A DNA stretch of 58,385 bases, from assembly GCA_001275005.1 (NCBI GenBank), contig JWZX01003227.1, positions 1 through 58,385 on the forward strand, given 5' to 3'. Positions within the stretch are counted from its first letter, which is position 1. Each line of letters begins with the position of its first letter. Below, in pieces: positions 1-58,385 of the stretch. The DNA is from Chrysochromulina tobinii. Lineage: Eukaryota. The notes under the pieces are model-generated. The model was not told where the DNA came from, searched no databases, and saw only the letters and a list, made by a program, of their open reading frames with translations. Made by a program: the position numbers and the translations under genes.

Positions 1-41
<41 letters not shown>

Positions 42-60
42 TGCTGCCGCCGCCGCCGCC
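1..60 (+). repeat. (GCC)n trinucleotide microsatellite, poly-Gly in the minus-strand CDS
   Basis: gccgccgcc run with two gct interruptions. Confidence 0.95.
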
Positions 61-1518
61 GCGCCCCCAGCATCCTCGTCAACATTCGGCGCTGTTGCGG
101 GGGCCTCCTGGAGCTGTTCGAGGCGGGCATGCAACTCGCGGCGTTCGCGCTGGTAACCGACGAGCTCCTCGTGCAGCAAGCTCTCGTGCTGCGCTGCGCG
201 CTGCACCTCGGCGCGCATCTCTCCGGCCGTTGCGCGCGCCAGCTGCAGCTTCACCTGACGAAACTCGAGCGCACGGAGTCATCAGGGCTCATCAGGGCTC
301 ATCAGGGCTCATCAGAGGTCATCAAAGGTCATCAGTGGCACTCGCCTCGAGTTTCGTCGCACTCCGCTGCAATTCGGCGAGCGACGCCTGGTTCTGCGAG
401 GATTGCGCAAGGAGATCCAGGATCTCAGAGTCTGGAGACAGCTCGACGCCGTCCTCGGCGCCGTCTGCAGATGCGACAACCTCCTTCGCAGCCAACCGCT
501 CGAGCTCGAGGCGCAGCTGCGCCACCGTGCGCCTCAGCTCGTCGAGCGCGTCGGTACAGTCGGCATCGCCGTCATGCTCGCCACCGGCGAGCGCGCCAAG
601 CTGAACCTCGACCCCCGCAAGCTCGCCCCGCATCGCGTCGCTCTCGATGCGCCGCAGCTTACGCAGCCGCTCCTGGAAGCTGCACAGCGTCGCGACTGTC
701 GACGACTCGAGCTCATCCAGCGCGCTCAGCACAGTCGCAGGGCCCGCGCATGCCGACGACTCGTCCGCCACGGCCGCCTCGACACCCATTTCAGCGAGCT
801 CCTCAGCGGTTGGCACGCGCTCAGGCACGCGCTCTAACAGCCCTCGGGCTTTCAGCCCTCGTGCTAACAGCCCTCGTGCGCGCTCAGCCACCTCCCCTTC
901 AGCGGCGGCCCTGGCTGTTTGCGCCATCTCCGCCTGCGCCTCCGGTGGCGGATCGTTCCTCTCGGCGCGCAGCAGCACCTGTTCGCGGTCCAGGTCGATG
1001 GCATCGCGGTCCTGCGCGCGCCGTCGCTCGAGCCATCGCAACACTTCGAGCAGCTCCATCGTGAAGCTCGATGAGCGCACGGAGAGCGACGCAAACTGCT
1101 CGGCGATCGAGTCGTCGGGCGAGAGTGCATTGAGCGGCGGCGGCTGGATCATCGCAGAGACAGGCAATCCCTTCGCCCTAGCCGCCTTAGCCGCCTCGGC
1201 CTCTGCAAACTCGACTGCAGAGGACCGGCGATACGTGTTGTGCAGCACAGCCGCGGTGCGCTCAATATTCTGCGCCGAACGGTCGAGCATCGTGTGCGAG
1301 AAGTTCTGCTGCTCGAGCATGCGCTCGAGTTGCTCGAGTCCGCGGTCGCCCAGCCCGGCCTCCTCGACAGCGGCACCGCTTCCACGGCTCAAGGCGTCGA
1401 GCTCCTCCTTGAGAGCAAGCAGCAGCTCGTGCAGCACCTGTTTGTCCACACCGAACACCGACTCGTCCCACATCGTCGGCACGAGCGGATCGAAGCGCGC
1501 GAGTGGATTATCGACCAT
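1..1518 (-). CDS. Hypothetical coiled-coil protein, 3'-partial (runs off the window start); exons 1518-346 and 254-1
   Basis: Removing a GC-AG intron at 255-345 joins ...SATKLE to VKLQLARATAGEMRAEVQ...ELHARLEQLQE, continuing the heptad-like pattern into poly-Gly. The start at 1518 (MVDNPL) is tentative. Confidence 0.65.
255..345 (-). other. 91-nt GC-AG intron with 10-nt tandem repeats and an inverted copy of the upstream exon end
   Basis: Sense junctions GAG|GCGAGT...TTTCGTCAG|GTG; internal TGATGAGCCC-type units; 257-269 is the reverse complement of 346-358; splicing restores the frame. Confidence 0.8.
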
Positions 1519-2051
1519 CTTGCCACCTACTGCGAGGCTCACAGCCCCGGAGGCGGAGGGGCGGGGGAGGAGTTCACCCTGTGCCTGCCCACAAGGGACA
1601 AGTTTCTGTAACGTTTCATCAACAGCGACATCGACACAGCACGCGCACCAACAGGCGCCGGACACCCGTATGCACACGTGCACACCGCGTAACTACTCGT
1701 CAGTACAATGTTCTCCGATACCGGTGTATACACCGGTCACCGCAAGCAATCGACCACTGACTGACACACACACACTGATCAACACACATCACGACATCAG
1801 TTACACCCCGCGTAGCCCGACTCATGCACGACACGAGCGATCGCGCACGCTTCCGCGGGAACCGAACAAAGCGCAGCCGCTCACGCGATCGAGGCTCGCA
1901 GGTGCTCCCCAAACCAGCTGGTTGAGCCCACCTGCTGGGTGCAAGGTGCAAGGTGCAAGGTGCAACGTTATGGTGGGAACGTGTGGTGCCGGTAGCAGTC
2001 CGCCATGGAGTGGCGAGAGTCCATCACGGGGAGCGCTGTGGCGAGCGCGGG

Positions 2052-2699
2052 TCACAGCACCGCCGACTTCGGATCGGCCTTCATCTCCTCCTCGTCAAAA
2101 TCCTCCTCATCGATTTCGTCCGTCTTGGGTAGCGCCTTCAGCATGTCGCCAAAGCGAACCACCTCGCCCGCCTGCAGCTCAAACTTTTTGAAGATGCGGA
2201 GCGCATTCGAGAGGAGTGCGTAGCACGTGCCCATGAGCATCACGGTGGCGACCAGTGCAACCTCCCGCTGCATCAGGAGCCATGTCGAGCAGGCCACTGA
2301 GGTGAGCTGTGCGAGGAGCCCCACGCCGAAGACGTTGAAGATGAGTAGCCGCTCCTTGTTCATGCCCTCAACCACCTTCGACATCGAGCCATCTTTGCCA
2401 CGCAGTGCCTTGCCGGAGCCCCACACGGAGACAAAGGTGATGATGGAGACGGCAAACATGTTGCAGCAGATGCTGATTGTCGAGAAAATATGCAACAAGC
2501 CCTTGGCCAGAGGGTTGAAGTGGATCCCATGCAGATGCACCGACATCTCGAGGAAGGCCATCGAGAAACCGCACATCAGTGCAGCCTGCGTGGCCACAGC
2601 GCCGAAGTTCTCGTTGAACAGATTGAGCTCCTTTTCGCGTAGCTCAATCGTGCGCTGCTTGATAGAGCTCCGCAACAGGAGCTTGTCGGCGGCGAGCAT
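2052..2699 (-). CDS. Four-TM Orai/CRAC-channel-like membrane protein
   Basis: TM1 QAALMCGFSMAFLE resembles Orai TM1 SALLSGFAMVAMVE; three more hydrophobic segments and an acidic C-terminal tail. Confidence 0.55.
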   Translation of the reverse strand: MLAADKLLLRSSIKQRTIELREKELNLFNENFGAVATQAALMCGFSMAFLEMSVHLHGIHFNPLAKGLLHIFSTISICCNMFAVSIITFVSVWGSGKALRGKDGSMSKVVEGMNKERLLIFNVFGVGLLAQLTSVACSTWLLMQREVALVATVMLMGTCYALLSNALRIFKKFELQAGEVVRFGDMLKALPKTDEIDEEDFDEEEMKADPKSAVL

Positions 2700-2873
2700 T
2701 TCAACGCCGCGGCGCCGAGGCTTGCTCCGAGAGTCGCTGTGAGCTAGCGAGCGAGCGAGCGAGCTAGGCCGCTGCACAGAGAGGTTCGCGGTTCGGCCGC
2801 GGCGCGCCCGCGACAGCGCTTCGGCACGTAAGAAAACCGACTACTCCTGCATGGTCAAACACTGACCAAGAAA

Positions 2874-4694
<1,821 letters not shown>

Positions 4695-4873
4695 TCACAC
4701 ACGCCGGTGTGAATTATAAACATTGGCTGTGAATGGACCTTTACCCCCACCACCCTCAGACGTCACAGAAACACCGACATGATTTATGTACATGGAAGAC
4801 AGACCCTGCTCTCTCCATGGCGAATGGCCCTCACTGTCAGCACCCCGACTCAGTCCTTGGGGGTCCGCGCGGA

Positions 4874-7800
4874 TTACAACTCACTCCTAATCGCCTCGAG
4901 CGCGCGCCGATGCTGGAGCAACTCCTGCTCGTCGACGCCCCATTCCGCCTCGGCCATGGCCGTGAGCGCGCGAAAGACACGCTGGGCGACTGGCACCCGC
5001 TCGAGAGCACTCGAGGCCGGCATGCGGTTCGCTGGCGCGCCGCACGCGTCCGGCTCCGTGGCAGGCGCGCCCGCGCCGAAGAGGCTGCTGCCCCCCCCCG
5101 AGGTGAGGCTGCCCGTGATCCCATCGAAGACCGAGGGCGCGTTGGTCGACATTGAAAGAGAGAGCTCGCCATAGTCGTGGTAGAGGTAGACTGAGGCGTT
5201 GCCCGCGCCGCCCACGTGCCCGCTCTTCTTCTTGGTGACCTGGTTGTCGATGACGATGCCCGTGTGCCCGATGCCGCCAGGCTCCGTCCTGACCTCGTAG
5301 TTGCCGTCGAGGGCGCCGCCGGTGAAGAGCGCCTTGACGTCGCCTGCCATCGACTGGAGCGAGATGTTGTACTGTGCACCCGGCGTCAAGCTAGTGGAGA
5401 TGAGCCCGTTGAGTTGGACGTCGCCGTAGGTGGAGAACAAGTTGACCACGGGGGTGGGCGCATTGGGTCCTACTTGCGTGCCGTTGATGTTGGTCGTTGG
5501 CTTTTGCGAGGTGAGCACGTACTCGTCGAGGACCAGCGCACCCGACACGGAGGTCGCCGTGATGTTGGAGCCGATCGCGAGCAGCGCGGTCATGCTCGCG
5601 TCGTTCGCGCTGAGCAGAATGCCGTACGTTTCAGGGGGCTGGCACGCACAGAAGATCGTGGGCAGCGCTGCCGAGAGTGGCAGGTCGACCCAGCTCAGCT
5701 GCGACAGCAGGCTGACCGGCTTGCACACGGCGCAGTCGAGGACGGCCACATTGTTCAAGTTCGCCGCCGAGCCCTTTTTGGTATCCTCGGTGAAGGTCAT
5801 CTGCATCGAGCCGACAAAGCGTGCTCCACTAAAGGCCATGATGCCTTTGGCGGCGACCATGGGCGCCGACGCCGAGATGACGGTGCCGTTCATCAGGATG
5901 GCGCCGTCAAAGTCGCCGTTGGCGGTGAGGCTGAGAGCTCCGAGCACGAGGCCGAACGGTGGGGCTACCTTTGTGGGATCGCACGGCGGGTTGTTATAAA
6001 TGCAGGGGCGCTCACCCATCGGAACGCCCATGCCCGCACAGGCCGAGCCACCCACCCACTGACCGAGAAGCTGGACGAAGATGCAGGGCTGCGCGATGAA
6101 CGCATCGGTCACGGTGATGGAGGCGGCGCTCGCGGTGACGCCCGCGCCGCCAAAGATGTCGGTGAGGATGGTCGCGCCTACATTTGAAGCCACGTCGACA
6201 GCGCCGACCGCGAGCACCTGCTCGAGGACCACGTCTCCGTTGGCCTGCACGTTCAGGTTGTTCACACCGAAGCGGCCGAGTAAGTCCGAAATATCCCCCG
6301 GGTTCAAGGGGGTCGGCGTCGAGTCTAACGGCGCGATGCGTACGGCGCCGCCGTTCGGGCTTGCGATGTTGAGATCGATGAACGCGTGCTGGAACATGTT
6401 GTTTGTCGCCCCGACGCCGGAGACGACGAGTGGCGTCGTGTACGGCGCGGCGAGCAGCTGGCTGATATTGGCGTTGACGGCCGCGTTGGGCAGCACGATC
6501 GTCAGGTTCGCAGAGGCATGGCAGCGGCATGGGAACCACAGCCAATACCAGGAGCACTGCTCGTTGCAGCTGCCGGGCGGCGACGCCGTGATGTTGAGCT
6601 GCGCCGAGTTGCATGCGTTGCCCGAGCTCTGCGCGCCGCTCACGCGGCTCTGGCAGCTGACCGTCGGGGGGGTGTAGCACACGCCGCCGCTCGGCCAGGC
6701 AGAGGAGGAACTGGAACCAATGGAGGTGCAGCTCGTCGCTGAGAGCACCACGTCCTCGGTGAGCGTGTGCGACGTGTCGACGGTCAGGTAGACCTGTACC
6801 TCCGCGACGCTCCCATGGCTGAACAACACCTGCGTCGTGCCGTGGTGGAAGTTGTTCACTATGTTGAGGATGGTCGCGTCGTTTGCGAAGTAGCTGGGGT
6901 TTTGTGGGTAGAGCGAGTAGTTGAGGGAGAAGGGCACCGAAAGCTGGAGCGACTGGCGCGCCGACGTTTTGAAGGGCACCGCCGCCCCGGCCACACTGTC
7001 GAAGTACACCATGCCCGCCACGTACGCGATGACCAAGGCGAGGCCGGCGAACAGGAAGCGGAGCGAGCATGGGAGTCGTGGCACGCTCGAGGAGAACCAT
7101 GTGGGGAAGAGCTCTGCGTTATGGAGCAGCACCTGCCCCACGCCGTCGTTATCGACGTTCGAGAGGACGGACTCCTGATGCTGCAGCCGGTCGGCTGAGC
7201 CGGCGGCCGCCCCACCGCGCACGCGGGTCTGGTACTTGTCGAGGCTGTCATATTGATCTGAGCCGGGCGGTGTCACACGATCTTCCAAGACCCGAGGGAG
7301 GCTCGGCGCCGCGAAGCCGGGAGGCGCAGAGCAGGTGCGACCGAGCGTAGAGTGCGGCGCCTCCGAGTCCTCAACACCGAGGAGCAGTTCGCGCGTGAGC
7401 CGCTTGGGCGAGGCCGAGTACCACCACGATTTGCTCCGGCCGAGCCCACTGGCGCCGTCCAGGTCTTCGATGGAGGGCACGTCAGCGACTCGGTTGGCGC
7501 CGGCTCTCGTGCCCAACAGCTCGCCCAGCGTGGCGTAACGCGTGTACAGCGAGAGGCTGAGCATCACGAGCAGTTGCAGCAGTGCGGCCGAGCCGAGCGT
7601 CGCGAGCACCCCAAGCGAGGTTTCGGCCGACGAGCGGAACAAGTCGCGCCGGTGACCCGAGCTCAGAAAGGCAGCGTCGGGCAGAGCGAGGTTGATTGTG
7701 TCCCAATTATTGTCGATCGAGGCGAGGACGCCCGAGCCGGCCACGCCGAGCGTGATGGTGCTCCCTAGGCAGAACGCCGCCGTGAGGGCAATGTAGACGA

Positions 7801-9343
7801 GGTACACCGCAAACTTGACCGACGACTCGATTGGGTCCCGGCCAGGGGCAAGGACGAGCCGCACGAAGGGGAGGAGTGCGAGGAGCAGTGCCACGAGCAT
7901 CAGGATCTTGGCGCCATTACAACCGATGGGCGAGGCGTAGCAAGCGGACTGGCCCAGAGTGAGTACGCCCCCGATGGTGACGATCCCAAGCCAGAACGTG
8001 GTGAAGTGCGCCGCGAAGGGGGTGAGCGCGAGCACGCCGCGCCGCGAGAGCATGATGAGTACATTGTACAGCGTGAGCGCCTGCAGGCAGGCGAGCGCGA
8101 TGAGCACGATCGACAGGCGGCTCATATTGTTGGCGGTGGCCGTCGCGGTGCCACCCGGTTCGGAGAATGGAATAGCGCGCGTCTTGACCCATGCCCAGTT
8201 CTGCAGGATGAACTCCATGGCGGAGGGCACCGCCGACAGCGTGACCGCACCGAGCGTGCCCGAAGTGAAAGTGGTTACGCCGAGCAGCGTGATGTAGACC
8301 CCGAGCAGAAGCCCCGGGCGCATCGTCTTAGCCGCATGCGACTCGTCGCGTTGGTGGTAGCGCGAGAGCACGATGCCTAGGAACCAGATGAGCAACGAGC
8401 ACACCACGACATGGAGCGTGCCGAACCAGATGGAGTTGGGCAGCCCGCCATAGGCGAAATACCACGTCCAGACACCGAAGCCGAGCGCGACGAAGGCGAC
8501 GATCACGAGGGAGACCTGGAACCAGCCGAAGAAGCCGGCGGCGAGGCGCGCGTCCTCGTCGTCCGCCTCGCGGCGCAACCGCGCGCGCTCTGCGGGCGAA
8601 CGGCTCGTCACGTCATCGGCGAGCGAGCACCACAGGACGAAGGAGCCCGCGGACACGAGCCACGCCTCGACTGTGCCCCATGCTGTGCGCGCGGCGATGT
8701 AGTTCCAGCCCTGCGTGCACATCGCGTTCGAGCCCTGCGCCGCGTACACGATCGAGAGCGTCACGAGGGCAAGCGCGGACCAGAACACTGTCCACACGAA
8801 AGTCACCGAGACCACCGTGCTCAGCCTCGGATAGACGCTTGTGCCGCGCCGTGGGAAGAGCATGAACAGCGGGCCGACGCGCAACGCTGTCGACGGCACG
8901 TGCGGCAGAAAGCCGCGCTGCACTTCGCCCATTCTCTTCATCGAGATGAGGCACGAGATCAACGCGGTGAAAAACGCGTCAAAGGGCAGCGACTGCGCAA
9001 TGGAGGTGGGCGCACCCGAGTAGCCCGCCGGATGTGCCCAGTTGAAGAGGCAGATCTGAACGGGCTCGTGGTCGGCCCAATTTGTGAGCACGCCCCAACC
9101 GATGATAATGTGTGCGCCTACGGAGATGGCAGTGGTCAGTGCGAGCTGCAAAAGGCACGCCGATGAGCTCAGCGCGGTGCGCAGCTGCCCGAGGCTGTCC
9201 TCGAGATGCACTTCTCCGAGGGCCGACGGCTGCGTGCGAAAGGAGCCGGGCAAATTTTGCGATGAGAGCAACTGCTGGGCCTGTTCGCGGCTCAGGGTAC
9301 TCGAATGGCCGTTCGAGCTGAGAGGAGGGCTTGCGGCTGCCAT
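4874..9343 (-). CDS. 1489-aa hypothetical multi-pass membrane protein with a Cys-containing, beta-rich C-terminal ectodomain
   Basis: Uninterrupted ORF; many hydrophobic segments in the N-terminal half, a Ser/Arg-rich loop, one further TM, then an Asn/Gly/Ser/Thr-rich region with N-x-S/T sites. Confidence 0.75.
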   Translation of the reverse strand: MAAASPPLSSNGHSSTLSREQAQQLLSSQNLPGSFRTQPSALGEVHLEDSLGQLRTALSSSACLLQLALTTAISVGAHIIIGWGVLTNWADHEPVQICLFNWAHPAGYSGAPTSIAQSLPFDAFFTALISCLISMKRMGEVQRGFLPHVPSTALRVGPLFMLFPRRGTSVYPRLSTVVSVTFVWTVFWSALALVTLSIVYAAQGSNAMCTQGWNYIAARTAWGTVEAWLVSAGSFVLWCSLADDVTSRSPAERARLRREADDEDARLAAGFFGWFQVSLVIVAFVALGFGVWTWYFAYGGLPNSIWFGTLHVVVCSLLIWFLGIVLSRYHQRDESHAAKTMRPGLLLGVYITLLGVTTFTSGTLGAVTLSAVPSAMEFILQNWAWVKTRAIPFSEPGGTATATANNMSRLSIVLIALACLQALTLYNVLIMLSRRGVLALTPFAAHFTTFWLGIVTIGGVLTLGQSACYASPIGCNGAKILMLVALLLALLPFVRLVLAPGRDPIESSVKFAVYLVYIALTAAFCLGSTITLGVAGSGVLASIDNNWDTINLALPDAAFLSSGHRRDLFRSSAETSLGVLATLGSAALLQLLVMLSLSLYTRYATLGELLGTRAGANRVADVPSIEDLDGASGLGRSKSWWYSASPKRLTRELLLGVEDSEAPHSTLGRTCSAPPGFAAPSLPRVLEDRVTPPGSDQYDSLDKYQTRVRGGAAAGSADRLQHQESVLSNVDNDGVGQVLLHNAELFPTWFSSSVPRLPCSLRFLFAGLALVIAYVAGMVYFDSVAGAAVPFKTSARQSLQLSVPFSLNYSLYPQNPSYFANDATILNIVNNFHHGTTQVLFSHGSVAEVQVYLTVDTSHTLTEDVVLSATSCTSIGSSSSSAWPSGGVCYTPPTVSCQSRVSGAQSSGNACNSAQLNITASPPGSCNEQCSWYWLWFPCRCHASANLTIVLPNAAVNANISQLLAAPYTTPLVVSGVGATNNMFQHAFIDLNIASPNGGAVRIAPLDSTPTPLNPGDISDLLGRFGVNNLNVQANGDVVLEQVLAVGAVDVASNVGATILTDIFGGAGVTASAASITVTDAFIAQPCIFVQLLGQWVGGSACAGMGVPMGERPCIYNNPPCDPTKVAPPFGLVLGALSLTANGDFDGAILMNGTVISASAPMVAAKGIMAFSGARFVGSMQMTFTEDTKKGSAANLNNVAVLDCAVCKPVSLLSQLSWVDLPLSAALPTIFCACQPPETYGILLSANDASMTALLAIGSNITATSVSGALVLDEYVLTSQKPTTNINGTQVGPNAPTPVVNLFSTYGDVQLNGLISTSLTPGAQYNISLQSMAGDVKALFTGGALDGNYEVRTEPGGIGHTGIVIDNQVTKKKSGHVGGAGNASVYLYHDYGELSLSMSTNAPSVFDGITGSLTSGGGSSLFGAGAPATEPDACGAPANRMPASSALERVPVAQRVFRALTAMAEAEWGVDEQELLQHRRALEAIRSEL

Positions 9344-9390
9344 GTGGTCCGGCGACTCCGATTCTCAATCAAGACAAATAAAGTTTTGAC

Positions 9391-9432
9391 GCGTCAAGTC
9401 AAGACATGTCAAGTCAAGTCACCGAGTGTCAA
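9391..9432. promoter_or_regulatory. GTCAA (TTGAC) pentamer cluster in a divergent intergenic region
   Basis: gtcaagtcaagacatgtcaagtcaagtc...gtcaa lies between divergent starts at 9343 and 9555; the same pattern recurs at 27964-28031. Confidence 0.4.
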
Positions 9433-9554
9433 AATGGCGGACACACGTGTGTTTTCTGAGAGGGCAGTACATGTAACAGTGCCGTAGTGTTAACTCAAAC
9501 ACGGCCCGGAAAGGTCCTGAAAGGTACCATGGGTAGGGCCCCGACGTGCGAAAG

Positions 9555-10535
9555 ATGATCGTGGCCCGGCGCTTGCTGGCTGTGTCAGCCATCGGAGCCG
9601 CTTCGGCGGCTGCTTCGACGCTCCGAGCCACGAACAGTCCGAGCACCCCTGCCCGTAGTATTTCCTTGACCTCGAGCAGTCGCTCCCATCTATTGCCCAC
9701 AACTGTGCTGGTGCACGGCCTCGATTCGTCTAAGGAGACGTTTTCTGGCACGCTAGCACGACTTGTGATCGACAACTACCCGTGTGTCTCGCTCGATCTG
9801 CGCGGTCATGGCGAGAGCCCATTCGGAGAGGTGAGTGACTTCTCCGCGCCTGCACTGGCGGCTGACGTGCTTGAGGCCATTAAGGCGCACGGTATCACGC
9901 GGGCAGTCCTCGTGGGCCATTCCATGGGCGGCCGCATCGCCATGCGCGCGGCTGCGCTGGACGCAGCTAGCAGCGAGCCCGTGTTACGTGCGGTGGTCAT
10001 CGAGGACATGGATCTTATCGAGCGCTATGCGCCATCGAAGACTGTGGAGGACCGTGCGGCGCTCGAGCGCTTTGCCTCGCCAGGTGGTCGGCGATTCGCG
10101 TCTTGGGAAGAGGCTCGTGCCGCGCTGCTTCCCTGGTACGATCGGGACGAGGAGCGCATCAACTCGTGGCGCAACACGCGCGTCCGTCCTATCCCTGGAG
10201 GCACCGAGGTTCACAGCGATATCAACCCGGCAGCGCAGCGGTTGGCGAGGGAACGTGTGCTCGCATCGTCTGACGGGAGCATGGCATGGGATGAGCTCGC
10301 GGCGCATGGAGATTCGCTTCCGTTTGCTCTGCACGTGCTCTACGCGGATAAGGGGGAGCGAGGGACTGTCGTCCAAATAGAAGGTCGTGGTGGCATCAAT
10401 GACATGAAGGCGCGCTGTCCGGCGGCGCAGTTTACGTTTTTCCCGGGCGCAGGCCATTCGATACACCGGACTGACCAGGAGGCCTTCGACAAGCAGCTGC
10501 GCGAAATCATCAAGACGGCCGCACAGCGCGACTAG
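9555..10535 (+). CDS. Alpha/beta-hydrolase (ABHD11/YbfF-like esterase)
   Basis: LVHGL oxyanion motif, DLRGHG, GHSMGG nucleophile elbow, C-terminal AGHSIH. Confidence 0.85.
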   Translation: MIVARRLLAVSAIGAASAAASTLRATNSPSTPARSISLTSSSRSHLLPTTVLVHGLDSSKETFSGTLARLVIDNYPCVSLDLRGHGESPFGEVSDFSAPALAADVLEAIKAHGITRAVLVGHSMGGRIAMRAAALDAASSEPVLRAVVIEDMDLIERYAPSKTVEDRAALERFASPGGRRFASWEEARAALLPWYDRDEERINSWRNTRVRPIPGGTEVHSDINPAAQRLARERVLASSDGSMAWDELAAHGDSLPFALHVLYADKGERGTVVQIEGRGGINDMKARCPAAQFTFFPGAGHSIHRTDQEAFDKQLREIIKTAAQRD

Positions 10536-11023
10536 CATTTACTTCAGGCGCGCACCACAAACGTCTCAAGAGCACGTCATCTGGCGAATGTGACCCGTAC
10601 CTCGTCCGCTCCAGGGCGCGGCCCCGAACGGAGTCGCGAAACGAGCCCGCCGCCGCCCAGTTCGGCCCTACAGTCCGACCTATAGCAAAGGAGCAATCTC
10701 ATCCGATCCGCCCACTGCGCGCACTGGAGACATAAGGTCCGGACCCCGGGTGGCCGCGCTGACTCTCGGCCGTGGCGACGAAAGAAGTTAGATTAAGTTA
10801 CCGGGACCGCGGGGTGACACCTCTTGGGTCTCTAGATCGCGCTGGCATTACGATTTCGTCATCGGCCGCGTACGGCATAATCGCTCCGTACCGTGTAAGC
10901 GCCGTCCGCCGCCCCCCGGCCGCGTGCCGCACCCCGGCAATACCTTGCGATGAATTGACTTGACAGCTCAGGAGCTGCCTGCGTTTTTTTCCCGACGTCT
11001 CAGCTCGCGCCCGGCACACGGCC

Positions 11024-13137
11024 TCAGCCGGATGTGGGCGTGGGCGACTTGACGAAGCTCGCGACGCTGCGGTCGCCGTGCAGGTAGACCCAGAGCTTGC
11101 GCTCAGAGTCATACCGGCAGCACGGGTCGGCTTCATAGTGGAGCCGATCAAGCGCGCCCGAGGCGACGGTCGAGATCTGCGCGTCGTTGGCGCCGTCGGT
11201 GATGTAGTGCGACTCCTTGAGCAGCTCACACACGTCGGTGCGCGAGCCTTCGCCGCCGGGTAGTCGCGCGACCGCATCGCGAACGAGTGCTAGGAGGGTA
11301 GCAGCGGCCGGTCGTTCAGGCTGCAACAGGAAGTGCTCCCTCGCCTTGCCGCCCGCCTTCCGCCCGACGGGCGCGACAGTGGCAGTCGAGCCGTCTCGTA
11401 GAGTGTAGACGAAGGCGAGGTCGGGCTGCGCGTAACGGCGCGCTTCCTCCTCATGCAGCCGCGCCAGTTGCTCAGCCGAGCCCGGCGGCAGTGTGAGCGC
11501 CGCCTTGGGCGCCTTGAGCGGCGCGAGCCCGAGACCGCGCGCGGTACCGGTAATGCCCCCATGCTGCGCGAGGAAGTTTTCGTGGTGGAGCGCCTCGAGG
11601 CGGCGCAGCGCCTCGTCCGTCGACGCCTCGGGCGTCCCGACCCACCGGTAGCTCTGCGTCGGGTCGTCGAAAAGGAGGAGGGGCGCGGGCGGGGGTGCCG
11701 TGGGCGCCGCCGCGGGCGCGCCGCCCTCGGCGGCGCCACTCGATTTGACCGTTCGGGCGGCGTGGCAGTGCGCGGGCGTGGTCATGAAGATCAGGACCGA
11801 TCGGATATACGCGGCGAGCATGGTACCTTTTGGCAGTCGTGCCATGAGGCCTGCGGCCTGCGCCTGTATGGCCACCTGCTTGCGAATGTATTCGGCGGGC
11901 GCGAGGGCCTGCGGCACGCTCGCCATCGCGTCGCGCACGAGGGAGAAGAAGTTCACACCGCCGCCGACGCCGACGCCCTCATCGGCCTCCGCCCCGCCCG
12001 CCAGCGCGCCAGGGTAGCCGTAGCCGCCCAACGGTTGATCGGTTGGGCGGGGCCGCTTCAGAGGCGGGGCCACGGGCAGGCCTGTGCCGCCCGCAGTGCC
12101 TTCGAGCTCGTCGAGCATCTCATCATCTTCGTCCGAGAGCTCCCCGAGCATCTCATCGTCTTCTTCGCCGCCCGCTGCGCGCCGCGGCGGATAGCCGCCC
12201 ATGAGCGGCAAGGGCGGCGCGCCCCCTGTCCGGGCGCCCCCCTGCGACCCCCCCGTCCGGCTGCCCCCTCCGCCGCCACCGCCGCCGCTGGTGCCGGCCG
12301 CGTTGTGCACACCCGTCGGGCACAGCGGAGTCCCAATCGGGACGCCTGCCGACTTGGGGAACAAGGTGCCGCGGGAGCCACCTGCGCCGCCCGTGCTGCC
12401 TTGGATCTCGATGACGCCGCCGGCCGTGGAGCCCGCACGGCTGTCGCCAAGGCACGGCCGCCCGAGCGGCACGCCGACGCCTCCCGTCTTGGATCGCCGT
12501 ACCAAGCCACCGCTCGCCTTCGAGTACATGAGCGCCTCGTCCGACTTGCCCCTGCCCGACCCCTTGGGAAGCTTGGCCAGCTGCGGCGGCGGCGGCGTCC
12601 ACGTGCGCTTGATGTAGTGGAGCTGATGCACCATGGCATTGTGGTGCTCACGCTGCTTGTCCACCCAGTCGATGCGCCGCTGTGCCTCAGCTTGCTCAGC
12701 GGCGAGCACCGCCTCGGCTTCGAATTCGCCCGCGAGAAGCGCCGTGTGGAAGTGCTCGATCGGAGTGCCGAAAAAATGGGCTTCCGTCGCTCCGACGTGC
12801 TTCTCAATGATCTGCTCCGCCTGCGCGTTTATTTCCTCCTCCGTGCTCTGTGGCGAAACCGGCAGCAACGCCGAAAGCTTCTGTCGATCCGCCGCCGGCA
12901 GCCCCCGCCACATTTCGGGCGAGATGACCTGCAAAGAGACGTTTGTGGGGTTGCACAGGCTGAGAAGGCTGCCCGGGCACGTTTGCGGGCTGCGCGCTGC
13001 ACGCAGGAGGACATGGCGCGCGCGATGCGCACCGAGCGCAGATCTGAGACGTCCAGCTCGCTGAGCAGACTGATAAGGTCGGGCGGAAGACTCAAAGACG
13101 CCGAGGTCGACCTTGTTATAGAGATACGTGCCGACAT
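11024..13137 (-). CDS. NFRKB: NFRKB / INO80 subunit G-like protein; exons 13137-13033 and 12928-11024
   Basis: N-terminal DEUBAD-like segment (VISPEMWRGLPAADRQKLSALLP...FFGTP), FFSLVRD, and LVRDAVARLPGGEGSRTDVCELLKES...GALDRLHYEADPCCRYDSERKLWVYLH. A GT-AG intron at 12929-13032 joins an ATG exon in frame. Confidence 0.85.
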
Positions 13138-13350
13138 GGTAATAGAGACACGCAATTTTTCACAGTCACAACACAAACTTGAGCACTTTTCAGCGATGGC
13201 TGATCAAAGCCGGATTCATGTGGAATCTCATGCACCGAGTTGACGAACCCGAAACTGCGATCTGGCGCGTCTCCATTGCCATGGTGTTCCACGACCTGCT
13301 CGGTGCGCACTTTGCCTCTCGCTCGGAGTTCGAAGAGCACCTAGAGGAAA

Positions 13351-14417
13351 ATGCGTTTCGCGTCTCGGTTGGCCATCGCAGGTGGCGGCGCCACCGCAGC
13401 CGCCGCAGCGACCTGCTGCCTCGCGATTTCGCGGCGGGATCCGAGCTCAAATTTGAGTGAAGACAGCAAGATGCGGCCAGCGATGAAGCCGAGCCTGACC
13501 GAAGCGAAAATGCAGCGGAGGAGGAGCCAAATAGAAGAAGATCGTGAGAAGAAAATCGCACTAGAGTTGCCACCTCGACGTCCACGAATCGCAATCTTCG
13601 GCGGCTCCTTCGACCCTATCACCAACTCGCACCTGAATACCGCCGCCGAGATCGTGCACTCAAAGCTGGCCGACGAGGTTTGGCTGACGCCCTGTGCGCG
13701 CCGACCAGATAAGCCAGAGTTGAGGACGTCGGTCGTGCACCGGCTCATCATGGCGCACCTTGCCGTGAACACAACATTCGGCTCGCACTTTGGCGTCAAG
13801 GTATGCGACGAGGAGGTGGGCAATCCACGCAACGTGCCGTCCGTCGTCCTGATGCGACGGCTCAAAGAGAAGTACCCAGAGTACGACTTCTCCTTCGTCC
13901 TCGGCACCGATCTGCTGGACAATGTGCAAGATTGGGACGCGCCAAGCTTACCAGGCTATTGGGAGGAGGTCGTAGATGGCGGCAAGACCTTCATGGACGA
14001 GAACCACTTCATCGTGGTTGACTACGTGTCTCGTAAGGGCGTGGATGCCGGCCAAAGGGCGCTCCCGCCCAACTTCGCGCGCATAGCGCCCGCGCTCGAA
14101 GCGCGCGGCTCGACGCTCTCGTCCACCTTGCTCTCGTCCAAGGAGGTGCGCCACCGAATGCGAGATGACTTTGCCCGATACGGGGAGGTAGGTGGCTTCA
14201 TCGACCTGGCAGGCCGCAACCATTCGTGGTATGATGAGGCCGAGGGTCTTCTGCCGCCAAGTGTGCTCGGCCACATTGTCCGATACGGACTCTACGCACG
14301 GGTACGCTGCGCAGCACGCGCGCCGCCGCCATGTTGGCAGCGCCCTTGCGCCCAAGTGCGCCGCCTCTCATGCTTCGTTGTTGCTCGGACACGCCTCGCG
14401 CGCAGGATGAGACATGA
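13351..14417 (+). CDS. Nicotinate/nicotinamide-nucleotide adenylyltransferase (NadD family); probable intron 14302-14405
   Basis: IFGGSFDPITNSH (T/HxGH-type motif), FVLGTDLL, LSSKEVR, LLPPSVLGHIVRYGLY; GTACGC...CGCAG intron followed by DET-stop. Confidence 0.85.
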
Positions 14418-14703
14418 GTGAGACGAGGTTCTAGCTTCTAGGAGAGGTCGTTCTAGGAGAGGTTCTTCATTGTTCGTCGTCGACTCAGGTCTCAAGCTCT
14501 CAACGGATCCTTCCGCTGGGCAAGTGCGTGGTGTGCAACCATGATGTGAACGTGCAGAGCATGTGTGAATGGAAGTTCAAGTTGGAGATCGAGATGTGTG
14601 TTGATTCAGGTGTGAACGTGTTGAGGTGCCGTGTTGAGCGGAGGTGAACGTGTTGTGAATTTCACACCGATTTCACACCTCAGACATTGATCTGCCACTG
14701 CAA

Positions 14704-16236
14704 ATGGTGAGTGCCTCCATTCACAAAGGTGTATGCGGCGCTCACATCTGCATGATGCGCACGACGCTGCTCTCTGGGCTGGCGATGTGCACAACTCCGA
14801 TCCACCAAGCTGCTGTGGTGCTGCTTCGACCTGGCGAGGACCACACTCTTGCACATGGATTACAACATGCCCTTGGAAAGATGCCTCTCGTTCACATCCA
14901 CGGCGATGATGGGAGGGCAGCCGCACAGGTAGACAGCATCAGTGGTGTGCGGGCCATCTTTGAGCTCGGCGTCTGTAGCCGATCGTCGATACCGCTGCTC
15001 GAGCTGAGCGAGGCATTGGGCGCGAGCCTTTACCGATATCAGCCCAGCGTGGCGATGTTCAAGCGGCTGCATGGCACCGATGGCCCAACATGGATCGCCA
15101 TCGGAACGGCGAGCGCCGCGTCAGAGGAGATCATCGCCGACGCTAATGGCTGGGGTTATCTCGCTGGTGACGAGGAGCCCGTACTCGATACCAAGGCGTT
15201 GACTGATGCTGAGCTCAGAAGGCTAATGACCCTGCCTGCAGAGCGCAGCAGCGACGAGCAGACCATAGCCGATGCGATGAGCACGCCTATCGTCATAGGT
15301 GAGCTTGGCTATCAAGTGATGTCGTCCGTCGAATTTCAGCAGAATGGGCGCCACACCTCTTGGACCACAATAGCAGCGCGCGTGCTCCTCTTCGGTTCCA
15401 CCGAGCCGCCACACTCGTATACTCTAGCGGATGGCACACCCTTTCCAGCCGAAGGTTCGGATGGTGTCTTTGTCTCCGCTGCCACTGGCGCCCCGCTTTT
15501 CGACAGCGTGCAGCGAAGGCGCAGCACGTCGGGATGGCCATCGTTCGTGGCGACCGGAGGCACGCTGTCGAAGCACCTCAAGCCCTCGATGGACTACAGT
15601 GCGGGCACTGCGCGTGTCGAACTCGTAGAGAGCCACACAGGCCTCCACCTCGGGCATGACCTGGGCGGCGTGTACTGCATCAACGCGGCTGCCCTGGCCT
15701 TTGTGCCACGCGGTGAACCGATGCCGGTGTGGCTGCCGGAACCACCCGCTCCCGCCTTGGCAGCGCTCCTGAGGACGCATCGAGGCACAAGGTGGCTCGG
15801 GCGCGCGACTGTGGCCACCCTCGCCGCCGGCTGCTTTTGGCACTTCCGCCGCTCGCTCGCTGCCATTCCCGGTGTGCTCGTGGCGGTTGCCGGCTATTGC
15901 GGAGGGGAGTCCGAGTCGCCGACGTATGAGGATGTGTGCACAGGCCGGAGCGGCCACGTCGAGGCGGTCCAAGTGGCCTTTGACCCTTTGGTGCTCACGT
16001 TCACCGAGCTGCTCGAGTCCTATTGGGGCATGGTGCCGGACCCGACATCGAGCTACAGGCAGGGAATGGACATCGGCCCACAGTACGAGAGCGCCATATT
16101 TTTCCATTCGGACGAGCAGCGACAGCTCGCGCTGCTGTCGCGCGAGCGTGCCGGCCGACGGATCGATGCGAAAATCGTCACGAAACTGCGCCCGGCGGGC
16201 CACTTTTGGATGGCTGAGGTCGAGCATCAGCGATGA
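14704..16236 (+). CDS. Methionine sulfoxide reductase MsrB-MsrA fusion with an unknown N-terminal region
   Basis: MsrB motifs PLFDS, SGWPSF, HLGH, YCINAAAL; MsrA motifs AAGCFW, PTYEDVCTGRSGHVEAVQV, QGMDIGPQYESAIF, AEVEHQ. Start could be 14704 or 14752. Confidence 0.85.
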   Translation: MVSASIHKGVCGAHICMMRTTLLSGLAMCTTPIHQAAVVLLRPGEDHTLAHGLQHALGKMPLVHIHGDDGRAAAQVDSISGVRAIFELGVCSRSSIPLLELSEALGASLYRYQPSVAMFKRLHGTDGPTWIAIGTASAASEEIIADANGWGYLAGDEEPVLDTKALTDAELRRLMTLPAERSSDEQTIADAMSTPIVIGELGYQVMSSVEFQQNGRHTSWTTIAARVLLFGSTEPPHSYTLADGTPFPAEGSDGVFVSAATGAPLFDSVQRRRSTSGWPSFVATGGTLSKHLKPSMDYSAGTARVELVESHTGLHLGHDLGGVYCINAAALAFVPRGEPMPVWLPEPPAPALAALLRTHRGTRWLGRATVATLAAGCFWHFRRSLAAIPGVLVAVAGYCGGESESPTYEDVCTGRSGHVEAVQVAFDPLVLTFTELLESYWGMVPDPTSSYRQGMDIGPQYESAIFFHSDEQRQLALLSRERAGRRIDAKIVTKLRPAGHFWMAEVEHQR

Positions 16237-16329
16237 CGCGAACACGATCGTGTATCCTTCATACTTTCATATGATTTATTTTTCGCAAGAACTGATCCGT
16301 TCCTCTACAATTGTATCATAGACAGTTGT

Positions 16330-17043
16330 TCACCTCGTCGACAACGTCATCGCGCCCGTCGCCATCTCCACCAACGCCGCTGCCGCACGTGCTCTGGCCG
16401 GCTCCGCCCCCTCCGCCGCCGTCGCCTCCTCTGCCGCCTTTACCTCCTCTGCCTCACGAGCCTTCGCCTCAGCCTCCTCCGCCTCAGCCGCCGTCTTCGC
16501 CGCCGCCGCCGCCCCCGCCTCTGCCACGTCACCCTCGATCGACTCCGTCTCCATACCCGCCGCCCTCGCCACCGCCGTCTCCCCCCCCGCCTCCTCCTCC
16601 TTGCGCTTGAGGTCGGTCCTAGCGCCCATCGTCAACCACTCGTGGAATTCCTTGCCCTTGTAGTTCAACCCGAAATTCGGCCCGTTGTCTCCGTGCGTCT
16701 CCCACTCGATCTCGGTCTGGTCGCCCTTCTTGGCGTACTTTGGGGCAAACTTCGACGACTCGGGGTCCTCCAGCACGCCCATCTCCGAGAACGACCTGAA
16801 GCCGCATTGCTTGCCATCGCCGAGGATCTTCTGCACCGTCGAGATGGAACACTGCTTCTTCAGCTTGAACACGACGTGGATCAACGGCAACTTGGTGTGC
16901 TGGCACACCGCCTCGCCGTAGACGGCGTAGTTCGTCTCCTCCGAGCAGAAGGTGTCGAGTCTCTGAAGGTTGGCCTCCGTCGGGTTGAAGAAGGTAAGGA
17001 TGCCATTAGAGCAGCGACGGGACGACGGCGCTGGCGGCGGCAT
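16330..17043 (-). mobile_element. Endogenous CRESS-DNA-virus Rep-like HUH endonuclease domain without helicase, followed by a low-complexity Ala/Glu tail
   Basis: Motif I-like ILTFFNPTE, YAVYGEAVCQHTKLPLIH (cf. YxxxGxEvxxxTgTPHLQ), motif III YAKKG and GARTDL (cf. QGxRxDL), in Rep order and spacing. Confidence 0.7.
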
Positions 17044-17227
17044 GCAGGACAAAAGGCGGACGCCGCGAGGGTGACCGGTACGACGCTGCTAGAGGTGCAC
17101 GATGTGGACGCTCGACTAGTAACCATTGCATAATTTCGGCCAGCCCCCGCCGCGGCCTTCCCCGGGAATGCGCTTTGCGGGGGTCCTCGAAGAAGGTGTC
17201 CTATAATTACCGTAGTCTACTCGTACA

Positions 17228-18307
17228 ATGTCCTCCGCCGGCGTCATTCTGCCGTGGCTGAGTGTCGCAGCGACGCATCCGTGCGGCATCCCAGCGCATC
17301 GATCAACAGCCGACGGCAGATCATACATCGTTCGACTGCCGTCATCATGTGCGCATGCGAAGCCACTGCCATTCATCGTCCTCGTGCATTGCTTTGGGTG
17401 CACTGCTGAAATGGAGATCGACAAATTTGCAGACGTTGCGGATGCACGCGGAGTCGGGCTGGTAGCTCCCGAAGGCATCGGTTCGAGTTTCCATGCGCCA
17501 CACTGCTGCGGCCCGGCCCTGAACGAAAAGATTGACGACGTTTCGTTCATCGATGGCATCGTCGCGGCGCTTGTTGCGGAGGGCTTGGCCGAGCCCCACT
17601 CGATTTCTGTGAGCGGTTTCTCCAACGGCGGCTTCATGGCGTCACACTTGGTGGACCCTGCCTCCAAGAGCCGCACGCAATGGGCGGCTGTTGCGACCGC
17701 CGCCGGTCACGAATACGGACTCACGCGAGCCGATCCGTTGCCCGTCTCTATCCACCACTGCCGCAACGACGCGATGGTCAACACGAGTGGCTGCTGCGCA
17801 CGCAGCCCTGCGCCGGCCGGTGAGCTCGTCCGGCAGAGGATGTCGCGGAGCATAGCGAGTCCCTCCTCGACCTGCTGCTGCGGCATCCAAGCCGACACGT
17901 GTGAATCGGTGCAAGAGCAGTTCCGCAGGTGGGCGCAAGTCAACCGATGCAAGGCGTTCAGGACAGTAGCTGGGCCTGGCAATTCACGCTGCAAGGAGGG
18001 CGTTGGCTGCGCCGCCCCAACGCAGCTCTGCTTGTACGAGAACGGCTGCTACCACTCGCAGTGGGCGCGAGCCTTCCCGTCAGCGGCGGCCGTCGTCGAT
18101 CATCTGCTTGTGAATCACGGCTCTATCGCGCGCCCGTCGTTCGCTCGCGCGTCGCGCGCCCGTCGTTCGCTTGGACTCTCTGTAGGAGGAGCAGGAGGAG
18201 CTGGGGCGGCCTTGCGCATCGACGCGGACGATGGACGGCCGGACGTGGCAATACTTGCACTTCTCGCGCTGATAGCGCTGCTCGCCGGCATACTCACTCT
18301 GGCGTAG
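17228..18307 (+). CDS. Secreted or membrane-anchored esterase, PHB-depolymerase/LpqC-like
   Basis: Hydrophobic N-terminus, DDVSFIDGIV, SGFSNGGFMA nucleophile elbow, Cys-rich core and C-terminal TM. Confidence 0.75.
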   Translation: MSSAGVILPWLSVAATHPCGIPAHRSTADGRSYIVRLPSSCAHAKPLPFIVLVHCFGCTAEMEIDKFADVADARGVGLVAPEGIGSSFHAPHCCGPALNEKIDDVSFIDGIVAALVAEGLAEPHSISVSGFSNGGFMASHLVDPASKSRTQWAAVATAAGHEYGLTRADPLPVSIHHCRNDAMVNTSGCCARSPAPAGELVRQRMSRSIASPSSTCCCGIQADTCESVQEQFRRWAQVNRCKAFRTVAGPGNSRCKEGVGCAAPTQLCLYENGCYHSQWARAFPSAAAVVDHLLVNHGSIARPSFARASRARRSLGLSVGGAGGAGAALRIDADDGRPDVAILALLALIALLAGILTLA

Positions 18308-18676
18308 CTTGAAGCTCGAGCTGGGCGCCTGTATGGGACCGGGGCGCGGGCCGTCCGCCGGCCACACACACGAGTTTCGTCAGGCTCGGCTTGAGACGTG
18401 GGGACAGAGACCACAGACAATTGCTTTTTAGCAATTGCTTTTTAGGTGCCGAGTTTAGTCGGTTTGACTCTTTGAGAGGCCCAAGAGACGATACCATCCG
18501 ATCTGTTAATACACACGGCGACCAGGGCTCGTAGGTCGAGAGGCGCTCTCTGTGAGAATCGAAGAGAGAGAGACAACGCGCCACGTGGGGAACGTTTTTT
18601 CCGCGCGACTTTCCAATCATTGCTTTTCCCATCTCGCGCGACCTCCCTCTCGTCCTCATCGTCGGGCGTGCAGACC

Positions 18677-20188
18677 ATGATCGCCGCCATTACCACTGCC
18701 TCGCTCTCATTCCTCGCCGGAAGCGGTCCGCACTTTGTGCAGCAGCAGCAGACGCAGCAGCCGGTCGTGAGCATGGTCGCGGTTCGTCGAGCTGCGCGTC
18801 GAACCTGCCAACGAAACATCGCGACCGCGCCGCGCCTGCGCTCTTGTACCGTGGGGCTGATTTTGAGTGCACGTTCGATGTGTGTCGCTGAACAGGCGAC
18901 GGGCTTCTCGACTGCAAAGTCCTCCAAGATCATGGCGGAGGCACGGACGATCATGCCGGGCGGTGTCTCTTCGCCGGTGCGCGCCTTCAAGTCGGTGGGC
19001 GGTGAACCCGTCGTCTTCGACCGCGCCAAGGGCAGCAAGGCGTACGATGTCGACGGGAACGAGTACGTGGACTACGTCGGCTCGTGGGGCCCAGCGATCG
19101 TGGGTCACGCGGACGACAGGGTGCTCGCGGCGATCAAGGAGACGATGGACAAGGGCACGTCCTTCGGTGCGCCCTGCGCTCTCGAGAACGAGCTCGCCAA
19201 GATGGTGATCGACGCGGTGCCGTCGGTCGAGATGGTGCGCTTCACCAACTCGGGCACCGAGGCGTGCATGGGCGTGCTGCGGCTGATGCGCGCGTACACC
19301 AAGCGCGAAAAGATCATCAAGTTCGACGGCTGCTACCACGGGCACGCCGACGCCTTCCTGGTGGCGGCGGGCTCGGGCGTCGCGACTCTTGGGCTGCCTG
19401 ACTCGCCGGGCGTCACCGTGGGCGCATCGCAGTCGACGCTGGTGGCGACGTACAACGACCTCGAGACCGTCAAGGCACTCTTCCAGGCGAACAAGGGCGA
19501 GATCGCCGGTGTCATCCTCGAGGGCGTCGTGGGCAACTCGGGCTTCATCGTGCCGGACAAGGCCTTCCTCACGGGGCTGCGCCAGCTCTGCGACGACAAC
19601 GGCGCGCTGCTCGTCTTCGACGAGGTGATGACAGGCTTCCGCATCTCGTACGGCGGCGCGCAGCAGCATTGGGGCATCACGCCTGACCTCTCCACCTTCG
19701 GCAAGGTCATCGGCGGCGGTCTGCCCGTGGGCGCGTATGCGGGCAAGAGGGAGATCATGGAGATGGTGGCGCCTGCGGGCCCCATGTACCAGGCTGGCAC
19801 CCTCTCGGGCAATCCGCTCGCGATGCGCGCGGGCATCGAGACTCTCAAGATCCTCCGGCAGCCAGGCTCATACGAGTACCTTGATAAGCAGACCAAGAAG
19901 CTCATCGACGGCATCCTCGCCGCCGGCAAGGCGGCTGGCCACGCTGTCACCGGCGGCCACATCAGCGGCATGTTCGGCTTCTTCTTCTGCGAGGGGCCAG
20001 TCAAGTGCTTCGCCGACGCGGCCAAGTCGGACACGGACAAGTTTGCACGGTGGCACCGGGGCATGCTCGAGCGTGGCGTGTACCTCGCTCCCTCGCAATA
20101 CGAGGCCGGCTTCGTCTCACTCGCGCACTCGGACGCTGACATCGAGAAAACCATCAAGGCCGCCAAGGAGGTCTTTGCCATGATTTGA
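18677..20188 (+). CDS. hemL: Glutamate-1-semialdehyde 2,1-aminomutase, plastid-targeted; probable in-frame intron 18782-18895
   Basis: [47 protein letters not shown]; leader [18 protein letters not shown]...AACAG intron of 114 nt. Confidence 0.95.
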
Positions 20189-20563
20189 GTGATCCTCTAG
20201 CGAGGCGAGCGGGAACTCACGGTGCGCCACCGCACAGTGCAGGGACGTGTGTGAGACGGGGAAAGCATGCTGATGAACAGTGTGATGTAGTTGTGGGGAT
20301 GCACACGGACCGCGGATGATGCGCAGCAGCTGCGCGTGTTGCACGAACTGCTCTGTCGTAAGGCATTCAGTCATCGTCGGTCACACGTGTATAAAGATGA
20401 AAACCATACGGTGTCTCGGCCCCGCCCGGTGCGTACGCAAGGTCCGTGCCGCCGGTTGACAAGCACGCAACGCAACACGTGCCGTGCGGCGCTGACAAGC
20501 GGCCGAACGGCACAAGAAACCGTAACCGAGTCACGAAATCACGTCGATAAACATGTAACATCC

Positions 20564-23095
20564 TCATCTGTCAGCCTGGAGGATCCGCAGGGCTTCCACC
20601 GGGAATTGGTTGTCCACAATCGAAAGTGTACCCGCACTGAGCTCCTTGTGCAGATGGACGATGGCGCCATCGAGCGAGTGCTTGTAGCAGAGCTTCTTGA
20701 CGAAAACCTCCTTCGTCTGCCCGAGGCGATGGATGCGCCCCGCTGCCTGCACTTCCATTGACGGGTCGAGGCATGGTTCCATGAGATACACTCGAGTCGC
20801 GGCGGTGAGTGTCATGCCCACGTTGCCCGCCTTCATCGTGGCCACGAATACCTTGGGCGGCGTTACCTTGGCCTTCTTGGCGCCCTTGCCATGTGCGGCG
20901 CAAGCCTCTGCAGACTCCTGGAACTCGCGGATCGAGCGGTGGCGTTCCTTGGCGGACACGCCGCCGGTGAAGCCACACACGACGAAGCCGGCCTCTGCCA
21001 GCCTCTTTGTGATGGCGGCGTATGCGTCCAAGTGGTGCGTGAAGACGACGGCATGCAGCGCCGGCTCGGTGGCGCGAAGCTGCTCGAGGTCGTCTACGAG
21101 CACCTGCAGTTTTCGTCCCGTCGGGGCATGCCAATTCGAGCTGAAACATCGATTGCTTTGTGTCCACCTCGGTAGCACGCCGGCGCCGCAGCAGGCTTGG
21201 CGGCGCTCGTTGAGCGCGGTCTCGACGCTAAACGTCTTTGCCTTCTTGGGCTCCTCGATCAGGGAAGCCAGCTTGTGCTCATGTCTGTGAGTCGACTCGT
21301 CATAGAGGCGGCGCTCGCTCGGACTCATGTCTACCCACACCGTTGCGCAATCGGCGTCCGGCAGCGCGAGTGCTACCTGTCCCCCGATGCGTTGGGCCTT
21401 CGTGTGCCGGATCATGAGGCGCTGGAGCACGCCGGGCAGCTCCGACCGGCACGAGTCGTCGTCGTGGTACTTGCGGAGTTGCAGCCCGCCGTCCCACTGG
21501 CCGATCAGATCCGCCATCTTGTACAGGTCCTTCACCGAGCTCGACAGGGGCGTGCCTGTCACACCCCACGCAAATCGAAAGCCGCCCATGCTTTCGGAGC
21601 CGGTGGCTCTTTCTCTCAACGAGCTGGTTGCATGCGCGATGGCGTCGCGCCCATGGCATTCGTCGATGATGATCCGGTGGACGCGAATGTATTTGCCCAT
21701 ATGATGGCCGCCATCAGTAAACATCGTCGTGCCATGCGTCGAGAGCACGACATCGGTATTCATCAGATCGGCATAGATCTTAGGCTTCGTCGTGCCATAG
21801 TACCAGCGCACGCGCAGCGACGGCGCAAACTTGGCGAGCTCATCTTGCCACTGGCCAAGCAACGCATTCGTCGTCAGCACGACGGTCACCGGCAGCGTCA
21901 CGACCTCCGGCTTCGTCCACTTGGCGAACTCTGGATTGGGCCGCTTCGGCTTGTATTTGTCCAGTTCCATTCGAGTGCGCGTGATATATTTGCCGGGGAA
22001 GCCCTCTACCTTCTCTTGAAACGTCACTTCCTTGAGCGGCGTCATCAGCATTTCGGGCGCCCTGAGATCATTTTCGTGGCCTTGGGTGCTGTACAACGTG
22101 CCCCCAATGGTCATCGTCCATGTCTTGCTCGTGAGGGAGCGGCCGAAGAGGTTGCGCATGGCGGCCAGAGCCTCGCCCGTGGGCTTCGGCGCCGGCTGTG
22201 CTAGCATGAGGGCGGCGCACACGCACGTCTTCCCCATGCCCACTTCGTCGCACAGCCAACCACCGCGCACCCCAGCCCCACTCCCCCCAACTCCCAGCCC
22301 CCCGAGCAGCTGCAAATCGCTTGTCGTCTCCACCTGTATCATGAACGCCAGAGACTGGGCCTGGTAAGGCCGCAGCGTAGCCTTGAGCTTTGGTGGCGCG
22401 GCGGCTTCGATCGGAAAGACTTGCTCGACCCGCTTCATGATCACCTCACACGATATGACGCCGCCGCCGCCGCCAGGCACGTGCGCTGTCGGCAGGCTCT
22501 TCCTGCCCGCCGCCGCCGCCGACGAGGCGGATGCTGATGCCGACGACGACGACGCGGATGCGGAGGACGCGCGGAGCTTCCACGCCTCGCGCTCCTGCCG
22601 CCAGCGGGCCGACGTGTGCGTGGCATGGCAGTGCTCAATCCACTTTGGGCAGGTGGGTGCTGGCTGGTCGCAGACGAAACAGTAGCAGTTCGCGCACCGG
22701 AGCGTCGGGCCATCAGTGAAGCGGAAGGTGGCACAGTTCTCGCGAGCGTGAGGGAAATCCGAAAGCGCCAAATCGCCCTTGCGCCCTTGGAAGATGACGT
22801 CGTCGTCGCCGTCACTATCCGCTTCGTCGTTCACAGCCTTGCTTGGACTGGCGAGCGAGTTCGCGGCCATAGATGACCCGGCGGCGTGGCTTGATCTATC
22901 TGGTGGGCTCACTTCCACGCATTCCTCGTCTGAATCAGCGGAAAGCAACTCTACATCCTTTGCCTTGCGCTTGCCAGGATTGCTTTCCAATGTCGAGCGC
23001 AGGACCGTTGGCAGGCCCGAAAGCCGGCGATCCAACGTCGTCTCGTCATCCTCCTCGTCCGAGCTGATGATATTGATCTCGATGCGCCTTGCCAT
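20564..23095 (-). CDS. SNF2-family ATPase (Rad5/Rad16-like) with an N-terminal Cys/His-rich domain
   Basis: LRPYQ, DEVGMGKT, DECH, TGTP, QAAGRIHRLGQ; N-terminal DFPHARENC...CANCYCFVCD...HCHAT. Confidence 0.85.
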   Translation of the reverse strand: MARRIEINIISSDEEDDETTLDRRLSGLPTVLRSTLESNPGKRKAKDVELLSADSDEECVEVSPPDRSSHAAGSSMAANSLASPSKAVNDEADSDGDDDVIFQGRKGDLALSDFPHARENCATFRFTDGPTLRCANCYCFVCDQPAPTCPKWIEHCHATHTSARWRQEREAWKLRASSASASSSSASASASSAAAAGRKSLPTAHVPGGGGGVISCEVIMKRVEQVFPIEAAAPPKLKATLRPYQAQSLAFMIQVETTSDLQLLGGLGVGGSGAGVRGGWLCDEVGMGKTCVCAALMLAQPAPKPTGEALAAMRNLFGRSLTSKTWTMTIGGTLYSTQGHENDLRAPEMLMTPLKEVTFQEKVEGFPGKYITRTRMELDKYKPKRPNPEFAKWTKPEVVTLPVTVVLTTNALLGQWQDELAKFAPSLRVRWYYGTTKPKIYADLMNTDVVLSTHGTTMFTDGGHHMGKYIRVHRIIIDECHGRDAIAHATSSLRERATGSESMGGFRFAWGVTGTPLSSSVKDLYKMADLIGQWDGGLQLRKYHDDDSCRSELPGVLQRLMIRHTKAQRIGGQVALALPDADCATVWVDMSPSERRLYDESTHRHEHKLASLIEEPKKAKTFSVETALNERRQACCGAGVLPRWTQSNRCFSSNWHAPTGRKLQVLVDDLEQLRATEPALHAVVFTHHLDAYAAITKRLAEAGFVVCGFTGGVSAKERHRSIREFQESAEACAAHGKGAKKAKVTPPKVFVATMKAGNVGMTLTAATRVYLMEPCLDPSMEVQAAGRIHRLGQTKEVFVKKLCYKHSLDGAIVHLHKELSAGTLSIVDNQFPVEALRILQADR

Positions 23096-23554
23096 GTGCG
23101 CGGTGACAGCAAGTCGGGTGCGCCGCGCGGGAATTGGACTTTCTCGAGAAAGGGTCATCAGTTGAATCCACACAAGGAGACTTGCTCGACCGAACATCTC
23201 ATTGGCGGCCAGATACGTCGGGGGGGGGCGAACGGTGGCGGTGTTCCCACCACTGGGAGCACCCTCAAACCTTAACAGCCAATGTTTATAATTCGACACC
23301 CAAGACACCGGACCAAAAGTGAAACGAGACACTCGAGAAGATACGAAGAACTTCAGTGGTCGAGAGTGATTGAACGCGGCGCGATGATACTATTAGCTTC
23401 TCCTCAGAGACACTCCGTGTCACTTTCCATGAAACGAGACACAGAGAAGCTACCTGCTTGCTGCAACCAAATCTCACGCGGGAAGGTCGCTTTTTGTAAC
23501 GGGGAAAGAACACGGCCGTTAAGAACAAACTGAAACTCACCTACGTCCTGTCTC

Positions 23555-24916
23555 TCACGGAGCCCAAGATGACCCGCTGCGTCCAGCAGCGCCTCGGCCG
23601 CCAGTGTGCGTGGGCCGACTGCCCGCCCGGCCGCGCGACATCTCACTGGCCTCCTTGCGCGCACGCTCGGCGTCGAGTTCCACAGCTTCGTCGTAGAGCA
23701 CCTCGAAGCCACCGCCGCTCGGCAGGCCGCTCCCGGGCGCGCATGCACCATCGGCGCTCGCGTCGGCCGCCGCAGAGCCACGCCGGCTCGTCGCAGCGGC
23801 CGCGGGAGCGCCGGGAATGTACGGACCGGTGCTTTGGCGGCCTGCGTGCTCGAAGAAGCTTGGCGGCAGCACGATGTCGATCACCTCGCTAATCAGCGCC
23901 GTCTTGAGCGCTCTGTCCGTCGCAGTGGTGGTCGAGAGCGAGGGCGAGGCGTTCACCTCCAGAAGCCACGGCTTGAGCGACGAGTCGATCAATATGTCGT
24001 AACCGTACATCTCAAAGCAGTGCTTGTCGTTGATGATCACGTTCTGGACAGCCTTGAGCGAATGAATAATGATCCAGCCGATGTCTGCCATGAGCTTCAC
24101 AGCAGCCTCGGTGCCACGCGTGCCCTCCACGTAGAGCCGCAGGTTACGCAGGCTCCACTTGCCGCCGTGCGAGTGCGAGTAGCCCTCCGAGTGCTTCTGG
24201 ATCGCCACGTTGGTCAGGTGCATCAACTCGTTGTCCAGGTCGTGTGCGTCGTTCGAGTAGTTGACCGTTGTGAAGCGCGCGAAGCCATGGCGGTAGATGT
24301 AGACCTTGAGCGGACGGTACGACGTCACCAGCACGTAGATGCGCAGGTCGAACTTCTTTCCGCCGATGAGAAGCGGGTCGTTGATGTAGCGCGAAATGAC
24401 GTAGGCGTCACGGGATGCGAGCTGTGCGCTGCGTGAGGCGGCCCACTTTTTGACCTGCGCAAGCTTGTTGATGATGAAGATTCCCTTGCCCTGACACTTG
24501 GACGTGGGTTTCATGATCCACATGAGCGAGGGCGACTTCTTGTACTCCTCCACGAAGAGCGAGAAGTCGTTGGGCAGAAGTAATGTCGTGGGAATGATGT
24601 CAAGGTCAGGCATGGGTAGGCCGCTCGCGCCGTCGATGCGCTCGAGCCAGGTGCGTTCGACCTCTTTGCGGTAGCGCTTGATATTCTTCACCATCAGGTC
24701 CTTGCGCGTGAGCTCGTAATGATTGGGAAAATGCGAGATCACTTGGCCATCGTGGAGCCGCACGCCCGACTCGGCCGAGAAGATTTGCCTTGTGCCCTCC
24801 TTGTCGGCCCAATAAAAGTTCCAATCGCCATCATCTGTCGCGCGCGTCCAGCCGCGCCGCGCAAAGTTGGTGAGCAATACGTGCTTGTCGTGGTCTACCC
24901 TCCAGCGGAGGGCCAT
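23555..24916 (-). CDS. TTLL1: Tubulin polyglutamylase TTLL1-like
   Basis: HFPNHYELTRKDLMVKNIKRY, WIMKP, KFDLRIYVLV, HLTNVAIQK, FEMYGYDILID, EVNASPS. Confidence 0.9.
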   Translation of the reverse strand: MALRWRVDHDKHVLLTNFARRGWTRATDDGDWNFYWADKEGTRQIFSAESGVRLHDGQVISHFPNHYELTRKDLMVKNIKRYRKEVERTWLERIDGASGLPMPDLDIIPTTLLLPNDFSLFVEEYKKSPSLMWIMKPTSKCQGKGIFIINKLAQVKKWAASRSAQLASRDAYVISRYINDPLLIGGKKFDLRIYVLVTSYRPLKVYIYRHGFARFTTVNYSNDAHDLDNELMHLTNVAIQKHSEGYSHSHGGKWSLRNLRLYVEGTRGTEAAVKLMADIGWIIIHSLKAVQNVIINDKHCFEMYGYDILIDSSLKPWLLEVNASPSLSTTTATDRALKTALISEVIDIVLPPSFFEHAGRQSTGPYIPGAPAAAATSRRGSAAADASADGACAPGSGLPSGGGFEVLYDEAVELDAERARKEASEMSRGRAGSRPTHTGGRGAAGRSGSSWAP

Positions 24917-25256
24917 CGGCGCCGGTCGGCGGCCGACGCATGCGCACGAAAAGAGAAAAGGTGTCGCGCCGTGTCGAACCGTCATCGGACGAAACTTTGG
25001 AGGCACCGCACCGAAAGTATCTTACAGCGTTCCAGATATGCCTCGAGAGTGAGGAGATATGGAATTTCCTCATCACTTAAGTAATAGAATGACTGGTTCA
25101 TGGGTAACTCACTCTAAGTGAATGCCTTCGTCTGTGGCACGCATGCCTCCAAGCCATAAACGAAGCCGCCACGCGGTCACGGGCTCACGCCGCCAGTGAG
25201 CATCCTCATCCTCCACATCCTCGCACGAAAAAACGCCAGAGAGCCACACAATTATC

Positions 25257-25763
25257 TCAGAGCCGCTGCGCAAGGGTGACTGCTGAGCCAGACTTGTAAG
25301 AGCCGAGGGCAGGGGTGCCGCTCGGCCTGCCACCTCCCATCGTGCAGGCCTCCGGCAAGATCTCGGCCGTGGAGGCCGTCGAGGCCGTCGGGGCCGTCGG
25401 GGCCGTCGCTGGAGCGGAAGCAGCCTCCGGCACGACGACACCGTTGGATTGGCGGACAAGAGTCCCTTGGACGCGGCCGCCGCCCATGGTGCACGCCTCC
25501 TGGAGCATACCCACCTTGTCGAGCATCGGGGTCATCGCCGAAGCGGACGCATGCGTCGTCGGCACAACAACACCATTTGACTGGCGAACAAACGTGCCTT
25601 GGGGACGGCCGCCGCCCATGGTGCACGCCTCCTCGAGCAGCGGCGCGCCACCGCGCGTGAGCTGCATGACTGGCGTTGCGAAGCGCACAGCCGGCGACGC
25701 CTGGAAGAGTGACGCCGGAGGCGCGAAGGCAATGGCAGAGGCAGCGAGGAAGGCGTAGATCAT
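25257..25763 (-). CDS. Small plastid-targeted repeat protein with three EACTMGGGR modules
   Basis: Leader MIYAFLAASAIAFAPP (signal peptide plus AFAP), then three repeats separated by Ala/Thr/Ser/Pro linkers. Confidence 0.8.
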   Translation of the reverse strand: MIYAFLAASAIAFAPPASLFQASPAVRFATPVMQLTRGGAPLLEEACTMGGGRPQGTFVRQSNGVVVPTTHASASAMTPMLDKVGMLQEACTMGGGRVQGTLVRQSNGVVVPEAASAPATAPTAPTASTASTAEILPEACTMGGGRPSGTPALGSYKSGSAVTLAQRL

Positions 25764-25862
25764 GTCGGACGTGAATCCACAGCGCAGGCTCTCGAAGGAA
25801 GCCAGATCGCGAATCTTTTTCAATAACATCTCCTAATTTGGAAGGGCCCTGGTCTATCATTC

Positions 25863-27938
25863 TCAGTCTTCACACGAGTCTTCATCTTCAACCTTCCCCG
25901 CCTCCTCGTTTTCAGATTCGCTCTCAGGATCGCGGCTCCGCCGCCGCTGCCTTGCGCTTGCGCTCATCGTTTCCAGCAAGCCGCCGCGCCGCGCCGCTGC
26001 CTGCAGCCGCCCTCGTCGGACCGGCAAGACATCATCAATGAGTAGCAGCTGCGCGAGGCAGCCCAGGACGCCATCGACGAGCTGCAGTTTGAGGTCGAGT
26101 GGCTCGAGGATGCCGGCACTGGCAGCATCGGACAGCGACTGCAGGTGCACCTCGCCTACCGCACTCGGCGCCTGCGGCGGCACCAACACGAGTCCCAGCG
26201 CGCACCGCGACGACCGATCGTGCGCAGCTCGCAGGCTCTGTAGCACCGACGGCCAGCGGCTCGCATGCGCCGAGAGCGCGCGCGCTTGCGCCGCATTCAT
26301 GTGCAGCTGTCGCACGGAGCGACGGACGCGCTGTGGTGAGCACTTGCATGCAAGGCGGCTCATCCGTGGCAATCAACGTACCTGTCGCACGGGAGCGAGG
26401 AGCGCGGCGGAGAGGATCTGCAGCACGGCCGTTTGCTCAGGAAGGAGCGCCGTGGCGCTCGCGCTCGTACGCGCTTGCTTCTGCGCGGCTACCAACCGTC
26501 GCACGCTCGCCTCGAGCTGCATCTCAGCCGCCCCAGCGCCCGGGAGCGCCAGCAACACTCTGCGCCCCCACTCCTTTGCGTCCGCGTCAGTCCTCGTGCG
26601 CCCCGCGTCCAGCCACAGTCGCAAACTCCGCAGTGCACGGCCGACGGCGGCAGCGTACTCGTTTGCAAGTCCAGGCGAGGTAGCACGCACGACGAGCGAG
26701 CACAGCTGCGGCGCGCTCGCGAGCTGCACGCGCACGTAGCCCCGCCCGCCCAAGCGCAAGCACTCGAAGCTGCATCCTGGCTGAGCGAAGCCCGCAGTCG
26801 GTGTGAGCAGCGCCGTGAGCTCTGCCGGCCGAGGCCAGCGCTGAAGGATGGAGATGCCAGCCGCGGTAGCGAGCGCGCGCAGGTCGTCCTCATCGACGCC
26901 GGGCACGGCGCATACGCCGTGCTGTGCGCACAATTGCACCGTCAGCGCGCTAAGTGGTGCACCGCTCAGTAACAGCCGCACGCCGGCGGCATGGGCTGTC
27001 TGCACCCACGCCTCCCGCGATGCATGCACGAAGTCCACCCACCGGCCGGCCGCGCTGTCTATGCCGTTACAAGTAACGGCCGCGCTGTCTATGCCGCCGG
27101 CAGGCGCTTGATCCGCACTGACCACCACCTCGGCGGGCACGCCAGCCTCCACAGCCCTAGCCTCCGCTGCCGTCTGAACCTCAGGCGCTGCCGCATGGGC
27201 ACCGAGCAGCAGAAGCACACCATCCTTGCCGAACACTGGCATCAGCTCCGAGGACGGCGTGCCGCCGATGATTCGCCCTGCGGTTGCGCACGAGCGACTC
27301 GGCTGCGCACCGGGTGCGGCGACGAGTGCCAAGCACCTCGCGCGCGCCACCGTCCCGTCGAGTTGCCACGTGGCCGCTCCAGCAGGCAGCAGCGTGGCCG
27401 CTCGGGCAGGCAGCACCGCCTCGATGAGCGCCTCGGAGAGCGAGGCCGACGCGCTCGCACCCAGCTGCACGCCGAGCGCCGTTGCGGCTACACGATACGC
27501 ATCGGCACGAAAGGCGTCATCGCCGTCCAGCGTGCGCACCGCCTGCTCTCGCCAGCACTCTGTGAGGTTGTGCGGCAGCACCTCGAGCTGCAACCAGCAG
27601 ACGGCCCTTGACAAGCGCACCCGCCATGCCGCTTGGCGGTCCTTAGGAAGCGCTTGCAGCTGTTGGCCCACCTCGGCGCGTGCAGCGTCAAGCATAAGAG
27701 CGTAGGCTTTCACACCGTCACCGGCTATCTGCTCATGTGCTGATGCGGCTTCGAGCATGAGGCTCTCGATGGGGTGCTGGCTGACGATGGAAGAGAGAAT
27801 GCTCGCGCCACTACAAGTTAGCACTGCCTTACGCGCGGCAGTCAGTAGGAGTTTCTCGCGAGCCAATGGACCGAATGAGGAGCCGAGCGCGCTGCCAAGG
27901 AGTCCGACGTCCCACTTGTGAAAGTCGTAGACGGCCAT
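25863..27938 (-). CDS. BBS10: Chaperonin-like Bardet-Biedl protein, best resembling BBS10; exons 27938-26382 and 26306-25863
   Basis: SSFGP, QHPI and AGDGVK (BBS10-type GDGxK); after splicing 26307-26381 the TCP-1-like C-terminus GILEPLDLKLQL...LLLIDDVL is in frame. Confidence 0.7.
26307..26381 (-). other. 75-nt GT-AG intron with the palindromic motif and a direct exon-end duplication
   Basis: CAG|GTACGT...CAG|CTG; exon end TCGCTCCCGTGCGACAG versus intron end TCGCTCCGTGCGACAG. Confidence 0.85.
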
Positions 27939-27963
27939 GCGGCGATTGAGATTCCACAAGTTT

Positions 27964-28031
27964 AGTCAAGCCGTCAAGTCAAGTCAAGTCAAGTTCAAGA
28001 AGTCAATTCAAGCCAAGTCATTTCAAGTCAA
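27964..28031. promoter_or_regulatory. (AGTCA)n / GTCAA repeat cluster between divergent BBS10 and ENY2
   Basis: About ten gtcaa/ttcaa units starting about 25 nt upstream of the BBS10 ATG. Confidence 0.45.
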
Positions 28032-28274
28032 TCCATCGAGTGAGCAAAGTTCTGCTCTTCACCACGAGTAGAGATCCAGCGCATGCGTGTTTACGCGAAA
28101 TCGTCACCGTCACACACTCACTCACTCACTTCATTCACTCAGTCACTCACACACACTCTCGTGAACCGCCGGAGCCTGACGTGGCGAACGCCCAAAACGC
28201 CGCTTCGAAGCATCGCAGGCGAGCGCCACGAAGGAGCGCTAGCGTTGGTGTGGTCAGCCGCCGCCCGCGCCACG

Positions 28275-28883
28275 ATGACGTCGACGACGGAGTTGAAGAA
28301 CAGCATCCAAATGAAGCTCGAGCAGACGGGAGAGTACGACAGGTGAATGCGGCGCGGTGATGCACTCGTGTGTGGTGCGTTGGTGCACGCGTGGGCGGCT
28401 ACCTGATGCCTCTAACCTGTGTGTGTGGCTTTCTCGCGATGGCGACAGGCTGAAGGAGCATTTGCGACAGAAGCTGATCGACTGCGGGTGGAGGGATAGA
28501 CTCAAGGAGCACACTATGGGTGCGTGCGCTGCGTTCGCACGCTGCTACAGCCGCCTCGCATGTCGGAATCCCTTGTGGATGCTGACCGCCCGATCGACTC
28601 GCAGAGCTCATTCGTAGCAAGGGTGATACAACCATGACGGTCGAGCAGCTGACGCAGGAGATCATCCCGCGAGGGCGAGGTACACCCCTGCCCTCGAACG
28701 GCGTCAAGGCTGCCACTCCCGCGAGAGCCTCGCCAAGGCACATCATCTAACTTCCCAGCAAATGCTCACGGCAGGGACTGAGCATTCCGTGTGCCGACGT
28801 GCACGTGCGCAGGGACGGTGCCCGACGAGATCAAGCAGGAGCTGCTCCAGCGGATACGCAGATTCGCAGAGCAGCAGTCGTGA
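28275..28883 (+). CDS. ENY2: ENY2/Sus1 (SAGA and TREX-2 subunit); exons 28275-28342, 28449-28519, 28605-28679, 28813-28883; missed by the ORF track
   Basis: Three GT-AG introns give MTSTTELKNSIQMKLEQTGEYDRLKEHLRQKLIDCGWRDRLKEHTMELIRSKG...IIPRGRGTVPDEIKQELLQRIRRF. Confidence 0.92.
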
Positions 28884-29457
28884 GCCGCTGACAGGTGCTC
28901 CCGATAAGTGCGCCATGACAGACGTATCCTCGATGCCCTAGAGGCGCGCCAACTGTCTGTCGCCCGGAGGACTGCGGAGTCTACTGTGCCCAAAGTTCAG
29001 TCGCTGTTGCTCATGGTGGCGTGGGTCGAAACCCCGGGTGGCGGTCTGCGCGGTCGTACTGGCAACTGGGATGCCGCATGCGTGCGTGGCAAGATTCTCC
29101 GGTTGCTTTCCTTCACAGGTGTTTTGTGTGGGCAACAGGCGCGAACGCAGCGTGTGAGCGCTCAGCGTATTACTAGCCATGTTTGCACTATTAAACTAAG
29201 TGCGCGGCGCGTGCGTGCGTGCATAACTGGATGAAACGGGTGAAACAAGGACCCAGTTTAGGACCGCGCAGCCCCTCCGGACCGCACGGAACGTGTCCCC
29301 CCCCCGCCCCGGTCGGTCGACGAACGCACACGGAGAAGAGAGTCAGAGACCGCTCGCTCGGCTGACGGCTCCCCTCTCTTTCGTCTCTGGTTCTGCGGTG
29401 CAGGTCGGGGCGTCGAACGCGCCGCGACGCTCGACATGGCGGCGAGATGCGAACCAG

Positions 29458-29586
29458 GAGGCTGCTGCGCCGCGGGCACGAGCCGTCGCTCATCCAGCAG
29501 CGTATAGGCGCTGTGATGAGCACTTGCATGCAAGGCGGCCGAGGCTACTGCGCCGCGGGCACGAGCCGTCGCTCATCCAGCAGCGT
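29458..29586. repeat. 46-nt direct repeat (29458-29503 and 29541-29586, one mismatch) flanking the palindromic motif
   Basis: Read directly from the sequence; the single mismatch is the ATG18 stop TAG versus CAG. Confidence 0.95.
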
Positions 29587-30858
29587 GCAGGCACCGCCCT
29601 CGAGTGTGTACATCAGGAACGAGCCGCTTGAGGTGACCACCTGCAAATACGTCTTCCCATCCTCGGTGCCGCCGTCTCGCAAGGCCGCCCGGCACCAGCT
29701 CCCTTCCTTTTGGGGAGGAATCTTGACGTGCACGTGGGCAACGTCCCGTCCGGCATGCGCAGCGGAGGCCGTGTTGGCAAGCTTCTCGCGCAACCCACCG
29801 AGAGGGCCGCGGCGCCGCGCGGTGGCGCCGCCGCTGCTGCCACCGCCGCGTGGAGTCGCGACGCGGACTTCGCCCAGACGCCAGACGTGTACGGTGCCCG
29901 TCGAGGAAGCGGCGCATAGGAGCGGGCCGGTAATGGCTCCCTTTTTCTGCTTACTGGCGGTAGCACTGCCGCTGCCGCCGGCACAACCATTTCCGGGGCT
30001 TGCCCTTCCGGCGGCGCCGGGGCTCGCCCTGCCGGCGGCGCCCGGGCTCGCTCTGCCGGCGGCGCCCGGGCTTGCCCTGCCTTCGGCCGGCTCGGCGTCA
30101 GCTGCAGTGGCTGGCTGCAGGTCGCCCTCCGCCGCCGTCGGCGCCTCCGTCGAGAAGGCAATGCTGTGAATGGTCGCTCGCGCCGTGCCTCTACGGAAGG
30201 TGTGCAGGAGCTGGCCGGTGGCCACTCCGTGGACCCTGATGACCGTGCCCTTCAAGCTCGCGGTCGCGACCATGTCGCCACGCGCGTTCAGGGCGAGCGC
30301 CGCGAGAGGCGAGTGGTGAGCGGCAATCGTGCTCATCACGTGGCCGTGCGCTGCGTCGAAAAGTACCACGCGGCCGGGGCCGCTACTCGCCGTCGGCAGG
30401 AGGGCGCACACGGAAGTATCGCCCTCGTGTGTGAGCGCCGCCAGGCCGTGTGGGTTCGCATCCGTCTCGAGCGTGTGCAGCATTCGCATGGTTGCCAGCT
30501 CGAAGATGTGCGTTGCCTGGGCAATGACGACGATGAGGCGTGATCGATTCATGAGCACGTTCAAGATATCTGTTGCAAAGGGTATCTCGAACACAGGCGC
30601 CGCGGTCGAAGAGTTCCACAGCCGAAGTCGGCGCGGTGAGTCGCCGGCGCGCTCGCCGCAGCCGACGATGGCGATCAGCGATGAGGAGAAGAGCATCTGA
30701 ATGACTCCCACACCACAGTCACCGCTAGCACATGGTGCGAAGGGTTGACATGTGAACACGGACCACGCACGTCGCCATCCCACGGCGATGTGCGTGGCGT
30801 CCTGGTTGAATGAGATGCATTGTATCTGGTCCTCCACCAAGACCTTGTCCTCCGGCAT
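29545..30858 (-). CDS. ATG18: ATG18/WIPI PROPPIN
   Basis: SFNQD, MLFSSSLIAIVG, AHHSPLAAL, ATASLKGTVIRV, FRRG lipid-binding motif, SSTGTVHVW. Confidence 0.92.
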   Translation of the reverse strand: MPEDKVLVEDQIQCISFNQDATHIAVGWRRAWSVFTCQPFAPCASGDCGVGVIQMLFSSSLIAIVGCGERAGDSPRRLRLWNSSTAAPVFEIPFATDILNVLMNRSRLIVVIAQATHIFELATMRMLHTLETDANPHGLAALTHEGDTSVCALLPTASSGPGRVVLFDAAHGHVMSTIAAHHSPLAALALNARGDMVATASLKGTVIRVHGVATGQLLHTFRRGTARATIHSIAFSTEAPTAAEGDLQPATAADAEPAEGRASPGAAGRASPGAAGRASPGAAGRASPGNGCAGGSGSATASKQKKGAITGPLLCAASSTGTVHVWRLGEVRVATPRGGGSSGGATARRRGPLGGLREKLANTASAAHAGRDVAHVHVKIPPQKEGSWCRAALRDGGTEDGKTYLQVVTSSGSFLMYTLEGGACTLLDERRLVPAAQ

Positions 30859-30933
30859 TTCCGAGGCGGCAGCTCAATGTTCACAAGAGATTTCACACTC
30901 CATCAAAAGTTTCGGAGAATGACGTATTTTGGT

Positions 30934-33900
30934 TTAGCTCCGTGACGCGTACGTTGCGCTTGGGGCCGGCGCGGGTGCGGGCGCGGGCGCCGCGAGCACA
31001 TTCTTGAACGAGACGAGCCGCTCGGCACGCTCGCGATAGGTGCGGAGGAGCTCGGGGAGGAGCTCTTCGAGCTTCTCGTTCTCGGCGATGGCCGAGCGGA
31101 ATGTGACCTTGGCCAGGCCCGTCGGCTCGCCGGCCGCCGCATCGACACCGACGTGGTGCGTGAGCGTGCCGCCCGTCATCTTGTTCATGTGCAGCTGGAT
31201 CTTGAGGGAGCCTACTGGTAGGGCACGCGATGCCTCACGAGAGGCCTGGCGGCGCGCGAGGATGGCGTGCAGCGGCTCGTAGAGGGGGAGCACCTGCGCG
31301 AGGCCGAGGGGCTGCGGAACGAAGGCGAAGCAGCCCGGCTGCGCCTCGCCATAGAGGAGGCGCCACACCTCACAGAGCGTCAAGCGCAGCCGGGCGTGCC
31401 CCGCCGAGCCTCTCCCCATGAGTTCCCACAGAAGGCTGGCGGCCGCAATGGGCGCCGCCTCCCCGCGTTGCGCGAGCCGGCGCCGCTCGCGCTCGAGCCC
31501 CGCGCGGTAGCTCACGGCGGCGCGTGCATGCCTGTCCCTTGCCTCGTCCTCATCGTCGAGGCCGTCCTCGCCGACCGCACGCGCGCCGCGCACCGCCTGG
31601 CTCCCCTCCGAGTGTGAATTCACAGCCTGCTTGAGCAGGCGCAGCACCGCTTGCCAGAGCCACAGCTGCTCTAACGGCTCGTCCTTCCGCCGCTCCGAGA
31701 GCCCGAGGGCGAGCCCGAGCACGGACGTCGGGCGCGGGTGCGACGGCTCGTGCCGCACGGCGCCCGTGCCGCCCGTGCCGCCCTCGCGCCCAGCCCCAGC
31801 TGTGAATTCACACTCGGCTCCAACCGCTTCATCGCGAACGGCTGCCGCCTCGTCTGGCCGCTCAGGTCCGGCGAGAAGGGTGAGCCGGAGGAGGCAATCC
31901 GCGGCGGCCAGGCGCACGGACGGCAGCTGGCCGGCGGCCTCGTAGTGCCAGTAAGTGCGCCAGCTGGGGGTGGAGGCGGTGTCGGCCGAGGCGGAGGCCG
32001 AGGCGGAGGCGGGGGCGGAGGCGGGGGCGGAGGTCGATGCGGAGTGCGCGCGTGCAATCTCCACTGTACAGAGCGCATGCAGCGCGGCGCGGCAGAGGGC
32101 GCCGCCGTCGCGCGCGCCGGCGCCACGCCCTTCGAACGAGACGGAGACGAGCCGAAGCTGCCGCGTGATTCGGGCAACGACCTCGCGTTTTGCCCCTGGG
32201 TGGCGGCAGCGCGTGGTCGCGAGCGCCCGGAGCAGCGCGCCCACGTAGGCGCCATCGTCGAACTCGTTGCTCTCGTTGTCGTTCTCGTCGATGAGCTGGA
32301 GGAGCAGCTCGAAGGCGCCGGCCGGGGTGAAGCCCGAGGCGTCGCGGCACGTGCCGAGCGCCTCGACGAGCGCCTTGAACGTCGCGTACTCGCTCAAGTC
32401 CCCAAAATCGTTCGGGAGGACGTGGCCGCCCGTGTCGCACAGGAGCTCGCGCGCGAGCGCCACGAGCGCCTCGGCAGCCGCGCCCTCCGACACGAGCGCC
32501 GTGAGGCGCGCGAGCGCCGCAACGGCTGCGGTGCGCACGCGGAAGTACACGCTCCGGTCGCGCGCCACGTCGACGAGTGTGTGGACGGCCGTTGGGTTGG
32601 GAAAGGTAGCGAGGGCCGCCGCCGCCGCCTCTCGCGAGGGCACGTCCCGATCAAAGAGCAGCTGCGCCGTGCACATGCTCTCGGGCATGCCGGCCCACGC
32701 GCCATCGCCGGCGCGCCCGGTCCACGTGACGCGCACTGGCAGCTCGAGCCGCGGGTCGAGGCGTACCCAGAGCAGCGGGAGCAGCTGCCACGGCGCGGAG
32801 CTCGCCTCGTCCGCATCGTCGACGGCGGCGCGCGAGCGCTTGAGATGGCGCCGTCGCCGATGCGAACTGATCACCACTTCAATGAGCTGCTGCCGATCGA
32901 CTGGGCTGAGCTTCTTGTCGATCGTGCGGCTCACGCCGCCGTCGGCGCCGTCGTGCTCACCCCACCCGATGACGAGGGGGAACTCTCCGATCTGTGCGGC
33001 GGCCAACGGCTTGGGCGAGATCACGACGAGCTCGAGGCGGTGCTGCGGCTGGTTGAAGGCGAAGTTGGCGCGCAGCGTGGGGCACGGCTTGGCGGCGTAC
33101 ACCCACTCGCTCGCGAACGAGGCGCCCAACCGCACTCCCTGCGCCACGCATGCCGCCAGCAGTGCCGCCGTCGACGAAATGCGCTCAGGACGGCGCTCAT
33201 GCATCCCAGCCACCGCGGACGTCGAGGCGGTCGGCGTGCCGGCGTGCGCTGCGCAGCTCGATTCGACTGGCCGCCTGTTCGGCCGACTGGGCAGCAGATG
33301 CGCGAGCAGCCGGCTGAGCGACTGTTGGCCGCCGTCGGAGCGGATGGCAGCGGCCTCGATCATTCGCCACACGAGGGGCGCCTTGCGCCGGCGGTACTCG
33401 GTGAAGAGCTGCTCGGGATGGAGCCCACCGCCCCACCGCTCAAGCTCGGTGCTGTCGGGCACGAGAGCCTCTGGAGGCGCTCCCGCCTCCGTGAGCCACG
33501 CGCGCTCCTCGCTCAGCCGATGAGCTGCCTCGTCCGAACCGAACAGTGATCATCAGCGATCATCAGTGGCAATCAGTGGTCATCAGCGGTCATCATCAGT
33601 GGTCATCATCAATGGACACTCACCTGCCTCGTCCGAGCCAAACTCATGACGCGTGTACTCGTGCACCAAGCGCCCCTCGAGAGCCATGAGAAGCCATGCC
33701 TCGCGCCAACCGTCGAGCCACAAGAGCGCGAGCAGCCACGAGCGGCCAAGCGCACGGCCGAGCTCGATGCAGCTCGGGCGCGCCGGCTCGAGCGCCTCGG
33801 GCGAGTGGAGCCAGTGAGAAGAGAGCAGCACCAGCCCTCCAAACGATGCTGTCTCCTCACGAGCTCCTTCGAGCACCACGAGCACGTGGCGTGCGTACGG

Positions 33901-35292
33901 CGCCCTGGCCGCCAACGAGTTGCTCACGCCGCCGCCGCCGCCGCCGTGGCTGGCGCTCAGATGCTGCTGGCTGTTCACGCCGCTGTTGGCAAGCGCGAGC
34001 GTCCTGTTCACACCATCATCGTCCACTTCCATCGCCTCACTCTCCTCGGAGGCCCTAGCAGCGCCGTCTTGGGCGTCCTTGCACATGGAAGGTCCTTCGC
34101 CCGCCCGACCCGAGCTGGCGGCCTCGGCCGAAGCCTCCTCGGCCGCGAGGCGAGCCTCCGCCGCGGCAGCCACCGAGGGCTCGAGTAGGTGGCGGTGCAA
34201 GAAGGCGAGCGTGGACGGCAGGTGGCGTGCGAGGTAGAGCAGCTGTGGCCAGAGCCGCATGCCGGACGGCGAGCGCGCTGCATCGCCTTTGGGATGGGCC
34301 GCGGCGCCCGCGGGGGTGGCGGCGCCCGCACAGGCGGTGCCCACGCCGGCAGATGGATACGCGTCGCGCGTGCCTAGGACGAGCGTCACATTGGGCAGCG
34401 TCGGGTGAGGCAGTGACGAGAGATGGCCGACTACGAAGCCGACCTGTGCCGCGAGGGAGGGCTCGTCGAGCGCAAAGCCCCACGTGGCATGGCGCTGTGC
34501 TGCGGAGCGCGCCACCGGCGCGCTGCTCACGCCGAGGCAGCGGCCGCTCGCATGCACCTGCAAGCTCGCGTCCGCCGTCACATGCAGCGTGATCTGGCAG
34601 CGCACCTGCGGGCAGTCGACACACGGCATCCAGCGGCGCGGAGCACCCCACTCGCCACTCGTGTGCGCGTAGACGGCATCGGCGCAGCCGGCGGAGCGCA
34701 CAAAGTGGACGCCGCCACGCGGCTCGCTCACGCTGAACTCGACCGAGAGCGTCACCTCCGGCCCGTCCATGGCCACGCTTCCGTCCTTTGTACGTGGCCT
34801 AGCCCGCGTGACGATGGCAGCAGGCAGCGGGATCGCCAGCTCACCGTAGTGGAAGCCCGCACCTCGCGGCTCGTCCCACTGCTGGTGCGATCCGATGAAG
34901 GTGGCAGCACCGTGGCACCGTTGGAAGGAGACGAGGTCCCGTGTGCGCCGCCAGCATGGCGGCACGACAGCCTCGGCGAGGCTATCGGCAACGGGCACGA
35001 CTGGCTGTGGCTCAGCGCGGGCGTCACTGGTGGTTATGAGCTCACCATCGAGAAGGCAACGGTGGACGACGCACGTGGGTGCGCAGTTGAGCCGGATCTC
35101 TGTCGTGGACGCGCTGAGCCGAATGCGGAACTGCGCCGTCCCACGCAGCGAGCCACGACCCTTGAGGCTCACGCTGACATGGATGGACTGCGAGAGCAGC
35201 AACCAGCGGTCACCCGGGCTGAGTTCCAGCTTGGGCGTGGCGTCGGCGCTCGCTGTGCTCGCCGTGTTCGCCGGCACGAGCACGAGGGCCAT
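30934..35292 (-). CDS. TAF2: TFIID subunit 2 (M1-aminopeptidase-like fold); exons 35292-33624 and 33524-30934
   Basis: RRWMPCVD, LLWVRLDP, QLLFDRDV, VYFRVR, PNDFGDLSEY, ENDNESNEFDDGAY; the 99-nt intron joins the 569-aa and 842-aa ORFs in frame. Confidence 0.88.
33525..33623 (-). other. 99-nt GT-AG decamer-repeat intron with a 13-nt direct exon-end duplication
   Basis: ctgcctcgtccga at both 33525-33537 and 33624-33636; donor GTGAGT. Confidence 0.9.
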
Positions 35293-35359
35293 CTCGCGCC
35301 GTGAACTGTGAAACTATGCTGTGAAACTGTGATGGTGTGAAACTTGGATCATGCTCAAC

Positions 35360-37450
35360 TTATTTCCGCCTTTTCACGCTGCCCACGCGCCGCTGCTTCG
35401 TTAGGGTGCCATCGTCGGCCATGGCCGCGAGCTCGCGCTTCGGCGGCGCGAGTTTGGCCGCGTCGAGCATCTCGACGAGCAGCTCGTGGAAGACGCTGTG
35501 CTCACGGATGCTCACGCCGAGGGAGCTGGCGCGCCGGTGGCGCTCGGGGGGCACCTTGAGGTTGAGCGTGTAGATGGCGCAGGGCACCTCCTGCTCGAGC
35601 GCGTCCTTCGCCATGAGCATCTCCTCATCGCGGGGCATGCCCACTCCATACGAGAGTAGGATGAGCCTGTCTCCAGTCTGGCGCGAGGCGAGGAAATCGA
35701 GCATTCCTTGGAGCTCGCCCGCGCTCTGCGCCTTGAGAATGGCGGCCGCCCCCGTCGCCTCGCCTAGCCTCTCGGCTCGTGCCAGCCCATCGGGAGCCTC
35801 CGCCCATTGATCTAACGGCTCGTCGGCTTCCACAGCGGCTTCCACAGCCTCCGGTCCCTCGAGCGCCTCGCCCTCTGGTAGCGCCGCCTCGCGGGCCGCC
35901 TTGCCCATCGGCTCATCCAGCTCGATGCGGCTGTCAAGGAAGGCCTCGACGGACTGCCGGTAGCTTGCGAGCGCGAGGGCCTCTTCTCGTGGCCATGCCC
36001 GCAGCAAGTCGCCTACTTCGAACCTGCCCACGCCAGCGCTCTTGGCGTCATCCCAGCCGACGAGCAGTCGCACCGGCTGGCCCGCAGTGGCGCTGCGCAC
36101 CTCGCACACGCCGCCGGTCGGTCCGGGGCCGCCATCACCGCGCTCCACCAGGCCGATCTGCCGCACGCGACCGCTCGCCGAGCCGCACACAAAGTGCTGT
36201 GCGTGCCGCAGCGTGCCATGGCGCACTATGACGAGGAGTGTGGTGCCTTTACCCGGCGCGCGGCGACTCTCAAGTACGAGGGCGACCGCCTCGTCCTCTG
36301 GCGGCACGGCGCGCCACACGGGCACAGCGCGTGGGCACAGAGCACCGCTGCTTGAACGGCCACCGTCGCTGCGCGCCGCCTCCGTCGTCATCGTCGCCGC
36401 CACACCACCACCTCCACCTCCTCCACCACCACCACCACCCCCGTGCCCTGCCGCCATCGCAGAGGCTGCGGGCACCGCGCTCGCACGGCCGTCGAGGGCG
36501 AGCAGCCGGCAGCGCAGCGCACTCACAAGCGCGTCAAGCCCCCAGCCACGTGGCGCACACAGCAGGGCCGGAGGCGCGGCCGCTCTCGTCGCTAGAAGGC
36601 GTGCGGCGTGCCGGTCCGTGCCTACGCGCCGCAGCTCGGTGGCCCAGAGCCGTCGAAGGGCCGCGCGCAGCGCCACGACGCGGCGCGAGGTCAGCGCCTC
36701 TGATCGGCATTCGCCCGCCGTGTCTGCCTTTGTGAGCGCGAAGAGCACTGGTTGCCCGCGCGCGGCGCAACGGCGGAGGACCTCGCGCGTCTGCCGCTGG
36801 ATGCCCGCGTCGACCGCCACGAGCACGAGCGCCAGGTCGGCGCCGTCCGCGACCACGGTGCGCATGCCCTCGAAGACCTGATGCCCAGGCGTGTCGACAA
36901 AGGCAAGCGTGTGCAACGAGGGAGAAGAAGAAGCGCCGTCCTCAGAGGATGGGAGCCTCAGGAGCGACGGGCGCACACACTGCGTGATGCCACCAGCCTC
37001 TCGTGCCGCAGCATTCGATCCCAGCAGCGCATCGAGCAGCGTTGTCTTGCCGTGGTCCACGTGCGCCAGCACCGCCACGACGCCTGTGCCACTGGACCGA
37101 GGCGGCGGAGGGCGCGGCGGCGGCAGCGGCTCGGGATCAGCAATGCGCACGGCAAGGCCATACTCAGCGGCCAGCGCGAGCGATGTAGCGAGCGGCACAA
37201 AACATCCCGACAGAGCGCGTGAGCGGTAGGTGCCAGGCTTTAGCGCAAAGCCCGGAGGTAGCAGCGGCAGCAGTGAAGCGCTGCTGGTCTCCTCGCCACT
37301 GTGGTGCAATGCAAAGAGTCCGCGGAGCTTCTTCCATCCGACACGCCGAGCGAGTGCGCTCTCGCTCACTCTCGGCTGACCAAGCGCGCGCAGAAGCTCC
37401 TTGGGCCGCATGAACGGCCGCAGGACCACCTCTATCTTGGCGCTTCGCAT
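35360..37450 (-). CDS. Divergent translation initiation factor IF2-like GTPase
   Basis: HVDHGKTTLLD, EAGGITQ, FVDTPGH, G4 motif TKAD, beta-barrel domain II and a C1-like end (HSVFHELL). Confidence 0.75.
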   Translation of the reverse strand: MRSAKIEVVLRPFMRPKELLRALGQPRVSESALARRVGWKKLRGLFALHHSGEETSSASLLPLLPPGFALKPGTYRSRALSGCFVPLATSLALAAEYGLAVRIADPEPLPPPRPPPPRSSGTGVVAVLAHVDHGKTTLLDALLGSNAAAREAGGITQCVRPSLLRLPSSEDGASSSPSLHTLAFVDTPGHQVFEGMRTVVADGADLALVLVAVDAGIQRQTREVLRRCAARGQPVLFALTKADTAGECRSEALTSRRVVALRAALRRLWATELRRVGTDRHAARLLATRAAAPPALLCAPRGWGLDALVSALRCRLLALDGRASAVPAASAMAAGHGGGGGGGGGGGGGVAATMTTEAARSDGGRSSSGALCPRAVPVWRAVPPEDEAVALVLESRRAPGKGTTLLVIVRHGTLRHAQHFVCGSASGRVRQIGLVERGDGGPGPTGGVCEVRSATAGQPVRLLVGWDDAKSAGVGRFEVGDLLRAWPREEALALASYRQSVEAFLDSRIELDEPMGKAAREAALPEGEALEGPEAVEAAVEADEPLDQWAEAPDGLARAERLGEATGAAAILKAQSAGELQGMLDFLASRQTGDRLILLSYGVGMPRDEEMLMAKDALEQEVPCAIYTLNLKVPPERHRRASSLGVSIREHSVFHELLVEMLDAAKLAPPKRELAAMADDGTLTKQRRVGSVKRRK

Positions 37451-37534
37451 TGGTCCAGGGTGTCGAAATTAATCATGGGCTGTGAACAGCTGTGTGAACA
37501 ACATGAAAAAGGAGCCCGCTTTGCGCGCACAATA

Positions 37535-38938
37535 CTATCCGTCGGACTCCTCGTCATCTTCGTCATCTTCGGCTAGTCGGAAGCGGTTGTCGGCTGCGGC
37601 GTGCTCAGCGCTGCGCGGCTCGAACCCCGGTCGTGTCAGCAGAGTAACAGCGCCTGGCGCTGCCGAGGGTGGCAACGCGTCGTCGTCGCCCAGCCGCGCG
37701 CCAGCTGAAGCATCTGCAGGGTCCGTGGCTGCCATCCCGTCACCGCTGCCGTCACCGCTGCCGTCCACGAGCACTGCTCGCTGCTCGTCCTCGTCGTCCT
37801 CGCGCAGGATCGGGTACACGCGGTAGTCGAGGCGCCGCGCCTCGCCCTCGGCCGTGTAGTGGCTGTGGAAATGGCAGCGCTGGCACAGGTAGCAGGGGCT
37901 CGCGTCGGCGAACACGTCGCCGTGGACCGCCCACACGGCGGGCGCGCGCAGGCAGACGACGCACTGCATGGGAACCTCCTTTCGGCGGAAGATGATGCAC
38001 GGCACCGCGGCGAGTTGTCGAGCGACCGCCGAGGAGGAGGAGGCGAGCCAGCAAGCCACGAAGACGAGGGCGTGCTCGCAGTCGCCGTGGTGCACGAACA
38101 GATACTGGCGGCCCAGACGGATAGTCAGGGAACCCAGCGTAGTTGCGTCCATGGGGCGGGGCGGTGGTGGTGCGCGCCCGTGCGCCGCGAGCCACGGGCG
38201 CACATGCATGCTCAAGTCCTCATTGCCTGACGTGTACCAGCTGCCCTCGATGCAAAAGGCGGCGGAATTCGACGGCGGCCGCAGCGCGGCGGCGGCCGCC
38301 GCGTCACGCTTGGCGAGCTCGTGATGCTGCCGCGCCAGTTGAACGCCCGTCAAGCAGCCGCCAAGAGCTGACGAGAGATCGCTGAGCGTATGACCGGAAT
38401 GCACTTCGACTGTTCGCACGTGGATGTGCTGCCGGTAGAAGGCCACGCGCAGCAGCACCGTGCCTTCGGGCAGCGCCGCCTGCTCACCAGCGCCAGTTGC
38501 TGCTGCCGAAGACGCCGGTGCCGCTGCGGCCAGCGTGGTTGCCGCACACATCGGGGCAACAGGCTGTTGAAAACAGCTTGTTGCCCCGACGCTGTTGGTG
38601 CGGCCCTGATGGCGCCTGCGCTTGGCGCGCGGCGCGTTGTCGCCCGCGGCTGCGGCGGACGTTTCTGCGCGCATGCTTCGCAGAGGGTGTTCGCCGTCTG
38701 AGGACGACAGCCCGCTAAACCTCTGCTGGCGCAGCTCGCTGAAATCGAATGGAACGGAGGCGCTCAGGAGTGCATTGTCGACAGGCAGGGCCTTGTACGT
38801 GGTGCGCTGGCTGTGTGCACGGCCGAAGCTGGAGACCTGGAACGGTTCCGACTCGCTGTACTGATCCTCAAGCTCTGAGGCCACCAGGCCGACGCTAGGG
38901 CGGTGCGTCACGGGTAGGCTGGAAGGGCGACTTGCCAT
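37535..38938 (-). CDS. SNAPC3: snRNA-activating protein complex subunit 3 (SNAP50)
   Basis: AFCIEGSWY, IRLGRQYLFVHHGDCEH, CVVC...SPCYLCQRCHFHSHY zinc finger. Confidence 0.88.
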   Translation of the reverse strand: MASRPSSLPVTHRPSVGLVASELEDQYSESEPFQVSSFGRAHSQRTTYKALPVDNALLSASVPFDFSELRQQRFSGLSSSDGEHPLRSMRAETSAAAAGDNAPRAKRRRHQGRTNSVGATSCFQQPVAPMCAATTLAAAAPASSAAATGAGEQAALPEGTVLLRVAFYRQHIHVRTVEVHSGHTLSDLSSALGGCLTGVQLARQHHELAKRDAAAAAALRPPSNSAAFCIEGSWYTSGNEDLSMHVRPWLAAHGRAPPPPRPMDATTLGSLTIRLGRQYLFVHHGDCEHALVFVACWLASSSSAVARQLAAVPCIIFRRKEVPMQCVVCLRAPAVWAVHGDVFADASPCYLCQRCHFHSHYTAEGEARRLDYRVYPILREDDEDEQRAVLVDGSGDGSGDGMAATDPADASAGARLGDDDALPPSAAPGAVTLLTRPGFEPRSAEHAAADNRFRLAEDDEDDEESDG

Positions 38939-39112
38939 TTCACGCGTGTGAAAAGCCTCTCACGTTTACATGAACGAGAGAACCCTTTTTTTCAACGTCA
39001 AGCCTGGTCATCGCACACTGTGCTCCTGTGGAGCCTCGATGGAGCGACCTGTTAATTTCCGGGAAGTCATGCTCCTCCAGCCAACGCTGGCTCCACGGGT
39101 CGCCGCGCTTTC

Positions 39113-39910
39113 ATGCCGAGCAGTAGGCACTCCAAGCGCTTCTTGCTCCTTCTTCTTGGCAGCGTGAGCGCCTTTAGTGCAGTGCCGCGAGTCGTGCATC
39201 GGTCTGCAGGTCTCATTCCAACGCTGCCGGCGCGTGCACCACCCGCCACGATGCTGTCGGGTTCCGCGCTCCTCGTCGCCCAACGGGTGTGCCCGGCGCT
39301 CGGCTTCGTGCTCTCGAGCGCACTGTACTGTGCGCCCGTGCCCACGCTAAGAGAGGCCATCAAGCAGGGCTCGCTGGGCGCGTTCAATCCGCTGCCATCG
39401 GCTCTCATGGTGACTGCCACGACAGCGTGGCTCGGATACGGACTGTCGGTGCGCGACCCGTGGATCGCGCTGACCAACGCGCCGGGCGCTTTGGTGGCGC
39501 TTGCGCAACTCGTCGTCATCTTGCCGCTCATGAAGCCGGGTAAGCAGTTGCAGCAGTTCCAGGCGACGGTCCTCGGTGGCGCTGCGTTCACCATTGCGCT
39601 CTGGGGCAAGCTGATCTTTGGCGGTGCAAGCGCGGCCGCGCGCTCAAAGGCGCTCGGCTTGTATGCGACAATCATCTGCATCGCACTCTTCGCCTCGCCG
39701 CTCGCGACGATTGCGAGCGTCGTGCGCGAGAAGAACTCGGAGTCCATCCTCGCGTCTCTGACGGCGGCGCAAGTGGCCAACTGCGTGCTCTGGACCACGT
39801 ACGGCGTGCTGGCCGCGCGCGACCCCTTTGTGTGGGGTCCGAATGGCGTGGGCCTGGTGCTCGGGCTCATCCAGCTCGCGCTCAAAGTGTGCTTTCCCGC
39901 GAAGAAGTAG
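39113..39910 (+). CDS. SWEET (MtN3/saliva) sugar transporter with a bipartite plastid-type leader
   Basis: APVPT, FNPLP, WLGYG, FASPL, WTTYG, PNGVGLVLGLIQL; leader FLLLLLGSVSAF. Confidence 0.88.
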   Translation: MPSSRHSKRFLLLLLGSVSAFSAVPRVVHRSAGLIPTLPARAPPATMLSGSALLVAQRVCPALGFVLSSALYCAPVPTLREAIKQGSLGAFNPLPSALMVTATTAWLGYGLSVRDPWIALTNAPGALVALAQLVVILPLMKPGKQLQQFQATVLGGAAFTIALWGKLIFGGASAAARSKALGLYATIICIALFASPLATIASVVREKNSESILASLTAAQVANCVLWTTYGVLAARDPFVWGPNGVGLVLGLIQLALKVCFPAKK

Positions 39911-40369
39911 GCGTGGGGCACATCGACAGAGGGATGCGGGAGATTTGCGGGAGATTCGTCACACAGCTGAGGATGCAGGTGATGATGCGGCCACCGTGCT
40001 GTACTTTGTATTCGTCTCACGAGATCGACTCGTCTCAGAGGGAGCTGGCTCAACTGCGCTCGCGCTGTCTTGGATGCGTCATGTGAGTAGGGGGGGAGGC
40101 AGCAGGGGGGGGAGGGTCTGATCGTCTGAATCCCAGGCGCTTGAAAAAAGCATCGACGCCTATCGCGATTATTTATCGTTTTTGTGTGGGCAGAAGTGCC
40201 AAGTGGCACTAGACGAGACGGTTAGGGGCAGCGGTTTTTAACCGGCGGTTCGCGAGCAGCCGAGCTAACAGCTATCTCCGGGACCACGCTCGCCACTACT
40301 GGCTCTCTGGCTGTAGCCGGCTGTACACTGGGGCCTGGGGCCCCTGAGCCTGACCTTGGCTGGAGCCAC

Positions 40370-41818
40370 TTACGAGTGGGATGTTGCTGCGGGGGCTCCG
40401 CTCGCCGCCGCGAGCAGCTCCTTCCAGCGGCCAGCAGCTTCCGGCACGAGCCAGTCCCACGTCTGCTCCACCGCATGCGAGGCCTTAGGCGAGGCCGCAT
40501 TCTGCTTCTGGACTGCCCACACCATGGCCTCGAGCATGCGCTGCTTGCCACCGTCGTGCGTGAATCGGCCGTCAGAGTAGGCGCGCCACACCGTGGAAAG
40601 CACCTCGGGGAGCGGTGCCACCTCGGTAATGTGCCACAGACCCGGCGATGCCGAGGGCAGCATGCCTTCCGTGAGGACGTACCGAGGCGAGTTGCTCCCG
40701 CCCTTTGGCGCGCCGTGCTGCTTGCCGACGATCACGAGGCACGTCGGCCAGTACGCGAGGAGCATGTCACCCTGCTGCCGCGCGACGACCACATTGCCCT
40801 TCTTGTCAAAATACTTGTCGCGCTTCCGACCCTTGGGCTTGGCTCCGCCTTCGGCGGTGCGGCAGGCGGAGCGGGGGTCACTGGGCGCCGCCAGGGCTTC
40901 GGTTGCCGCCTCGCTGCTGGGGCACGGCATCGTCGAGTGGTGCGAGTGCGCCGACCACGTGCCCGCGGCCGCGCTCGCGATCGCGCCGCCGCTGGCTTCG
41001 CTGGCCATCAGCTCGGCCACGGTCTGGAAGCCTTCGAAGCCTGCGGGCAGCGGGCGCTTCGCGCCGGTGACGGGCGTGGGGGCCACACCTGCGGGCGCGC
41101 AGCGAAACTGCGGGCGCACGAATGGGATGTGTTTATCCTGTGGGGCAACGAGACTCGACGCAGCCAAAGGGCGGTGAGTAAAGACCAAAGTCAGCAGTGG
41201 GCCCTCGCTGCCCCTGCCACGCCGCTCGACGCATACCTGGCGCATGAGCTCCTTCATGCGCGAGATGCACTCCCCATCGGGTAGGTGCGCCGGGGCAAAG
41301 GGGCGCAGCACGGCCACGGGCAGCCACCTGCCGCCCCCCTCGAGCGGCTCGGCCTCGAGGCACCGCACCGGCGCGGTGAGGAGCTCGGGTGAGTGCCGCG
41401 TGCTGACGCTCTCGCCGTACAGCTTGAAGCGGATGTCACGCTTGCCGAGCACGGCCTCGTCGAGCGCCCCGACGACGTAGACCTGGAGCAGCTCGATGTA
41501 GTTGGCCGCGTTCGAGTGCGGCAGGAACTTTTTGAGCTGCCCCATCGCGGCATTGACGTGCGGAAAGAAAGCGCCCACCTGGCTGCCGTCCGGCGACTGC
41601 AGCACCGTGATGTTCTCGAGCGTCCAAAATTCGACCTTGTCGACGCGCAGCTTGATCACGGGCGCGCCCGTTGGCGCGAGCACCGACAAGTGCAGCCGCG
41701 AAGCGTCCGCGCCGCCGCCGGTCGCGACGCCGCACGTCGCCCGCACCATCGTTCGCCGGTACAGAGCGCGCGAGGTGGACGTCCATCGCTGCTCGTTCAC
41801 GTGAACGTCTAAAAACAT
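40370..41818 (-). CDS. Hypothetical protein
   Basis: Long ORF with coding-like codon pattern and no recognised motif; start uncertain (41818 or 41749). Confidence 0.6.
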   Translation of the reverse strand: MFLDVHVNEQRWTSTSRALYRRTMVRATCGVATGGGADASRLHLSVLAPTGAPVIKLRVDKVEFWTLENITVLQSPDGSQVGAFFPHVNAAMGQLKKFLPHSNAANYIELLQVYVVGALDEAVLGKRDIRFKLYGESVSTRHSPELLTAPVRCLEAEPLEGGGRWLPVAVLRPFAPAHLPDGECISRMKELMRQVCVERRGRGSEGPLLTLVFTHRPLAASSLVAPQDKHIPFVRPQFRCAPAGVAPTPVTGAKRPLPAGFEGFQTVAELMASEASGGAIASAAAGTWSAHSHHSTMPCPSSEAATEALAAPSDPRSACRTAEGGAKPKGRKRDKYFDKKGNVVVARQQGDMLLAYWPTCLVIVGKQHGAPKGGSNSPRYVLTEGMLPSASPGLWHITEVAPLPEVLSTVWRAYSDGRFTHDGGKQRMLEAMVWAVQKQNAASPKASHAVEQTWDWLVPEAAGRWKELLAAASGAPAATSHS

Positions 41819-42153
41819 CACACCCGTGTACCACCCCCGTGCGTTCGGGCGGACCGGACCGGGTCGAACGGGTGCCCTTAACGGCTAATATGTAAACATG
41901 CCCACACAAGAAATCTACATGTACTGTAACAATTGAATAGTCCACGAGAGCGGTACACAGATTTCGTGTTGATCGGGGGCAGCGGACCCGTCCGTGTGGT
42001 GAGGCGGAAGACCTACAGACATGCTCTAGTTCTCGCTATTTTTGGTGCTTTTTTACTCGCGTGCGTCGTGTTCCCAAGAGGACCAAGAGGCGACCATCCG
42101 TCCCACGAGGTGGCGCCAACTTCTGCGCAGTGGCGCCCGGCTTCTCCGCGATC

Positions 42154-44564
42154 ATGAAACCTCGCCGCCTCATCACCTGGCTCGGTTCGGAGCACGACAT
42201 CAGCTCCGACGCGGACATCCAGCTCGTGACCGGTATTCCCAAGCAGCATGCTGTGACGCTGGACCACAAAGATGGCGGCGGCAGACTGACATTTGTCTTT
42301 GACATTCGGTCGCTGACTCCAGGCTCGACTGCGCCACCGCTGCCACACATTCCGCCGCTGCCACAGCCGGATGAGCCGCCGCCGGCCGACTCGTCAACCA
42401 GCGTCCTGCGTGCTCGCGCCGACATGCTACGCAGGCGCGGATTGGATCATCTCCAGGGCGTGAGGCGCAGCGTGCGCGAGCAGCACGCGTCGCTGCGCGC
42501 GCTCGACGCCGCATTGCAATCGCTGCGCTGCGCGAGCGCGCACGGCGCGCCCACCGAGGCGCTCAGCGACGAGTGGCGCGGCGTCGTGCAGGCTGTTGCG
42601 GGCGAGCGGGCGGCCTCCGAGGGGCTGCCGCTGCAGAGCTCGCCCGAGGCGGGGCAGCAGCTGCTGCTCGCGAGCGAGGCGATCAGCCATCAGCAGGTGG
42701 CGCGCCAGCAGACAGCGTGCGCGCTCGAAGCCGACCTGAGCGACGACCTCGGCGCACAGCTCGCCACGATGGAGGCGAATGAGGCGCAGCTGCACGAGCT
42801 GCATGCAACAGTGATCGCGTCGCAGGCGATGCTGCGCCAACACATCCACCAGCGGCTGCAGCGCATCACGCAGTTGCAACACCACATGGCCGCGCTCTAC
42901 AGCCGTGCAGCCGCCGCCGCCGCCGCTGCTGCCGCCGCCGCCGCTGTCGCTCAGTCTCTCTCACTCCATGAGCCAGCGGCATCGTCGAAGCAGCCGACAT
43001 CGAAGCCGCAGCCGCCTTCGACACCGCCACCGCCGTCGACGCCAACGGCGCCCACCCCCCCGGCGGTGCCGGCCGCTCGCGCGCCTCCCACGCCGGCCGA
43101 CGCGCCGCGCTCGGCCAGTGGCACTGCTCACGGCACTGCCACTGGCGTGCCCTCGGTCGAGGGCGTTTCGTCAAAAGGAGACGGGCTCGAGAGCGTTTCG
43201 TCAGAAGGAGACGGGCTCGAGAGCCGCGCAATGGAAGATTTGGGCGACGGCGTGCTGATTCCGCGGATGATCGCGCGCCTGACGACGGCGGAGCGCACGC
43301 CTACGCTCGAGCTGCGGCCCGGGCTCAGCAGCATAGGCGAGTACGCCGTCGAGCGCTGCATCGGCACCGGATCCTTTGCTCAGGTGTACCTGCTACGGCG
43401 TCTCTCGAGTGCGGCGGTTCGTCAAAAGGCGAGCGGGGCGGGCGTGCAGCCGCCGCAGGCGCCGAGCAGCCTGGCCCCGGCTGGCCTGACGACAACAGCG
43501 ACGCTCCTCGCGCTCAAGGCCATCGATCGGCGGAATCTGACGCCCAAGACGGCGTCGCTCCTCGCCTCGGAGGTGCGCATCTTGCATGCAATCTCTCACC
43601 CGAACATCGTGCAGTTGCATGCGGTGGCCGCCTCGGCGCGCCACGTGTTTCTGTGGATGGACGCGGCGCACACGGACCTTGCCGCGCTCATCCGCGCGCG
43701 CACCGCCGGGGCCGGCGCGCGCGCGCCGCCCGACGAGCTCGAGGCCACCGCACTCCTTCGCCAGCTCGTCGACGGCCTATGCTACCTGCGGGTACGCAAG
43801 CTGCTCCATCGCGACATCAAGCCGCAGAACTTGCTCCTCTTCTTCCCGGACGCCCACGAGGACGCGTACGAGGGCGCTCTCGCGGGCGCGGGCGCTGTCG
43901 TGGGCGGCGCCAGCCCTCATCCCGTGGCCGACGGCTCTGCTCGCGCGGCGCGCTTACGGATCGCCGACTTTGGCCTCGCGCGTGCCCTCGATGGCGCGTC
44001 CATGGCCCGTACCGTCTGCGGCTCGCCCCTGTACATGGCGCCCGAGGCGCTGCGCGGGCAGCCCTACGGCGCCGCCGCGGAGGTCTGGTCCGTGGGCGTG
44101 TGTCTCTTCGAGATGCTCTCCGGGCGGGTGCCTTACAGCGGCGCGACAGTGCCCGAGCTATTGGCCGCCATCGATGCGGCGCCACGTGGCCAGCCGCCCG
44201 CCGTGCCGGGCGTGTCTGCCGCCGCGACGAAGCTGCTCATCGCAGCGCTTCAGCCTGTGCCCGAGGCGCGCATCAGCATCGAACAGATGGCGACGCATGC
44301 ATTCCTCTGTTCGACGCATGCATGCCTTGACGATGCATGCGTCGCCCTCGACGGTGCCGGTGCAGCGCCCGGTGCAGCGCCCATCCGCGCGGCGGCAGCA
44401 CCAGCTATGTCGCCGGCGCTGCCCCCAGTGACCGCGAGAGCCGCAGTGCAGGCTGAGGCCACCCAGGCTGAGGCCACCCAGGCTGAGGCCACGTCGAAGT
44501 GTACCACAGGTTCCACACGCTCCCTCGATGCTGGTGGGCTCAATGCTGGTGGCGGGCCCGTTCT

Positions 44565-44606
<42 letters not shown>

Positions 44607-45827
44607 CGCCTTGGGTGAGACGGCGAATGGCTTCATGACGGTCGGGCCGCCTTCGACCCTCGCGGCCGGGAGCAGCTTCCTCCTCGAGTGGGCTCTGACC
44701 AGCCAGCCGGAGACGGCCGTGCTCGAGACGGCCGTGCGTGCCCTCACCGCCGAGGTGCGCCATCTCGAGCTCGAGCTCACGCGCCGTCTCGAGCACGAGC
44801 AGCAGCGGGCGGCGGTTACGGCGGAGGCGGCGGTTACGGCGGTTACAGCGGTTACGAGATCGGAGCCCGAGGGCGCTCACGAGGGCGCTCAGAGCGCTGC
44901 CGAGGGCGCTCACGAGGGCGCTCAGAGCGCTGCCAGGCAGCGGCTGCTCGCCGCCCTCCAGCGGCTCGTTAGGATGCTCCCCTCCGCTGCGAACGCCTCC
45001 GCCCCCTCCCCCAACGGCGGCGCTGTCGTGGGCGTGGACGCTATCGTGGGCGTGGACGCTGTCGTGGGCGGCGCGAACGCCTCCGCCCCCTCCCCCAATG
45101 GCGGCGCGGCCGCCGAGGCCGCGCCCGCTCCTGCCGCCGCCAGCGCCTCGAGAGAGAGACGCGAGGAAGCGTTGGTGGCCGAGGCGCTCGAGGGCGCGCT
45201 TCGGGCCCAAAAGATCTTCCGCGACAAGGTGGAGGAGTGCCGTCGGCTGCGCGCGTCCATGCGGCGCTCTCCGGTGGTGACGAACCCCGCGCGCTCGAGC
45301 GATCGCTCGGGGTTAGTCACCACCGGATTCCGCTTCGACGACCGTGTGGCCTTCGTGCGCCGCGCCAGCGTCCCCCGGGGGAGTGCCCCCGGGGGGAGTG
45401 TGGCCGCTGTGGGCGCCGGGTTGGGCGCTCCCGGGCAGCTCGTGGCGGCGGGCGGCAAGGCAGCGGCGCCCCATTCAGTGCCATTGTATGTTGCATTGCG
45501 TGAAGGTGCCGCTGGACCTCTCCCTCCTTTCTCTGGTGGGCGTCTCTCTGCATGCAGGTGCTCACCACGGCGCCCTCGCCTCTCCCCACAGGTGACGCAG
45601 GGCCTCCCTACTTTCTCTCGAGGGCGTCTGAGGAGAGCCTGTGCCGCGCGATGCACTGTACGCATGCGAGCCTGCCGCCCGTCGCCATCGGCAAGGTGGT
45701 GCACGTCGAGAAGCTGCACGCATCCCCCGAGAACGCGGCGGCTCTTGGCTTGCGCCCTGGCGCGCCCTTCAACGTCATCACGGCCGAGATGCACACCGAC
45801 CTCGCGCCCGAAGTGACGGGAAGGTGA
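42154..45827 (+). CDS. ATG11/FIP200-like scaffold with an embedded ATG1/ULK kinase domain; exons 42154-45505 and 45592-45827
   Basis: Kinase motifs IGTGSFAQV, ALKAI, HRDIKPQNLLL, IADFGLAR, TVCGSPLYMAPE; Claw-like C-terminus after splicing; N-terminal helical region resembling ATG17/ATG11. Confidence 0.8.
45506..45591 (+). other. 86-nt GT-AG intron with the palindromic motif (alternative in-phase donor at 45536)
   Basis: GAAG|GTGCCG...CCCCACAG|GTGACG; splicing shifts into the frame of ORF 45552-45827. Confidence 0.8.
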
Positions 45828-46302
45828 CAGTCTGACAGTCTCGCCGCGGGCGGGTCTCGCGTCGAATGAACGGTCCGTCGTCCGAGATACAACGCGTCGT
45901 CGTTTGGGCTCGGCTATTCATGCGTTCATCGGATTGCTTTTCATGCGAATTGCGATTGCTACCGTAGTTGCACCGACCCCACGACACGGAGTTTAACACT
46001 TCAAGGTGCGTGAAGTATTACTCACGAGAGTTCGTAATACACAGCGAATCGCATCGAACACGGACCACGTCGGCGCGCACACTCACCGTCACACTCAGAC
46101 ACAGTAACACCCCACCGCGGAGCGTCGGTAGATTTCGACTCACATCCCCCACCATCACATGGTAAGTTCAGGACCAGTGTGTGTGGGACCACGTCGGCCA
46201 CACTATCTTTGAATTGGTTGCCCCGCCCTCCTGCTTCCAGCGTGTTTCGCCGCGCCCACGGACTTGGCGCCCTCGATCCTCGTCGCTCACCCTCAGCCGC
46301 AT

Positions 46303-46381
46303 CTGAGCCGCACCTCAGCAATGTATCGCAATGTATCGCAATGTATCGCAATGTATCGCAATGTATCGCAATGTAGCGCAC
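46303..46381 (-). other. Putative 79-nt 3'-UTR intron: (GATACATTGC)x5-6 with an exact 15-nt flanking direct repeat
   Basis: ctgagccgcacctca at 46303-46317 and 46382-46396; sense junctions CAG|GTGCGC...CTCAG|. Confidence 0.65.
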
Positions 46382-46507
46382 CTGAGCCGCACCTCACTTG
46401 CCAGTGCTCTCTTTCGCTCTCAACTCTCGCGAGCTCTCATGCAACTTGCTCGTCGGGACGGCGCCACGTCACGCTGCTTCTCTTCTGCCTTCTCCTCGGC
46501 GCACCCC

Positions 46508-47740
46508 TCACATGGAGCGCAGCTCGTTGAGAGAGGCGAGTAGCGTCTGAGCGAGCTCCCGCTGCTGCGCCAGCACCGCCGCCCTCTCGGCCAAGTCCCG
46601 ACCGCGTGTGTCGCCCGCCGCCGCCGCTGCCGCCGCCGCCCGCGTTGCGGCCTGCATGAGCTCCGAGTGATCTCCGCCGGAGCCTCCGCGAGCAGTTGGG
46701 CGCGCTCTTTGAATGACCTCCGAAGAGCGTCGAGGTGCCTCGGGACGTGCCACGGCATGCTCATCACGGCGCCTCATGGCCTGCCAGAACCCAGGCTCCT
46801 GACTAGGCAAGCCCGCGCGGGCGGCAGGCTCTTGACTGGGCAAGCCCGCGCTGGCGGCAGGTTTCTGACTAGGCAAGCCCGCGCGGGCGGCAGGTTGACT
46901 GGGCCCCTGATCCTCCTTGGGCCCCTGATTCTCCTTGGGGCGAAGCAGCGCCGGCGCCGTCCGGCTAGTCGAGCCGCTGATTTCGTTGAACCAGAAGGGC
47001 TCACCTGCCGCCGTGCGCATCACCTTCCAGCCAGGGTCGATCTCTTCGGCCACGGGCTCTTGCCACGCGATGCGCCCGCGCGAGGGCGAGAGGGGCGGCG
47101 AGGGTGCGGGAGGTGGCTCGGGCGCGGGAGGTGGCGCGCACGCAGTGAGCGCTGCATGCAACGCCAAGGCATGCGCGTCCAGCACCTCGCGACGGCGCGC
47201 CTCGTCGGACCTCGACCCTCCTTCAGCGCCGTGAGGAGCGCCGCGGCCACTCCCTAGCACGCCGGGGCCGCCGTTGCGCCGCTGAAGATCGATCAGATGC
47301 ATCGCCATGGTGAGGTCGCCATGGGTCGCGGCCATCGCCGCCTGCGCCGTCGCGAGGCTCACCTCCATCGCAGCGGCGAGCGAGTGCGAGAGGAGCTCGC
47401 GTGATCCGCCGGCTTGCGTCTCCGCCGCCGTCTGCGCCAGCCCATCGTAGTTGTCATCATCGTACTCCGTCATGGCCGCCCGACGCGCCGTCGCGGCGCG
47501 TGCGCGTGCTTGCTCCTGTGCTTCTGCCTGCGCAACTCGCGCCGTAGCGGTCTTCACAGCCTCGCGTGACTCGTTCACGGCGCGCTGGAGCTGCGCCTCC
47601 TCCTGCGAGAGTGCCTCCTCCTGCCGCGCGAGAAGAATGCCCTCCTCGATCTCCCGCTCGATCTCGATCTCCCGCTCGATCTCCCGCTCCTCGGCACCCA
47701 CGGCCACCGCCTCCTCGTCCACCTCGAAATCATCCTCGTA

Positions 47741-47804
<64 letters not shown>

Positions 47805-49130
47805 GGCCCGGCATGGCGCAACGCCCGATGGACCACGCTCGCCTCCTCCTGCAGCGCATGGGCCTTGAGACCAATGGTGCGCATCATCTCGAGTGCCGCG
47901 TCGAGCTCGTCGCGCATCGCGTACATGAGCGCATCGCGCGACGGCCCCACCGCCTGCTCAAAGTCGGCAGCTTCCGCCTGCTCGAAGTCGGCGGCTTTCG
48001 CCTGCTGCTGCCGCTCCTGCTGCTGCTCCTCGAGCCTCAGCCGGAGCCGCCGCATCTCATTCTGCTGCTGCATGTGCTGCAGCATGTGCTGCTGCTGCTG
48101 TTGCTGCTGCTGCTGAAGGAGCTCCTCCCTCTCCAGAAGCTCCGCGCGATGGCGTTCGCGCTCCTCCTGGCGCTGACGCGTGGCCTCGGCTTCGTCCCAC
48201 GCCTTCTGCAGCTCCTGTGCCTGAAGAAGGAACTCGTCCTGCGCGCGGCGCTCCGCCTGGCGCGCGGCGACCGACCCTGCCTCGTGCATGCGACGCTCCT
48301 GCCCGAGTCACACGCCGAATTCTCGCAATTAGAAGCCAATCTGAGGCAATCAAGGGTCATCAGAGGACATCAGTGGTCATCACCTGCTCCAGCCGCGCGT
48401 CCTCCGCTTCGCCGAGCACAGACGCGGCCACGCGTGCTTCGAAAGCGGCGCGTGCCTCCCGTTCCCATCCGTCCCACGCGGACGAGGTGCGCCGGAGGGC
48501 CTCGAAACGCGCGAGCAGCTGCGGCAGCGTGCCGATCGGGTTGATCACGGGGCGCCGCTGCTGCGCGAGGGCCGTGGCATCCGCTGCAGAGAGGGCCTCC
48601 TTCCACATCAGCAGCAGGCAGCCCGTGGTTCCGGCGCGGTGGGCGCCAGCAAGGCAGTGCACGAGCACATTGTTGCCGGCGCTGAGCGCCTCGTCGACGA
48701 AGCGGAAGAGCGGCGTCACGAAGTCGAGCAGTGACCGCGAGTCGCCTGAGTGGCGCATGTGGTGTGCCGCGTGGAACCGCATGTACTTCACGCCGCCATC
48801 ACAAAAGTTGGGCAGGTCGTCGGTCGCGTTCACGACGTGCGTGATGTCGGCCGCCTTGAAGTAGCTCAGGGGGCCGCGGGCTGCCGATTCGTTGCCCACG
48901 AAGATGATGCCGCCCGTGGTAGGATCACGCCAGAGGGCGTCCATGTCGTGGTAGCTGGCGCTGTCGCCCTCGCCGAGCGTGGCAAAGAGCTTGCGCGCCT
49001 CGGCGGAGTAGTCGTGCTCGGCCGGGCCCGGCGAGTGCTGCTCGAGAAGCGCGAAAAGCCGCCGTGCGGCGGCGGAGTCCATGCCAGCCGCTGCTGATGA
49101 GCGCATTCGCGCGCGGTCCTCACTGTTCAT
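46508..49130 (-). CDS. Dual-specificity phosphatase with coiled coil, acidic tract and WW-like domain; exons 49130-48384 and 48298-46508
   Basis: VLVHCLAGAHRA (HCx5R), ITHVVN, RRPVINP; WW-like PGWKVMRTAAGEPFWFNEISGSTS; intron 48299-48383 joins two ORFs in frame. Confidence 0.85.
48299..48383 (-). other. 85-nt GT-AG decamer-repeat intron
   Basis: CAG|GTGATGACCACTGATGTCCTCTGATGACCC...GGGCAG|GAG; only GCAG is shared with the exon end. Confidence 0.85.
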
Positions 49131-49211
49131 TCACAACACACTGTTCACACGCCACGGAGTGAGTGTGAACAGTGCGGGGTTAAATTTCCTTCTACGGCGC
49201 GACGGGTCTCT

Positions 49212-50887
49212 CTACAACAAACTATCCAAATAGTCGTTCTCATGCGCCCCGGGCGTGAGCGACGCAGGAAGGCTGCTTCGTGGGCGTGGAAGCGAGTGAG
49301 CAGCGCTGATGCGCCGCGCCGCATTGAGGATGGCATCCGCCTCGCGCTGCGCCTCGAAGAGCAGTTCGTGCGCCTGCCGATCCGCCTCGAACATCAGGTT
49401 GTCGGCCGCCTCTTGGGTCTCGTCAAGGAAGCTCCTCGATGGCGCCTCTTGGGTCTCGTCAAGGAAGCTCCTCGATGGCGCCTCTTGGGTCTCGTCAAGG
49501 AAGCTCCTCGATGGCGGGGCTGGCTGGTCCTCTCGGAGCTCTGTGTGCATCGGATCGGACGAGGCGGGTGCCTGGGCCGTGCCTGTAGTCGGTGTCGAGT
49601 CGGAGTGCCGTCGGTGTGCTGTGGGCCCGAGGTGTGAGGGAGCCTCGCCGACCAAGCCGCTGCGGCTGCCCCTACGCGCGATGAAGAACGAGGCAACCTG
49701 CCCTCCTGCCCGCGGCGACGGTGGCGGTTCCGGCGTGGTCGCTTCCGCGTAGCTCTTCGAACTAGCTCGGCCCCTTGCGCCATCCATACCGTCCTCGTCT
49801 GCATCGCTGGCGAGCCTGGCGTAGTGCCGCGCGCCCGCATCCCCTAAAGTGGTGATCGTGGGGAAAGCAGCCGACAGGTGGCTATCGCACCGTGCCGCAA
49901 CCTCGCCGCCATCTCGCCGCCATCTCGCCGCCATCTCGCTTCGAATTCTGACGAAGGCGAACGCCGCCACGCTCACGAGCATGAGTCCTTGGAGCCCGAG
50001 CTCCCATGTGGGCTCGTGCGGCATTGAGGGCGGCATCGGGGGCGGTAGTCGGGGGGGGGGGCCTTGGAGGCTCGAGCGGCAGTCTCGGCGAGGGTGGCGG
50101 CGGCGAGGGTGGCGGTGGTGGCGGTGGTGGAGGCGGCGGGGTGAGCGGTGGCGGCGAGGGCGGTGGCAAGGACGGCGGCGGTGGCGGCGGTGGCGAGGGC
50201 GGCGGAGAAGCTGGAGGTGGCGGAGATGGCGGCGGCGACGACGGCGGCGGCAAGGGTGGAGGCGGCAACGGCGGCGGCAAGGGAGGCGGCCAGGGAGGCG
50301 GTGGTGAAGGCGGTGGTGGCAAGGGCAGTGGTGGCGAGGGCGGCGATGGTGAGGGCGGTGGCGGTGAGGGCGGTGGTGGTGAGGGCGGTGGGAAGCTGGG
50401 TGGCGGCGGCGAGGGCGGTGGCGACGGCAGCGGTGGCGATGGCGGTGGTGATGGCGGCAGTGGCGACGGCGGCAGCAATGGTGGAGGAGGCGAGGACGGC
50501 GGTGCTGAGGGTGGAGGTGATGGTGGAAGAAAGAAGCGCCGCCCACAGTCGGTGCAATCCGTGCCAAAGTCGCACTGGGCCGGCGTCTCATACAGGTCTG
50601 TAAGTGAGCCAGGCCCGCCGTCTTGGCATGCGGCGTTGCTCGCTTGAGGGCACGAGTCGTCGCATTCCATTGGCGGGGGCGGCAGTGAGGGCGGCGGCAG
50701 CGATGGCGGCGGCGGGGACGGTGGCGGTGGTGACGGCGGGAACTTGTAGCGTGCGCCACAGTCGGCACAGTCAGTGCCGATGACACACTGAGCCACGGCA
50801 CCATACACGCCAGTCAGCGAGCCTGGGCCACCGTCTTGGCATGCGCCATTCTGCGCGAATACACACGTATTGCTGCACCACATCGGC

Positions 50888-50932
<45 letters not shown>

Positions 50933-51931
50933 AGCGGCGGCAGCGGCGGCAGTGGAGACAAAGTCGGTGGTGGCATCGAAGATGGTGGTGGTGGCTTCGG
51001 GGGAGGTGGTGATTGCATCCCGGGTGGTGGGAGTGGCATCGGGGGAGGTGGTGATGGCATCGGAGGTGGAGGCGGCAAGGGCGGTGGCGATGGCGGCGGT
51101 GGTGATGACGGTGGTGATGGCGGCGGCGGCGGCGGCGGTGACGGCGGAGATGGCGGTGGCGACTGTGAGGGTGGCAGCACTGGCGGAGGTGGCAGCGGAA
51201 AAGGCAGCATTGGCGGCGGACGCGGTGGCGTCGGCGAAGGCAGCAGCGGTGGTGGCGGTGACGGCGAGGGCGGCGGCGGCGGCAACCAAGGTGGAGGACA
51301 TGGTGGTGTCGAGGGTGGCGGCGACGGCTTCGGGGGAGGTGGCGGCGTTGGAGGTGGTGGCGATGGCAGCGGTGGTGGTGCTGGTGATGGTGGTGGTGAA
51401 GGTGGTGGTGGCCACTCTCGAGGGCCGCAATCGGTGCAGTCGGTGCCAAGGTTGCAGTCAGAGTACACCGTTCCGGGTCCGCCGTCGTCGCACCCACCGT
51501 CTGAGGCGTAGTTGCACATGTCTGTGCAGGTTGATGGTGGCGGCGGCGGAGGTGGCGGCAATTGCGAAGACGGCAGCAACGGTGGTGGTGGCATTGGTGA
51601 AGGTGGCGGGGACAGCGAGCACCTGTCTGTCGTGTTAACGTTCACACGACGCCCGCCTCTTACCCCCAGCTTTTTGAGTTGCCGAACCTATTTACGTATC
51701 CGCCGCCTCGTCACTAATTGGGGGTCAAAGTGGGCTGGCCAGTACGCAATACGCAACACGCAATACACAACACGCAATACGCAACACGCAATACGCAACA
51801 CGCACAGAGGGTCAAAGTGGGCTGGATGTGAAAATTGCAGTCATACGCACGAAACATCACCTCAGAGCACGGACGATCAACCGTCGCATGCAAAACCAAT
51901 TCACCAGCGCACACGCAAAAAAGCACGCCAT
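49212..51931 (-). CDS. Proline-rich (extensin-like) cell-surface protein with three Cys-rich DGGPG repeats and a C-terminal TM; apparent +1 frameshift at G11 50051-50061; tentative first exon 51931-51861 with intron 51623-51860
   Basis: Three CxxxC..A.dg.C.DGGPG...C..GTDC.DCG modules in SPPPP linkers; the TM LGLQGLMLVSVAAFAFV lies in the adjacent frame after the homopolymer. Confidence 0.7.
51722..51825. repeat. 7-nt tandem (ACGCAAY)n flanked by the 17-nt direct repeat gggtcaaagtgggctgg
   Basis: Copies at 51722-51738 and 51809-51825. Confidence 0.9.
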
Positions 51932-52096
51932 TTCACAAGCGCACACGCACAATCACGCCACGACCCCGGTCCGCCACGTTTGCCATCAACGCTTCAACGG
52001 CACAACGGCGATATCTCCAACCCGCTGACGCCGGTCTTGGCCATGCCGATCATCACGCCGGCGACGGCGCTCGCGGCCCACTGTCAGGGGGCGAGG

Positions 52097-52816
52097 TCAA
52101 ACATCGGCGCTTCTTCCTTCGTTTTCCTTCATCTTGGTGAGTAAGTCAGTGAGTGCTGAGTTAGTGAGTGAGTTAGTGAGTGAGGTGAGTGCGTGAGTGA
52201 GTCTTAACTCAGTCATCTTGGTGGTGTAATGCGACACCCCGGTCTGGATGGCGCTGATGCAGCGATCGAAGAGCGGCTTGAAATCCTCGGGTTTGTTGAC
52301 GAACAATTCGGCGCTGACCCAGACATTTTTCTTGACCGTGGTGAATATCTTGACGACCTTGGTTTTGCTATTGGCGAAGTCACAGGCGGTCAGGACCTGC
52401 AGCCGCTCAGTTTCGTCTTCGATTTTCCAGATGTTGGGGAGCACGATGCGGAAATGCTGCGGATCGTTGCGTTCGGGAAAGATGTAATATAAAAGGCCTT
52501 CTTTCTTGAACATGACGTCGCCGTCGGAGTCCACTGTGGGCTTGTACCCCTCCTCGGTGAGGAAATCGACGTACAATTTGACGAGCTCGTCATCCTCCGC
52601 CTCGATCTGAAAAGAAGACGACGCGACACGCGAGTGGATGCCGACGCCCGGGACGTTGATGTCAACGCTCCCATCCTCGTGCAGCACCGCCACGGTGCAA
52701 CCCCCGAAACCGCCATAGCGCACCTTCGCGCCGACGGTGAGATCGGGCGCGGCCGGTGGCTCGGCGGAAGCGCCCAAGGCCAGCAAAAGCGCACAGGAAA
52801 GGAACACACGTTTCAT
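52097..52816 (-). CDS. Signal-peptide protein with a small SH3-like region and a bacterial-type YbjN-like domain
   Basis: Signal MKRVFLSCALLLALGASA; FLTEEGYKPTVDSDGDVMFKKEG...FRIVLPNIW...ANSKTKVVKIF resembles bacterial YbjN-family proteins. Confidence 0.65.
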   Translation of the reverse strand: MKRVFLSCALLLALGASAEPPAAPDLTVGAKVRYGGFGGCTVAVLHEDGSVDINVPGVGIHSRVASSSFQIEAEDDELVKLYVDFLTEEGYKPTVDSDGDVMFKKEGLLYYIFPERNDPQHFRIVLPNIWKIEDETERLQVLTACDFANSKTKVVKIFTTVKKNVWVSAELFVNKPEDFKPLFDRCISAIQTGVSHYTTKMTELRLTHALTSLTNSLTNSALTDLLTKMKENEGRSADV

Positions 52817-53103
52817 GGTGCGGGGTCGGCTCGCTCGCAAGGTGCTTCGCTCTCGCTTTGGCAGTACGGACCGGTATTTAGAAAAGTTGGCGACTTTTCG
52901 ATACTGGTAGAGATATTTTGCGCGAGCGCAGCGCGCAACAAAATTGTTCCGCGAGCGCCTCCCCCCCAAAGTTTGTCTTTTGTCTCACCGGACCGTACCT
53001 AACGAGGCGGGCGACCTTCGGGCGGCTAGTCGTGACACCCCTACCCCCCCCTGGCGGTCCCCCCCTGTGCGGCCTCGCCGCGGCGTTCTATCCCTCATCT
53101 TTC

Positions 53104-53865
53104 TTACGACAGGTACTTCAACAGCTCGCTGTCCGTATATGTGAGCGGTATCTTGTAGCTTGCGAGCTTCTCGCGGTACCACTCAGCTTGCGCGTGCCCG
53201 CCACCCAAGAAGCCGACCACCTCCATTTTCGCGGCTTGAGCTGCCATGACGCCGGACGTGGAGTCCTCGACAACAACACACTGACTCGGGTCCACGCCAG
53301 CCGCCGCGGCCGCCATCAAGAAGATGTCGGGTTGAGGTTTGCCCCTCCCAGGCACGTCTTCGCGTGTGAAGACTTGGTCCTTGCCAGCGAAGACGTGGTC
53401 GATGCCCGCAACCTCAAGGCACACGAGCACGCGGTCACGCGGCGAGCCTGAGGCAACAACCTGCTTACGTCCAGCTGCGTGCAGCGCCAGCACCGTTTTG
53501 GCGTTGAGCTGAGTGAGCCGGTTGCGGAAGAGCTCAATCGAGCCCTCAATCTGGTCCTTGAAGAAGTTGTCGGGGACTGGCTTCCCAAACTCGTTGAGGA
53601 AGTTTTTTGCGCCCGCTTCGGGCGAATATCCAGAAAACAGCCGGTTGCAGTCGTCGCGCGTCACCTGCAAAAATCCGGCTGCATGCAGTGCCTCAACCTC
53701 GGCAGTCTTGAGCAACGCTTCCGAATCTACGAGGCATCCGTCGCAGTCCCAAATGATGAGGTCAGCTGCCATGCGCGTCGGACCACCGCGAACGGACTTC
53801 GCATTGCGCACGGTCGCGATAGGCGACCACGCGATTGCGAGCGCAGCCAGCGCGACCGATACCAT
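53104..53865 (-). CDS. HAD-superfamily hydrolase (CbbY/subfamily IA-like), probably plastid-targeted
   Basis: WDCDGCLVDSE, VASGS, GKPQPDIFL, VVEDSTSGV; leader MVSVALAALAIAW. Confidence 0.9.
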   Translation of the reverse strand: MVSVALAALAIAWSPIATVRNAKSVRGGPTRMAADLIIWDCDGCLVDSEALLKTAEVEALHAAGFLQVTRDDCNRLFSGYSPEAGAKNFLNEFGKPVPDNFFKDQIEGSIELFRNRLTQLNAKTVLALHAAGRKQVVASGSPRDRVLVCLEVAGIDHVFAGKDQVFTREDVPGRGKPQPDIFLMAAAAAGVDPSQCVVVEDSTSGVMAAQAAKMEVVGFLGGGHAQAEWYREKLASYKIPLTYTDSELLKYLS

Positions 53866-54100
53866 TTGGAAGGGGACGGCCCCACACCGCAAGGGGCACG
53901 TGCCGAGCCGAGGGTGCGTGGGAGGTTTTGCCGCGTCTCCCAAACAAGTACAGTACAGAACGCGACTGTGAACTCAACGCAAGTCGTGTGAAGGCGATTG
54001 TCTCTTTTTCCGTGATTCGTCCCGGCGGCCCCCCCTCGAAAAATAAATTGGTGTCGGACGAAATCCAAAAAGGGAAAACTGAACCAAAAGGGGAAAGGAG

Positions 54101-55213
54101 ATGTGTGGCGGCCGAATGCCCGCGTACATGGTACAAGAACTCATGCCTCGTTGCGGCTTGCTCGTGTTGCTCGGACTCGCGACGATCGCGAGCATCACAA
54201 CGCTTCGAAAAGTCCATCGTGCTTCGGCGCAGCTGGACCCGCGTCCCACCTGCCCATGCAGCCGTGTGCTGCACGGCGGGTGCTATGGTGGTGGCAGCTG
54301 CTCTGCTGGTGGCCCATCCCTCGGAGATGACGTTGAGGTGGTGATTGCGCACTGCGATCACAGCATAGATTTCCTGGAGGATATGCGTGGGGATATTGCC
54401 TCCGCTGGCCTACGCCTGAAGTTGATCTTGATTGTTGCCAAATGTGGCGAAACTGCTGCCTTACGTGCCTTGCGAAACACCGCCTCACGTGAGCTTTTGG
54501 GCGTGCTCAAAGTCGTGCAACAACCCAATGTTGGACGCTGCGATCAAAGCTGGGCATCTCACATCGCAACAAACTACCACACCCTTCCCTCTCGGCTGAT
54601 CATGATCAAAGACTCATGGGCTGACCACAACCTATTTGAGCGGCTGAATGGCTCGGCTCTGGTCGCTGCGACCGCCTCCGGCTTCGCGTGCGCCTATGGC
54701 AATATACAGTGCAGGCAGCGGGACGCGTGCAAGGACGGCGATGAGCATCTGTGGCACTCGGCAGCGGAGCTGTTGTCATTCATGATTGTGGCATACAAAA
54801 AGTCGTGGGATCAAAGCAATCATTCCATCGCGCCCGACTTTAAGGCGAGGTACCGACCCTTGGGCAAATGGATGCTTTCATTGCAGCTGCCGCGCGACGT
54901 CGAGACACGAGGCTACCTCCCGGTGTGCTATGGCGGCGGCTTCGTTGCTACACGATCCGCCGTCCATCGCCTGCCCGAGAGTGCTTGGAGGAGGATTGTG
55001 GAATCGCTCTCACGCGGCGATAACGTTGAGGAGAGCCACTACATGGAGCGCATGTGGGCCGCACTGCTCACTCCTCCACTCACGCCGAGTGAGACGCGCG
55101 CGATGGCGTGTGTTGCAAAGAAGGCGGATCGTGTGATGCTCCCCTACTTGAAGGGCTCCGTGAATAATTGCTTTTGCGGCGACGTCGAACGCTGCGGGGC
55201 AGGGCTGGATTGA
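54101..55213 (+). CDS. DUF3431-like type II membrane protein (putative glycosyltransferase)
   Basis: N-terminal TM, VEVVIAH, PNVGR...HIATNYHTLP, GGGFVATRSAV, EESHYMERMWAALL. Confidence 0.65.
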   Translation: MCGGRMPAYMVQELMPRCGLLVLLGLATIASITTLRKVHRASAQLDPRPTCPCSRVLHGGCYGGGSCSAGGPSLGDDVEVVIAHCDHSIDFLEDMRGDIASAGLRLKLILIVAKCGETAALRALRNTASRELLGVLKVVQQPNVGRCDQSWASHIATNYHTLPSRLIMIKDSWADHNLFERLNGSALVAATASGFACAYGNIQCRQRDACKDGDEHLWHSAAELLSFMIVAYKKSWDQSNHSIAPDFKARYRPLGKWMLSLQLPRDVETRGYLPVCYGGGFVATRSAVHRLPESAWRRIVESLSRGDNVEESHYMERMWAALLTPPLTPSETRAMACVAKKADRVMLPYLKGSVNNCFCGDVERCGAGLD

Positions 55214-55890
55214 GAAGATGACTCCAACATCGACGGCGACAGGAATTTACCAACTTCGACGGCGACGGCGTCATAGGGGCTTCAGACCTGCTTGCGTCAC
55301 TGCGCAAACGCATGCGCAATCATCAAGCGTGACAACGACCCCGACGGCCAGGGTCTGGCCGACGACAGCAACGGCGGCGGCGGTGGTTCGGCGGCCCTCA
55401 AGGAGCACCCTCCGTTGCGCGTTGGAGCCGAGAGGAGCGGAGGAGCCTGCGGCAGGGGTCTAAAATGCATGCTATAATGGTCTTCTCTAAAGGGATGGTT
55501 ATACGTAAACAGTCCCGAGAGCTGCCCGAGGGCCGACTCTGGGTCCCCTATTCTAGCATGTGTATTCAAGACAGTACCGCGAGTACGGGTCTGCGGGCGA
55601 GGGTGGGCGGCACGACAAGAACACGCGGTGACGGCAGAGTGTAGGCAGAGTGACGGGGGCCGAGGTGTCAGGTGATCCCCAGCGGAGCAGCCGAGAGGAT
55701 GCTGCGGGGGGCGCTGTCTGTGTCTCAGTCCGAGTCTACGGTCTGAGTCGAGTGCAGTTTTTCCCTGCTCGGGATGGCACGGGAGGTTCTTGCCAGTCTC
55801 CGAGCAGGGAAGATCCTCGCCTTCTTCACGCCCCCGCGATATCGTGCATGTACTACATGTAACTCAAGTACGCAGCCTAGATGTGATGTC

Positions 55891-58385
55891 TCAGAGCTCG
55901 GCTAGCCGACTGAGCGCCGCTACCTCAGGCGACTGGGACTGCCACGCCTGCTCGATGCGCTCCTGACAGCGCACCCACGCAGGCAACGGAACGGTGCCGT
56001 CCGCATTCGTCTCGTCCACAGCACGCAGGATGTGGCGCCCTTCCTGCTCGAGGAGTGCCTTCCGATGAGGGATGCAATCAGAGGCCATCAGCGGCCATCA
56101 GCGGTCATCAGCGCACCTGCTCGAGAAGTGCGTGCAGCTGCGTGCGTCGCTTCGCGTCCCACTCGCGCGCGATTGTCGAGTATGACGGGCCCGCCGTGTG
56201 GTCCGCCTCCAAGAAGGCGAGGAAGGCCTCCGGGTGAGCACCAGCGCCTTCGAGCAGCATCCGAAAGCGCATTGTGAATAGCTCACACACGCATTCGGCA
56301 ATCTCGGCGCCGTGGCGCGAGTCGCTCGTGAGTGCCGAGAGCACACGCACGATGAGGAGGCGCGTCTCCGTAACGGCTGCCGGTGTAACGGCTGCCGGTG
56401 TAACGGCTGCCGGTGTAACGGCTGCCGGTGTAACGGCTGCCGGTGTAACGGCTGCCGGTGCGACTGGTGTAACGGCTGCCGGTGCGACTGGTCCCAAGAG
56501 CGGGCGCAGCAGCAGCACGAGGCCGCCCAGTCGGAGGAAAGCGAGCACCGCGGCCGGCGAGCGGCGCACAAGGTCGACGACGAGGCCCAGCGAGCCGGCG
56601 GCCAGCGTTGGGGTGCGCGTGCTCAACGCGACGAGGCCCAGCAGATGAGCGCCCTTGACCGACGAGGCGAACTCGATGGCGCCCACGACGGCGCCGCCTG
56701 GCTTGGAGAGGGCCTGCAGCACCTGCAGCACGAGTGAGAGCACCGAGAGCGGCATCGGCGAGCGCACGCTACCGAAGAAGAAGTCGGCCGCCGCGACGCA
56801 CGCGCGGTGCGTGCACAGGGACGCATGCAGCGTGAGGAGCTGCAGCAGTGCCTTCCACATCAGGGCCGCGTGACGCCCCAGGCGCACAACGGCCGTCTCG
56901 GCATCGAGCGCGTCGTCCTGGGCGCATATCGCGTCGTCCTGGGCATATAACGCGTCGTCCTGGGCGCCTCGGGCGCTCGTGGCCGCCGCCTCCTCCTCCT
57001 CCTCCTCCTCGGCCTCGATTGCAAATCGTGGCTGCGAAGCGCTCATCACGGCGCTGTGGAGCGGGCGAGACAGGTCCCGAAGCGCCGTGATGAGCGCCAC
57101 CAGGAAGTGGCCGGCCGCCGCTGCCGTCGCGAACGAGAACTTGCCGTCCGCGGCCACGAAGGGCTCGAGGAACAAGCCGCCCACATTGAGGTCCGTCTCG
57201 GCTGCCGCGAGCTTCGCAAGCAGTGCGGTGGGCGCCCAGCACGGCGCCCAGCCCACGTCACTCCTCACCGGCGCCGTGCTGGGCGCCGTACTGAGCGCCG
57301 TCCTGAGCGCCGTGCTGGGCGCCGTGCTGGGCCCGCCGCCGCGACCGTCGCCCACTCCGAGCAACTCGACGATCGGGCCCAGCTCGTCCTCCTCGAGATC
57401 ACATCGGAGATTACATCGGAGGTTGCATCGGAGCGACTCGACGATCGGGCTCAGCTCGTCCTCGAGGGCTAGGCGGAGCCGCGACCGCCGCTCGGCGTGC
57501 CAGATCAGGAGCGGGTTGGAATGATTCGCGTCGAGCTGAGCGAGCAGCGCGCTCGCCTCCCCAAAAGACATGCACGCGAGCTCATCCACAAACTGCGGCG
57601 ATTAGTGGCAATTATTGGCAGTCAGTGGCAACTGGTGGAAATTAGTGACAATTAGAGGCGATTAGTGGCAATTAGAGGCAATTAGAGGCAATCAGTGGCG
57701 CCCACCTGCGGCGCGAGGCAGCGATCGAGGAGCTCTTCCGCCGCAGGGCCCACGGTGGCGTCGGCGAGCAGTGCGCAGAGAGTGTCGACTGCCGCCGCGC
57801 GCACTTCGATCGAGGCGCCTTGGAGGAGCGGGTCGGGGAGCGGGTCGGGGGGCGGGTCGGGGGGCGGGTCGGGGGGCGGGTCGGTGGGGGCGATCGGGTC
57901 GGTGGGGGAGGTCGGGGAGGGGCTCTCCGGCAAGTAGTCGAGCAGTAACGTGGAATGGCCAAGGACATGGAAGAGACACGAGAGCACGACTCCTCCGCGC
58001 ACCACCGCCTCCGCCACGCTCACAACGGCGCCATTTGGCCCGACCGCACCACTGGGCCCGACCGGTGCGTTGTCTCGCCGGTCGCTCAGCACGGCGCGAG
58101 GCGGGCGCTCAGTACGGCGCCACGGGCGCTCCGACGAGGCGCCGTCCTGAGCGCCCGTGCTCTCGAGCCTGATGAGGGCGGCAATCAGGCGCAGCGTGCC
58201 CGCACGCCCCCTCGGGGGTAGTGGTGCGTGCGTGTAAGAGCACGTGGAGCCGCGGGAGCGCCTGCAGTGCGAAGCGCACGGCCGCGTCGCGCGCCGTCGT
58301 GAGCGCCCCGGAGGCCGCTCGCGCTGTCTCGGGCGCATCGGCCGTCGCGGCGGCGCGCGCCGTCGTGAGCGCGGTGGGCGTGGGT
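55891..58385 (-). CDS. 5'-partial helical-repeat protein resembling the RME-8/DNAJC13 C-terminal region; introns 57593-57705 and 56044-56116
   Basis: LDANHSNPLLIW and LNVGGLFLEPF resemble RME-8 NPxLIW and ELxVGxxF segments; two introns join three ORFs in frame; upstream exon structure unresolved. Confidence 0.55.
56044..56116 (-). other. 73-nt GT-AG decamer-repeat intron with a 14/15-nt direct exon-end duplication
   Basis: Exon end GCACTTCTCGAGCAG versus intron end GCACTCCTCGAGCAG. Confidence 0.9.
57593..57705 (-). other. 113-nt GT-AG intron almost entirely of 10-nt repeats, with an 8-nt direct duplication
   Basis: About ten CTAATTGCCW/CTGATTGCCT units; CGCCGCAG ends both the exon and the intron. 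Confidence 0.9.

Follow-up and report, generated by a model that had tools for sequence, protein, structure and literature searches.

[quoted passage not shown] Introners of marine Chrysochromulina MAGs, from the same genus as the alga studied here, are about 72 nt long, multi-copy, almost all genic and free of terminal inverted repeats, and one of their splice sites is co-opted from a duplication (PMC9860276). Compared by description only, they differ in having a 4-bp target-site duplication (TSD) and an element-borne 5' site, whereas the duplications in our family measure 11–53 nt and provide either or both sites, with variable ends. The introner-like elements of Polarella and Symbiodinium also take either splice site from the TSD, with several frames per family, but their TSD is fixed per class at 3–8 nt, while in our family neither length nor ends are fixed (10.1101/2020.10.14.339549). 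Break-repair gains in Daphnia, Drosophila and Aspergillus have short repeats and an exogenous captured fragment (PMC3020277); in the present family long repeats surround what would be a patch from a recognisable, self-amplifying set of introns. Introner family 24 of Emiliania huxleyi, with its '10bp terminal direct repeats', is similar as a haptophyte family with direct repeats and dissimilar in its few copies, 5 in number (PMC12130899). Finally, fungal introner-like elements and the Hypoxylon sister (stw)introns are likewise self-similar introns that spread into coding strands, and no transposase is known for them, but they integrate seamlessly and carry long inverted repeats, in contrast to the long duplications and lack of a significant fold in our case (PMC8469720).

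By the criteria of Gozashti 2022, the similarity between Introners must come to within 10 nt of each splice boundary on the intron side, and families dominated by short tandem repeats are removed (PMC9860276); a 2025 survey lists C. tobinii with 0 Introner families (PMC12130899). One end of most copies of the present family is a locus-specific 11–53-nt duplication, and the array form, composed of 10-mer repeats, is dominated by tandem repeats, although the core form would pass that filter. Since such a survey demands similarity at both ends and removes repeat-rich families, this class is excluded by design: the family behaves like an Introner, with sequence common to introns in unrelated genes, yet falls outside the published Introner criteria. 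Our literature search returned no title or abstract describing this intron class; the C. parva and E. huxleyi genome papers, the 2022 SI appendix and files 13–14 of the 2025 supplement lay outside its reach.

Introns in the window

The window, by which we mean the whole 58,385-nt stretch of C. tobinii contig JWZX01003227.1, was said in a preliminary description to hold eight short introns of one design in seven genes. Direct checking of the sequence confirmed GT or GC..AG ends at all 8 intervals, with the coordinates given below, but the genes number six, because 46303–46381 and 48299–48383 lie in the same dual-specificity phosphatase (DSP) gene. In addition, a ninth member was overlooked, and the 10-mer of 46303–46381 differs from the family unit. 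The C. tobinii genome measures 59 Mb and has roughly as many introns as genes (PMC4580454); extrapolated from this single window, nine members in 58 kb would correspond to several thousand genome-wide.

On the minus strand, 255..345 is a predicted GC-AG intron with a decamer array; in its acceptor region, 13 nt of the end of the upstream exon recur in inverted orientation. Besides this copy the exact exon-end/intron-end match is only 2 nt, and by frame check its predicted removal fuses 449 and 84 open codons. The BBS10-like gene intron at 26307..26381 (minus strand) is a near full-length family copy that consists of a GTACG head, two decamer units and the palindrome core, with an exon-end copy replacing the family 3' end. 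Its duplicated segment is exonic at 26382..26398 (minus strand, 17 nt) and intronic at 26307–26322, the two copies matching over 11 nt exactly or over 16 nt with one indel. The TAF2 intron at 33525..33623 (minus strand) comprises a GTGAG head, a decamer array and an exon-end copy that forms the acceptor (13 nt exact, or 20 nt with 2 mismatches). Two introns share a further gene on the minus strand: 56044..56116 has a GTGCG head, a decamer array, a relic of the family tail and an acceptor that copies the exon end at 14/15 nt (9 nt exact), and the second, 57593..57705, has a decamer array and an 8-nt exon-end copy as acceptor, and is nearly complete on one DNA contig of run X12.

Within the DSP gene, 46303..46381 (minus strand) is an intron-like-ended insertion in the 3' UTR, with a 10-mer array set between the two copies of a 20-nt duplication (46377–46396 and 46298–46317) that spans the donor, the exact exon-end/intron-end match being 15 nt; 48299..48383 (minus strand) is an intron with a degenerate decamer array, and its ends share only 4–5 nt. 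The protein-kinase gene intron at 45506..45591, on the plus strand, has as its donor a diverged copy, about 40 nt long, of the start of the next exon, followed by the palindrome core and then a pyrimidine tail. The five acceptor-side exon-end copies of 8–16 nt that had been described, the single inverted copy (255), the copy of a downstream exon start (45506) and the sharing of GCAG alone (48299) were all found again. The ninth member, 29458..29586 (minus strand), is found where a PROPPIN gene ends on its 3' side; here a 46-nt duplication (29541–29586 and 29458–29503) encloses a 37-nt internal family fragment with the palindrome core; it is without an exact GT/GC-AG register, and a stop codon falls in the first duplicate. 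Ordinary introns had been described as lacking fillers, as was the case for the three introns of ENY2, the ones checked, one of which has a 6-nt end match.

Splicing and orthologues

Removal of each of the 7 coding introns links two open frames, as had been reported, and RNA contigs skip the intron exactly at 4 of the 5 introns examined. These are 45506–45591 (run X16), 48299–48383 (runs X16 and X18), 56044–56116 (runs X13 and X15, with 255 nt on the short side of the joint) and 57593–57705 (run X16, with a short side of only 28 nt). The exception was 46303–46381, for which there was no spliced contig: it is retained unspliced in X16 RNA contigs and is missing from a contig of X18, another strain. 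A reverse-transcription artefact behind these joints is unlikely, since they sit at GT-AG registers that restore the frames and one joint shares just 5 nt.

In distant orthologue ORFs the intron was absent at both sites examined, as the preliminary description had anticipated. Five TAF2 orthologue ORFs (38–49% identity) and the BBS10 orthologue ORFs (45–67% identity) continue through the intron position in gap-free alignment, and these alignments support the predicted introns at 26307 and 33525. The same result bears on the possibility that the introns are old and occupy positions that are not new, their ends having been swapped for exon sequence by mRNA- or cDNA-templated repair. That the duplications stop exactly at splice junctions, and that several arrays are stacked onto the donor site of a family intron already in place, would suit such a history; however, the absence of the TAF2 and BBS10 introns from distant orthologues, together with the clean empty site and the register-less copies described below, makes it highly improbable. 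Folding of 5 introns was not above that of shuffles (z -0.7 to 1.1).

One intron family

For the family-wide test we used 144 metagenome loci, among the matches listed, that had been chosen by the decamer-array pattern; 7 loci taken as non-haptophyte by GC and size and 12 redundant loci were set aside before counting. Among the matches listed, 111 core matches occurred in 629 kb, with near-identical copies at unlinked loci, and the family head gave 15 matches, about 7 of them together with the core as near full-length copies, where long duplications are found too. Inserts end short at either or both sides, as 5', 3' or internal fragments, and many hold the non-repetitive shared core with no array. 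As judged from sequence comparison, both kinds of filler, decamer and palindrome, derive as fragments from a single multi-copy family of introns about 70 nt long that is copied between unlinked genes; this common family behind both had gone unnoticed in the preliminary description, which treated the fillers as repeat or palindrome alone. Similarity was no higher among neighbouring than among distant copies (p 0.36 and 0.22), and it is unsupported that most copying is local (in cis), although the nearest neighbour was local in 6/40 cases against 6% expected. We saw no terminal inverted repeats in the listed family copies.

The decamer unit is variable: the commonest accounts for 340 of 2539 units among the matches listed, and even together the 14 commonest 10-mers do not account for all 2539. 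Introns with 10–11-bp tandem repeats also occur in E. huxleyi. It had been suggested that the arrays arise by telomerase-like reiterative synthesis of the decamer, in which a short RNA would serve as template at the broken end. The variable repeat count, the 10-nt period and the frequent abutment of arrays on the duplication agree with such synthesis, but the many unit variants are not what an invariant template unit would give, array length at one site differs between assemblies and so changes after insertion, and core-only copies exist without arrays. The decamer pattern also occurs in about 80 contigs of a prokaryote scan, nearly all bacterial-looking, and Rfam has no match at 26200–26500. 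We regard this origin as very improbable. In a viral collection, a scan turned up only a single contig resembling the family (L001/L232), besides two arrays unrelated to it, with no sign of a viral source.

Flanking duplications

The proposed comparison of exon-end/intron-end identity with controls gave a clear excess. After removal of duplicates and short flanks, 293 of 425 array hits were left, and exact flanking repeats of at least 10 nt were observed at 127 of these 293, compared with 2.7% of 1458 permuted pairs, among the matches listed. The splice-anchored test left out 170 compound arrays, and 6 of the 123 simple arrays had no flanks; of the 117 simple arrays that remained, with GT/GC and AG as anchors, among the matches listed, a duplication was present in 39 (control 1/231) and no long duplication in 78, or two thirds, duplications below about 10 nt being indistinguishable from chance. 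Isolated palindrome-core copies, again among the matches listed, are flanked by direct repeats in 40/54 cases (control 3/160), with the orthologous site L141/L145 entering twice in the 54. We observed no fixed 3–9-bp target-site duplication; among the matches listed, duplication length is continuous from 11 to 53 nt, and the donor-side form (18) is commoner than the acceptor-side form (11) stressed in the preliminary description. Inverted copies are rare among the matches listed (5/117, against 8/1162 in controls). Candidate non-AG acceptors (TG, CG) were dropped, the second copy in L095, L200 and L223 being the donor of an adjoining core-type intron.

One presence/absence site was found among 6 aligned assembly pairs. 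L141 has a 78-nt family copy with a 31–32-nt duplication and no family head, and at the same site L145 has one copy of the segment and no insert; the two are 98% identical (69 mismatches in 4117 aligned nt). The predicted picture, a clean absence that leaves the duplicated segment in one copy, is seen at this one related family site, with gain versus loss unpolarised, and the TAF2, BBS10 and L141/L145 sites are in keeping with recent gain. A classical DNA-transposon type of Introner, with a short fixed TSD and ends overwritten later by local duplication, would account for the single-headed near full-length copies, for the 4–5 nt shared at 48299 and for the re-duplication of whole units after insertion, and a marine Chrysochromulina family with a 4-bp TSD has been published. 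However, the lone polymorphic copy already has its long duplication and no head, long duplications also accompany near full-length copies, and neither terminal inverted repeats in the listed copies nor folding above shuffles in 5 introns was seen; we consider this origin improbable.

Splice register and strand

Among the matches listed, an exact GT-AG register was present in the sense strand of 43/79 arrays against 8/79 in antisense, and of 14/22 core copies against 4/22. GT begins the next exon behind 94/139 array tails (background after CAG, 5.6%) and behind 54/100 core copies, among the matches listed. Where a family fragment lacks a splice site, the duplication supplies it. Fourteen isolated cores among the matches listed had appeared to have no register; some hide one behind an indel and 8 are true internal fragments, five of them in frame and three within long ORFs that read through. 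Since register-less, in-frame copies exist, selection likely sets the register.

Orientation is strongly biased: among the matches listed, arrays were 110 sense, 3 antisense and 131 unclear, and cores 40 sense, 1 antisense and 61 unclear. The register-less copies of known strand were sense in 4/4 cases.

Origin of the family

We place even confidence in the following account: the family consists of spliceosomal introns recently gained in the freshwater C. parva/tobinii complex by templated patching of a staggered break, with selection keeping the clean splicers. It retains from the preliminary description the recent introns, the variable-length duplication used as a splice site, the lack of terminal inverted repeats or a fixed short TSD, and templated break repair, and it gives up telomerase-like synthesis. 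In the repair step that we infer, a staggered DNA break would form in a host gene and one strand would leave the target, copy part of an existing family intron from a DNA or RNA template, and rejoin upstream of its departure point; the target would be duplicated because the returning strand lands upstream. A 3' fragment would supply a branch-point-like motif and AG, with GT from the duplication, and a 5' fragment would supply GT, the duplication then providing AG. Internal fragments would need AG|GT inside the duplication; otherwise they would persist only if they keep the reading frame or lie in noncoding DNA. Later, slippage would alter array length, and whole units could re-duplicate. In favour of the model are the excess of duplications over controls and their continuous lengths, the truncation of inserts at either or both ends, the sense bias of exact registers, the register-less copies, the empty site in L145, the lack of extra likeness between neighbouring copies, and the single cases of clear junction microhomology, inverted copying and additional target copies.

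The near-total sense orientation, which would not be expected of a DNA template, counts against this repair model, as do the weak microhomology, the rarity of inverted copies, the two thirds of simple arrays that show no long duplication, the choice of loci by an array pattern and the lack of any enzyme or intermediate in evidence. The commonest form, with its 3' end fixed at AG and its 5' end variable, would also suit target-primed reverse transcription, and a SINE-like retroposition, though less likely, is the main rival. A non-LTR enzyme would reverse-transcribe family intron RNA at a nick, producing 5'-truncated copies with TSDs of variable length, as is usual for SINEs; the strong sense bias agrees, and non-LTR Introners are known, one haptophyte family included. 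Fixed 3' ends with 5' truncation, however, are true of the donor-side copies and not of the 11 acceptor-side or 8 internal copies; no poly(A) tail was seen, and duplications reach 53 nt. The 53 longest of 229 ORFs contained no reverse transcriptase, a weak negative since the loci that were scanned are about 1% of a genome.

Possibly no transposon is involved, and endogenous repair or reverse-transcription machinery patches breaks with intron RNA, each time in the same sense as the gene it enters, so that each copy templates the next. We think this unlikely; if true, thousands of this alga's introns would have been made in this way, and haptophytes would have a general source of introns that is invisible to surveys. 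With the alga in culture, genomes of the complex and at least one polymorphic site, the mechanism is directly testable.

Junction microhomology had a mean of 1.4 nt over 13 junctions and 2.7 nt over 6; the controls, which are lenient and understate chance, gave 0.4 and 0.3. Single cases show further variety, including a 12-nt junction microhomology at L124, one inverted copy, and partial additional copies of the target within the inserts at L170 and L111.

Splicing and conservation of the window introns

On re-reading the window sequence, we found all eight intervals of the preliminary description (255-345, 26307-26381 in BBS10, 33525-33623 in TAF2, 45506-45591, 46303-46381, 48299-48383, 56044-56116 and 57593-57705), with end matches as it had reported, and removal of the introns joined open frames in 7 of the 8. 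Its claim that these introns are spliced was borne out for 4 of the 5 in the segment 45000-58385, where RNA contigs skipped 45506-45591 exactly (kinase; sequencing run X16), as they did 48299-48383 (phosphatase; X16 and X18), 56044-56116 (X13 and X15) and 57593-57705 (X16, with a short side of 28 nt). The fifth, 46303-46381, which lies 127 nt beyond the phosphatase stop codon, was retained in X16 contigs; a contig of X18, whose strain differs slightly, was without it and carried the duplicated segment in single copy, and may derive from an empty allele or from spliced RNA. In the region of 46018-46584 and 45590-46347 the kinase (+) and phosphatase (-) genes are convergent, and RNA contigs, which are strandless, suggest that the 3' ends of the two overlap around the 46.3-kb insertion.

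Spliced TAF2 and BBS10 align gap-free to their orthologues. The orthologue database proteins are unspliced ORF calls, and in close strains the BBS10 calls terminate two residues inside the intron and the TAF2 calls begin past theirs; the BBS10 intron is present in all four close BBS10 clusters. The TAF2 site is read through by five orthologues (38-49% identity) and the BBS10 site by four (45-67%), several of these distant read-through ORFs lying on contigs much longer than the gene; these relatives therefore lack the intron. Among six pairs of overlapping loci aligned from different assemblies, most family introns were common to both members, with array lengths varying at shared sites. One 78-nt family copy in locus L141, in frame and stop-free, has no counterpart in L145, where the site is clean and the 31-32-nt segment duplicated in L141 occurs just once (69 mismatches in 4117 nt); this copy, a presence/absence difference only, is a candidate intron.

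Duplications and family structure

A metagenome scan for the 10-nt (decamer) array gave at least 144 loci and at least 658 kb; removal of 7 loci and of duplicates left 293 arrays among the loci listed. The flanking duplications held up against a control, exact repeats of at least 10 nt flanking 127 of these 293 arrays vs 2.7% of 1458 permuted pairs. In a test anchored at GT/GC and AG, 39 of 117 simple arrays at the listed loci scored at least 10 (control, 1 of 231); of these 39, 18 had the duplication on the donor side (11-37 nt) and 11 on the acceptor side (14-33 nt). When long direct repeats were sought without anchoring across 629 kb of listed loci, 216 pairs emerged, of which 79 enclosed arrays (exact GT-AG register in 43 sense and 8 antisense), 22 the palindrome core (14 sense, 4 antisense), 16 other 10-periodic spacers (register in 6) and 99 other sequence (register in 11, on either strand). 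These introns are real, recent and abundant.

The core GCATGCAAGTGCTCACCACGGCGC had 111 matches in the 629 kb of listed loci, where 40 of 54 isolated copies carried a duplication (controls, 3 of 160) of 11-53 nt, with 62 mismatches in 1080 nt. At several loci, among them 26307 in the window, a GTACG head is joined to two decamer units and the core as a single unbroken stretch, which links the decamer and palindrome fillers. Arrays often close with a second shared tail, CCCTCATCAG, directly followed by GT in 94 of 139 cases at listed loci (background 5.6%). Both decamer and core contain a putative branch point matching the established CTRAY/CTRAT-type consensus. Copies within 3 kb of each other were no more similar than those at different loci; templates thus work mainly in trans.

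The rule is one of complementation: the duplication provides whichever splice site the fragment is missing. Eight isolated core copies at listed loci are internal fragments without register, five of them in frame and three read through by long ORFs, which suggests that insertion is independent of splice sites, with the register being set by selection. The in-frame fragments within long ORFs (L111:5723-9544 (+), L097:14839-19368 (+) and L124:1811-3871 (-), one a protein kinase) would add 19-23 residues, including a duplicated peptide, and C. parva/tobinii gene models may contain such inserts. A ninth window member, 29458-29586 (-), has a 46-nt duplication without exact splice register; the PROPPIN frame there is closed by a stop codon within the first of the two copies and would otherwise run on for about 40 codons. 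At two array introns, in L108 (- strand, 10430) and L122 (+, 11764), exact register would require a GG donor, so that either rare donors are used or splicing is out of register. At six loci (L089, L113, L114, L119, L145 and L158) entire units of duplication plus filler stand in two or three tandem copies, and arrays are stacked on existing family-intron donors; existing copies look like hot spots.

Origin of the insertions

Since the duplications vary and fragments may be cut at either of their ends, a DNA transposon with a fixed TSD (target-site duplication) is excluded as direct cause. The earlier preference for templated break repair stands. We favour, at roughly even confidence, templated patching, in which a staggered break would be patched with a templated copy of a family fragment. 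Consistent with such patching are fragments that have lost both ends, further partial copies of the target, a single inverted copy and microhomology in some cases. However, microhomology at junctions is only slightly in excess, against a lenient control, and inverted copies are uncommon (5 of 117 at listed loci). Target-primed retroposition, the main rival, which we consider less likely, fits the commonest intron form and the preference for the sense strand (150 sense vs 4 antisense at listed loci, strand being uncallable in 192). Among the 53 longest of 229 ORFs of the fetched loci there was neither a reverse transcriptase nor a transposase, a weak negative. All four register-less copies of known strand are sense, a hint that bears on the choice between DNA and RNA templates. 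The telomerase-like synthesis also proposed earlier is not needed and seems very improbable, in that repeat units vary, arrays slip after insertion and the same decamer pattern arises in bacteria.

In a prokaryote genome collection, 84 stretches from unrelated bacteria (L004-L087) show that 10-nt tandem pattern, mainly between genes and often with an inverted partner; it is likely convergent with the algal arrays. Two of the stretches, L041 and L080, resemble algal contaminants of bacterial bins. Locus L001/L232, filed as viral, ends in a family core with acceptor, has a different 10-mer flanked by a 30-nt duplication and is probably host DNA.

Relation to known introns

Published marine Chrysochromulina Introners have a 4-bp TSD and no terminal inverted repeat, and the pipeline required similarity near both boundaries and removed repeat-rich families (Gozashti et al. 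2022, PMC9860276). Our family behaves like an Introner but falls outside two of the 2022 survey criteria and lacks a fixed TSD, and we therefore do not class it as one. Dinoflagellate classes show fixed TSDs of 3-8 nt (10.1101/2020.10.14.339549). The 2025 survey (PMC12130899) gives C. tobinii 0 families and includes one small E. huxleyi family with 10-bp direct repeats, and PMC3020277 describes intron gain by break repair with short direct repeats. An incomplete literature search returned no publication on this intron class; further papers and supplements may bear on its novelty.

Source lineage and other repeats

The window has 65% GC and no N bases. Judged from its sequence, it is a member of the C. 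parva/tobinii complex: over 600 aa, the DDX41 encoded there shares 99.8% identity with a Chrysochromulina parva protein (Haptolina ericina, 79%; Prymnesium parvum, 75%). A long low-complexity Gly/Pro-type region at 49900-51700 (G skew 0.30) was the source of many spurious read joints. GTCAA pentamer arrays lie directly upstream of genes at 9393-9421 and 27966-28031, and this pentamer repeat also marks a stretch between genes in loci L092/L094 that is rich in indels.

Follow-up and report, generated by a model that had tools for sequence, protein, structure and literature searches.

The window, the whole 58,385-nucleotide stretch analysed here (positions 1 to 58,385 of Chrysochromulina tobinii contig JWZX01003227.1, assembly GCA_001275005.1), opens inside a gene for a coiled-coil-like protein that is read from the minus strand and interrupted by a short intron carrying a tandem array of decamers. 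A Pfam search with this protein returned no family. The exon 1 product is 99% identical to P0001, whose cluster includes a Chrysochromulina parva model. The elements of the locus are as follows.

346..1518, minus strand: coding part of exon 1 of the coiled-coil-like gene, 391 codons from Met
346..358, minus strand: exon arm, the final 13 bases of the exon, covering the end of the Ala codon and Thr-Lys-Leu-Glu
255..345, minus strand: GC-AG intron of the decamer-repeat type, 91 nt, phase 0, with an RNA joint
344..345, minus strand: GC donor, from the sequence and the RNA joint
279..335, minus strand: decamer array, 5.7 units of the CTGATGAGCC type (Tandem Repeats Finder, period 10, 91% matches)
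270..278, minus strand: 9-nt linker, also present in the intron copies of locus L067
257..269, minus strand: intron arm, an inverted copy of the exon arm, starting with the palindrome CTCGAG and the same in both L067 copies
255..256, minus strand: AG acceptor, the sole direct duplication here (2 nt)
1..254, minus strand: start of exon 2 (VKLQLAR..., first bases GTGA), with about 370 open codons in locus L062 past the window edge

The first-pass annotation of this DNA had proposed a GC-AG intron with its junction at 254/346, and the RNA bears this out. Contigs from three of three RNA runs (X16, X12 and X14) skip the 91 nt exactly, the listed joint of 253>345 being equal to 254>346 within the stated slide. 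The element behaves as a U2-type GC-AG spliceosomal intron, GC..AG being removed from the RNA and the reading frame kept. The spliced joint appears in none of the one DNA run; that run, X8, has no cover at 110-250, so the joint could not appear there. An in-frame alternative acceptor at 264, which would add the residues FRQ, is used by no RNA contig and has no counterpart in the orthologue. GC donors are frequent in haptophytes, reaching 56-65% in Emiliania in the available text of PMC4028052, so the GC donor of this intron is ordinary.

P0003, an intron-less orthologue with 47% identity, reads TASQLEAKLRIAR over the intron site with no gap and is colinear with the exon arm region (TASQLEAKL). 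Because P0003 is gap-free across the site, the intron did not lengthen the coding sequence, and the possible FRQ extension does not go back to the ancestor. A 99%-identical locus, L068, carries an identical copy of the 255..345 intron, and all 21 listed proteins of the host gene (41 members) end TKLE-ASATDDL-stop. For an intron-less host gene in a sister lineage, no match more than 90% identical spanned the site; such a protein would be longer than the 686 residues to which the protein search reached.

The reverse complementarity first noticed between the end of the intron and the end of exon 1 is exact: 257-269 matches 346-358 at 13 of 13 positions. Under an order-3 Markov model the 13-mer has a probability of 5e-8, or 4e-5 after allowing 784 offsets, and the true donor stands alone among 969 minus-strand AG/G sites of the window in inversely matching the intron's last 40 nt over more than 9 nt. 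The window contains 8 perfect inverted pairs of at least 13 nt within 100 nt, at 6 places, whereas 30 Markov simulations averaged 0.33; since this background lies about 20-fold above the model, a cautious chance figure for the arm is about 1e-3. The supposition that the inverted copy exceeds chance therefore survives the correction, and a non-random match is supported.

A decidedly unlikely reading takes the inverted appearance to be in part a coincidence: the 6 nt of CTCGAG would have been duplicated directly and joined to the family's usual TCRTCAG end, so that the intron would still be shared between genes but would owe nothing to fold-back. CTCGAG is indeed identical in both orientations, and other decamer introns end in CCTCATCAG or CCCTCGTCAG (L050, L067), but the other 7 bases must still come from the exon in the right register (Markov p 6e-5), no RNA contig uses the acceptor that follows CTCGAG, and the orthologue is without FRQ.

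Pairing of the two arms in the pre-mRNA, as originally suggested, is predicted or not according to the length folded. The 13-bp RNA duplex amounts to -20.7 kcal/mol and is predicted with a probability of about 0.98 in a 161-nt fold, falling to 0.11 in 311 nt and vanishing (0.00) in 538 nt; folding of the whole region gives z = -0.62. A role of the stem in splicing was considered and is unsupported, as the predicted fold varies with its context and no retained-intron contigs occur at 266-277, where contigs report presence only.

The intron can be compared with others of the decamer type for copies of the upstream exon end. Besides 255..345, the following introns of the window were examined.

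26307-26381, minus strand: decamer-type intron, direct copy of 11 nt
33525-33623, minus strand: decamer-type intron, direct copy of 13 nt
46303-46381, minus strand: decamer-type intron, direct copy of 15 nt, with a different decamer, TACATTGCGA, and the same layout
56044-56116, minus strand: decamer-type intron, direct copy of 9 nt
57593-57705, minus strand: decamer-type intron, direct copy of 8 nt
48299-48383, minus strand: decamer intron lacking an exon copy in either orientation
12929-13032, minus strand: RNA-confirmed GT-AG intron that has no decamers and repeats no exon sequence

RNA confirms the 255 and 12.9-kb introns, and the remaining ones were called from sequence. Among eight decamer-type introns, seven from the window and one from L067, six repeat the exon end in direct orientation (11, 13, 15, 9, 8 and 12 nt), 255..345 alone has an inverted copy, and one, 48299-48383, possibly older or decayed, has neither kind. 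Over these eight introns the tally of inverted against direct copies, which the first-pass annotation had envisaged genome-wide, comes to 1 versus 6 and makes the direct copy the rule and the inverted copy the exception. This count sets aside L050 (no copy), the non-decamer control 12929-13032 (no copy) and a complex L062 intron, as well as both L067 end arrays and L024/L069/L071, which come without a clear upstream exon. The L062 intron is a later intron of the same host gene, at L062 11096-11350, beyond the window start; its decamer array is surrounded by a 41-nt direct copy of the upstream exon with one mismatch, and its second part is short, intron-like and flanked by a copy of about 21 nt of the downstream exon.

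No duplication of fixed length accompanies these introns: only the 2-nt AG is duplicated at 255..345, the sister introns have direct copies of 8-15 nt, and one in L062 reaches 41 nt. Because the lengths of the copies vary, they argue against a transposase footprint, as had been proposed from the inverted copy at the outset. The intron at 255..345 carries an inverted copy of the sequence next to the presumed break, as in fold-back synthesis and SD-MMEJ. Yeast breaks receive fold-back inverted insertions of 5-34 bp with 0-5 nt at the far junction (available text of PMC11724301), and SD-MMEJ leaves direct or inverted motifs (available text of PMC7407515). The likeness to such insertions extends to short direct or inverted flank copies of variable length and a far-junction microhomology of 0-5 nt; unlike them, the filler here consists of a family-like donor and a decamer array, and the product would later have spread to another gene. 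The decamer side of the linker can pair over 4 bp with intron positions +3..+6, plus 2 bp at the donor, with 4 unpaired bases between, and the linker is a possible fold-back primer. Further perfect 13-nt inverted repeats within 100 nt, at 15499-15572, 44289-44346, 44718-44797, 57039-57097 and 57231-57332, may be more fold-back scars. The fold-back origin advanced in the first-pass annotation is accordingly sound in itself; one further gene at the least, however, holds the intron together with its arm, so by itself the arm is no proof of local copying.

That other gene, whose exon end resembles the one described here, is more informative than the arm and had gone unmentioned at first pass. Alignment of the sequencing runs showed that other DNA contigs match 251-312. 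A metagenome scan gave 13 loci, comprising four of the window locus, one L067 and eight unrelated matches; the X8 look-alike loci are not among them. L067 contains two head-to-tail intron copies with identical linker, arm and AG, followed by GLQRADG....

L067 1329-1398 and L067 1258-1328, minus strand: tandem intron copies with no exon between them and AG-GT at the junction

Recursive splicing could occur at this AG-GT junction, judging from its letters. The gene of L067 is a UreD-UreF fusion (Pfam UreD/UreF) that shows no similarity to the coiled-coil-like host protein (best E 33). Its intron site is seen in two states among proteins. In the P0028 cluster (23 members), 14 of the 15 listed members are intron-less and read PPTKLD-GLQ; these proteins read into a later intron and so look genomic. 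In the P0049 cluster (45 members), 13 of the 15 listed members, among them C. tobinii KOO31705.1, have PPTKLE, followed by the intron start [A/V]SAT[D/E]DL-stop (8 A-SATDDL, 2 V-SATDDL and 3 V-SATEDL). The coiled-coil-like gene reads SATKLE before and VKL after its intron site, versus PPTKLD and GLQ in the intron-less ureD-ureF. The two genes hold the same intron after T-K-L-[D/E].

This shared motif has a chance of 1.5e-5 at a site (13,046 codons, long ORFs picked by GC3), and about 3 such 12-mers are expected per 25 Mb of coding DNA, which agrees with the few copies seen. Two points weigh against the shared site: the link of L067 to the ureD-ureF 5' exon is drawn from proteins, since L067 ends inside the repeats, and many decamer introns open with these same codons. 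Indirect observations suggest identity of 12-14 nt between the two exon ends in the DNA itself. An RNA contig (X12 record 7) follows the window over 316-359, differing at 2 positions, before it diverges; X8 DNA depth in 357-369 is 54.9 against 44.6, equivalent to one extra single-copy contig reaching 359; and 359 is where the CCG proline codon before the motif would end the match. X8 record 23 may represent a third locus.

The residue before the intron differs in its history between the two genes. Three of four ureD outgroups have Leu-Asp and the fourth Leu-His, so that in ureD, to go by this comparison, Asp is older than Glu. Glu occurs in ureD only together with the intron, and in the coiled-coil-like gene it is shared with P0003. 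Identity between the ureD sets with and without the intron is about 89%, which makes it probable that they represent sister lineages and not alleles. At the positions of TK in this lineage, the ureD outgroups have AV, AR, AV and IE, and a 7-residue insert relative to the outgroups adjoins the shared site. P0029/P0047 have a probable further intron 19 nt downstream of that site, and further lineage-specific decamer introns lie at L067 1-200 and 901-995 (minus strand), with a 78-nt exon-plus-intron tandem unit. The ureD-ureF site is an apparent hot spot of intron gain.

We regard it as about an even call that the arm was born by fold-back and that the finished intron was later copied into ureD-ureF by repair using a short match, the birthplace of the arm probably being the coiled-coil-like gene. 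The starting point is the observed one, a real intron in a protein left colinear with its intron-less orthologue. A decamer-family donor and array would have filled a break in this exon, after which the growing strand would have folded back, copied 13 exon bases and rejoined at the AG. Later, a broken ureD-ureF end (...Thr-Lys-Leu-Asp) would have annealed to this exon end over 12-14 bases, the last exon base and the intron would have been copied and the ends rejoined, changing Asp to Glu. At L067, synthesis apparently continued for four bases (GTGA) into exon 2 of the coiled-coil-like gene, and re-priming at the intron start would have given the second tandem copy with its GT donor. The sharing of the intron is well supported, as a single event (n=1), and from it we infer the route, direction and mechanism of the transfer.

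Several observations bear on the direction. The tandem junction of L067, AG-GTGA, matches exon 2 of the coiled-coil-like gene, and the ureF-side exon begins GGCC; the junction weakly suggests the coiled-coil-like gene as template, and since GTGAGT is also a consensus donor, this evidence is only suggestive. Glu arrives with the intron and Asp is older in ureD, as co-conversion predicts, unlike precise reverse splicing. No intron-less allele is seen in the intron-bearing lineage, so the change from Asp to Glu could also predate the intron, or follow it through selection for a better donor. The arm's lysine codon is the rare AAA (13% use), which counts against the proposed direction; with TK being new in the ureD lineage, it faintly suggests that the intron served as template for the exon and not the reverse. 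Also against that direction, the ureD intron is more variable, with GC and GT donors, two decamer variants and tandem copies, and could be older.

It is accordingly worth weighing, though rather unlikely, that the intron was born in ureD-ureF or at a third locus and that the coiled-coil-like gene was the recipient of the same homology-primed copying. Three variants exist at ureD (8/2/3) versus 21 of 21 identical sequences in the coiled-coil-like gene, the ureD site with its insert and probable downstream intron looks break-prone, and X8 record 23 hints at a third locus. A birth in ureD is opposed by the arm itself, which matches the Glu form, new in ureD but old in the coiled-coil-like gene, and by the GTGA tandem junction, which fits the coiled-coil-like gene as template.

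It is highly improbable that both arms are the terminal inverted repeats (TIRs) of a small DNA transposon, the left one having been turned into exon or having replaced the end of the exon. Such an element would account for the perfect 13-nt inverted repeat that bounds the unit here and probably also in ureD, as well as for the rare AAA codon and the novelty of TK in the ureD lineage, and TIR introners are common (available text of PMC12130899). However, the arms have no flanking duplication, removal of both would break the frame, P0003 is colinear with no 13-nt gain, and the left arm is, at the protein level, coding sequence already present at the empty sites, the intron-less ureD already reading TKLD.

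Another reading assigns the arm an active part. That Chrysochromulina decamer introns home between unrelated genes via exon-end look-alikes of 12-14 bases, with the inverted arm as address or targeting guide, is in our judgement distinctly unlikely. In its group II-like version, in which the excised intron or its DNA copy pairs with the target exon end and selects its insertion sites in this way, much as a group II intron does through its exon-binding sites, we hold it to be very unlikely. The arm can pair with each of the two known sites over 12-13 nt, with the duplex energy given above, and an address of 12-13 nt fits the low copy number. The geometry, on the other hand, appears wrong for reverse splicing, since the helix would put the intron's 3' end 13 bp off the junction, and synthesis primed by the arm would insert the intron backwards. 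The change of the target from Asp to Glu is unexpected under precise reverse splicing, the predicted pairing is lost in longer folds, and 7 of 8 decamer introns are without such an arm.

Copying from the coiled-coil-like gene into ureD-ureF by a short match, the reading we prefer, invites comparison with known systems. Intron transfer by gene conversion is described for Chironomus globins, Aspergillus and Mycosphaerella in the available text of PMC3443670 and PMC3296678. As there, an existing intron would have been copied into an intron-free site via exon homology; unlike there, where transfer is known between paralogues or pseudogenes (3 events in the available text of PMC3443670), the two genes are unrelated, with no protein similarity and Pfam UreD/UreF versus none, and appear to share only 12-14 bases. 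The candidate exon homology consists of the shared TKL[D/E], with the D to E change linked to the intron and DNA identity indirect. A literature search, in which subscription journals were mostly missing, found no report of a spliceosomal intron passing from one gene to an unrelated one by way of short exon homology.

Introners offer a second comparison. Family 5 of a Chrysochromulina sp. TARA MAG has a 4-bp TSD and no TIR, carries its 5' splice site and co-opts the 3' site (available text of bioRxiv 2022.06.06.494994). The intron described here resembles introners in that near-identical introns occur in unrelated genes (window and L067), the donor is on the element and the AG matches the insertion site; it differs in having no fixed TSD, only 2-3 copies (2 loci shown and a third hinted) and targets with a long common motif. 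At least 5 copies per family is the introner criterion as cited in the available text of PMC12403724. Supplement file 7 of PMC12130899, as far as available, lists 0 introner families for C. tobinii GCA_001275005.1, and related haptophyte families may be described in the supplement of PMC9860276, of which part was available. The Xylariales sister stwintrons, with 10-nt near-terminal inverted repeats and sites reported as random (available text of PMC12403724), are alike in being near-identical introns across genes with a short inverted repeat near their ends; unlike the present case, where one arm is exonic and the sites are similar, both of their arms are intronic and their sites random. The present intron shares with group I/II introns a sequence-defined target and an exon base changing with the intron, and differs from them in being spliceosomal and in having neither an ORF nor a ribozyme core, nor any known endonuclease.

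Homing of group I/II introns proceeds to a sequence-defined target, with co-conversion of the flanking exon. Group I/II intron homing is treated in the available text of PMC3192709. The origin and spread of new spliceosomal introns is a long-standing open question, and the source of most intron gains is untraceable (available text of PMC3443670). This case brings together a likely donor and a recipient, a sister lineage whose site is empty, and an altered exon base. If the proposed route is true, intron families can expand without a transposase, via repair needing about a dozen matching exon bases, and some catalogued introners might be repair copies. Such introns also have a practical consequence in that they break gene models: at the shared intron, the ureD-ureF models of C. 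tobinii and C. parva either stop short or are spliced wrongly.

Read et al. reportedly noted in 2013 intron repeats of 10-11 nt in Emiliania. Two viral scans for decamer arrays gave 0 loci. A scan of prokaryote genomes returned 55 loci, only two of which, L050 (on a MAG contig labelled Gemmatimonas) and L024, look algal by eye; these haptophyte-type arrays in bacterial MAGs are likely eukaryotic contamination, and further search of the two genomes holding them gave no extra complete intron. Several of L003-L055 are short CTGATKRCCN arrays found in many bacterial genomes, intergenic and often arranged as facing repeats, which are probably convergent with the algal decamer. UreD and UreF are fused as one gene in this algal group (P0028, P0031, P0050-P0052, P0066). 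Elsewhere in the window, the RNA runs show transcription of an intron-less ORF at 2891-4680 on the minus strand, which has a zinc knuckle at its C terminus and which from its motifs we take to be DEAD-box helicase-like.

Follow-up and report, generated by a model that had tools for sequence, protein, structure and literature searches.

Introns apparently built from a mobile 24-nt core and a long duplication of host exon in Chrysochromulina tobinii

Introns that share a 24-nt core bracketed by long direct repeats of the host gene were found in Chrysochromulina tobinii and in metagenome loci, and this architecture very probably reflects a mobile core that makes introns together with a long target duplication. 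The anatomy was a core between two repeats, the core having either a donor or an acceptor arm or being armless. The element contributed one intron end, as a donor arm or a pyrimidine/AG arm, and the duplicated exon the other, the duplication amounting to roughly a third to half of the intron. The origin of new spliceosomal introns is a long-standing open question, and the core family joins three mechanisms that are usually considered separately: the mobile intron element, tandem duplication of exon and staggered-break insertion.

The stretch of 58,385 nucleotides analyzed (the window) contained three matches to the motif with no more than 3 mismatches, where 0.02 would be expected by chance, and none of 100 shuffled windows reached three. 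As stated in the first-pass annotation, the copies at 26328-26359 and 29508-29539 were identical at 31/32 positions, and the 23/25 identity of the reverse-complement copy at 45549-45573 was borne out, as was the sense orientation of all three to their host genes, judged from Pfam frames. The same annotation had correctly placed CTGCATGCAG at 45548-45557 and the decamer TGATTGCCAC in the 5' arm of intron A. Each of the three copies lay between long direct repeats of host-gene sequence, a feature absent from that annotation (Table 1). The gene it had named BBS10 was supported at the level of the Cpn60/TCP-1 family; Cpn60 profile positions 254-392 lay upstream of intron A and 425-486 downstream, the downstream match being weak (E=0.058). 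Insert B and copy A had in common a rare 32-nt variant found in 0/158 other copies among the matches listed. Copy B was rejected as an intron, since no GT/GC-AG pair excised it exactly on the strand of its gene and orthologs share the stop codon. Family and homolog searches with the last exon of gene C gave no match. RNA contigs of four runs, in which cover was low, contained no joint over copies A, B or C, which is no evidence against splicing; an RNA joint 27992-45550 was dismissed as a repeat artefact.

Table 1. Features of the three motif copies and of two sibling introns in the window.
Feature	Position	Strand	Remark
Intron A, 75 nt, GT-AG, in frame with internal TGA, donor-arm type (predicted)	26307..26381	-	Cpn60/TCP-1-family gene
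Repeat A, intronic copy of upstream exon end; gives acceptor AG; overlaps the core's GCGC	26307..26331	-	alignment, three 1-nt gaps
Core copy A, 24 nt: GCATGC hexamer, predicted CTCAC branch site, GCGC end	26328..26351	-	
Element-borne donor arm with decamer TGATTGCCAC	26360..26381	-	like arm in 10/12 type-A introns (among matches listed)
Repeat A, exonic original	26382..26405	-	alignment
46-nt repeat B, second copy: one difference, TAG to CAG; putative 3' UTR	29458..29503	-	
Insert B, 37 nt, no splice arm, behind stop codon; core 29508-29531	29504..29540	-	
46-nt repeat B, first copy: last codons of ATG18/PROPPIN and TAG stop (29545-29547)	29541..29586	-	
Sibling intron, decamer filler, 20-nt copy of upstream exon end	33525..33623	-	exact splice in RNA contigs, 2/4 runs
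Repeat C, decayed copy of downstream exon start; gives donor GT	45504..45545	+	34/42 alignment columns
Intron C, 86 nt, GT-AG, acceptor-arm type (predicted)	45506..45591	+	protein-kinase gene
Core copy C, 24 nt	45550..45573	+	
Element-borne pyrimidine tract and CCCCACAG acceptor	45574..45591	+	like arm in 90 isolated copies (among matches listed)
Acceptor AG and exonic original of repeat C	45590..45629	+	alignment
Predicted sibling intron, decamer filler, 15-nt exon copy	56044..56116	-	

The 24-nt core gave at least 165 distinct matches in at least 137 metagenome loci, which fell in unrelated Pfam families; figures for genome copy number and for the intronic share are extrapolations from these loci, not counts. 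L096 and L113 were left out as apparent chance matches in an unrelated coding sequence, and L067, L102 and L137 were also dropped from the family counts. Exact GT-AG excision was possible in 65/90 cases in the motif sense versus 8/90 in antisense (among the matches listed). The first-pass annotation's suggestion of a mobile introner-like core was supported by the abundance of copies, the sense bias, their exact removal by splicing and an empty site. Neighbouring copies had variants in common (one pair per contig, n=25, P about 0.002), head-to-tail core arrays were present in some loci, and inverted local siblings occurred at L097 and between L017 and L018. The motif was absent from the viral contigs and from the prokaryotic genomes searched. 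The host is a freshwater haptophyte alga.

Direct repeats of the host gene, 13-52 nt long with a median of 29, flanked 117/142 isolated copies (de-duplicated, among the matches listed). They were present at 91/114 isolated copies against 30/1500 mismatched pairs and 45/222 displaced sites, and an inverted flank match was seen in only 7/114 (all among the matches listed), so that the family does not carry terminal inverted repeats. The length range likewise differs from the fixed short duplication (2-8 nt) of MITE-type introners, and the core of at least 23 nt shared between the repeat copies indicates that these are not introns of duplicated exon alone. The repeat adjoined the element's AG in 64/75 copies and its GT/GC in 12/13, a gap of at least 3 nt at the repeat-element joint was found in 9/75, most of them readable as decay, and in 9/74 copies repeat was classed as present at either side of the junction (among the matches listed in each case). 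The core-side ends of the inserts were ragged and the ends at the element's own splice sites sharp, a sharpness that selection by itself would also produce. Armless copies with repeats on both sides occurred over stop codons (B, L046) and in antisense, and 10/19 unspliceable inserts in a systematic count were in frame (P=0.065, a weak excess). The repeat copies differed at 85/1516 sites. The substitution spectrum, 42 transitions and 49 transversions, could not tell age apart from error-prone copying. Donor base counts were nearly equal in both copies, which gave no support to a better donor through mismatches in the intronic one.

RNA contigs spliced all 4/4 motif introns of one helicase gene (L017); the predicted splices of 77, 71 and 79 nt were all found, together with that of a 133-nt intron with twin cores. 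Exact GT-AG excision restored continuity of the GH127 profile and, as partly read from the sequence, motifs of the GETGSGKTT, HRDLK..DFG and LSGGE types. Locus L033 lacked the 78-nt insert of L030 and had a single repeat copy, one case in the core family which, having no outgroup, may be gain or loss; L080 lacked the decamer-type insert of L057, one unpolarised case in the decamer family. The same inserts were also found in diverged relatives. In the ortholog pair L078/L090 the same substitution was present in both repeat copies, indicating that a single insertion does not explain the pair. The intronic copy followed its own exon in L057/L080 and the intronic copies did not track their own exons in L054/L099. 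The presence/absence variation between close relatives, within a cultured alga genus, makes the mechanism directly testable.

The same long-duplication footprint was found in a second family of introns filled with decamers. The link between palindromic and decamer fillers proposed in the first-pass annotation was supported by comparison of the fillers of long-repeat introns: about 100/104 such introns in sense orientation carried one of the two (among the matches listed). Five other RNA-confirmed introns of the window were without the core motif.

We tentatively favour, for the route as a whole, a non-autonomous mobile intron piece that a reverse transcriptase may copy from intron RNA after excision. 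The duplication would arise from staggered nicks 13-52 nt apart, and the duplicated exon would supply whichever splice site the mobile piece lacks, with CTCAC as the putative branch site. Insertion would ignore splice sites, possibly on either strand, and selection would keep the copies that are exactly spliced, in frame or outside coding sequence. New copies would often derive from a neighbouring intron, and the template might be excised intron RNA, cut short either on its 5' side near GCATGC or on its 3' side some 9 nt past the branch site. Variable-length duplications are a described signature of non-LTR insertion, and LINE, SINE and PLE elements likewise have variable duplications and truncated ends in the available text of PMC9977147. 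The core family shares the variable duplication and truncated 5' end of SINE-like elements. No poly(A) or simple-repeat tail was seen by eye in the printed flanks, and with no Rfam match in the window a tRNA, 5S or 7SL head was not found either; unlike non-LTR retroposons, the family is truncatable at both ends and shows no visible tail. It is also far shorter than any SINE known to us. No reverse transcriptase or autonomous partner was found in the sequences covered. That no more than two filler families were found among long-repeat introns, though every intron yields RNA, counts against an RNA template, and inverted siblings and local spread fit DNA-level copying equally well.

Such copying is a distinct possibility: with the same architecture, the core would be copied from nearby DNA into a staggered break. 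Either an HUH transposase of Replitron- or Helitron-like kind, recognising the core, or template switching by the host at microhomologies would do the copying. As described in the available text of PMC10288648, Replitron-1 and Replitron-N1 of Chlamydomonas resemble the core family in copy-and-paste insertion, a palindrome near one end, and variable duplications that end in RG with fuzzy ends derived from the parent. Both the variable duplication and the fuzzy end are present in the core family, and C. tobinii is reported to have one Replitron-like locus. Replitrons insert 3' of RG in fixed orientation, and the donor-arm copies here could agree with this, 12/13 (among the matches listed) following AG, though splicing requires AG; no RG-type insertion rule was seen in the acceptor-arm type. 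A DNA route would also be consistent with the local and inverted siblings, the head-to-tail arrays and the retention of GCATGC in 19/20 non-seed inserts picked up with just the branch half, 7/8 unspliceable ones included. However, Replitrons are 0.9-3.6 kb long with short terminal direct repeats and a Rep transposase in the text available (PMC10288648), whereas the core family measures 24-60 nt and forms introns; terminal direct repeats were not evident by eye in the printed inserts, and minimal inserts of about 24 nt contrast with the 52-53 nt of aligned terminus per end in Replitron-N1. Replitrons are described as under-represented in genes (PMC9977147, in part). Raggedness changes side between the donor-arm and acceptor-arm types, capture beyond the splice sites is slight, as the few gaps at the joint show, and no hairpin was better than shuffles. 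For generic repair random filler would be expected, yet nearly all long-repeat introns carried the two fillers.

Abortive intron loss, in which a break in an older intron is mended on spliced cDNA and 15-50 nt of exon replace one intron end, appears improbable. It would account for repeats that begin or finish at the exon junction, and the strain-specific substitution shared by the L078/L090 copies and the L057/L080 copy that follows its own exon look as if refreshed. On the other hand, the armless copies (B, L046) and the antisense ones do not require an earlier intron, there are few full-length parents free of repeats (within the 22 copies that have none), and the L054/L099 copies do not track their exons.

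Still less probable is a non-mobile host signal kept by selection, either a protein-binding dyad, as the first-pass annotation had also suggested, or a GCAUG-type splicing enhancer with a branch site. GCATGC was conserved at 94-100% per position with variable neighbouring bases (among the matches listed). The distance from the predicted CTCAC branch site to AG varied little, 23-33 nt, among 53 type-C introns. GCAUG presumably resembles the Fox-1 site, and a signal role may add to the persistence of the core. The compensatory change of T..A to C..G reported earlier was refuted: the outer pair was complementary in 60/162 copies against 63.6 expected, with combinations TA 53, TG 4, CA 49 and CG 3 (Fisher P=1), and 0/33 changed inner pairs were compensated (among the matches listed). 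The base before the palindrome was often derived from the target, being T in 28/67 non-seed copies (among the matches listed). No copy folded better than shuffles (z -0.5 to +1.6 in six stretches), giving no support to a hairpin role, and the dyad, lacking covariation, was reduced to the conserved inner GCATGC. RNA-confirmed window introns without the motif also argue against a host signal, and it leaves the duplications, the empty allele, the exonic and antisense copies and the local sibling variants unexplained.

Short-read metagenome assemblies can mis-join repeats, but assembly artefact or chance is largely refuted and can be practically discounted, given the number of matches expected, the differences between repeat copies, the RNA that skips exactly the predicted spans and the same inserts in diverged relatives.

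The core family is an introner in the broad sense, with similar introns at unrelated loci, exact removal and an empty site. MITE-type introners, known from Polarella, Symbiodinium, Aureococcus, Micromonas and marine Chrysochromulina MAGs (10.1101/2020.10.14.339549, 10.1101/2022.06.06.494994), are likewise multi-copy, become spliceosomal introns and have one splice site of their own and the other from target duplication. In the available parts of those descriptions, from which the contrast is drawn, their duplications are fixed at 3-8 nt (4 bp in a Chrysochromulina sp. example), often with TIRs and end-to-end matches, whereas here either end is replaceable and the shared part goes down to 24 nt. 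Intron gain at staggered double-strand breaks in Daphnia similarly leaves a copy of the neighbouring exon's end at the intron's opposite end, but the repeats are 4-12 bp and the accessible text (PMC4202315) mentions no filler family in common, against repeats about three times longer and two filler families here. In tandem genomic duplication the duplicated exon also gives splice sites; in the classic form, as far as the text of PMC3443670 was available, a duplicated AGGT provides both and there is no foreign insert, whereas here a mobile core that includes a branch-like site lies between the copies.

It is less likely than not that the core is a self-propagating 24-nt branch-point fragment, the excised intron RNA templating insertion near its own gene and duplicating about 30 nt of exon. 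If so, thousands of introns (an extrapolated figure) would be half exon copy and half mobile core, and introns would be gained without transposon ends, by local spread and rewriting of existing intron ends, invisibly to end-to-end introner searches. The published pipeline takes similarity to both splice boundaries as its criterion, and the core family falls outside it, one end being a locus-specific exon copy. A 2025 introner survey gave 0 families for C. tobinii; since such a search demands similarity at both intron ends, introns of this kind may be uncounted elsewhere. Gene annotation in Chrysochromulina will go astray at duplicated exon ends and in-frame copies.

The motif copies of the window (A, B and C, each sense to its own gene) were as described in the first-pass annotation, with identities of 31/32 between A and B and 23/25 for the reverse-complement copy C. 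No further copy of the 25-mer was found in the window at up to 6 mismatches, the three matches observed comparing with 0.02 expected by chance. The window has the composition of GC-rich eukaryotic DNA, and its ATG18 protein is identical at 429 of 434 positions to an annotated Chrysochromulina parva protein, which makes this freshwater haptophyte, or an alga closely related to it, the host. Predicted intron A contains an in-frame stop, a 5' arm with the decamer TGATTGCCAC and, at its 3' end, 25 nt copied from the end of the upstream exon. The first 40 nt of predicted intron C duplicate the start of the downstream exon in decayed form (34/42 columns), and the intron closes with a pyrimidine tract and CCCCACAG. 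Copy B, an insert of 37 nt, separates the two copies of a 46-nt repeat spanning the ATG18 stop codon. Since ATG18 orthologs (91-93% and 61% identity) terminate at the same position, copy B leaves the protein intact and probably lies in the 3' UTR. RNA contigs from four runs contained no joint across copy A, B or C, and in two of these runs they spliced the decamer-filled intron at 33525-33623, which carries a copy of upstream exon sequence at its 3' end. Four other RNA-confirmed introns of the window lack the motif, with at most 7 letters fitting both sides.

Coordinates of features in the window and in one pair of metagenome loci
Feature	Position	Strand	Remarks
Copy A	26328-26359
Copy B	29508-29539
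Copy C	45549-45573
Predicted intron A	26307-26381	minus	75 nt, GT-AG, in Cpn60/TCP-1-family gene
Predicted intron C	45506-45591	plus	86 nt, in kinase gene
Decamer array, TGATTGCCAC-like	279-335
Decamer array, TGATTGCCAC-like	33525-33623
Decamer array, TGATTGCCAC-like	48339-48400
Decamer array, TGATTGCCAC-like	56044-56116
Decamer array, TGATTGCCAC-like	57597-57699
Putatively refreshed repeat pair	L078:200-300 / L090:290-390		Same substitution in exonic and intronic copy
Long direct repeats	25466-25628		About 60 nt
Long direct repeats	57355-57426		About 37 nt
Small gene	28276-28884	plus	Three RNA-confirmed ordinary introns
Substitution cluster	40715-41652		RNA contigs versus DNA, several runs
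Different 10-mer array	46303-46381	minus	6 copies between 15-nt repeats; GT-AG ends
Kinase gene	42972-45827	plus	Kinase part alone confirmed by Pfam

A metagenome scan with a 20-mer query matched at least 137 loci (numbered with the prefix L), and the 20-mer had no match in viral contigs and prokaryotic genomes. The matches listed comprised 175 hits, of which 165 were distinct, 156 had complete flanks and 114 lay isolated, away from other cores, the core being the 24-nt shared unit with the GCATGC hexamer and, in its other (branch) half, a predicted CTCAC branch site. Among these matches a direct repeat spanning the core (score of at least 12) was found in 91 of the 114 isolated copies, the controls giving 30/1500 for mismatched flank pairs, 45/222 for positions shifted within the same loci and 7/114 for inverted repeats. 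With a looser core, and leaving out ten duplicate, orthologous or chance loci, 117 of the 142 copies among the matches listed carried the repeat (13-52 nt, median 29). It was present in 90 of 112 isolated family copies among the matches listed: 53 with an acceptor arm (like C) and 12 with a donor arm (like A), the duplicated host exon supplying the remaining splice site, 9 with the repeat on both sides of the junction and 16 with no exact splice pair. Conservation is sharply bounded, stopping at +23, and the smallest inserts are about 24 nt. Extrapolating the one window (3 copies per 58 kb) to the 59 Mb given for the C. tobin genome in the cited part of PMC4580454 would put the copy number at roughly 3,000. 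In L004, L009, L011, L022, L052, L109, L115 and L117, either core plus spacer or whole introns were repeated head to tail; such arrays could have arisen by unequal exchange between the long repeats or by rolling-circle copying.

Core-bearing inserts are usually introns. The insert plus one repeat could be excised exactly as GT-AG in 65 of the 90 repeat-bearing copies with the motif sense versus 8 antisense, or 74 versus 31 when GC donors were admitted. Among 242 frames next to 48 copies, most of them without a Pfam match and one low-complexity match being excluded, the motif was sense in 10 loci and antisense in one (L018, unspliceable and weakly matched). Predicted splices rebuild conserved protein stretches, which we take to be helicase, kinase, ABC and TrmO motifs. 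At locus L017, predicted 77-, 71- and 79-nt introns were skipped exactly in RNA contigs (1, 2 and 2 of 4 runs, respectively), as was a 133-nt twin-core intron (1 of 4 runs).

The family copies are probably also insertions. The 78-nt intron of L030 is replaced in its close relative L033 by a single repeat copy and nothing else, and the decamer-filled insert of L057 (about 75 nt, repeat 27-29 nt) is absent in L080; in each pair the difference may be a gain or a loss. Copies without splice arms exist, and copy B and L046 lie across stop codons; reading of the likely coding frame puts L018, L038, L097 and L128 in frame and antisense. Spliceable inserts had no strong length phase (36/27/26), and unspliceable ones leaned towards multiples of three (10/19, P=0.065). 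Unspliceable copies in L010, L038, L077, L094, L114 and L128 are apparently retained in frame and lengthen the coding sequence by 17-23 codons, which include signature peptides such as CMQVLTT, HASAHHG and AVVSTCMQ.

The suspected link between core and decamer fillers was borne out when all loci listed were scanned for long exon repeats at GT-AG introns, both fillers sharing one footprint. The fillers were 61 seed copies (matching the scan query), 11 core variants, 28 decamer-class and 4 other; three of the 28 are antisense misreads of core introns, and three of the four others look decamer-like. The decamer family has the same kind of long exon repeats and its own acceptor arm, ending CTCATCAG.

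The proposal of a dyad maintained by compensatory change failed: 60 of 162 copies had a complementary outer pair where 63.6 would be expected, none of 33 inner-pair changes was compensated, and no stretch folded better than shuffles. In acceptor-type copies the nucleotide preceding the palindrome frequently comes from the target, and among 67 non-seed copies (looser core variants) it was T in only 28, GCATGC itself (positions 0-5) being conserved in 63-67. The hexamer was retained in 19 of 20 non-seed inserts detected through the branch half alone, and no long-repeat intron among the loci listed had the branch half without it. This retention points to a probable cis role, in mobility or in splicing.

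Repeat, core, arms, exact splicing and empty site were observed; insertion may start with staggered nicks at the target, and selection would act afterwards on the inserted copies. The AG of the element borders the repeat in 64 of 75 copies, and its GT/GC does so in 12 of 13; there is little evidence of sequence captured past these points, and the core-side insert ends are ragged. Since sharp ends at splice sites with a ragged core side are expected of RNA copying, we tentatively favour as template the RNA of an excised intron that has lost sequence from one end or the other, although selection alone could yield equally sharp ends. A DNA route, through an HUH transposase or template switching, seems somewhat less likely; it accounts just as well for the local and inverted siblings.

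Spread of the family is partly local. Same-contig copies share variants more than different-contig copies (P about 0.002 for n=25, taking one pair from each contig; strain differences confound the non-culture loci), and the variant of A and B occurred in 0 of 158 other copies. In 58 kb of culture-locus flanks there were 36 extra events, where window density would predict 3, an excess inflated by motif-based choice of loci and by intron-rich genes; 48 of 50 extra events in all loci listed were on the same strand, with the same inflation by locus choice. L078 and L090 are 98.9% identical, with 6 differences over 531 sites; two of the six are one and the same substitution, present in both copies of the repeat, suggesting that the intronic copy may have been refreshed or the element re-inserted at the same site. 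The intronic copy of L080 follows its own exon; those of L054 and L099 do not. The L078/L090 and L080 patterns are not explained by the proposed mechanism.

The family is real and acts as an introner; MITE-type and end-to-end membership tests gave negative results, and it is a new introner variant. We found no description of the core family in the open-access literature. The cited parts of earlier reports give fixed 3-8-nt duplications for introners of Polarella and Symbiodinium (10.1101/2020.10.14.339549), a 4-bp duplication for a marine Chrysochromulina example (10.1101/2022.06.06.494994, whose pipeline demanded similarity at both intron ends) and exon repeats of 4-12 bp for Daphnia neointrons (PMC4202315); overviews of intron-gain mechanisms are available (PMC11282704, PMC3443670). 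In the consulted portion of a 2025 survey, C. tobinii has 0 families, and where duplications were called in its 15 haptophyte rows they measure 2-5 nt (PMC12130899). Marine Chrysochromulina MAGs carry introners according to a 2022 supplement, in whose text, as distinct from consensus sequences, the letters GCATGCA are absent from the part compared (PMC9860276). Replitron-1, as far as the cited sections describe it, is similar in its variable duplication and fuzzy end but differs in size and terminal repeats (PMC10288648; PMC9977147).

The two further pairs of long direct repeats in the window have spacers unrelated to the core. The different 10-mer array is possibly an intron extended through 10-nt slippage, likewise in L033. 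The substitution cluster probably represents a second allele or a paralog. The small gene, presumably ENY2/Sus1-like, provides a motif-free comparison. Family and homolog searches gave no match for the tail of the kinase gene, which we take to be ULK/Atg1-like with last exons resembling the Atg11/RB1CC1 claw domain; an Atg1-Atg11 fusion is possible.

What the first reader, a model, noticed from the sequence alone, without database searches (positions are those of the whole stretch)
42154..45827. Single-chain ATG11/FIP200-ATG1 fusion with the kinase inside the scaffold
Seen: an N-terminal short beta/alpha region (...IQLVTGIP...TFVFD) and helical segments (EQHASLRALDAALQSL; MLRQHIHQRLQRITQL), then a complete kinase with ATG1-type signatures (HRDIKPQNLLL, TVCGSPLYMAPE), then coiled coils. 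After splicing, the C-terminus reads FRFDDRVAFVR...YVAL...PYFLSRASEESL...AIGKVVHVEK...LGLRPGAPFNVITAEM, matching the ATG11/FIP200 Claw pattern. No ATG1 C-terminal MIT/EAT region is evident. Established: ATG1/ULK and ATG11/FIP200 are normally separate subunits of one complex that also involves ATG13. Inference: a covalently fused autophagy-initiation module that might not need ATG13. The N-terminal assignment is weaker than the kinase and Claw calls.
Basis: partly seen in the sequence, partly recalled or inferred. Interest (0 to 1): 0.82.

Follow-up and report, generated by a model that had tools for sequence, protein, structure and literature searches.

The report
Algal autophagy kinase fused to scaffold
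In a haptophyte alga and unnamed relatives, one gene places the autophagy-starting ATG1/ULK-type kinase inside a predicted, shortened ATG11/FIP200 scaffold, two proteins that work as separate subunits in yeast, plants and animals, so it likely starts autophagy at cargo without the usual ATG13 bridge.

Summary
The gene (42154-45827, one inferred 86-nt intron, 1195 aa) has three parts. The N-terminus folds in prediction as a FIP200 ubiquitin-like domain plus a shortened helical arm (best match FIP200, Z 18.7; TBK1 17.1). The middle is an intact kinase closest to ULK1/2. The C-terminus is a Claw: a close relative's model matches the FIP200 Claw best of 48,161 chains, and two orthologues pass Pfam cut-offs for both kinase and ATG11 on one chain. 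There is no MIT domain. Five other full-length orthologues (52-63% kinase identity) share the layout, three seen as unbroken ORFs, so this is no artefact. The organism is Chrysochromulina parva or a close relative. A normal ATG1 with MIT domains exists in the same lineage, so the fusion is an extra paralogue, not a replacement. Likely mechanism (inferred): Claw-bound cargo receptors cluster dimers and activate the tethered kinase without ATG13. Splicing, dimerisation and ATG13 status are not shown. I found no paper describing this fusion, but two key surveys could not be read.

The parts
42154..45827 (+). Whole gene: FIP200-like ULD and arm, ULK-type kinase, helices, Claw; 1195 aa after one inferred intron
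   Evidence: same layout in P0001, P0002, P0004/L005, L004, L006
42154..42315 (+). Small beta/alpha domain (aa 1-54), predicted reduced ubiquitin-like domain as at the start of FIP200
   Evidence: AlphaFold2 model, pLDDT 84-91 here; aligns from FIP200 residue 1
42397..42909 (+). Helical arm (aa 82-252), predicted shortened FIP200 arm / TBK1 scaffold fold
   Evidence: 31-42% identity to five orthologues
42910..43326 (+). Ala/Pro-rich linker of variable length, ending in a conserved EDLG-type motif before the kinase
43327..44307 (+). ULK/ATG1-type Ser/Thr kinase (aa 392-718): G-loop, Lys455, HRD 552-554, DFG 605-607, activation-loop Thr620, APE
44674..44988 (+). Two conserved post-kinase helices (aa 841-945); not MIT; not assigned to any known part
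   Evidence: (30-50% identity)
45160..45267 (+). Short coiled-coil helix just before the Claw (aa 1003-1038)
   Evidence: FIP200 C-terminal region 6gma is the top Foldseek match
45310..45505 (+). Claw, first exon part, with a lineage-specific Gly/Ala insert
45506..45591 (+). Inferred 86-nt GT-AG intron; 5' half resembles the downstream exon, 3' half is a repeat shared with other loci; absent in relatives
   Evidence: splicing not shown directly by RNA
45592..45827 (+). Second exon: rest of the Claw and stop codon
   Evidence: 96% identical to intronless P0046

Best explanation
This gene encodes one chain with an intact ULK/ATG1-type kinase between a predicted FIP200-type N-terminal domain and a predicted FIP200-type Claw, and it likely acts as a self-contained, ATG13-independent starter of selective autophagy. 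Shown: the single reading frame, the conserved layout, intact catalytic motifs, and no MIT domain. Inferred steps: (1) the coiled coil and Claw dimerise, as the FIP200 C-terminal region does; (2) the Claw binds cargo receptors; (3) dimerisation and clustering on cargo bring kinase domains together for activation-loop autophosphorylation at Thr620; (4) the ULD and arm dock the PI3K complex; (5) the covalent link replaces the MIT-ATG13 bridge. The lineage's normal ATG1 would serve the ATG13-dependent route. Odds: architecture about 0.93, this mechanism about 0.65.
For: Kinase profile: ULK2 211, ULK1 203-206, ULK3 189, next MARK4 172 bits. 14 of the 18 non-fusion hits of the kinase search carry ATG1 MIT families. 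N-terminal model pLDDT 87, best match FIP200 8soi_A, Z 18.7, rmsd 3.1, 250 aligned. P0046 model: FIP200 Claw 7ea2_B, Z 10.7, rmsd 2.4, 87 aligned, the only Z>=8 of 48,161; all 16 rows listed down to rank 21 of Foldseek are FIP200 Claw or C-terminal entries. Pkinase and ATG11 both above cut-off on one chain in L006 and P0099. Six full-length fusions form one clade, 100/100. MIT profile: six fusions 0 bits or less, L009 90.5. PMC7511232 (abstract, Discussion): fission-yeast Atg1 is activated by Atg11-mediated dimerisation without Atg13, and artificial dimerisation bypasses Atg11. PMC6477179 (passages): the FIP200 C-terminal region is a dimer and binds receptors. PMC12440827 (passages, part 2): ULD contacts VPS15.
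Against: No function was measured. The window's lineage group has no Pfam ATG11 hit; only 4 of 17 Claw groups have a member above cut-off, and 3 more hit weakly. Sequence-profile searches of the PDB with Claw and N-terminal alignments did not list FIP200. Foldseek and the wide VIA search rank IKK/TBK1 above FIP200 for the N-terminus, and the ESM Atlas ranks IKK clusters first for whole L006. The N-terminal alignment ends at FIP200 residue 470, before its dimerisation domain (496-599). RNA contigs show no splice joint, and several read through the intron ends. A normal MIT-bearing ATG1 in the lineage implies that ATG13 may still be in use and could bind the fusion's arm.
Confidence: 0.65

Rival explanations
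1. The fusion is these algae's only ATG11 and still scaffolds the normal ATG1-ATG13 pair, giving a complex with two kinases in which ATG13 is still needed.
For: A normal ATG1 with tandem MIT exists in the same lineage (L009). The ULD, which carries one ATG13 contact in FIP200 (V44, PMC12440827 part 2), is kept. No separate full-length ATG11 from this lineage was seen, though none could be searched for properly.
Against: About 220 internal FIP200 residues and the 496-599 domain, which holds ATG13 contacts R543 and R548, have no counterpart in the N-terminal alignment. Whether V314/R326/R334 fall in the gap was not shown.
Confidence: 0.2
2. It is a TBK1/IKK-like signalling kinase assembled convergently (ULD, scaffold, kinase, Claw) that works in defence or stress signalling, not in autophagosome initiation.
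For: The short arm has TBK1's length and matches it at Z 17.1. IKK/TBK1 come first.
Against: The kinase is ULK-type; no TBK1/IKK among the best 60 of 745 PDB matches. The domain order differs from TBK1. Identity in the structural alignment is 15% to FIP200 and 7% to TBK1. It ends in a Claw, which is an ATG11/FIP200 feature.
Confidence: 0.1
3. The fusion is an assembly or gene-model artefact, or the window's copy is broken and makes a protein without a Claw.
For: No splice joint in 4 of 4 RNA runs laid; contigs X13#7, X15#21 and X15#23 keep intron sequence. The existing gene model P0058 is mis-joined.
Against: L004, L005 and L006 hold the whole layout in one ORF. The intron has canonical ends and restores the frame seen in P0046. 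One RNA contig (X16#31) leaves the genome sequence at 45590, where a spliced read would.
Confidence: 0.05

Closest known systems
FIP200/RB1CC1 and ATG11 (Pfam PF10377; PDB 8soi, 6gma, 7ea2)
   Same: Predicted ULD plus helical arm at the N-terminus; coiled coil plus Claw at the C-terminus.
   Different: A kinase sits inside the chain. The arm is about half as long. No counterpart was found for the 496-599 dimerisation domain. The roughly 700-residue coiled coil is reduced to a few short helices.
ATG1/ULK1/ULK2 kinases
   Same: Kinase domain closest to ULK1/2, with intact catalytic motifs and the activation-loop Thr before CGSP.
   Different: The kinase is internal, not N-terminal. It has no tandem MIT, so no known ATG13-binding module. 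It is a long-branch paralogue beside a normal ATG1.
TBK1/IKK kinases
   Same: [quoted passage not shown]
   Different: Order is ULD-arm then kinase. The kinase is ULK-type. A Claw is built in.
Fission-yeast Atg1-Atg11(522-583) and artificially dimerised Atg1 (PMC7511232)
   Same: Atg13-independent activation by Atg11-driven dimerisation, the logic inferred here.
   Different: There the link is non-covalent or engineered; here it is natural and covalent, with the Claw kept.

Membership tests
ATG11/FIP200 | C-terminal Claw (PF10377) | tested here: met
   Fold match of the P0046 model. Pfam above cut-off in L006, P0048, P0056, P0099, P0110. No hit for the window's own pieces.
ATG11/FIP200 | N-terminal ULD plus helical arm | tested here: met
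   Window aa 1-253 model against 8soi_A: Z 18.7, rmsd 3.1, 250 aligned; shortened. No Pfam hit in this region.
ATG11/FIP200 | N-terminal-domain dimerisation segment (FIP200 496-599) | tested here: inconclusive
   Alignment ends at FIP200 residue 470; the post-kinase helices were not assigned.
ATG11/FIP200 | Long central coiled coil (FIP200 791-1498) | tested here: not met
   Only about 350 residues from the first post-kinase helix to the end, with short helices.
ATG11/FIP200 | Homodimer through the C-terminal region | not tested
ATG11/FIP200 | Binding of cargo-receptor FIR motifs | not testable with these tools
   Needs binding assays; pocket residues were not mapped residue by residue.
ATG1/ULK1/2 | ULK-type kinase domain | tested here: met
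ATG1/ULK1/2 | Intact catalytic motifs | tested here: met
   G-loop, Lys, HRD, DFG and activation loop in 6 of 6 fusions; the alphaC Glu matched in 5 of 6 there and is seen for L006.
ATG1/ULK1/2 | C-terminal tandem MIT (ATG13-binding) domain | tested here: not met
   No Pfam MIT hit. Home-made MIT profile: fusions 0 bits or less; 2 of 3 controls and L009 score 76-103.
ATG1/ULK1/2 | Kinase at the N-terminus | tested here: not met
   The kinase starts at about aa 308-430 in the six fusions.
ATG1/ULK1/2 | Descent from haptophyte ATG1 | tested here: inconclusive
   L009 is sister to the fusion clade at 45/85 only; no non-ULK eukaryotic outgroup.
TBK1/IKK | ULD plus scaffold fold | tested here: met
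   Z 17.1 to TBK1 308-638.
TBK1/IKK | IKK-family kinase placed before the ULD | tested here: not met
   The kinase follows the arm. No TBK1/IKK among the best 60 PDB matches (148 bits or more), against 211 for ULK2.

The most novel reading that the evidence does not exclude
Haptophyte algae evolved a one-protein autophagy initiation complex: a miniature FIP200 with its own ULK kinase and cargo-binding Claw. It is a second, independent invention of the TBK1 design (kinase plus FIP200-type scaffold), is switched by cargo clustering alone and escapes ATG13/TOR control, running beside a normal ATG1 pathway.
Probability: 0.45. Interest if true: 0.88.

Novelty: new variant of a known kind. Interest (0 to 1): 0.76.

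Why it matters
ATG1/ULK and ATG11/FIP200 are studied as separate subunits bridged by ATG13, and how cargo clustering activates the kinase is still debated. A natural, conserved single chain of about 1,000-1,200 residues would be a minimal initiation complex. It can be expressed alone to test whether dimerisation or clustering is enough, which scaffold parts are dispensable, and whether ATG13 is only a regulated tether. It also gives a natural parallel to the proposed FIP200-TBK1 relationship. It may explain why BLAST surveys find few core ATG orthologues in some haptophytes (PMC11449223, section 7).

Tried and rejected
Pfam on the window's unspliced ORF and pieces: only kinase families. PDB sequence searches with the second exon, the L006 Claw and the Claw and N-terminal profiles listed no FIP200; one search was swamped by the kinase. 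A homologue search with aa 1000-1120 found none among 4,153 candidates. The N-terminal profile search gave only 2 proteins among 7,998 candidates and covered lengths 139-545 only. ESM Atlas gave no usable hit for the second exon. No neighbour synteny was seen in the 20 tblastx rows printed for L004; L005 and L006 rows were not displayed. No conserved ATG8-binding motif was found in the linkers by a simple pattern. No genome is held for this window, so ATG13, ATG101 and a separate ATG11 could not be looked for. Three look-ups of earlier findings were empty. Rejected: frameshift error instead of intron (three other assemblies agree; canonical ends); IKK-family kinase; post-kinase helices as MIT.

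Full report
Gene and organism. The ATG at 42154 opens one frame through the N-terminal region, kinase, coiled coil and first half of the putative Claw; the rest of the Claw is in another frame ending at 45827. I scored 9 of the candidate GT-AG introns listed with a Claw profile from 14 orthologues (window-like sequences left out). Intron 45506-45591 scored best (182.8 bits; unspliced 68.8), giving 1195 aa. An intronless close relative, P0046, reads straight through the same point and is 96% identical over the second exon. Three other assemblies match the window at 99.96-99.99%; they may be the same strain. P0058, labelled by its source as Chrysochromulina parva, is 98% identical over the last 64 residues and nearly identical in the kinase, though its model is mis-joined. 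So the organism is C. parva or a close relative, a haptophyte.

RNA. I laid 4 of the 6 RNA runs found. Contigs cover 19-25 of 30 bins at low depth, begin at 42089-42104 in 3 of 4 runs, and are absent from 41700-42007 in all four. No joint was listed and no contig spans the gene. Contigs X13#7, X15#21 and X15#23 keep intron sequence. One contig (X16#31) follows the genome from 46098 to 45590 and has 18 unplaced letters beyond; a spliced read would break exactly there, but the letters were not shown, so this is a hint only. Splicing and a single transcript are therefore not shown. The fusion does not depend on them, since scaffold, kinase and half the Claw share one ORF.

Conservation. A kinase search gave 22 proteins among 7,990 candidates. 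The top four (P0001-P0004) have the same N-terminal region and internal kinase; P0001, P0002 and P0004 also end in the Claw-like domain, and P0003 is a variant of P0004 whose tail runs in another frame. Of 80 metagenome loci kept, L004, L005 and L006 hold the whole layout in one unbroken ORF; L005 is the P0004 cluster. That gives six full-length lineages with the window. Identity to the window is 52-63% in the kinase, 31-42% in the arm, 32-56% in the Claw, and low with many gaps in the linkers. A Claw profile found 27 proteins among 1.84 billion, one an Ig-repeat false hit (P0065). Sixty Claw sequences fall into 17 groups at 70% identity. In 9 of 17 a member has kinase sequence on the same chain (only the kinase tail in P0057); the other 8 are C-terminal pieces of up to 428 aa and are undecided. 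Only P0058 has an organism name. That the others are haptophytes is inferred.

Kinase. The window's kinase matches ULK1/2 best in the PDB (118.7 against 102.2 bits). A four-sequence profile gives ULK2 211, ULK1 203-206, ULK3 189, MARK4 172, with no TBK1/IKK among the best 60 of 745. Of 18 non-fusion hits, 14 carry ATG1 MIT families (PF24497 named). Catalytic motifs are intact in all six. The six fusion kinases form one clade (SH-aLRT 100 among 52 rows; 100/100 among 37 rows after dropping 15), unresolved among ATG1s. The set was gathered with this kinase and has no non-ULK eukaryotic outgroup, so the tree does not test family membership.

C-terminus. Pfam ATG11 passes its cut-off of 22 in L006 (29.3 for the domain, 24.4 in the whole ORF beside Pkinase), P0048, P0056, P0099 (27.3, beside Pkinase 41.3), P0110, and the more distant P0059, P0067 and P0105. 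By group this is 4 of 17 above cut-off, 3 weak, and none for the window's group. An AlphaFold2 model of P0046 (19 sequences, mean pLDDT 75.7, about 90 in the second half of the Claw) matches the FIP200 Claw best of 48,161 chains (7ea2_B, Z 10.7, rmsd 2.4, 87 aligned; next 7.1). Foldseek lists only FIP200 entries down to rank 21 (best E 9.8e-5; next fold E 0.36). The model is of the relative, not of the window's spliced protein.

N-terminus. The model of window aa 1-253 (10 sequences, pLDDT 87.3, pTM 0.81) has a small beta/alpha domain and four long helices. Among Foldseek's candidates, VIA-align ranks FIP200 first (8soi_A, Z 18.7, rmsd 3.1, 250 aligned to residues 1-470, 15% identity), then TBK1 (Z 17.1, 7%). 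Against this, Foldseek puts IKK2 and TBK1 above 8soi (rank 21), and the wide search gives TBK1 16.4, IKK1 11.3 and another FIP200 chain 11.2. These proteins share the fold (PMC7337493, passages and Discussion; PMC12440827, passages and part 2), so the fold alone does not pick FIP200. Higher identity and the Claw at the other end do. About 220 FIP200 residues are skipped, and the match ends before the dimerisation domain (496-599).

MIT and the normal ATG1. A profile from 16 ATG1 C-termini scores the six fusions at 0 bits or less, 2 of 3 controls at 76 and 103 (P0013 negative), and L009 at 90.5. L009 encodes a 1518-aa ATG1 model with an N-terminal kinase and one inferred intron. It shares an intron-repeat family with the window and has the highest tetranucleotide correlation with it among the loci of 4 kb or more (0.73; L006 0.71). 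It belongs to the same lineage; the same genome is likely but not shown. It is sister to the fusion clade at 45/85 only. The fusion is thus an extra paralogue, likely from an ATG1 duplicate that lost MIT and entered an ATG11 gene.

Mechanism. The FIP200 C-terminal region is a dimer that binds receptors (PMC6477179 and PMC7946963, passages). Fission-yeast Atg1 is activated by Atg11-driven dimerisation without Atg13 (PMC7511232, abstract and Discussion). The FIP200 ULD contacts VPS15, and MIT-ATG13 tether ULK1 to the scaffold (PMC12440827). With the tether made covalent and MIT gone, the simplest reading is a dimeric, cargo-clustered initiator that needs no ATG13. NBR1 homologues are reported in haptophytes (PMC9582228, passages) and are candidate receptors. 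All these steps are inferred. A constitutive dimer would need a brake; none was identified.

Novelty. Ten full-text searches (seven aimed at a fusion, haptophyte autophagy genes or the evolution of the complex) listed no paper on a natural ATG1-ATG11 fusion. I saw listings for most papers. I read passages or sections of PMC11449223, PMC7511232, PMC7337493, PMC12440827, PMC7946963, PMC6477179, PMC9582228, PMC10104450 and PMC9860276. Two surveys that could bear on this were not held (doi 10.1242/jcs.233742, recalled as a eukaryote-wide ATG survey; PMC4502668), nor were the supplements of PMC11449223, which list algal ATG11 sequence ids. By the membership tests it is neither a full ATG1 nor a full ATG11, but a conserved chimera of both: a new variant of a known kind, interest 0.76.

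Noticed in passing
window 45506-45591: The intron's 5' half resembles the downstream exon (score 57, against at most 51 in 1000 shuffles). Its 3' 45 bases are a repeat that RNA contigs join to many other sequences (depth 50-107), with two more copies at 26328-26352 and 29507-29532. Relatives lack it: likely a recent, introner-like gain. Introners are reported in Chrysochromulina sp. (PMC9860276, passages).
   Followed up: partly
L009 6781-6871; window 299-345, 33560-33620, 48325-48395, 56050-56120: A second intron-repeat family with tandem ATGACCTCTG-like units. In L009 the intron start also duplicates about 30 bases of the next exon.
   Followed up: partly
L009 6007-10654 (also L008, L010, L011): Normal ATG1 of the same lineage: N-terminal kinase, very long low-complexity linker, tandem MIT; 1518-aa model.
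   Followed up: yes
window 29545-30858 (-): PROPPIN (ATG18/WIPI family) gene about 11 kb from the fusion; probably chance proximity.
   Followed up: no
P0067, P0105: Fragments with two Claw-like units in tandem (two profile matches; Pfam ATG11 69 bits on the second). Organism unknown.
   Followed up: no
P0059: More distant fragment with a strong Pfam ATG11 hit (51.6 bits) that also shares the pre-Claw helices of the fusions; too short to tell whether it has a kinase.
   Followed up: partly
L021, L023, L026, L028, L031, L033, L034, L037, L040, L047, L049, L058, L068, L069, L075-L077: A supported clade (SH-aLRT 96) of short (336-616 aa) ULK-like kinases; those measured lie on low-GC contigs (0.21-0.43). 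Possibly giant-virus or protist genes; not checked.
   Followed up: no
P0063: cNMP-binding domain joined to the last strands of this Claw type; likely a chimeric contig.
   Followed up: no
window 14704-16236 (+): ORF with both SelR (MsrB) and PMSR (MsrA) domains, a methionine sulfoxide reductase fusion.
   Followed up: no
window 40370-41818 (-): 482-aa divergent neighbour about 340 bases upstream, without a Pfam match at 1e-4; no RNA contig on its first part in 4 runs.
   Followed up: no

What the first reader, a model, noticed from the sequence alone, without database searches (positions are those of the whole stretch)
57593..57705. The decamer unit is both a branch-point motif and an all-frame stop cassette
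Seen: on the sense strand the unit reads CTGATGACCA, CTGATTGCCT or CTAATTGCCA in the introns at 255, 33525, 48299, 56044 and 57593, always in the same orientation relative to transcription. Most units contain CTRAT and a TGA or TAA. With a 10-nt period, three consecutive units place a stop in all three frames. Established: CTRAY is the U2 branch-site consensus and premature stops trigger NMD. Inference: the filler makes a new insertion immediately spliceable and makes unspliced transcripts degradable. All five host genes are on the minus strand here, so the strand bias needs outside confirmation.
Basis: partly seen in the sequence, partly recalled or inferred. Interest (0 to 1): 0.72.

Follow-up and report, generated by a model that had tools for sequence, protein, structure and literature searches.

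The report
Repeat filler that builds new introns
In a haptophyte alga, short introns are filled with a 10-base repeat and often bracketed by a copied piece of the gene itself, which likely marks an ongoing way of making new introns; the repeat probably supplies the splicing branch point, while its stop codons look like a side effect of that motif.

Summary
Observation confirmed. RNA contigs splice out the 113-nt focal intron; it holds ten decamers with stops in all frames. The strand bias holds outside the window: Pfam hits flank arrays on the same strand in 31 of 148 flank pairs, on the opposite strand in 1.

A branch-point role is plausible (last unit's A sits 17 nt from the AG in 52 of 64 acceptor-bearing arrays) but unmapped. 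All-frame stops follow from a TRAT core at period 10. A sister filler with the same anatomy has no such stops (0 of 21).

The larger finding: 110 of 214 arrays lie between two copies of host sequence (9–52 nt). In most sense cases the copy supplies the GT or the AG, so splicing would restore the gene. At least five arrays sit antisense as in-frame peptide inserts, so the filler enters both ways and selection likely filters it.

Best reading: intron gain by templated break repair with a shared repeat filler, Introner-like but without fixed ends. The scan noted the duplication footprint before in this genome (e1-2577349). I recall, but could not read, a report of strand-biased 10–11-bp intron repeats in Emiliania.

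The parts
57593..57705 (-). Focal intron, 113 nt, GT..AG, class B (filler-borne donor, acceptor inside a duplicated piece of the upstream exon end)
   Evidence: RNA joint 57592>57706 in runs X14 and X16; frame open only when removed
57596..57695 (-). Ten tandem decamers; candidate branch adenosines 10, 20, 30, 50-100 nt from the intron end
   Evidence: branch use inferred, not mapped
57706..57713 (-). Exon copy of the 8-nt direct repeat
   Evidence: sequence; 8 letters fit either side of the joint
57593..57600 (-). Intron-terminal copy of the 8-nt direct repeat; supplies the AG
56044..56116 (-). Decamer intron, 73 nt, class B, same gene
   Evidence: spliced in 4 of 4 RNA runs, 10 letters fit either side
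48299..48383 (-). Decamer intron, 85 nt, in a dual-specificity phosphatase-domain gene
   Evidence: RNA contig X14 record 19 skips it; Pfam DSPc
33525..33623 (-). Decamer intron, 99 nt, class B, in TAF2; 13-nt exact duplication of the exon end
   Evidence: homologs P0136-P0139 run across the junction
255..345 (-). Predicted decamer intron, 91 nt, GC donor; its 3' end is a 13-nt inverted copy of the upstream exon end
   Evidence: no RNA laid here
45506..45591 (+). Predicted intron made of a GT-starting host duplicate plus the sister (non-decamer) acceptor cassette, in a plus-strand kinase gene
   Evidence: predicted
26307..26381 (-). Predicted chimeric intron: two decamer-like units, the sister cassette, then a duplicate of the upstream exon end
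   Evidence: predicted
46303..46381 (-). Period-10 array with the same donor-plus-duplication layout whose unit has no TRAY and no stop; lies downstream of the phosphatase-gene ORF end
   Evidence: splicing not shown
58169..58188 (-). Single decamer plus class-A acceptor end, upstream in the focal gene; candidate further intron end
   Evidence: an RNA contig of X14 stops at 58169, a weak hint only

Best explanation
The decamer array is a shared filler that sits between two copies of host sequence in many of this haptophyte lineage's short introns, and it was likely inserted there by templated repair of staggered DNA breaks, creating new introns. Shown: arrays lie in spliced introns, are flanked by variable-length host duplications, and occur in both orientations with a strong sense excess. 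Inferred steps: (1) a broken end primes on an existing array elsewhere, copies part of it, sometimes in several rounds or by fold-back, and re-anneals so that 9-50 nt of the site are duplicated; (2) a sense insert survives when splicing restores the mRNA: either the filler ends in a CCCTCATCAG-type acceptor and the duplicate supplies GT (class A), or the filler starts with a GTGAGT/GTGATG/GTGCGC-type donor and the duplicate supplies AG (class B, the focal intron); (3) CTRAT units offer a branch adenosine every 10 nt, so some A is usually at a workable distance whatever the duplication length; (4) antisense inserts carry few stops and persist mainly as in-frame peptide inserts or in decayed genes. 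The all-frame stops are a by-product of TRA within CTRAT at a 10-nt period. They may expose retained introns to decay, but nothing here shows they are selected for that.
For: Splicing. Duplications: exact direct repeats of 12 nt or more in 136 of 295 arrays versus 24 of 1469 swapped-flank and 5 of 240 local controls; after merging and removing filler-like matches, 110 of 214, length 9-52 nt, median 18 in the sense set. Clean GT/GC..AG removal possible in 61 of 79 sense cases versus 14 of 79 on the opposite strand; 29 class A, 24 class B, 8 intermediate. Orientation: Pfam 31 of 148 versus 1 of 148; codon model 47 sense, 3 antisense, 1 unclear, 46 below the coding threshold of 97, control 41/44. 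Antisense inserts: 6 of 8 antisense-scored cases are 3n, 5 of these have no clean splice and an open frame across; at L023 five homologs lack the insert; at L052 the peptide is kept in 6 of 7 protein clusters. Template-switch signs: 3 or more copies of the host piece in 15 of 110 inserts and junction microhomology of 3 nt or more in 9 of 30 versus 5% background; inverted host copies of 10 nt or more in 11 of 295 versus 10 of 1469. Recent gain: a 78-nt sister-filler intron with a GT-starting duplicate is in L054 and absent from its close homolog L058. Branch placement: last TRAT adenosine 17 nt from the AG in 52 of 64 TCATCAG-ended arrays.
Against: No empty site was found for a sense decamer intron; the one clean presence/absence case is the sister filler, and loss instead of gain is not excluded. 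104 of 214 arrays have no detectable duplication, and 18 of 79 sense cases with one have no clean splice. The repair pathway is inferred from footprints only, and the microhomology count is partly circular because it uses junctions where the duplicate reaches the first unit. The fixed 17-nt spacing may only reflect a fixed filler end. In class B the last TRAT lies 10-71 nt from the AG, and this tail is not shorter than the class-A head (p=0.11), so no length constraint from an in-array branch point was detected. At L023 two related proteins change frame at the array and the gene lacks about 70 residues seen in homologs, so it may be decayed and its 3n length is weak evidence of selection. Loci were picked by a pattern demanding three CTRAT cores at period 10, which builds in the period and the stops. 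Loci come from many assemblies and were not shown to be one species.
Confidence: 0.58

Rival explanations
1. Introner-like or retro-mobilised element: a short non-autonomous element (donor, decamers, sister cassette, acceptor) is copied by a transposase or a target-primed reverse transcriptase; variable truncation gives classes A and B.
For: Shared filler ends across unrelated genes: TCATCAG directly downstream of 64 of 262 arrays versus upstream of 2. Chimeras of decamers plus cassette recur (window 26307-26381, L022, L048, L074). Variable duplications with a fixed 3' end (class A) resemble target-primed retrotransposition (own knowledge). Introners that co-opt one splice site from a TSD are described, including in Chrysochromulina sp. 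(bioRxiv 2022.06.06.494994, section 7 read).
Against: Duplications are 9-52 nt, not a fixed 4 nt; duplication-defined introns run from 53 to 555 nt; no terminal inverted repeats; class B has a fixed 5' end and a ragged 3' end; host pieces are reiterated or inverted inside inserts. No autonomous partner was seen, but no genome was available to look.
Confidence: 0.2
2. One reading: the unit is maintained both as a branch site and as an all-frame stop cassette that sends unspliced transcripts to nonsense-mediated decay, and this is why it succeeds as filler.
For: All-frame stops in 304 of 342 arrays sense versus 33 antisense and about 65 in base shuffles; 59 of 61 duplication-defined introns. 3n lengths are not depleted among decamer introns (26 of 61), as expected if stops protect them. 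NMD as a backup for new introns is proposed in Drosophila (PMC2809761, abstract).
Against: The stops are inseparable from the TRAT core (core-kept shuffle about 294 of 342). The sister filler has 0 of 21 all-frame introns, and 9 of its 10 3n introns have no predicted in-frame stop (frame calls are uncertain for about half). A period-10 array with no stop in its unit lies at window 46303-46381. The focal intron is all-frame on both strands.
Confidence: 0.12
3. Secondary minisatellite: the arrays grew by slippage from the branch motif inside pre-existing introns, perhaps as splicing enhancers, and have nothing to do with intron birth.
For: Array length differs by whole units between close homologs (80 nt in L005/L007; 60 and 10 nt in L009/L076), so slippage does act. 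104 of 214 arrays show no duplication.
Against: It does not explain host duplications across the splice junctions or antisense arrays inserted in coding frames whose homologs lack them.
Confidence: 0.07
4. Telomerase-like addition: an RNA-templated enzyme adds decamers de novo at breaks, which are then closed with a duplication.
For: Reiterated short unit with variants, polarity (TGC-type units are last in 69 of 142 mixed arrays, first in 33), short microhomology at junctions.
Against: The haptophyte telomere repeat is TTAGGG (passages of PMC13518057, bioRxiv 2022.10.25.513657 and 2024.05.26.595999), unlike the decamer. The non-repetitive sister cassette shows the same duplications, so reiterative synthesis is not required. 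No template RNA is known.
Confidence: 0.03

Closest known systems
Introners that co-opt a splice site from their target duplication (Gozashti et al., bioRxiv 10.1101/2022.06.06.494994; Symbiodinium carries the 3' site, Chrysochromulina sp. carries the 5' site)
   Same: Shared intron sequence in unrelated genes; one splice site carried, the other taken from a duplicated host piece; removal leaves the mRNA unchanged; one presence/absence case here (sister filler).
   Different: Duplication 9-52 nt, not 4; no fixed length or ends; tandem filler; both co-option modes with one filler; reiterated and inverted host pieces; antisense in-frame survivors. I could not see the paper's Chrysochromulina sequence (figure not held), so identity with it is untested.
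Neointrons from staggered double-strand-break repair in Daphnia pulex (Li et al. 2014, PMC4202315; review PMC3443670)
   Same: Direct repeats of exon ends at the opposite intron end; internal repeats (61% of neointrons there); most new introns carry premature stops (93% there).
   Different: There the repeats are 4-12 bp and the introns are AT-rich; here they are longer and the filler is one shared motif family with branch-like and splice-site-like parts.
10-11-bp intron repeats with strand and positional bias in the Emiliania huxleyi genome (Read et al. 2013, Nature; recalled, paper not held)
   Same: As I recall it: haptophyte, period about 10, intronic, strand-biased.
   Different: I recall no link to intron birth, duplications or branch points there, but I saw none of the text or supplements, so the overlap may be larger.
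U2 branch-site consensus YTRAY / yUNAY (own knowledge)
   Same: CTRAT matches; sense bias; placement 17 nt from the AG in class A.
   Different: Repeated in tandem through the whole intron; branch use not mapped.

Membership tests
Introner | Family of introns with shared sequence in unrelated genes | tested here: met
   342 arrays with one unit family; shared acceptor end in 64 of 262
Introner | Near-identical copies with defined ends and length | tested here: not met
   Duplication-defined introns 53-555 nt, one end ragged
Introner | Fixed-length target duplication and/or terminal inverted repeats (present in many, not all, families) | tested here: not met
   Duplications 9-52 nt; no TIRs evident in the 61 introns listed
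Introner | Splice site co-opted from the duplicated site, mRNA unchanged | tested here: met
   61 of 79 versus 14 of 79 on the opposite strand; RNA for two class-B introns; TAF2 homologs
Introner | Presence/absence between close relatives | tested here: inconclusive
   One case for the sister filler among 9 homolog pairs; none for a sense decamer intron
Introner | Mobilising transposase or RT | not testable with these tools
   No genome held
Break-repair neointrons (Daphnia type) | Variable direct repeats of exon ends above background | tested here: met
   136 of 295 versus 2% in two controls; 110 of 214
Break-repair neointrons (Daphnia type) | Internal reiteration of host pieces | tested here: met
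   15 of 110 with 3 or more copies
Break-repair neointrons (Daphnia type) | Dependence on end-joining repair | not testable with these tools
   Needs induced breaks and repair mutants
U2 branch site | YTRAY consensus on the sense strand | tested here: met
   Unit profile; orientation
U2 branch site | Consistent distance upstream of the 3' AG | tested here: inconclusive
   17 nt in 21 of 29 class A; 10-71 nt in 24 class B
U2 branch site | Lariat formed at that adenosine; pairing with this organism's U2 | not testable with these tools
   Only assembled RNA contigs were served; no RNA family match in the window
Selected premature-stop (NMD) cassette | Stops in all frames | tested here: met
   304 of 342; built in by the scan pattern for the ascertained arrays
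Selected premature-stop (NMD) cassette | More stop coverage than the branch core and period already give | tested here: not met
   Core-kept shuffle about 294 of 342; sister filler 0 of 21
Selected premature-stop (NMD) cassette | Retained transcripts are NMD targets | not testable with these tools
   Needs UPF1 perturbation
Telomeric repeat insertion | Unit equals the lineage's telomere repeat | tested here: not met
   TTAGGG in three other haptophyte genomes; this organism's own telomere was not seen

The most novel reading that the evidence does not exclude
Haptophytes run a transposase-free, self-templating intron factory: existing introns serve as repair templates for breaks in exons, and a decamer that offers a branch adenosine every 10 nt, with donor-like and reverse-complement acceptor ends, turns a sizeable share of repair events into ready-made introns, while the same filler in reverse writes short in-frame peptides into proteins.
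Probability: 0.35. Interest if true: 0.8.

Novelty: new variant of a known kind. Interest (0 to 1): 0.6.

Why it matters
How spliceosomal introns arise in bulk is an open question. The known routes are fixed-end Introner transposons and scattered break-repair inserts. This lineage shows an intermediate: one shared filler, variable duplications, two mirror-image ways of borrowing a splice site, antisense survivors that serve as a built-in control for selection, and at least one presence/absence case. That makes intron birth testable in a cultured alga by population sequencing and induced breaks. It also warns that gene callers read the antisense arrays as peptide repeats. The narrower dual branch-plus-stop idea matters less, because the two properties are the same three letters.

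Tried and rejected
21 were dropped before counts: 19 overlapping or homologous, 2 low-GC. An exon/intron predictor placed 3 of 5 window introns correctly, so intron statistics use duplication-defined boundaries. RNA structure: none of 5 introns folds better than shuffles (z from -0.81 to 1.86); a hairpin role was dropped. Rfam found nothing in the window. The decamer pattern hit 2 viral contigs; these and the 2 low-GC loci are 25-46% GC, lack the anatomy and were set aside as unrelated repeats. No length constraint on class-B tails (p=0.11) and no significant 3n excess (p=0.14). The WS/DGAT search gave no empty site. Literature: searches found no paper describing this decamer; Read et al. 2013 is not held, so absence from print is not established.

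Full report
Setting. The window is eukaryotic, about 60-70% GC, and gene-dense (Pfam). Its DDX41 helicase is closest, among named proteins, to Haptolina ericina (79%) and Prymnesium parvum (75%), so the host is a haptophyte, probably in or near Prymnesiales. No whole genome is held.

Observation. 57593-57705 reads GT..AG on the minus strand and holds ten tandem decamers; 7 contain CTRAT, 8 CTRAY, 9 a TAA or TGA, with stops 3/3/3 by frame. RNA contigs of 2 of 4 runs skip it exactly, and 4 of 4 skip 56044-56116. One contig skips 48299-48383. Four of four full-length TAF2 homologs run straight across 33525-33623. Intron 255-345 is predicted only. No array arose in five resamples of the window. 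In a DNA run, bins holding arrays draw summed contig depths of about 1,100-9,500 against about 80 for unique bins (one of these bins also holds another repeat), so the repeat has many copies elsewhere.

Outside test of strand bias. I kept 133 and found 342 arrays including the window's 5. A codon model trained on window genes called the strand right in 178 of 197 held-out pieces. It put 198 arrays sense and 19 antisense at margin 5, of 271 usable among 355 (partly redundant). With clean flanks only the split was 47 sense, 3 antisense, 1 unclear and 46 below threshold, of 97; random sites gave 41 to 44. Independently, I scanned the longest ORF on each strand for 148 of 204 flank pairs (35 duplicates and the 21 shortest dropped). 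Pfam hit 31 same-strand ORFs, in 24 loci, and 1 opposite-strand ORF. A few flank ORFs may belong to a neighbouring gene. The bias is real but not absolute.

The focal intron ends in a copy of the last 8 nt of the upstream exon. Across loci, exact direct repeats of 12 nt or more flank 136 of 295 arrays versus about 2% in two controls. After merging arrays and removing filler-like matches, 110 of 214 have a host duplication of 9-52 nt. Of 79 scored as sense, 61 can be removed cleanly as GT/GC..AG, against 14 on the opposite strand. Two mirror classes dominate. Class A (29): a GT-starting copy of the downstream exon, decamers, then a CCCTCATCAG-type end, whose last seven letters are the reverse complement of the unit's first seven. 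Class B (24): a GTGAGT/GTGATG/GTGCGC-type start, decamers, then a copy of the upstream exon end supplying AG. Fifteen of 110 inserts repeat the host piece three or more times. Inverted host copies are enriched (11 of 295 versus 10 of 1469), as in window intron 255. Against a universal rule: 104 of 214 arrays show no duplication and 18 of 79 sense cases have no clean splice.

Antisense inserts. Eight duplication-flanked arrays scored antisense. Six are 3n; five of these (L012, L021, L023, L052, L108) have no clean splice and an open frame across; the two non-3n cases splice cleanly in the array's own sense and are probably miscalled. At L052 the array is read as peptide in a WS/DGAT gene and kept in 6 of 7 homolog clusters. 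At L023 five homologs lack the insert, which shows an insertion with duplication. Two close relatives change frame at that array and the gene looks decayed, so L023 shows two-way insertion but not selection for frame. These peptides are gene predictions, not observed proteins.

Branch-point half. CTRAT matches the general branch consensus (own knowledge). TCATCAG lies just downstream of 64 of 262 merged arrays and upstream of 2, and the last TRAT adenosine is 17 nt from the end in 52 of the 64. In class B the distance is spread over 10-71 nt and shows no detectable constraint. In the focal intron candidates lie at 10, 20 and 30 nt. The role is plausible and unmapped.

Stop half. All-frame stops occur in 304 of 342 arrays, against 33 antisense, about 65 in base shuffles and about 205 in dinucleotide shuffles. 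Keeping only the TRAT cores in place gives about 294, and 2960 of 3243 stops lie in the core or directly behind it. The period is 10 in 983 of 1370 spacings, but the scan pattern demanded that. A second filler, a non-repetitive acceptor cassette (72 hits), shows the same duplications. Of 43 cassettes ending in AG, 41 have no stop, and their CTCA adenosine lies 20-43 nt from the end. Of 21 duplication-defined cassette introns none is all-frame, 8 have no stop, and 9 of the 10 that are 3n have no predicted in-frame stop (frame calls are firm for only 11). One is present in L054 and absent from L058. Intron-making filler in these genomes therefore does not need stops. The focal intron is also all-frame on its antisense strand. 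The stops may still expose retained introns to decay, but that is untested.

Mechanism. I favour templated repair of staggered breaks that copies from existing arrays (0.58). Variable duplication length, reiteration, fold-back copies, short microhomology (9 of 30 versus 5%, partly circular) and the mirror classes fit this better than a fixed-end transposon. A truncating retro-mobilised element remains possible (0.2). The repair step, the branch use and the filtering by selection are inferred; the splicing of three introns, the duplications and the two orientations are shown.

Literature seen. Gozashti et al. (bioRxiv 2022.06.06.494994): passages and section 7; figures and supplements not seen, and these may hold the Chrysochromulina sequence. 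Li et al. 2014 (PMC4202315): passages. Farlow et al. 2010 (PMC2809761): abstract and outline. PMC3443670: passages. PMC4580454: passages, nothing on intron repeats in those shown. Telomere passages in three haptophyte genome papers. Read et al. 2013: nothing seen, recalled only. Ten searches found no description of this decamer in the held library. An earlier scan note on the same genome reports a 15-bp duplication supplying a GT donor; my duplication counts were made before I saw it.

Verdict. Real, strand-biased, and part of an intron-gain signature. The branch role is likely; the stop cassette is a corollary of the same letters. New variant of a known kind; interest 0.6.

Noticed in passing
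L054 about 836-913 versus L058: 78-nt intron-like insert (GT-starting host duplicate plus sister cassette) present in one of two 97%-identical homologs.
   Followed up: yes
window 45506-45591 (+), 26307-26381 (-), about 29430-29545 (-): Three copies of the non-decamer acceptor cassette, each with a host duplication; the second is a chimera with decamer-like units, the third sits at the stop codon of the PROPPIN ORF with a duplicate of about 33 nt.
   Followed up: partly
window 46303-46381 (-): Period-10 array with donor and 14-nt duplication whose unit lacks TRAY and stops; probably outside coding sequence, between two convergent genes.
   Followed up: partly
window 58169-58188 (-): Single decamer plus acceptor end upstream in the focal gene; an RNA contig stops at this point.
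   Followed up: no
L012:4025-5896, L021:752-1387, L052:2179-3483, L023:982-1467, L108:1-540: Antisense decamer arrays read in frame as short peptide repeats; L012 and L021 also carry sense arrays on the gene's own strand.
   Followed up: partly
window 9393-9421, 27966-28031, 28110-28154, 51743-51804, 52137-52202: Other simple repeats (periods 4, 5 and 7) that seem to lie between genes; the 5-mer array also differs between L005 and L007.
   Followed up: no
window 40436-41652: Dense other letters between contigs of one DNA run and RNA runs, suggesting two divergent alleles or a paralog of this gene.
   Followed up: no
L002, L014, L019, L147: Host piece plus decamers plus acceptor end reiterated three to six times head to tail; could be real multi-round synthesis or later expansion, and assembly error is not excluded.
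   Followed up: partly
L155, L156, L039, L043: Look-alike decamer runs in 25-46% GC contigs (two viral) without intron anatomy; probably unrelated repeats.
   Followed up: partly
L110 about 221-364: A predicted decamer intron also contains two telomere-like CCCTAAC pieces near its 3' end.
   Followed up: no
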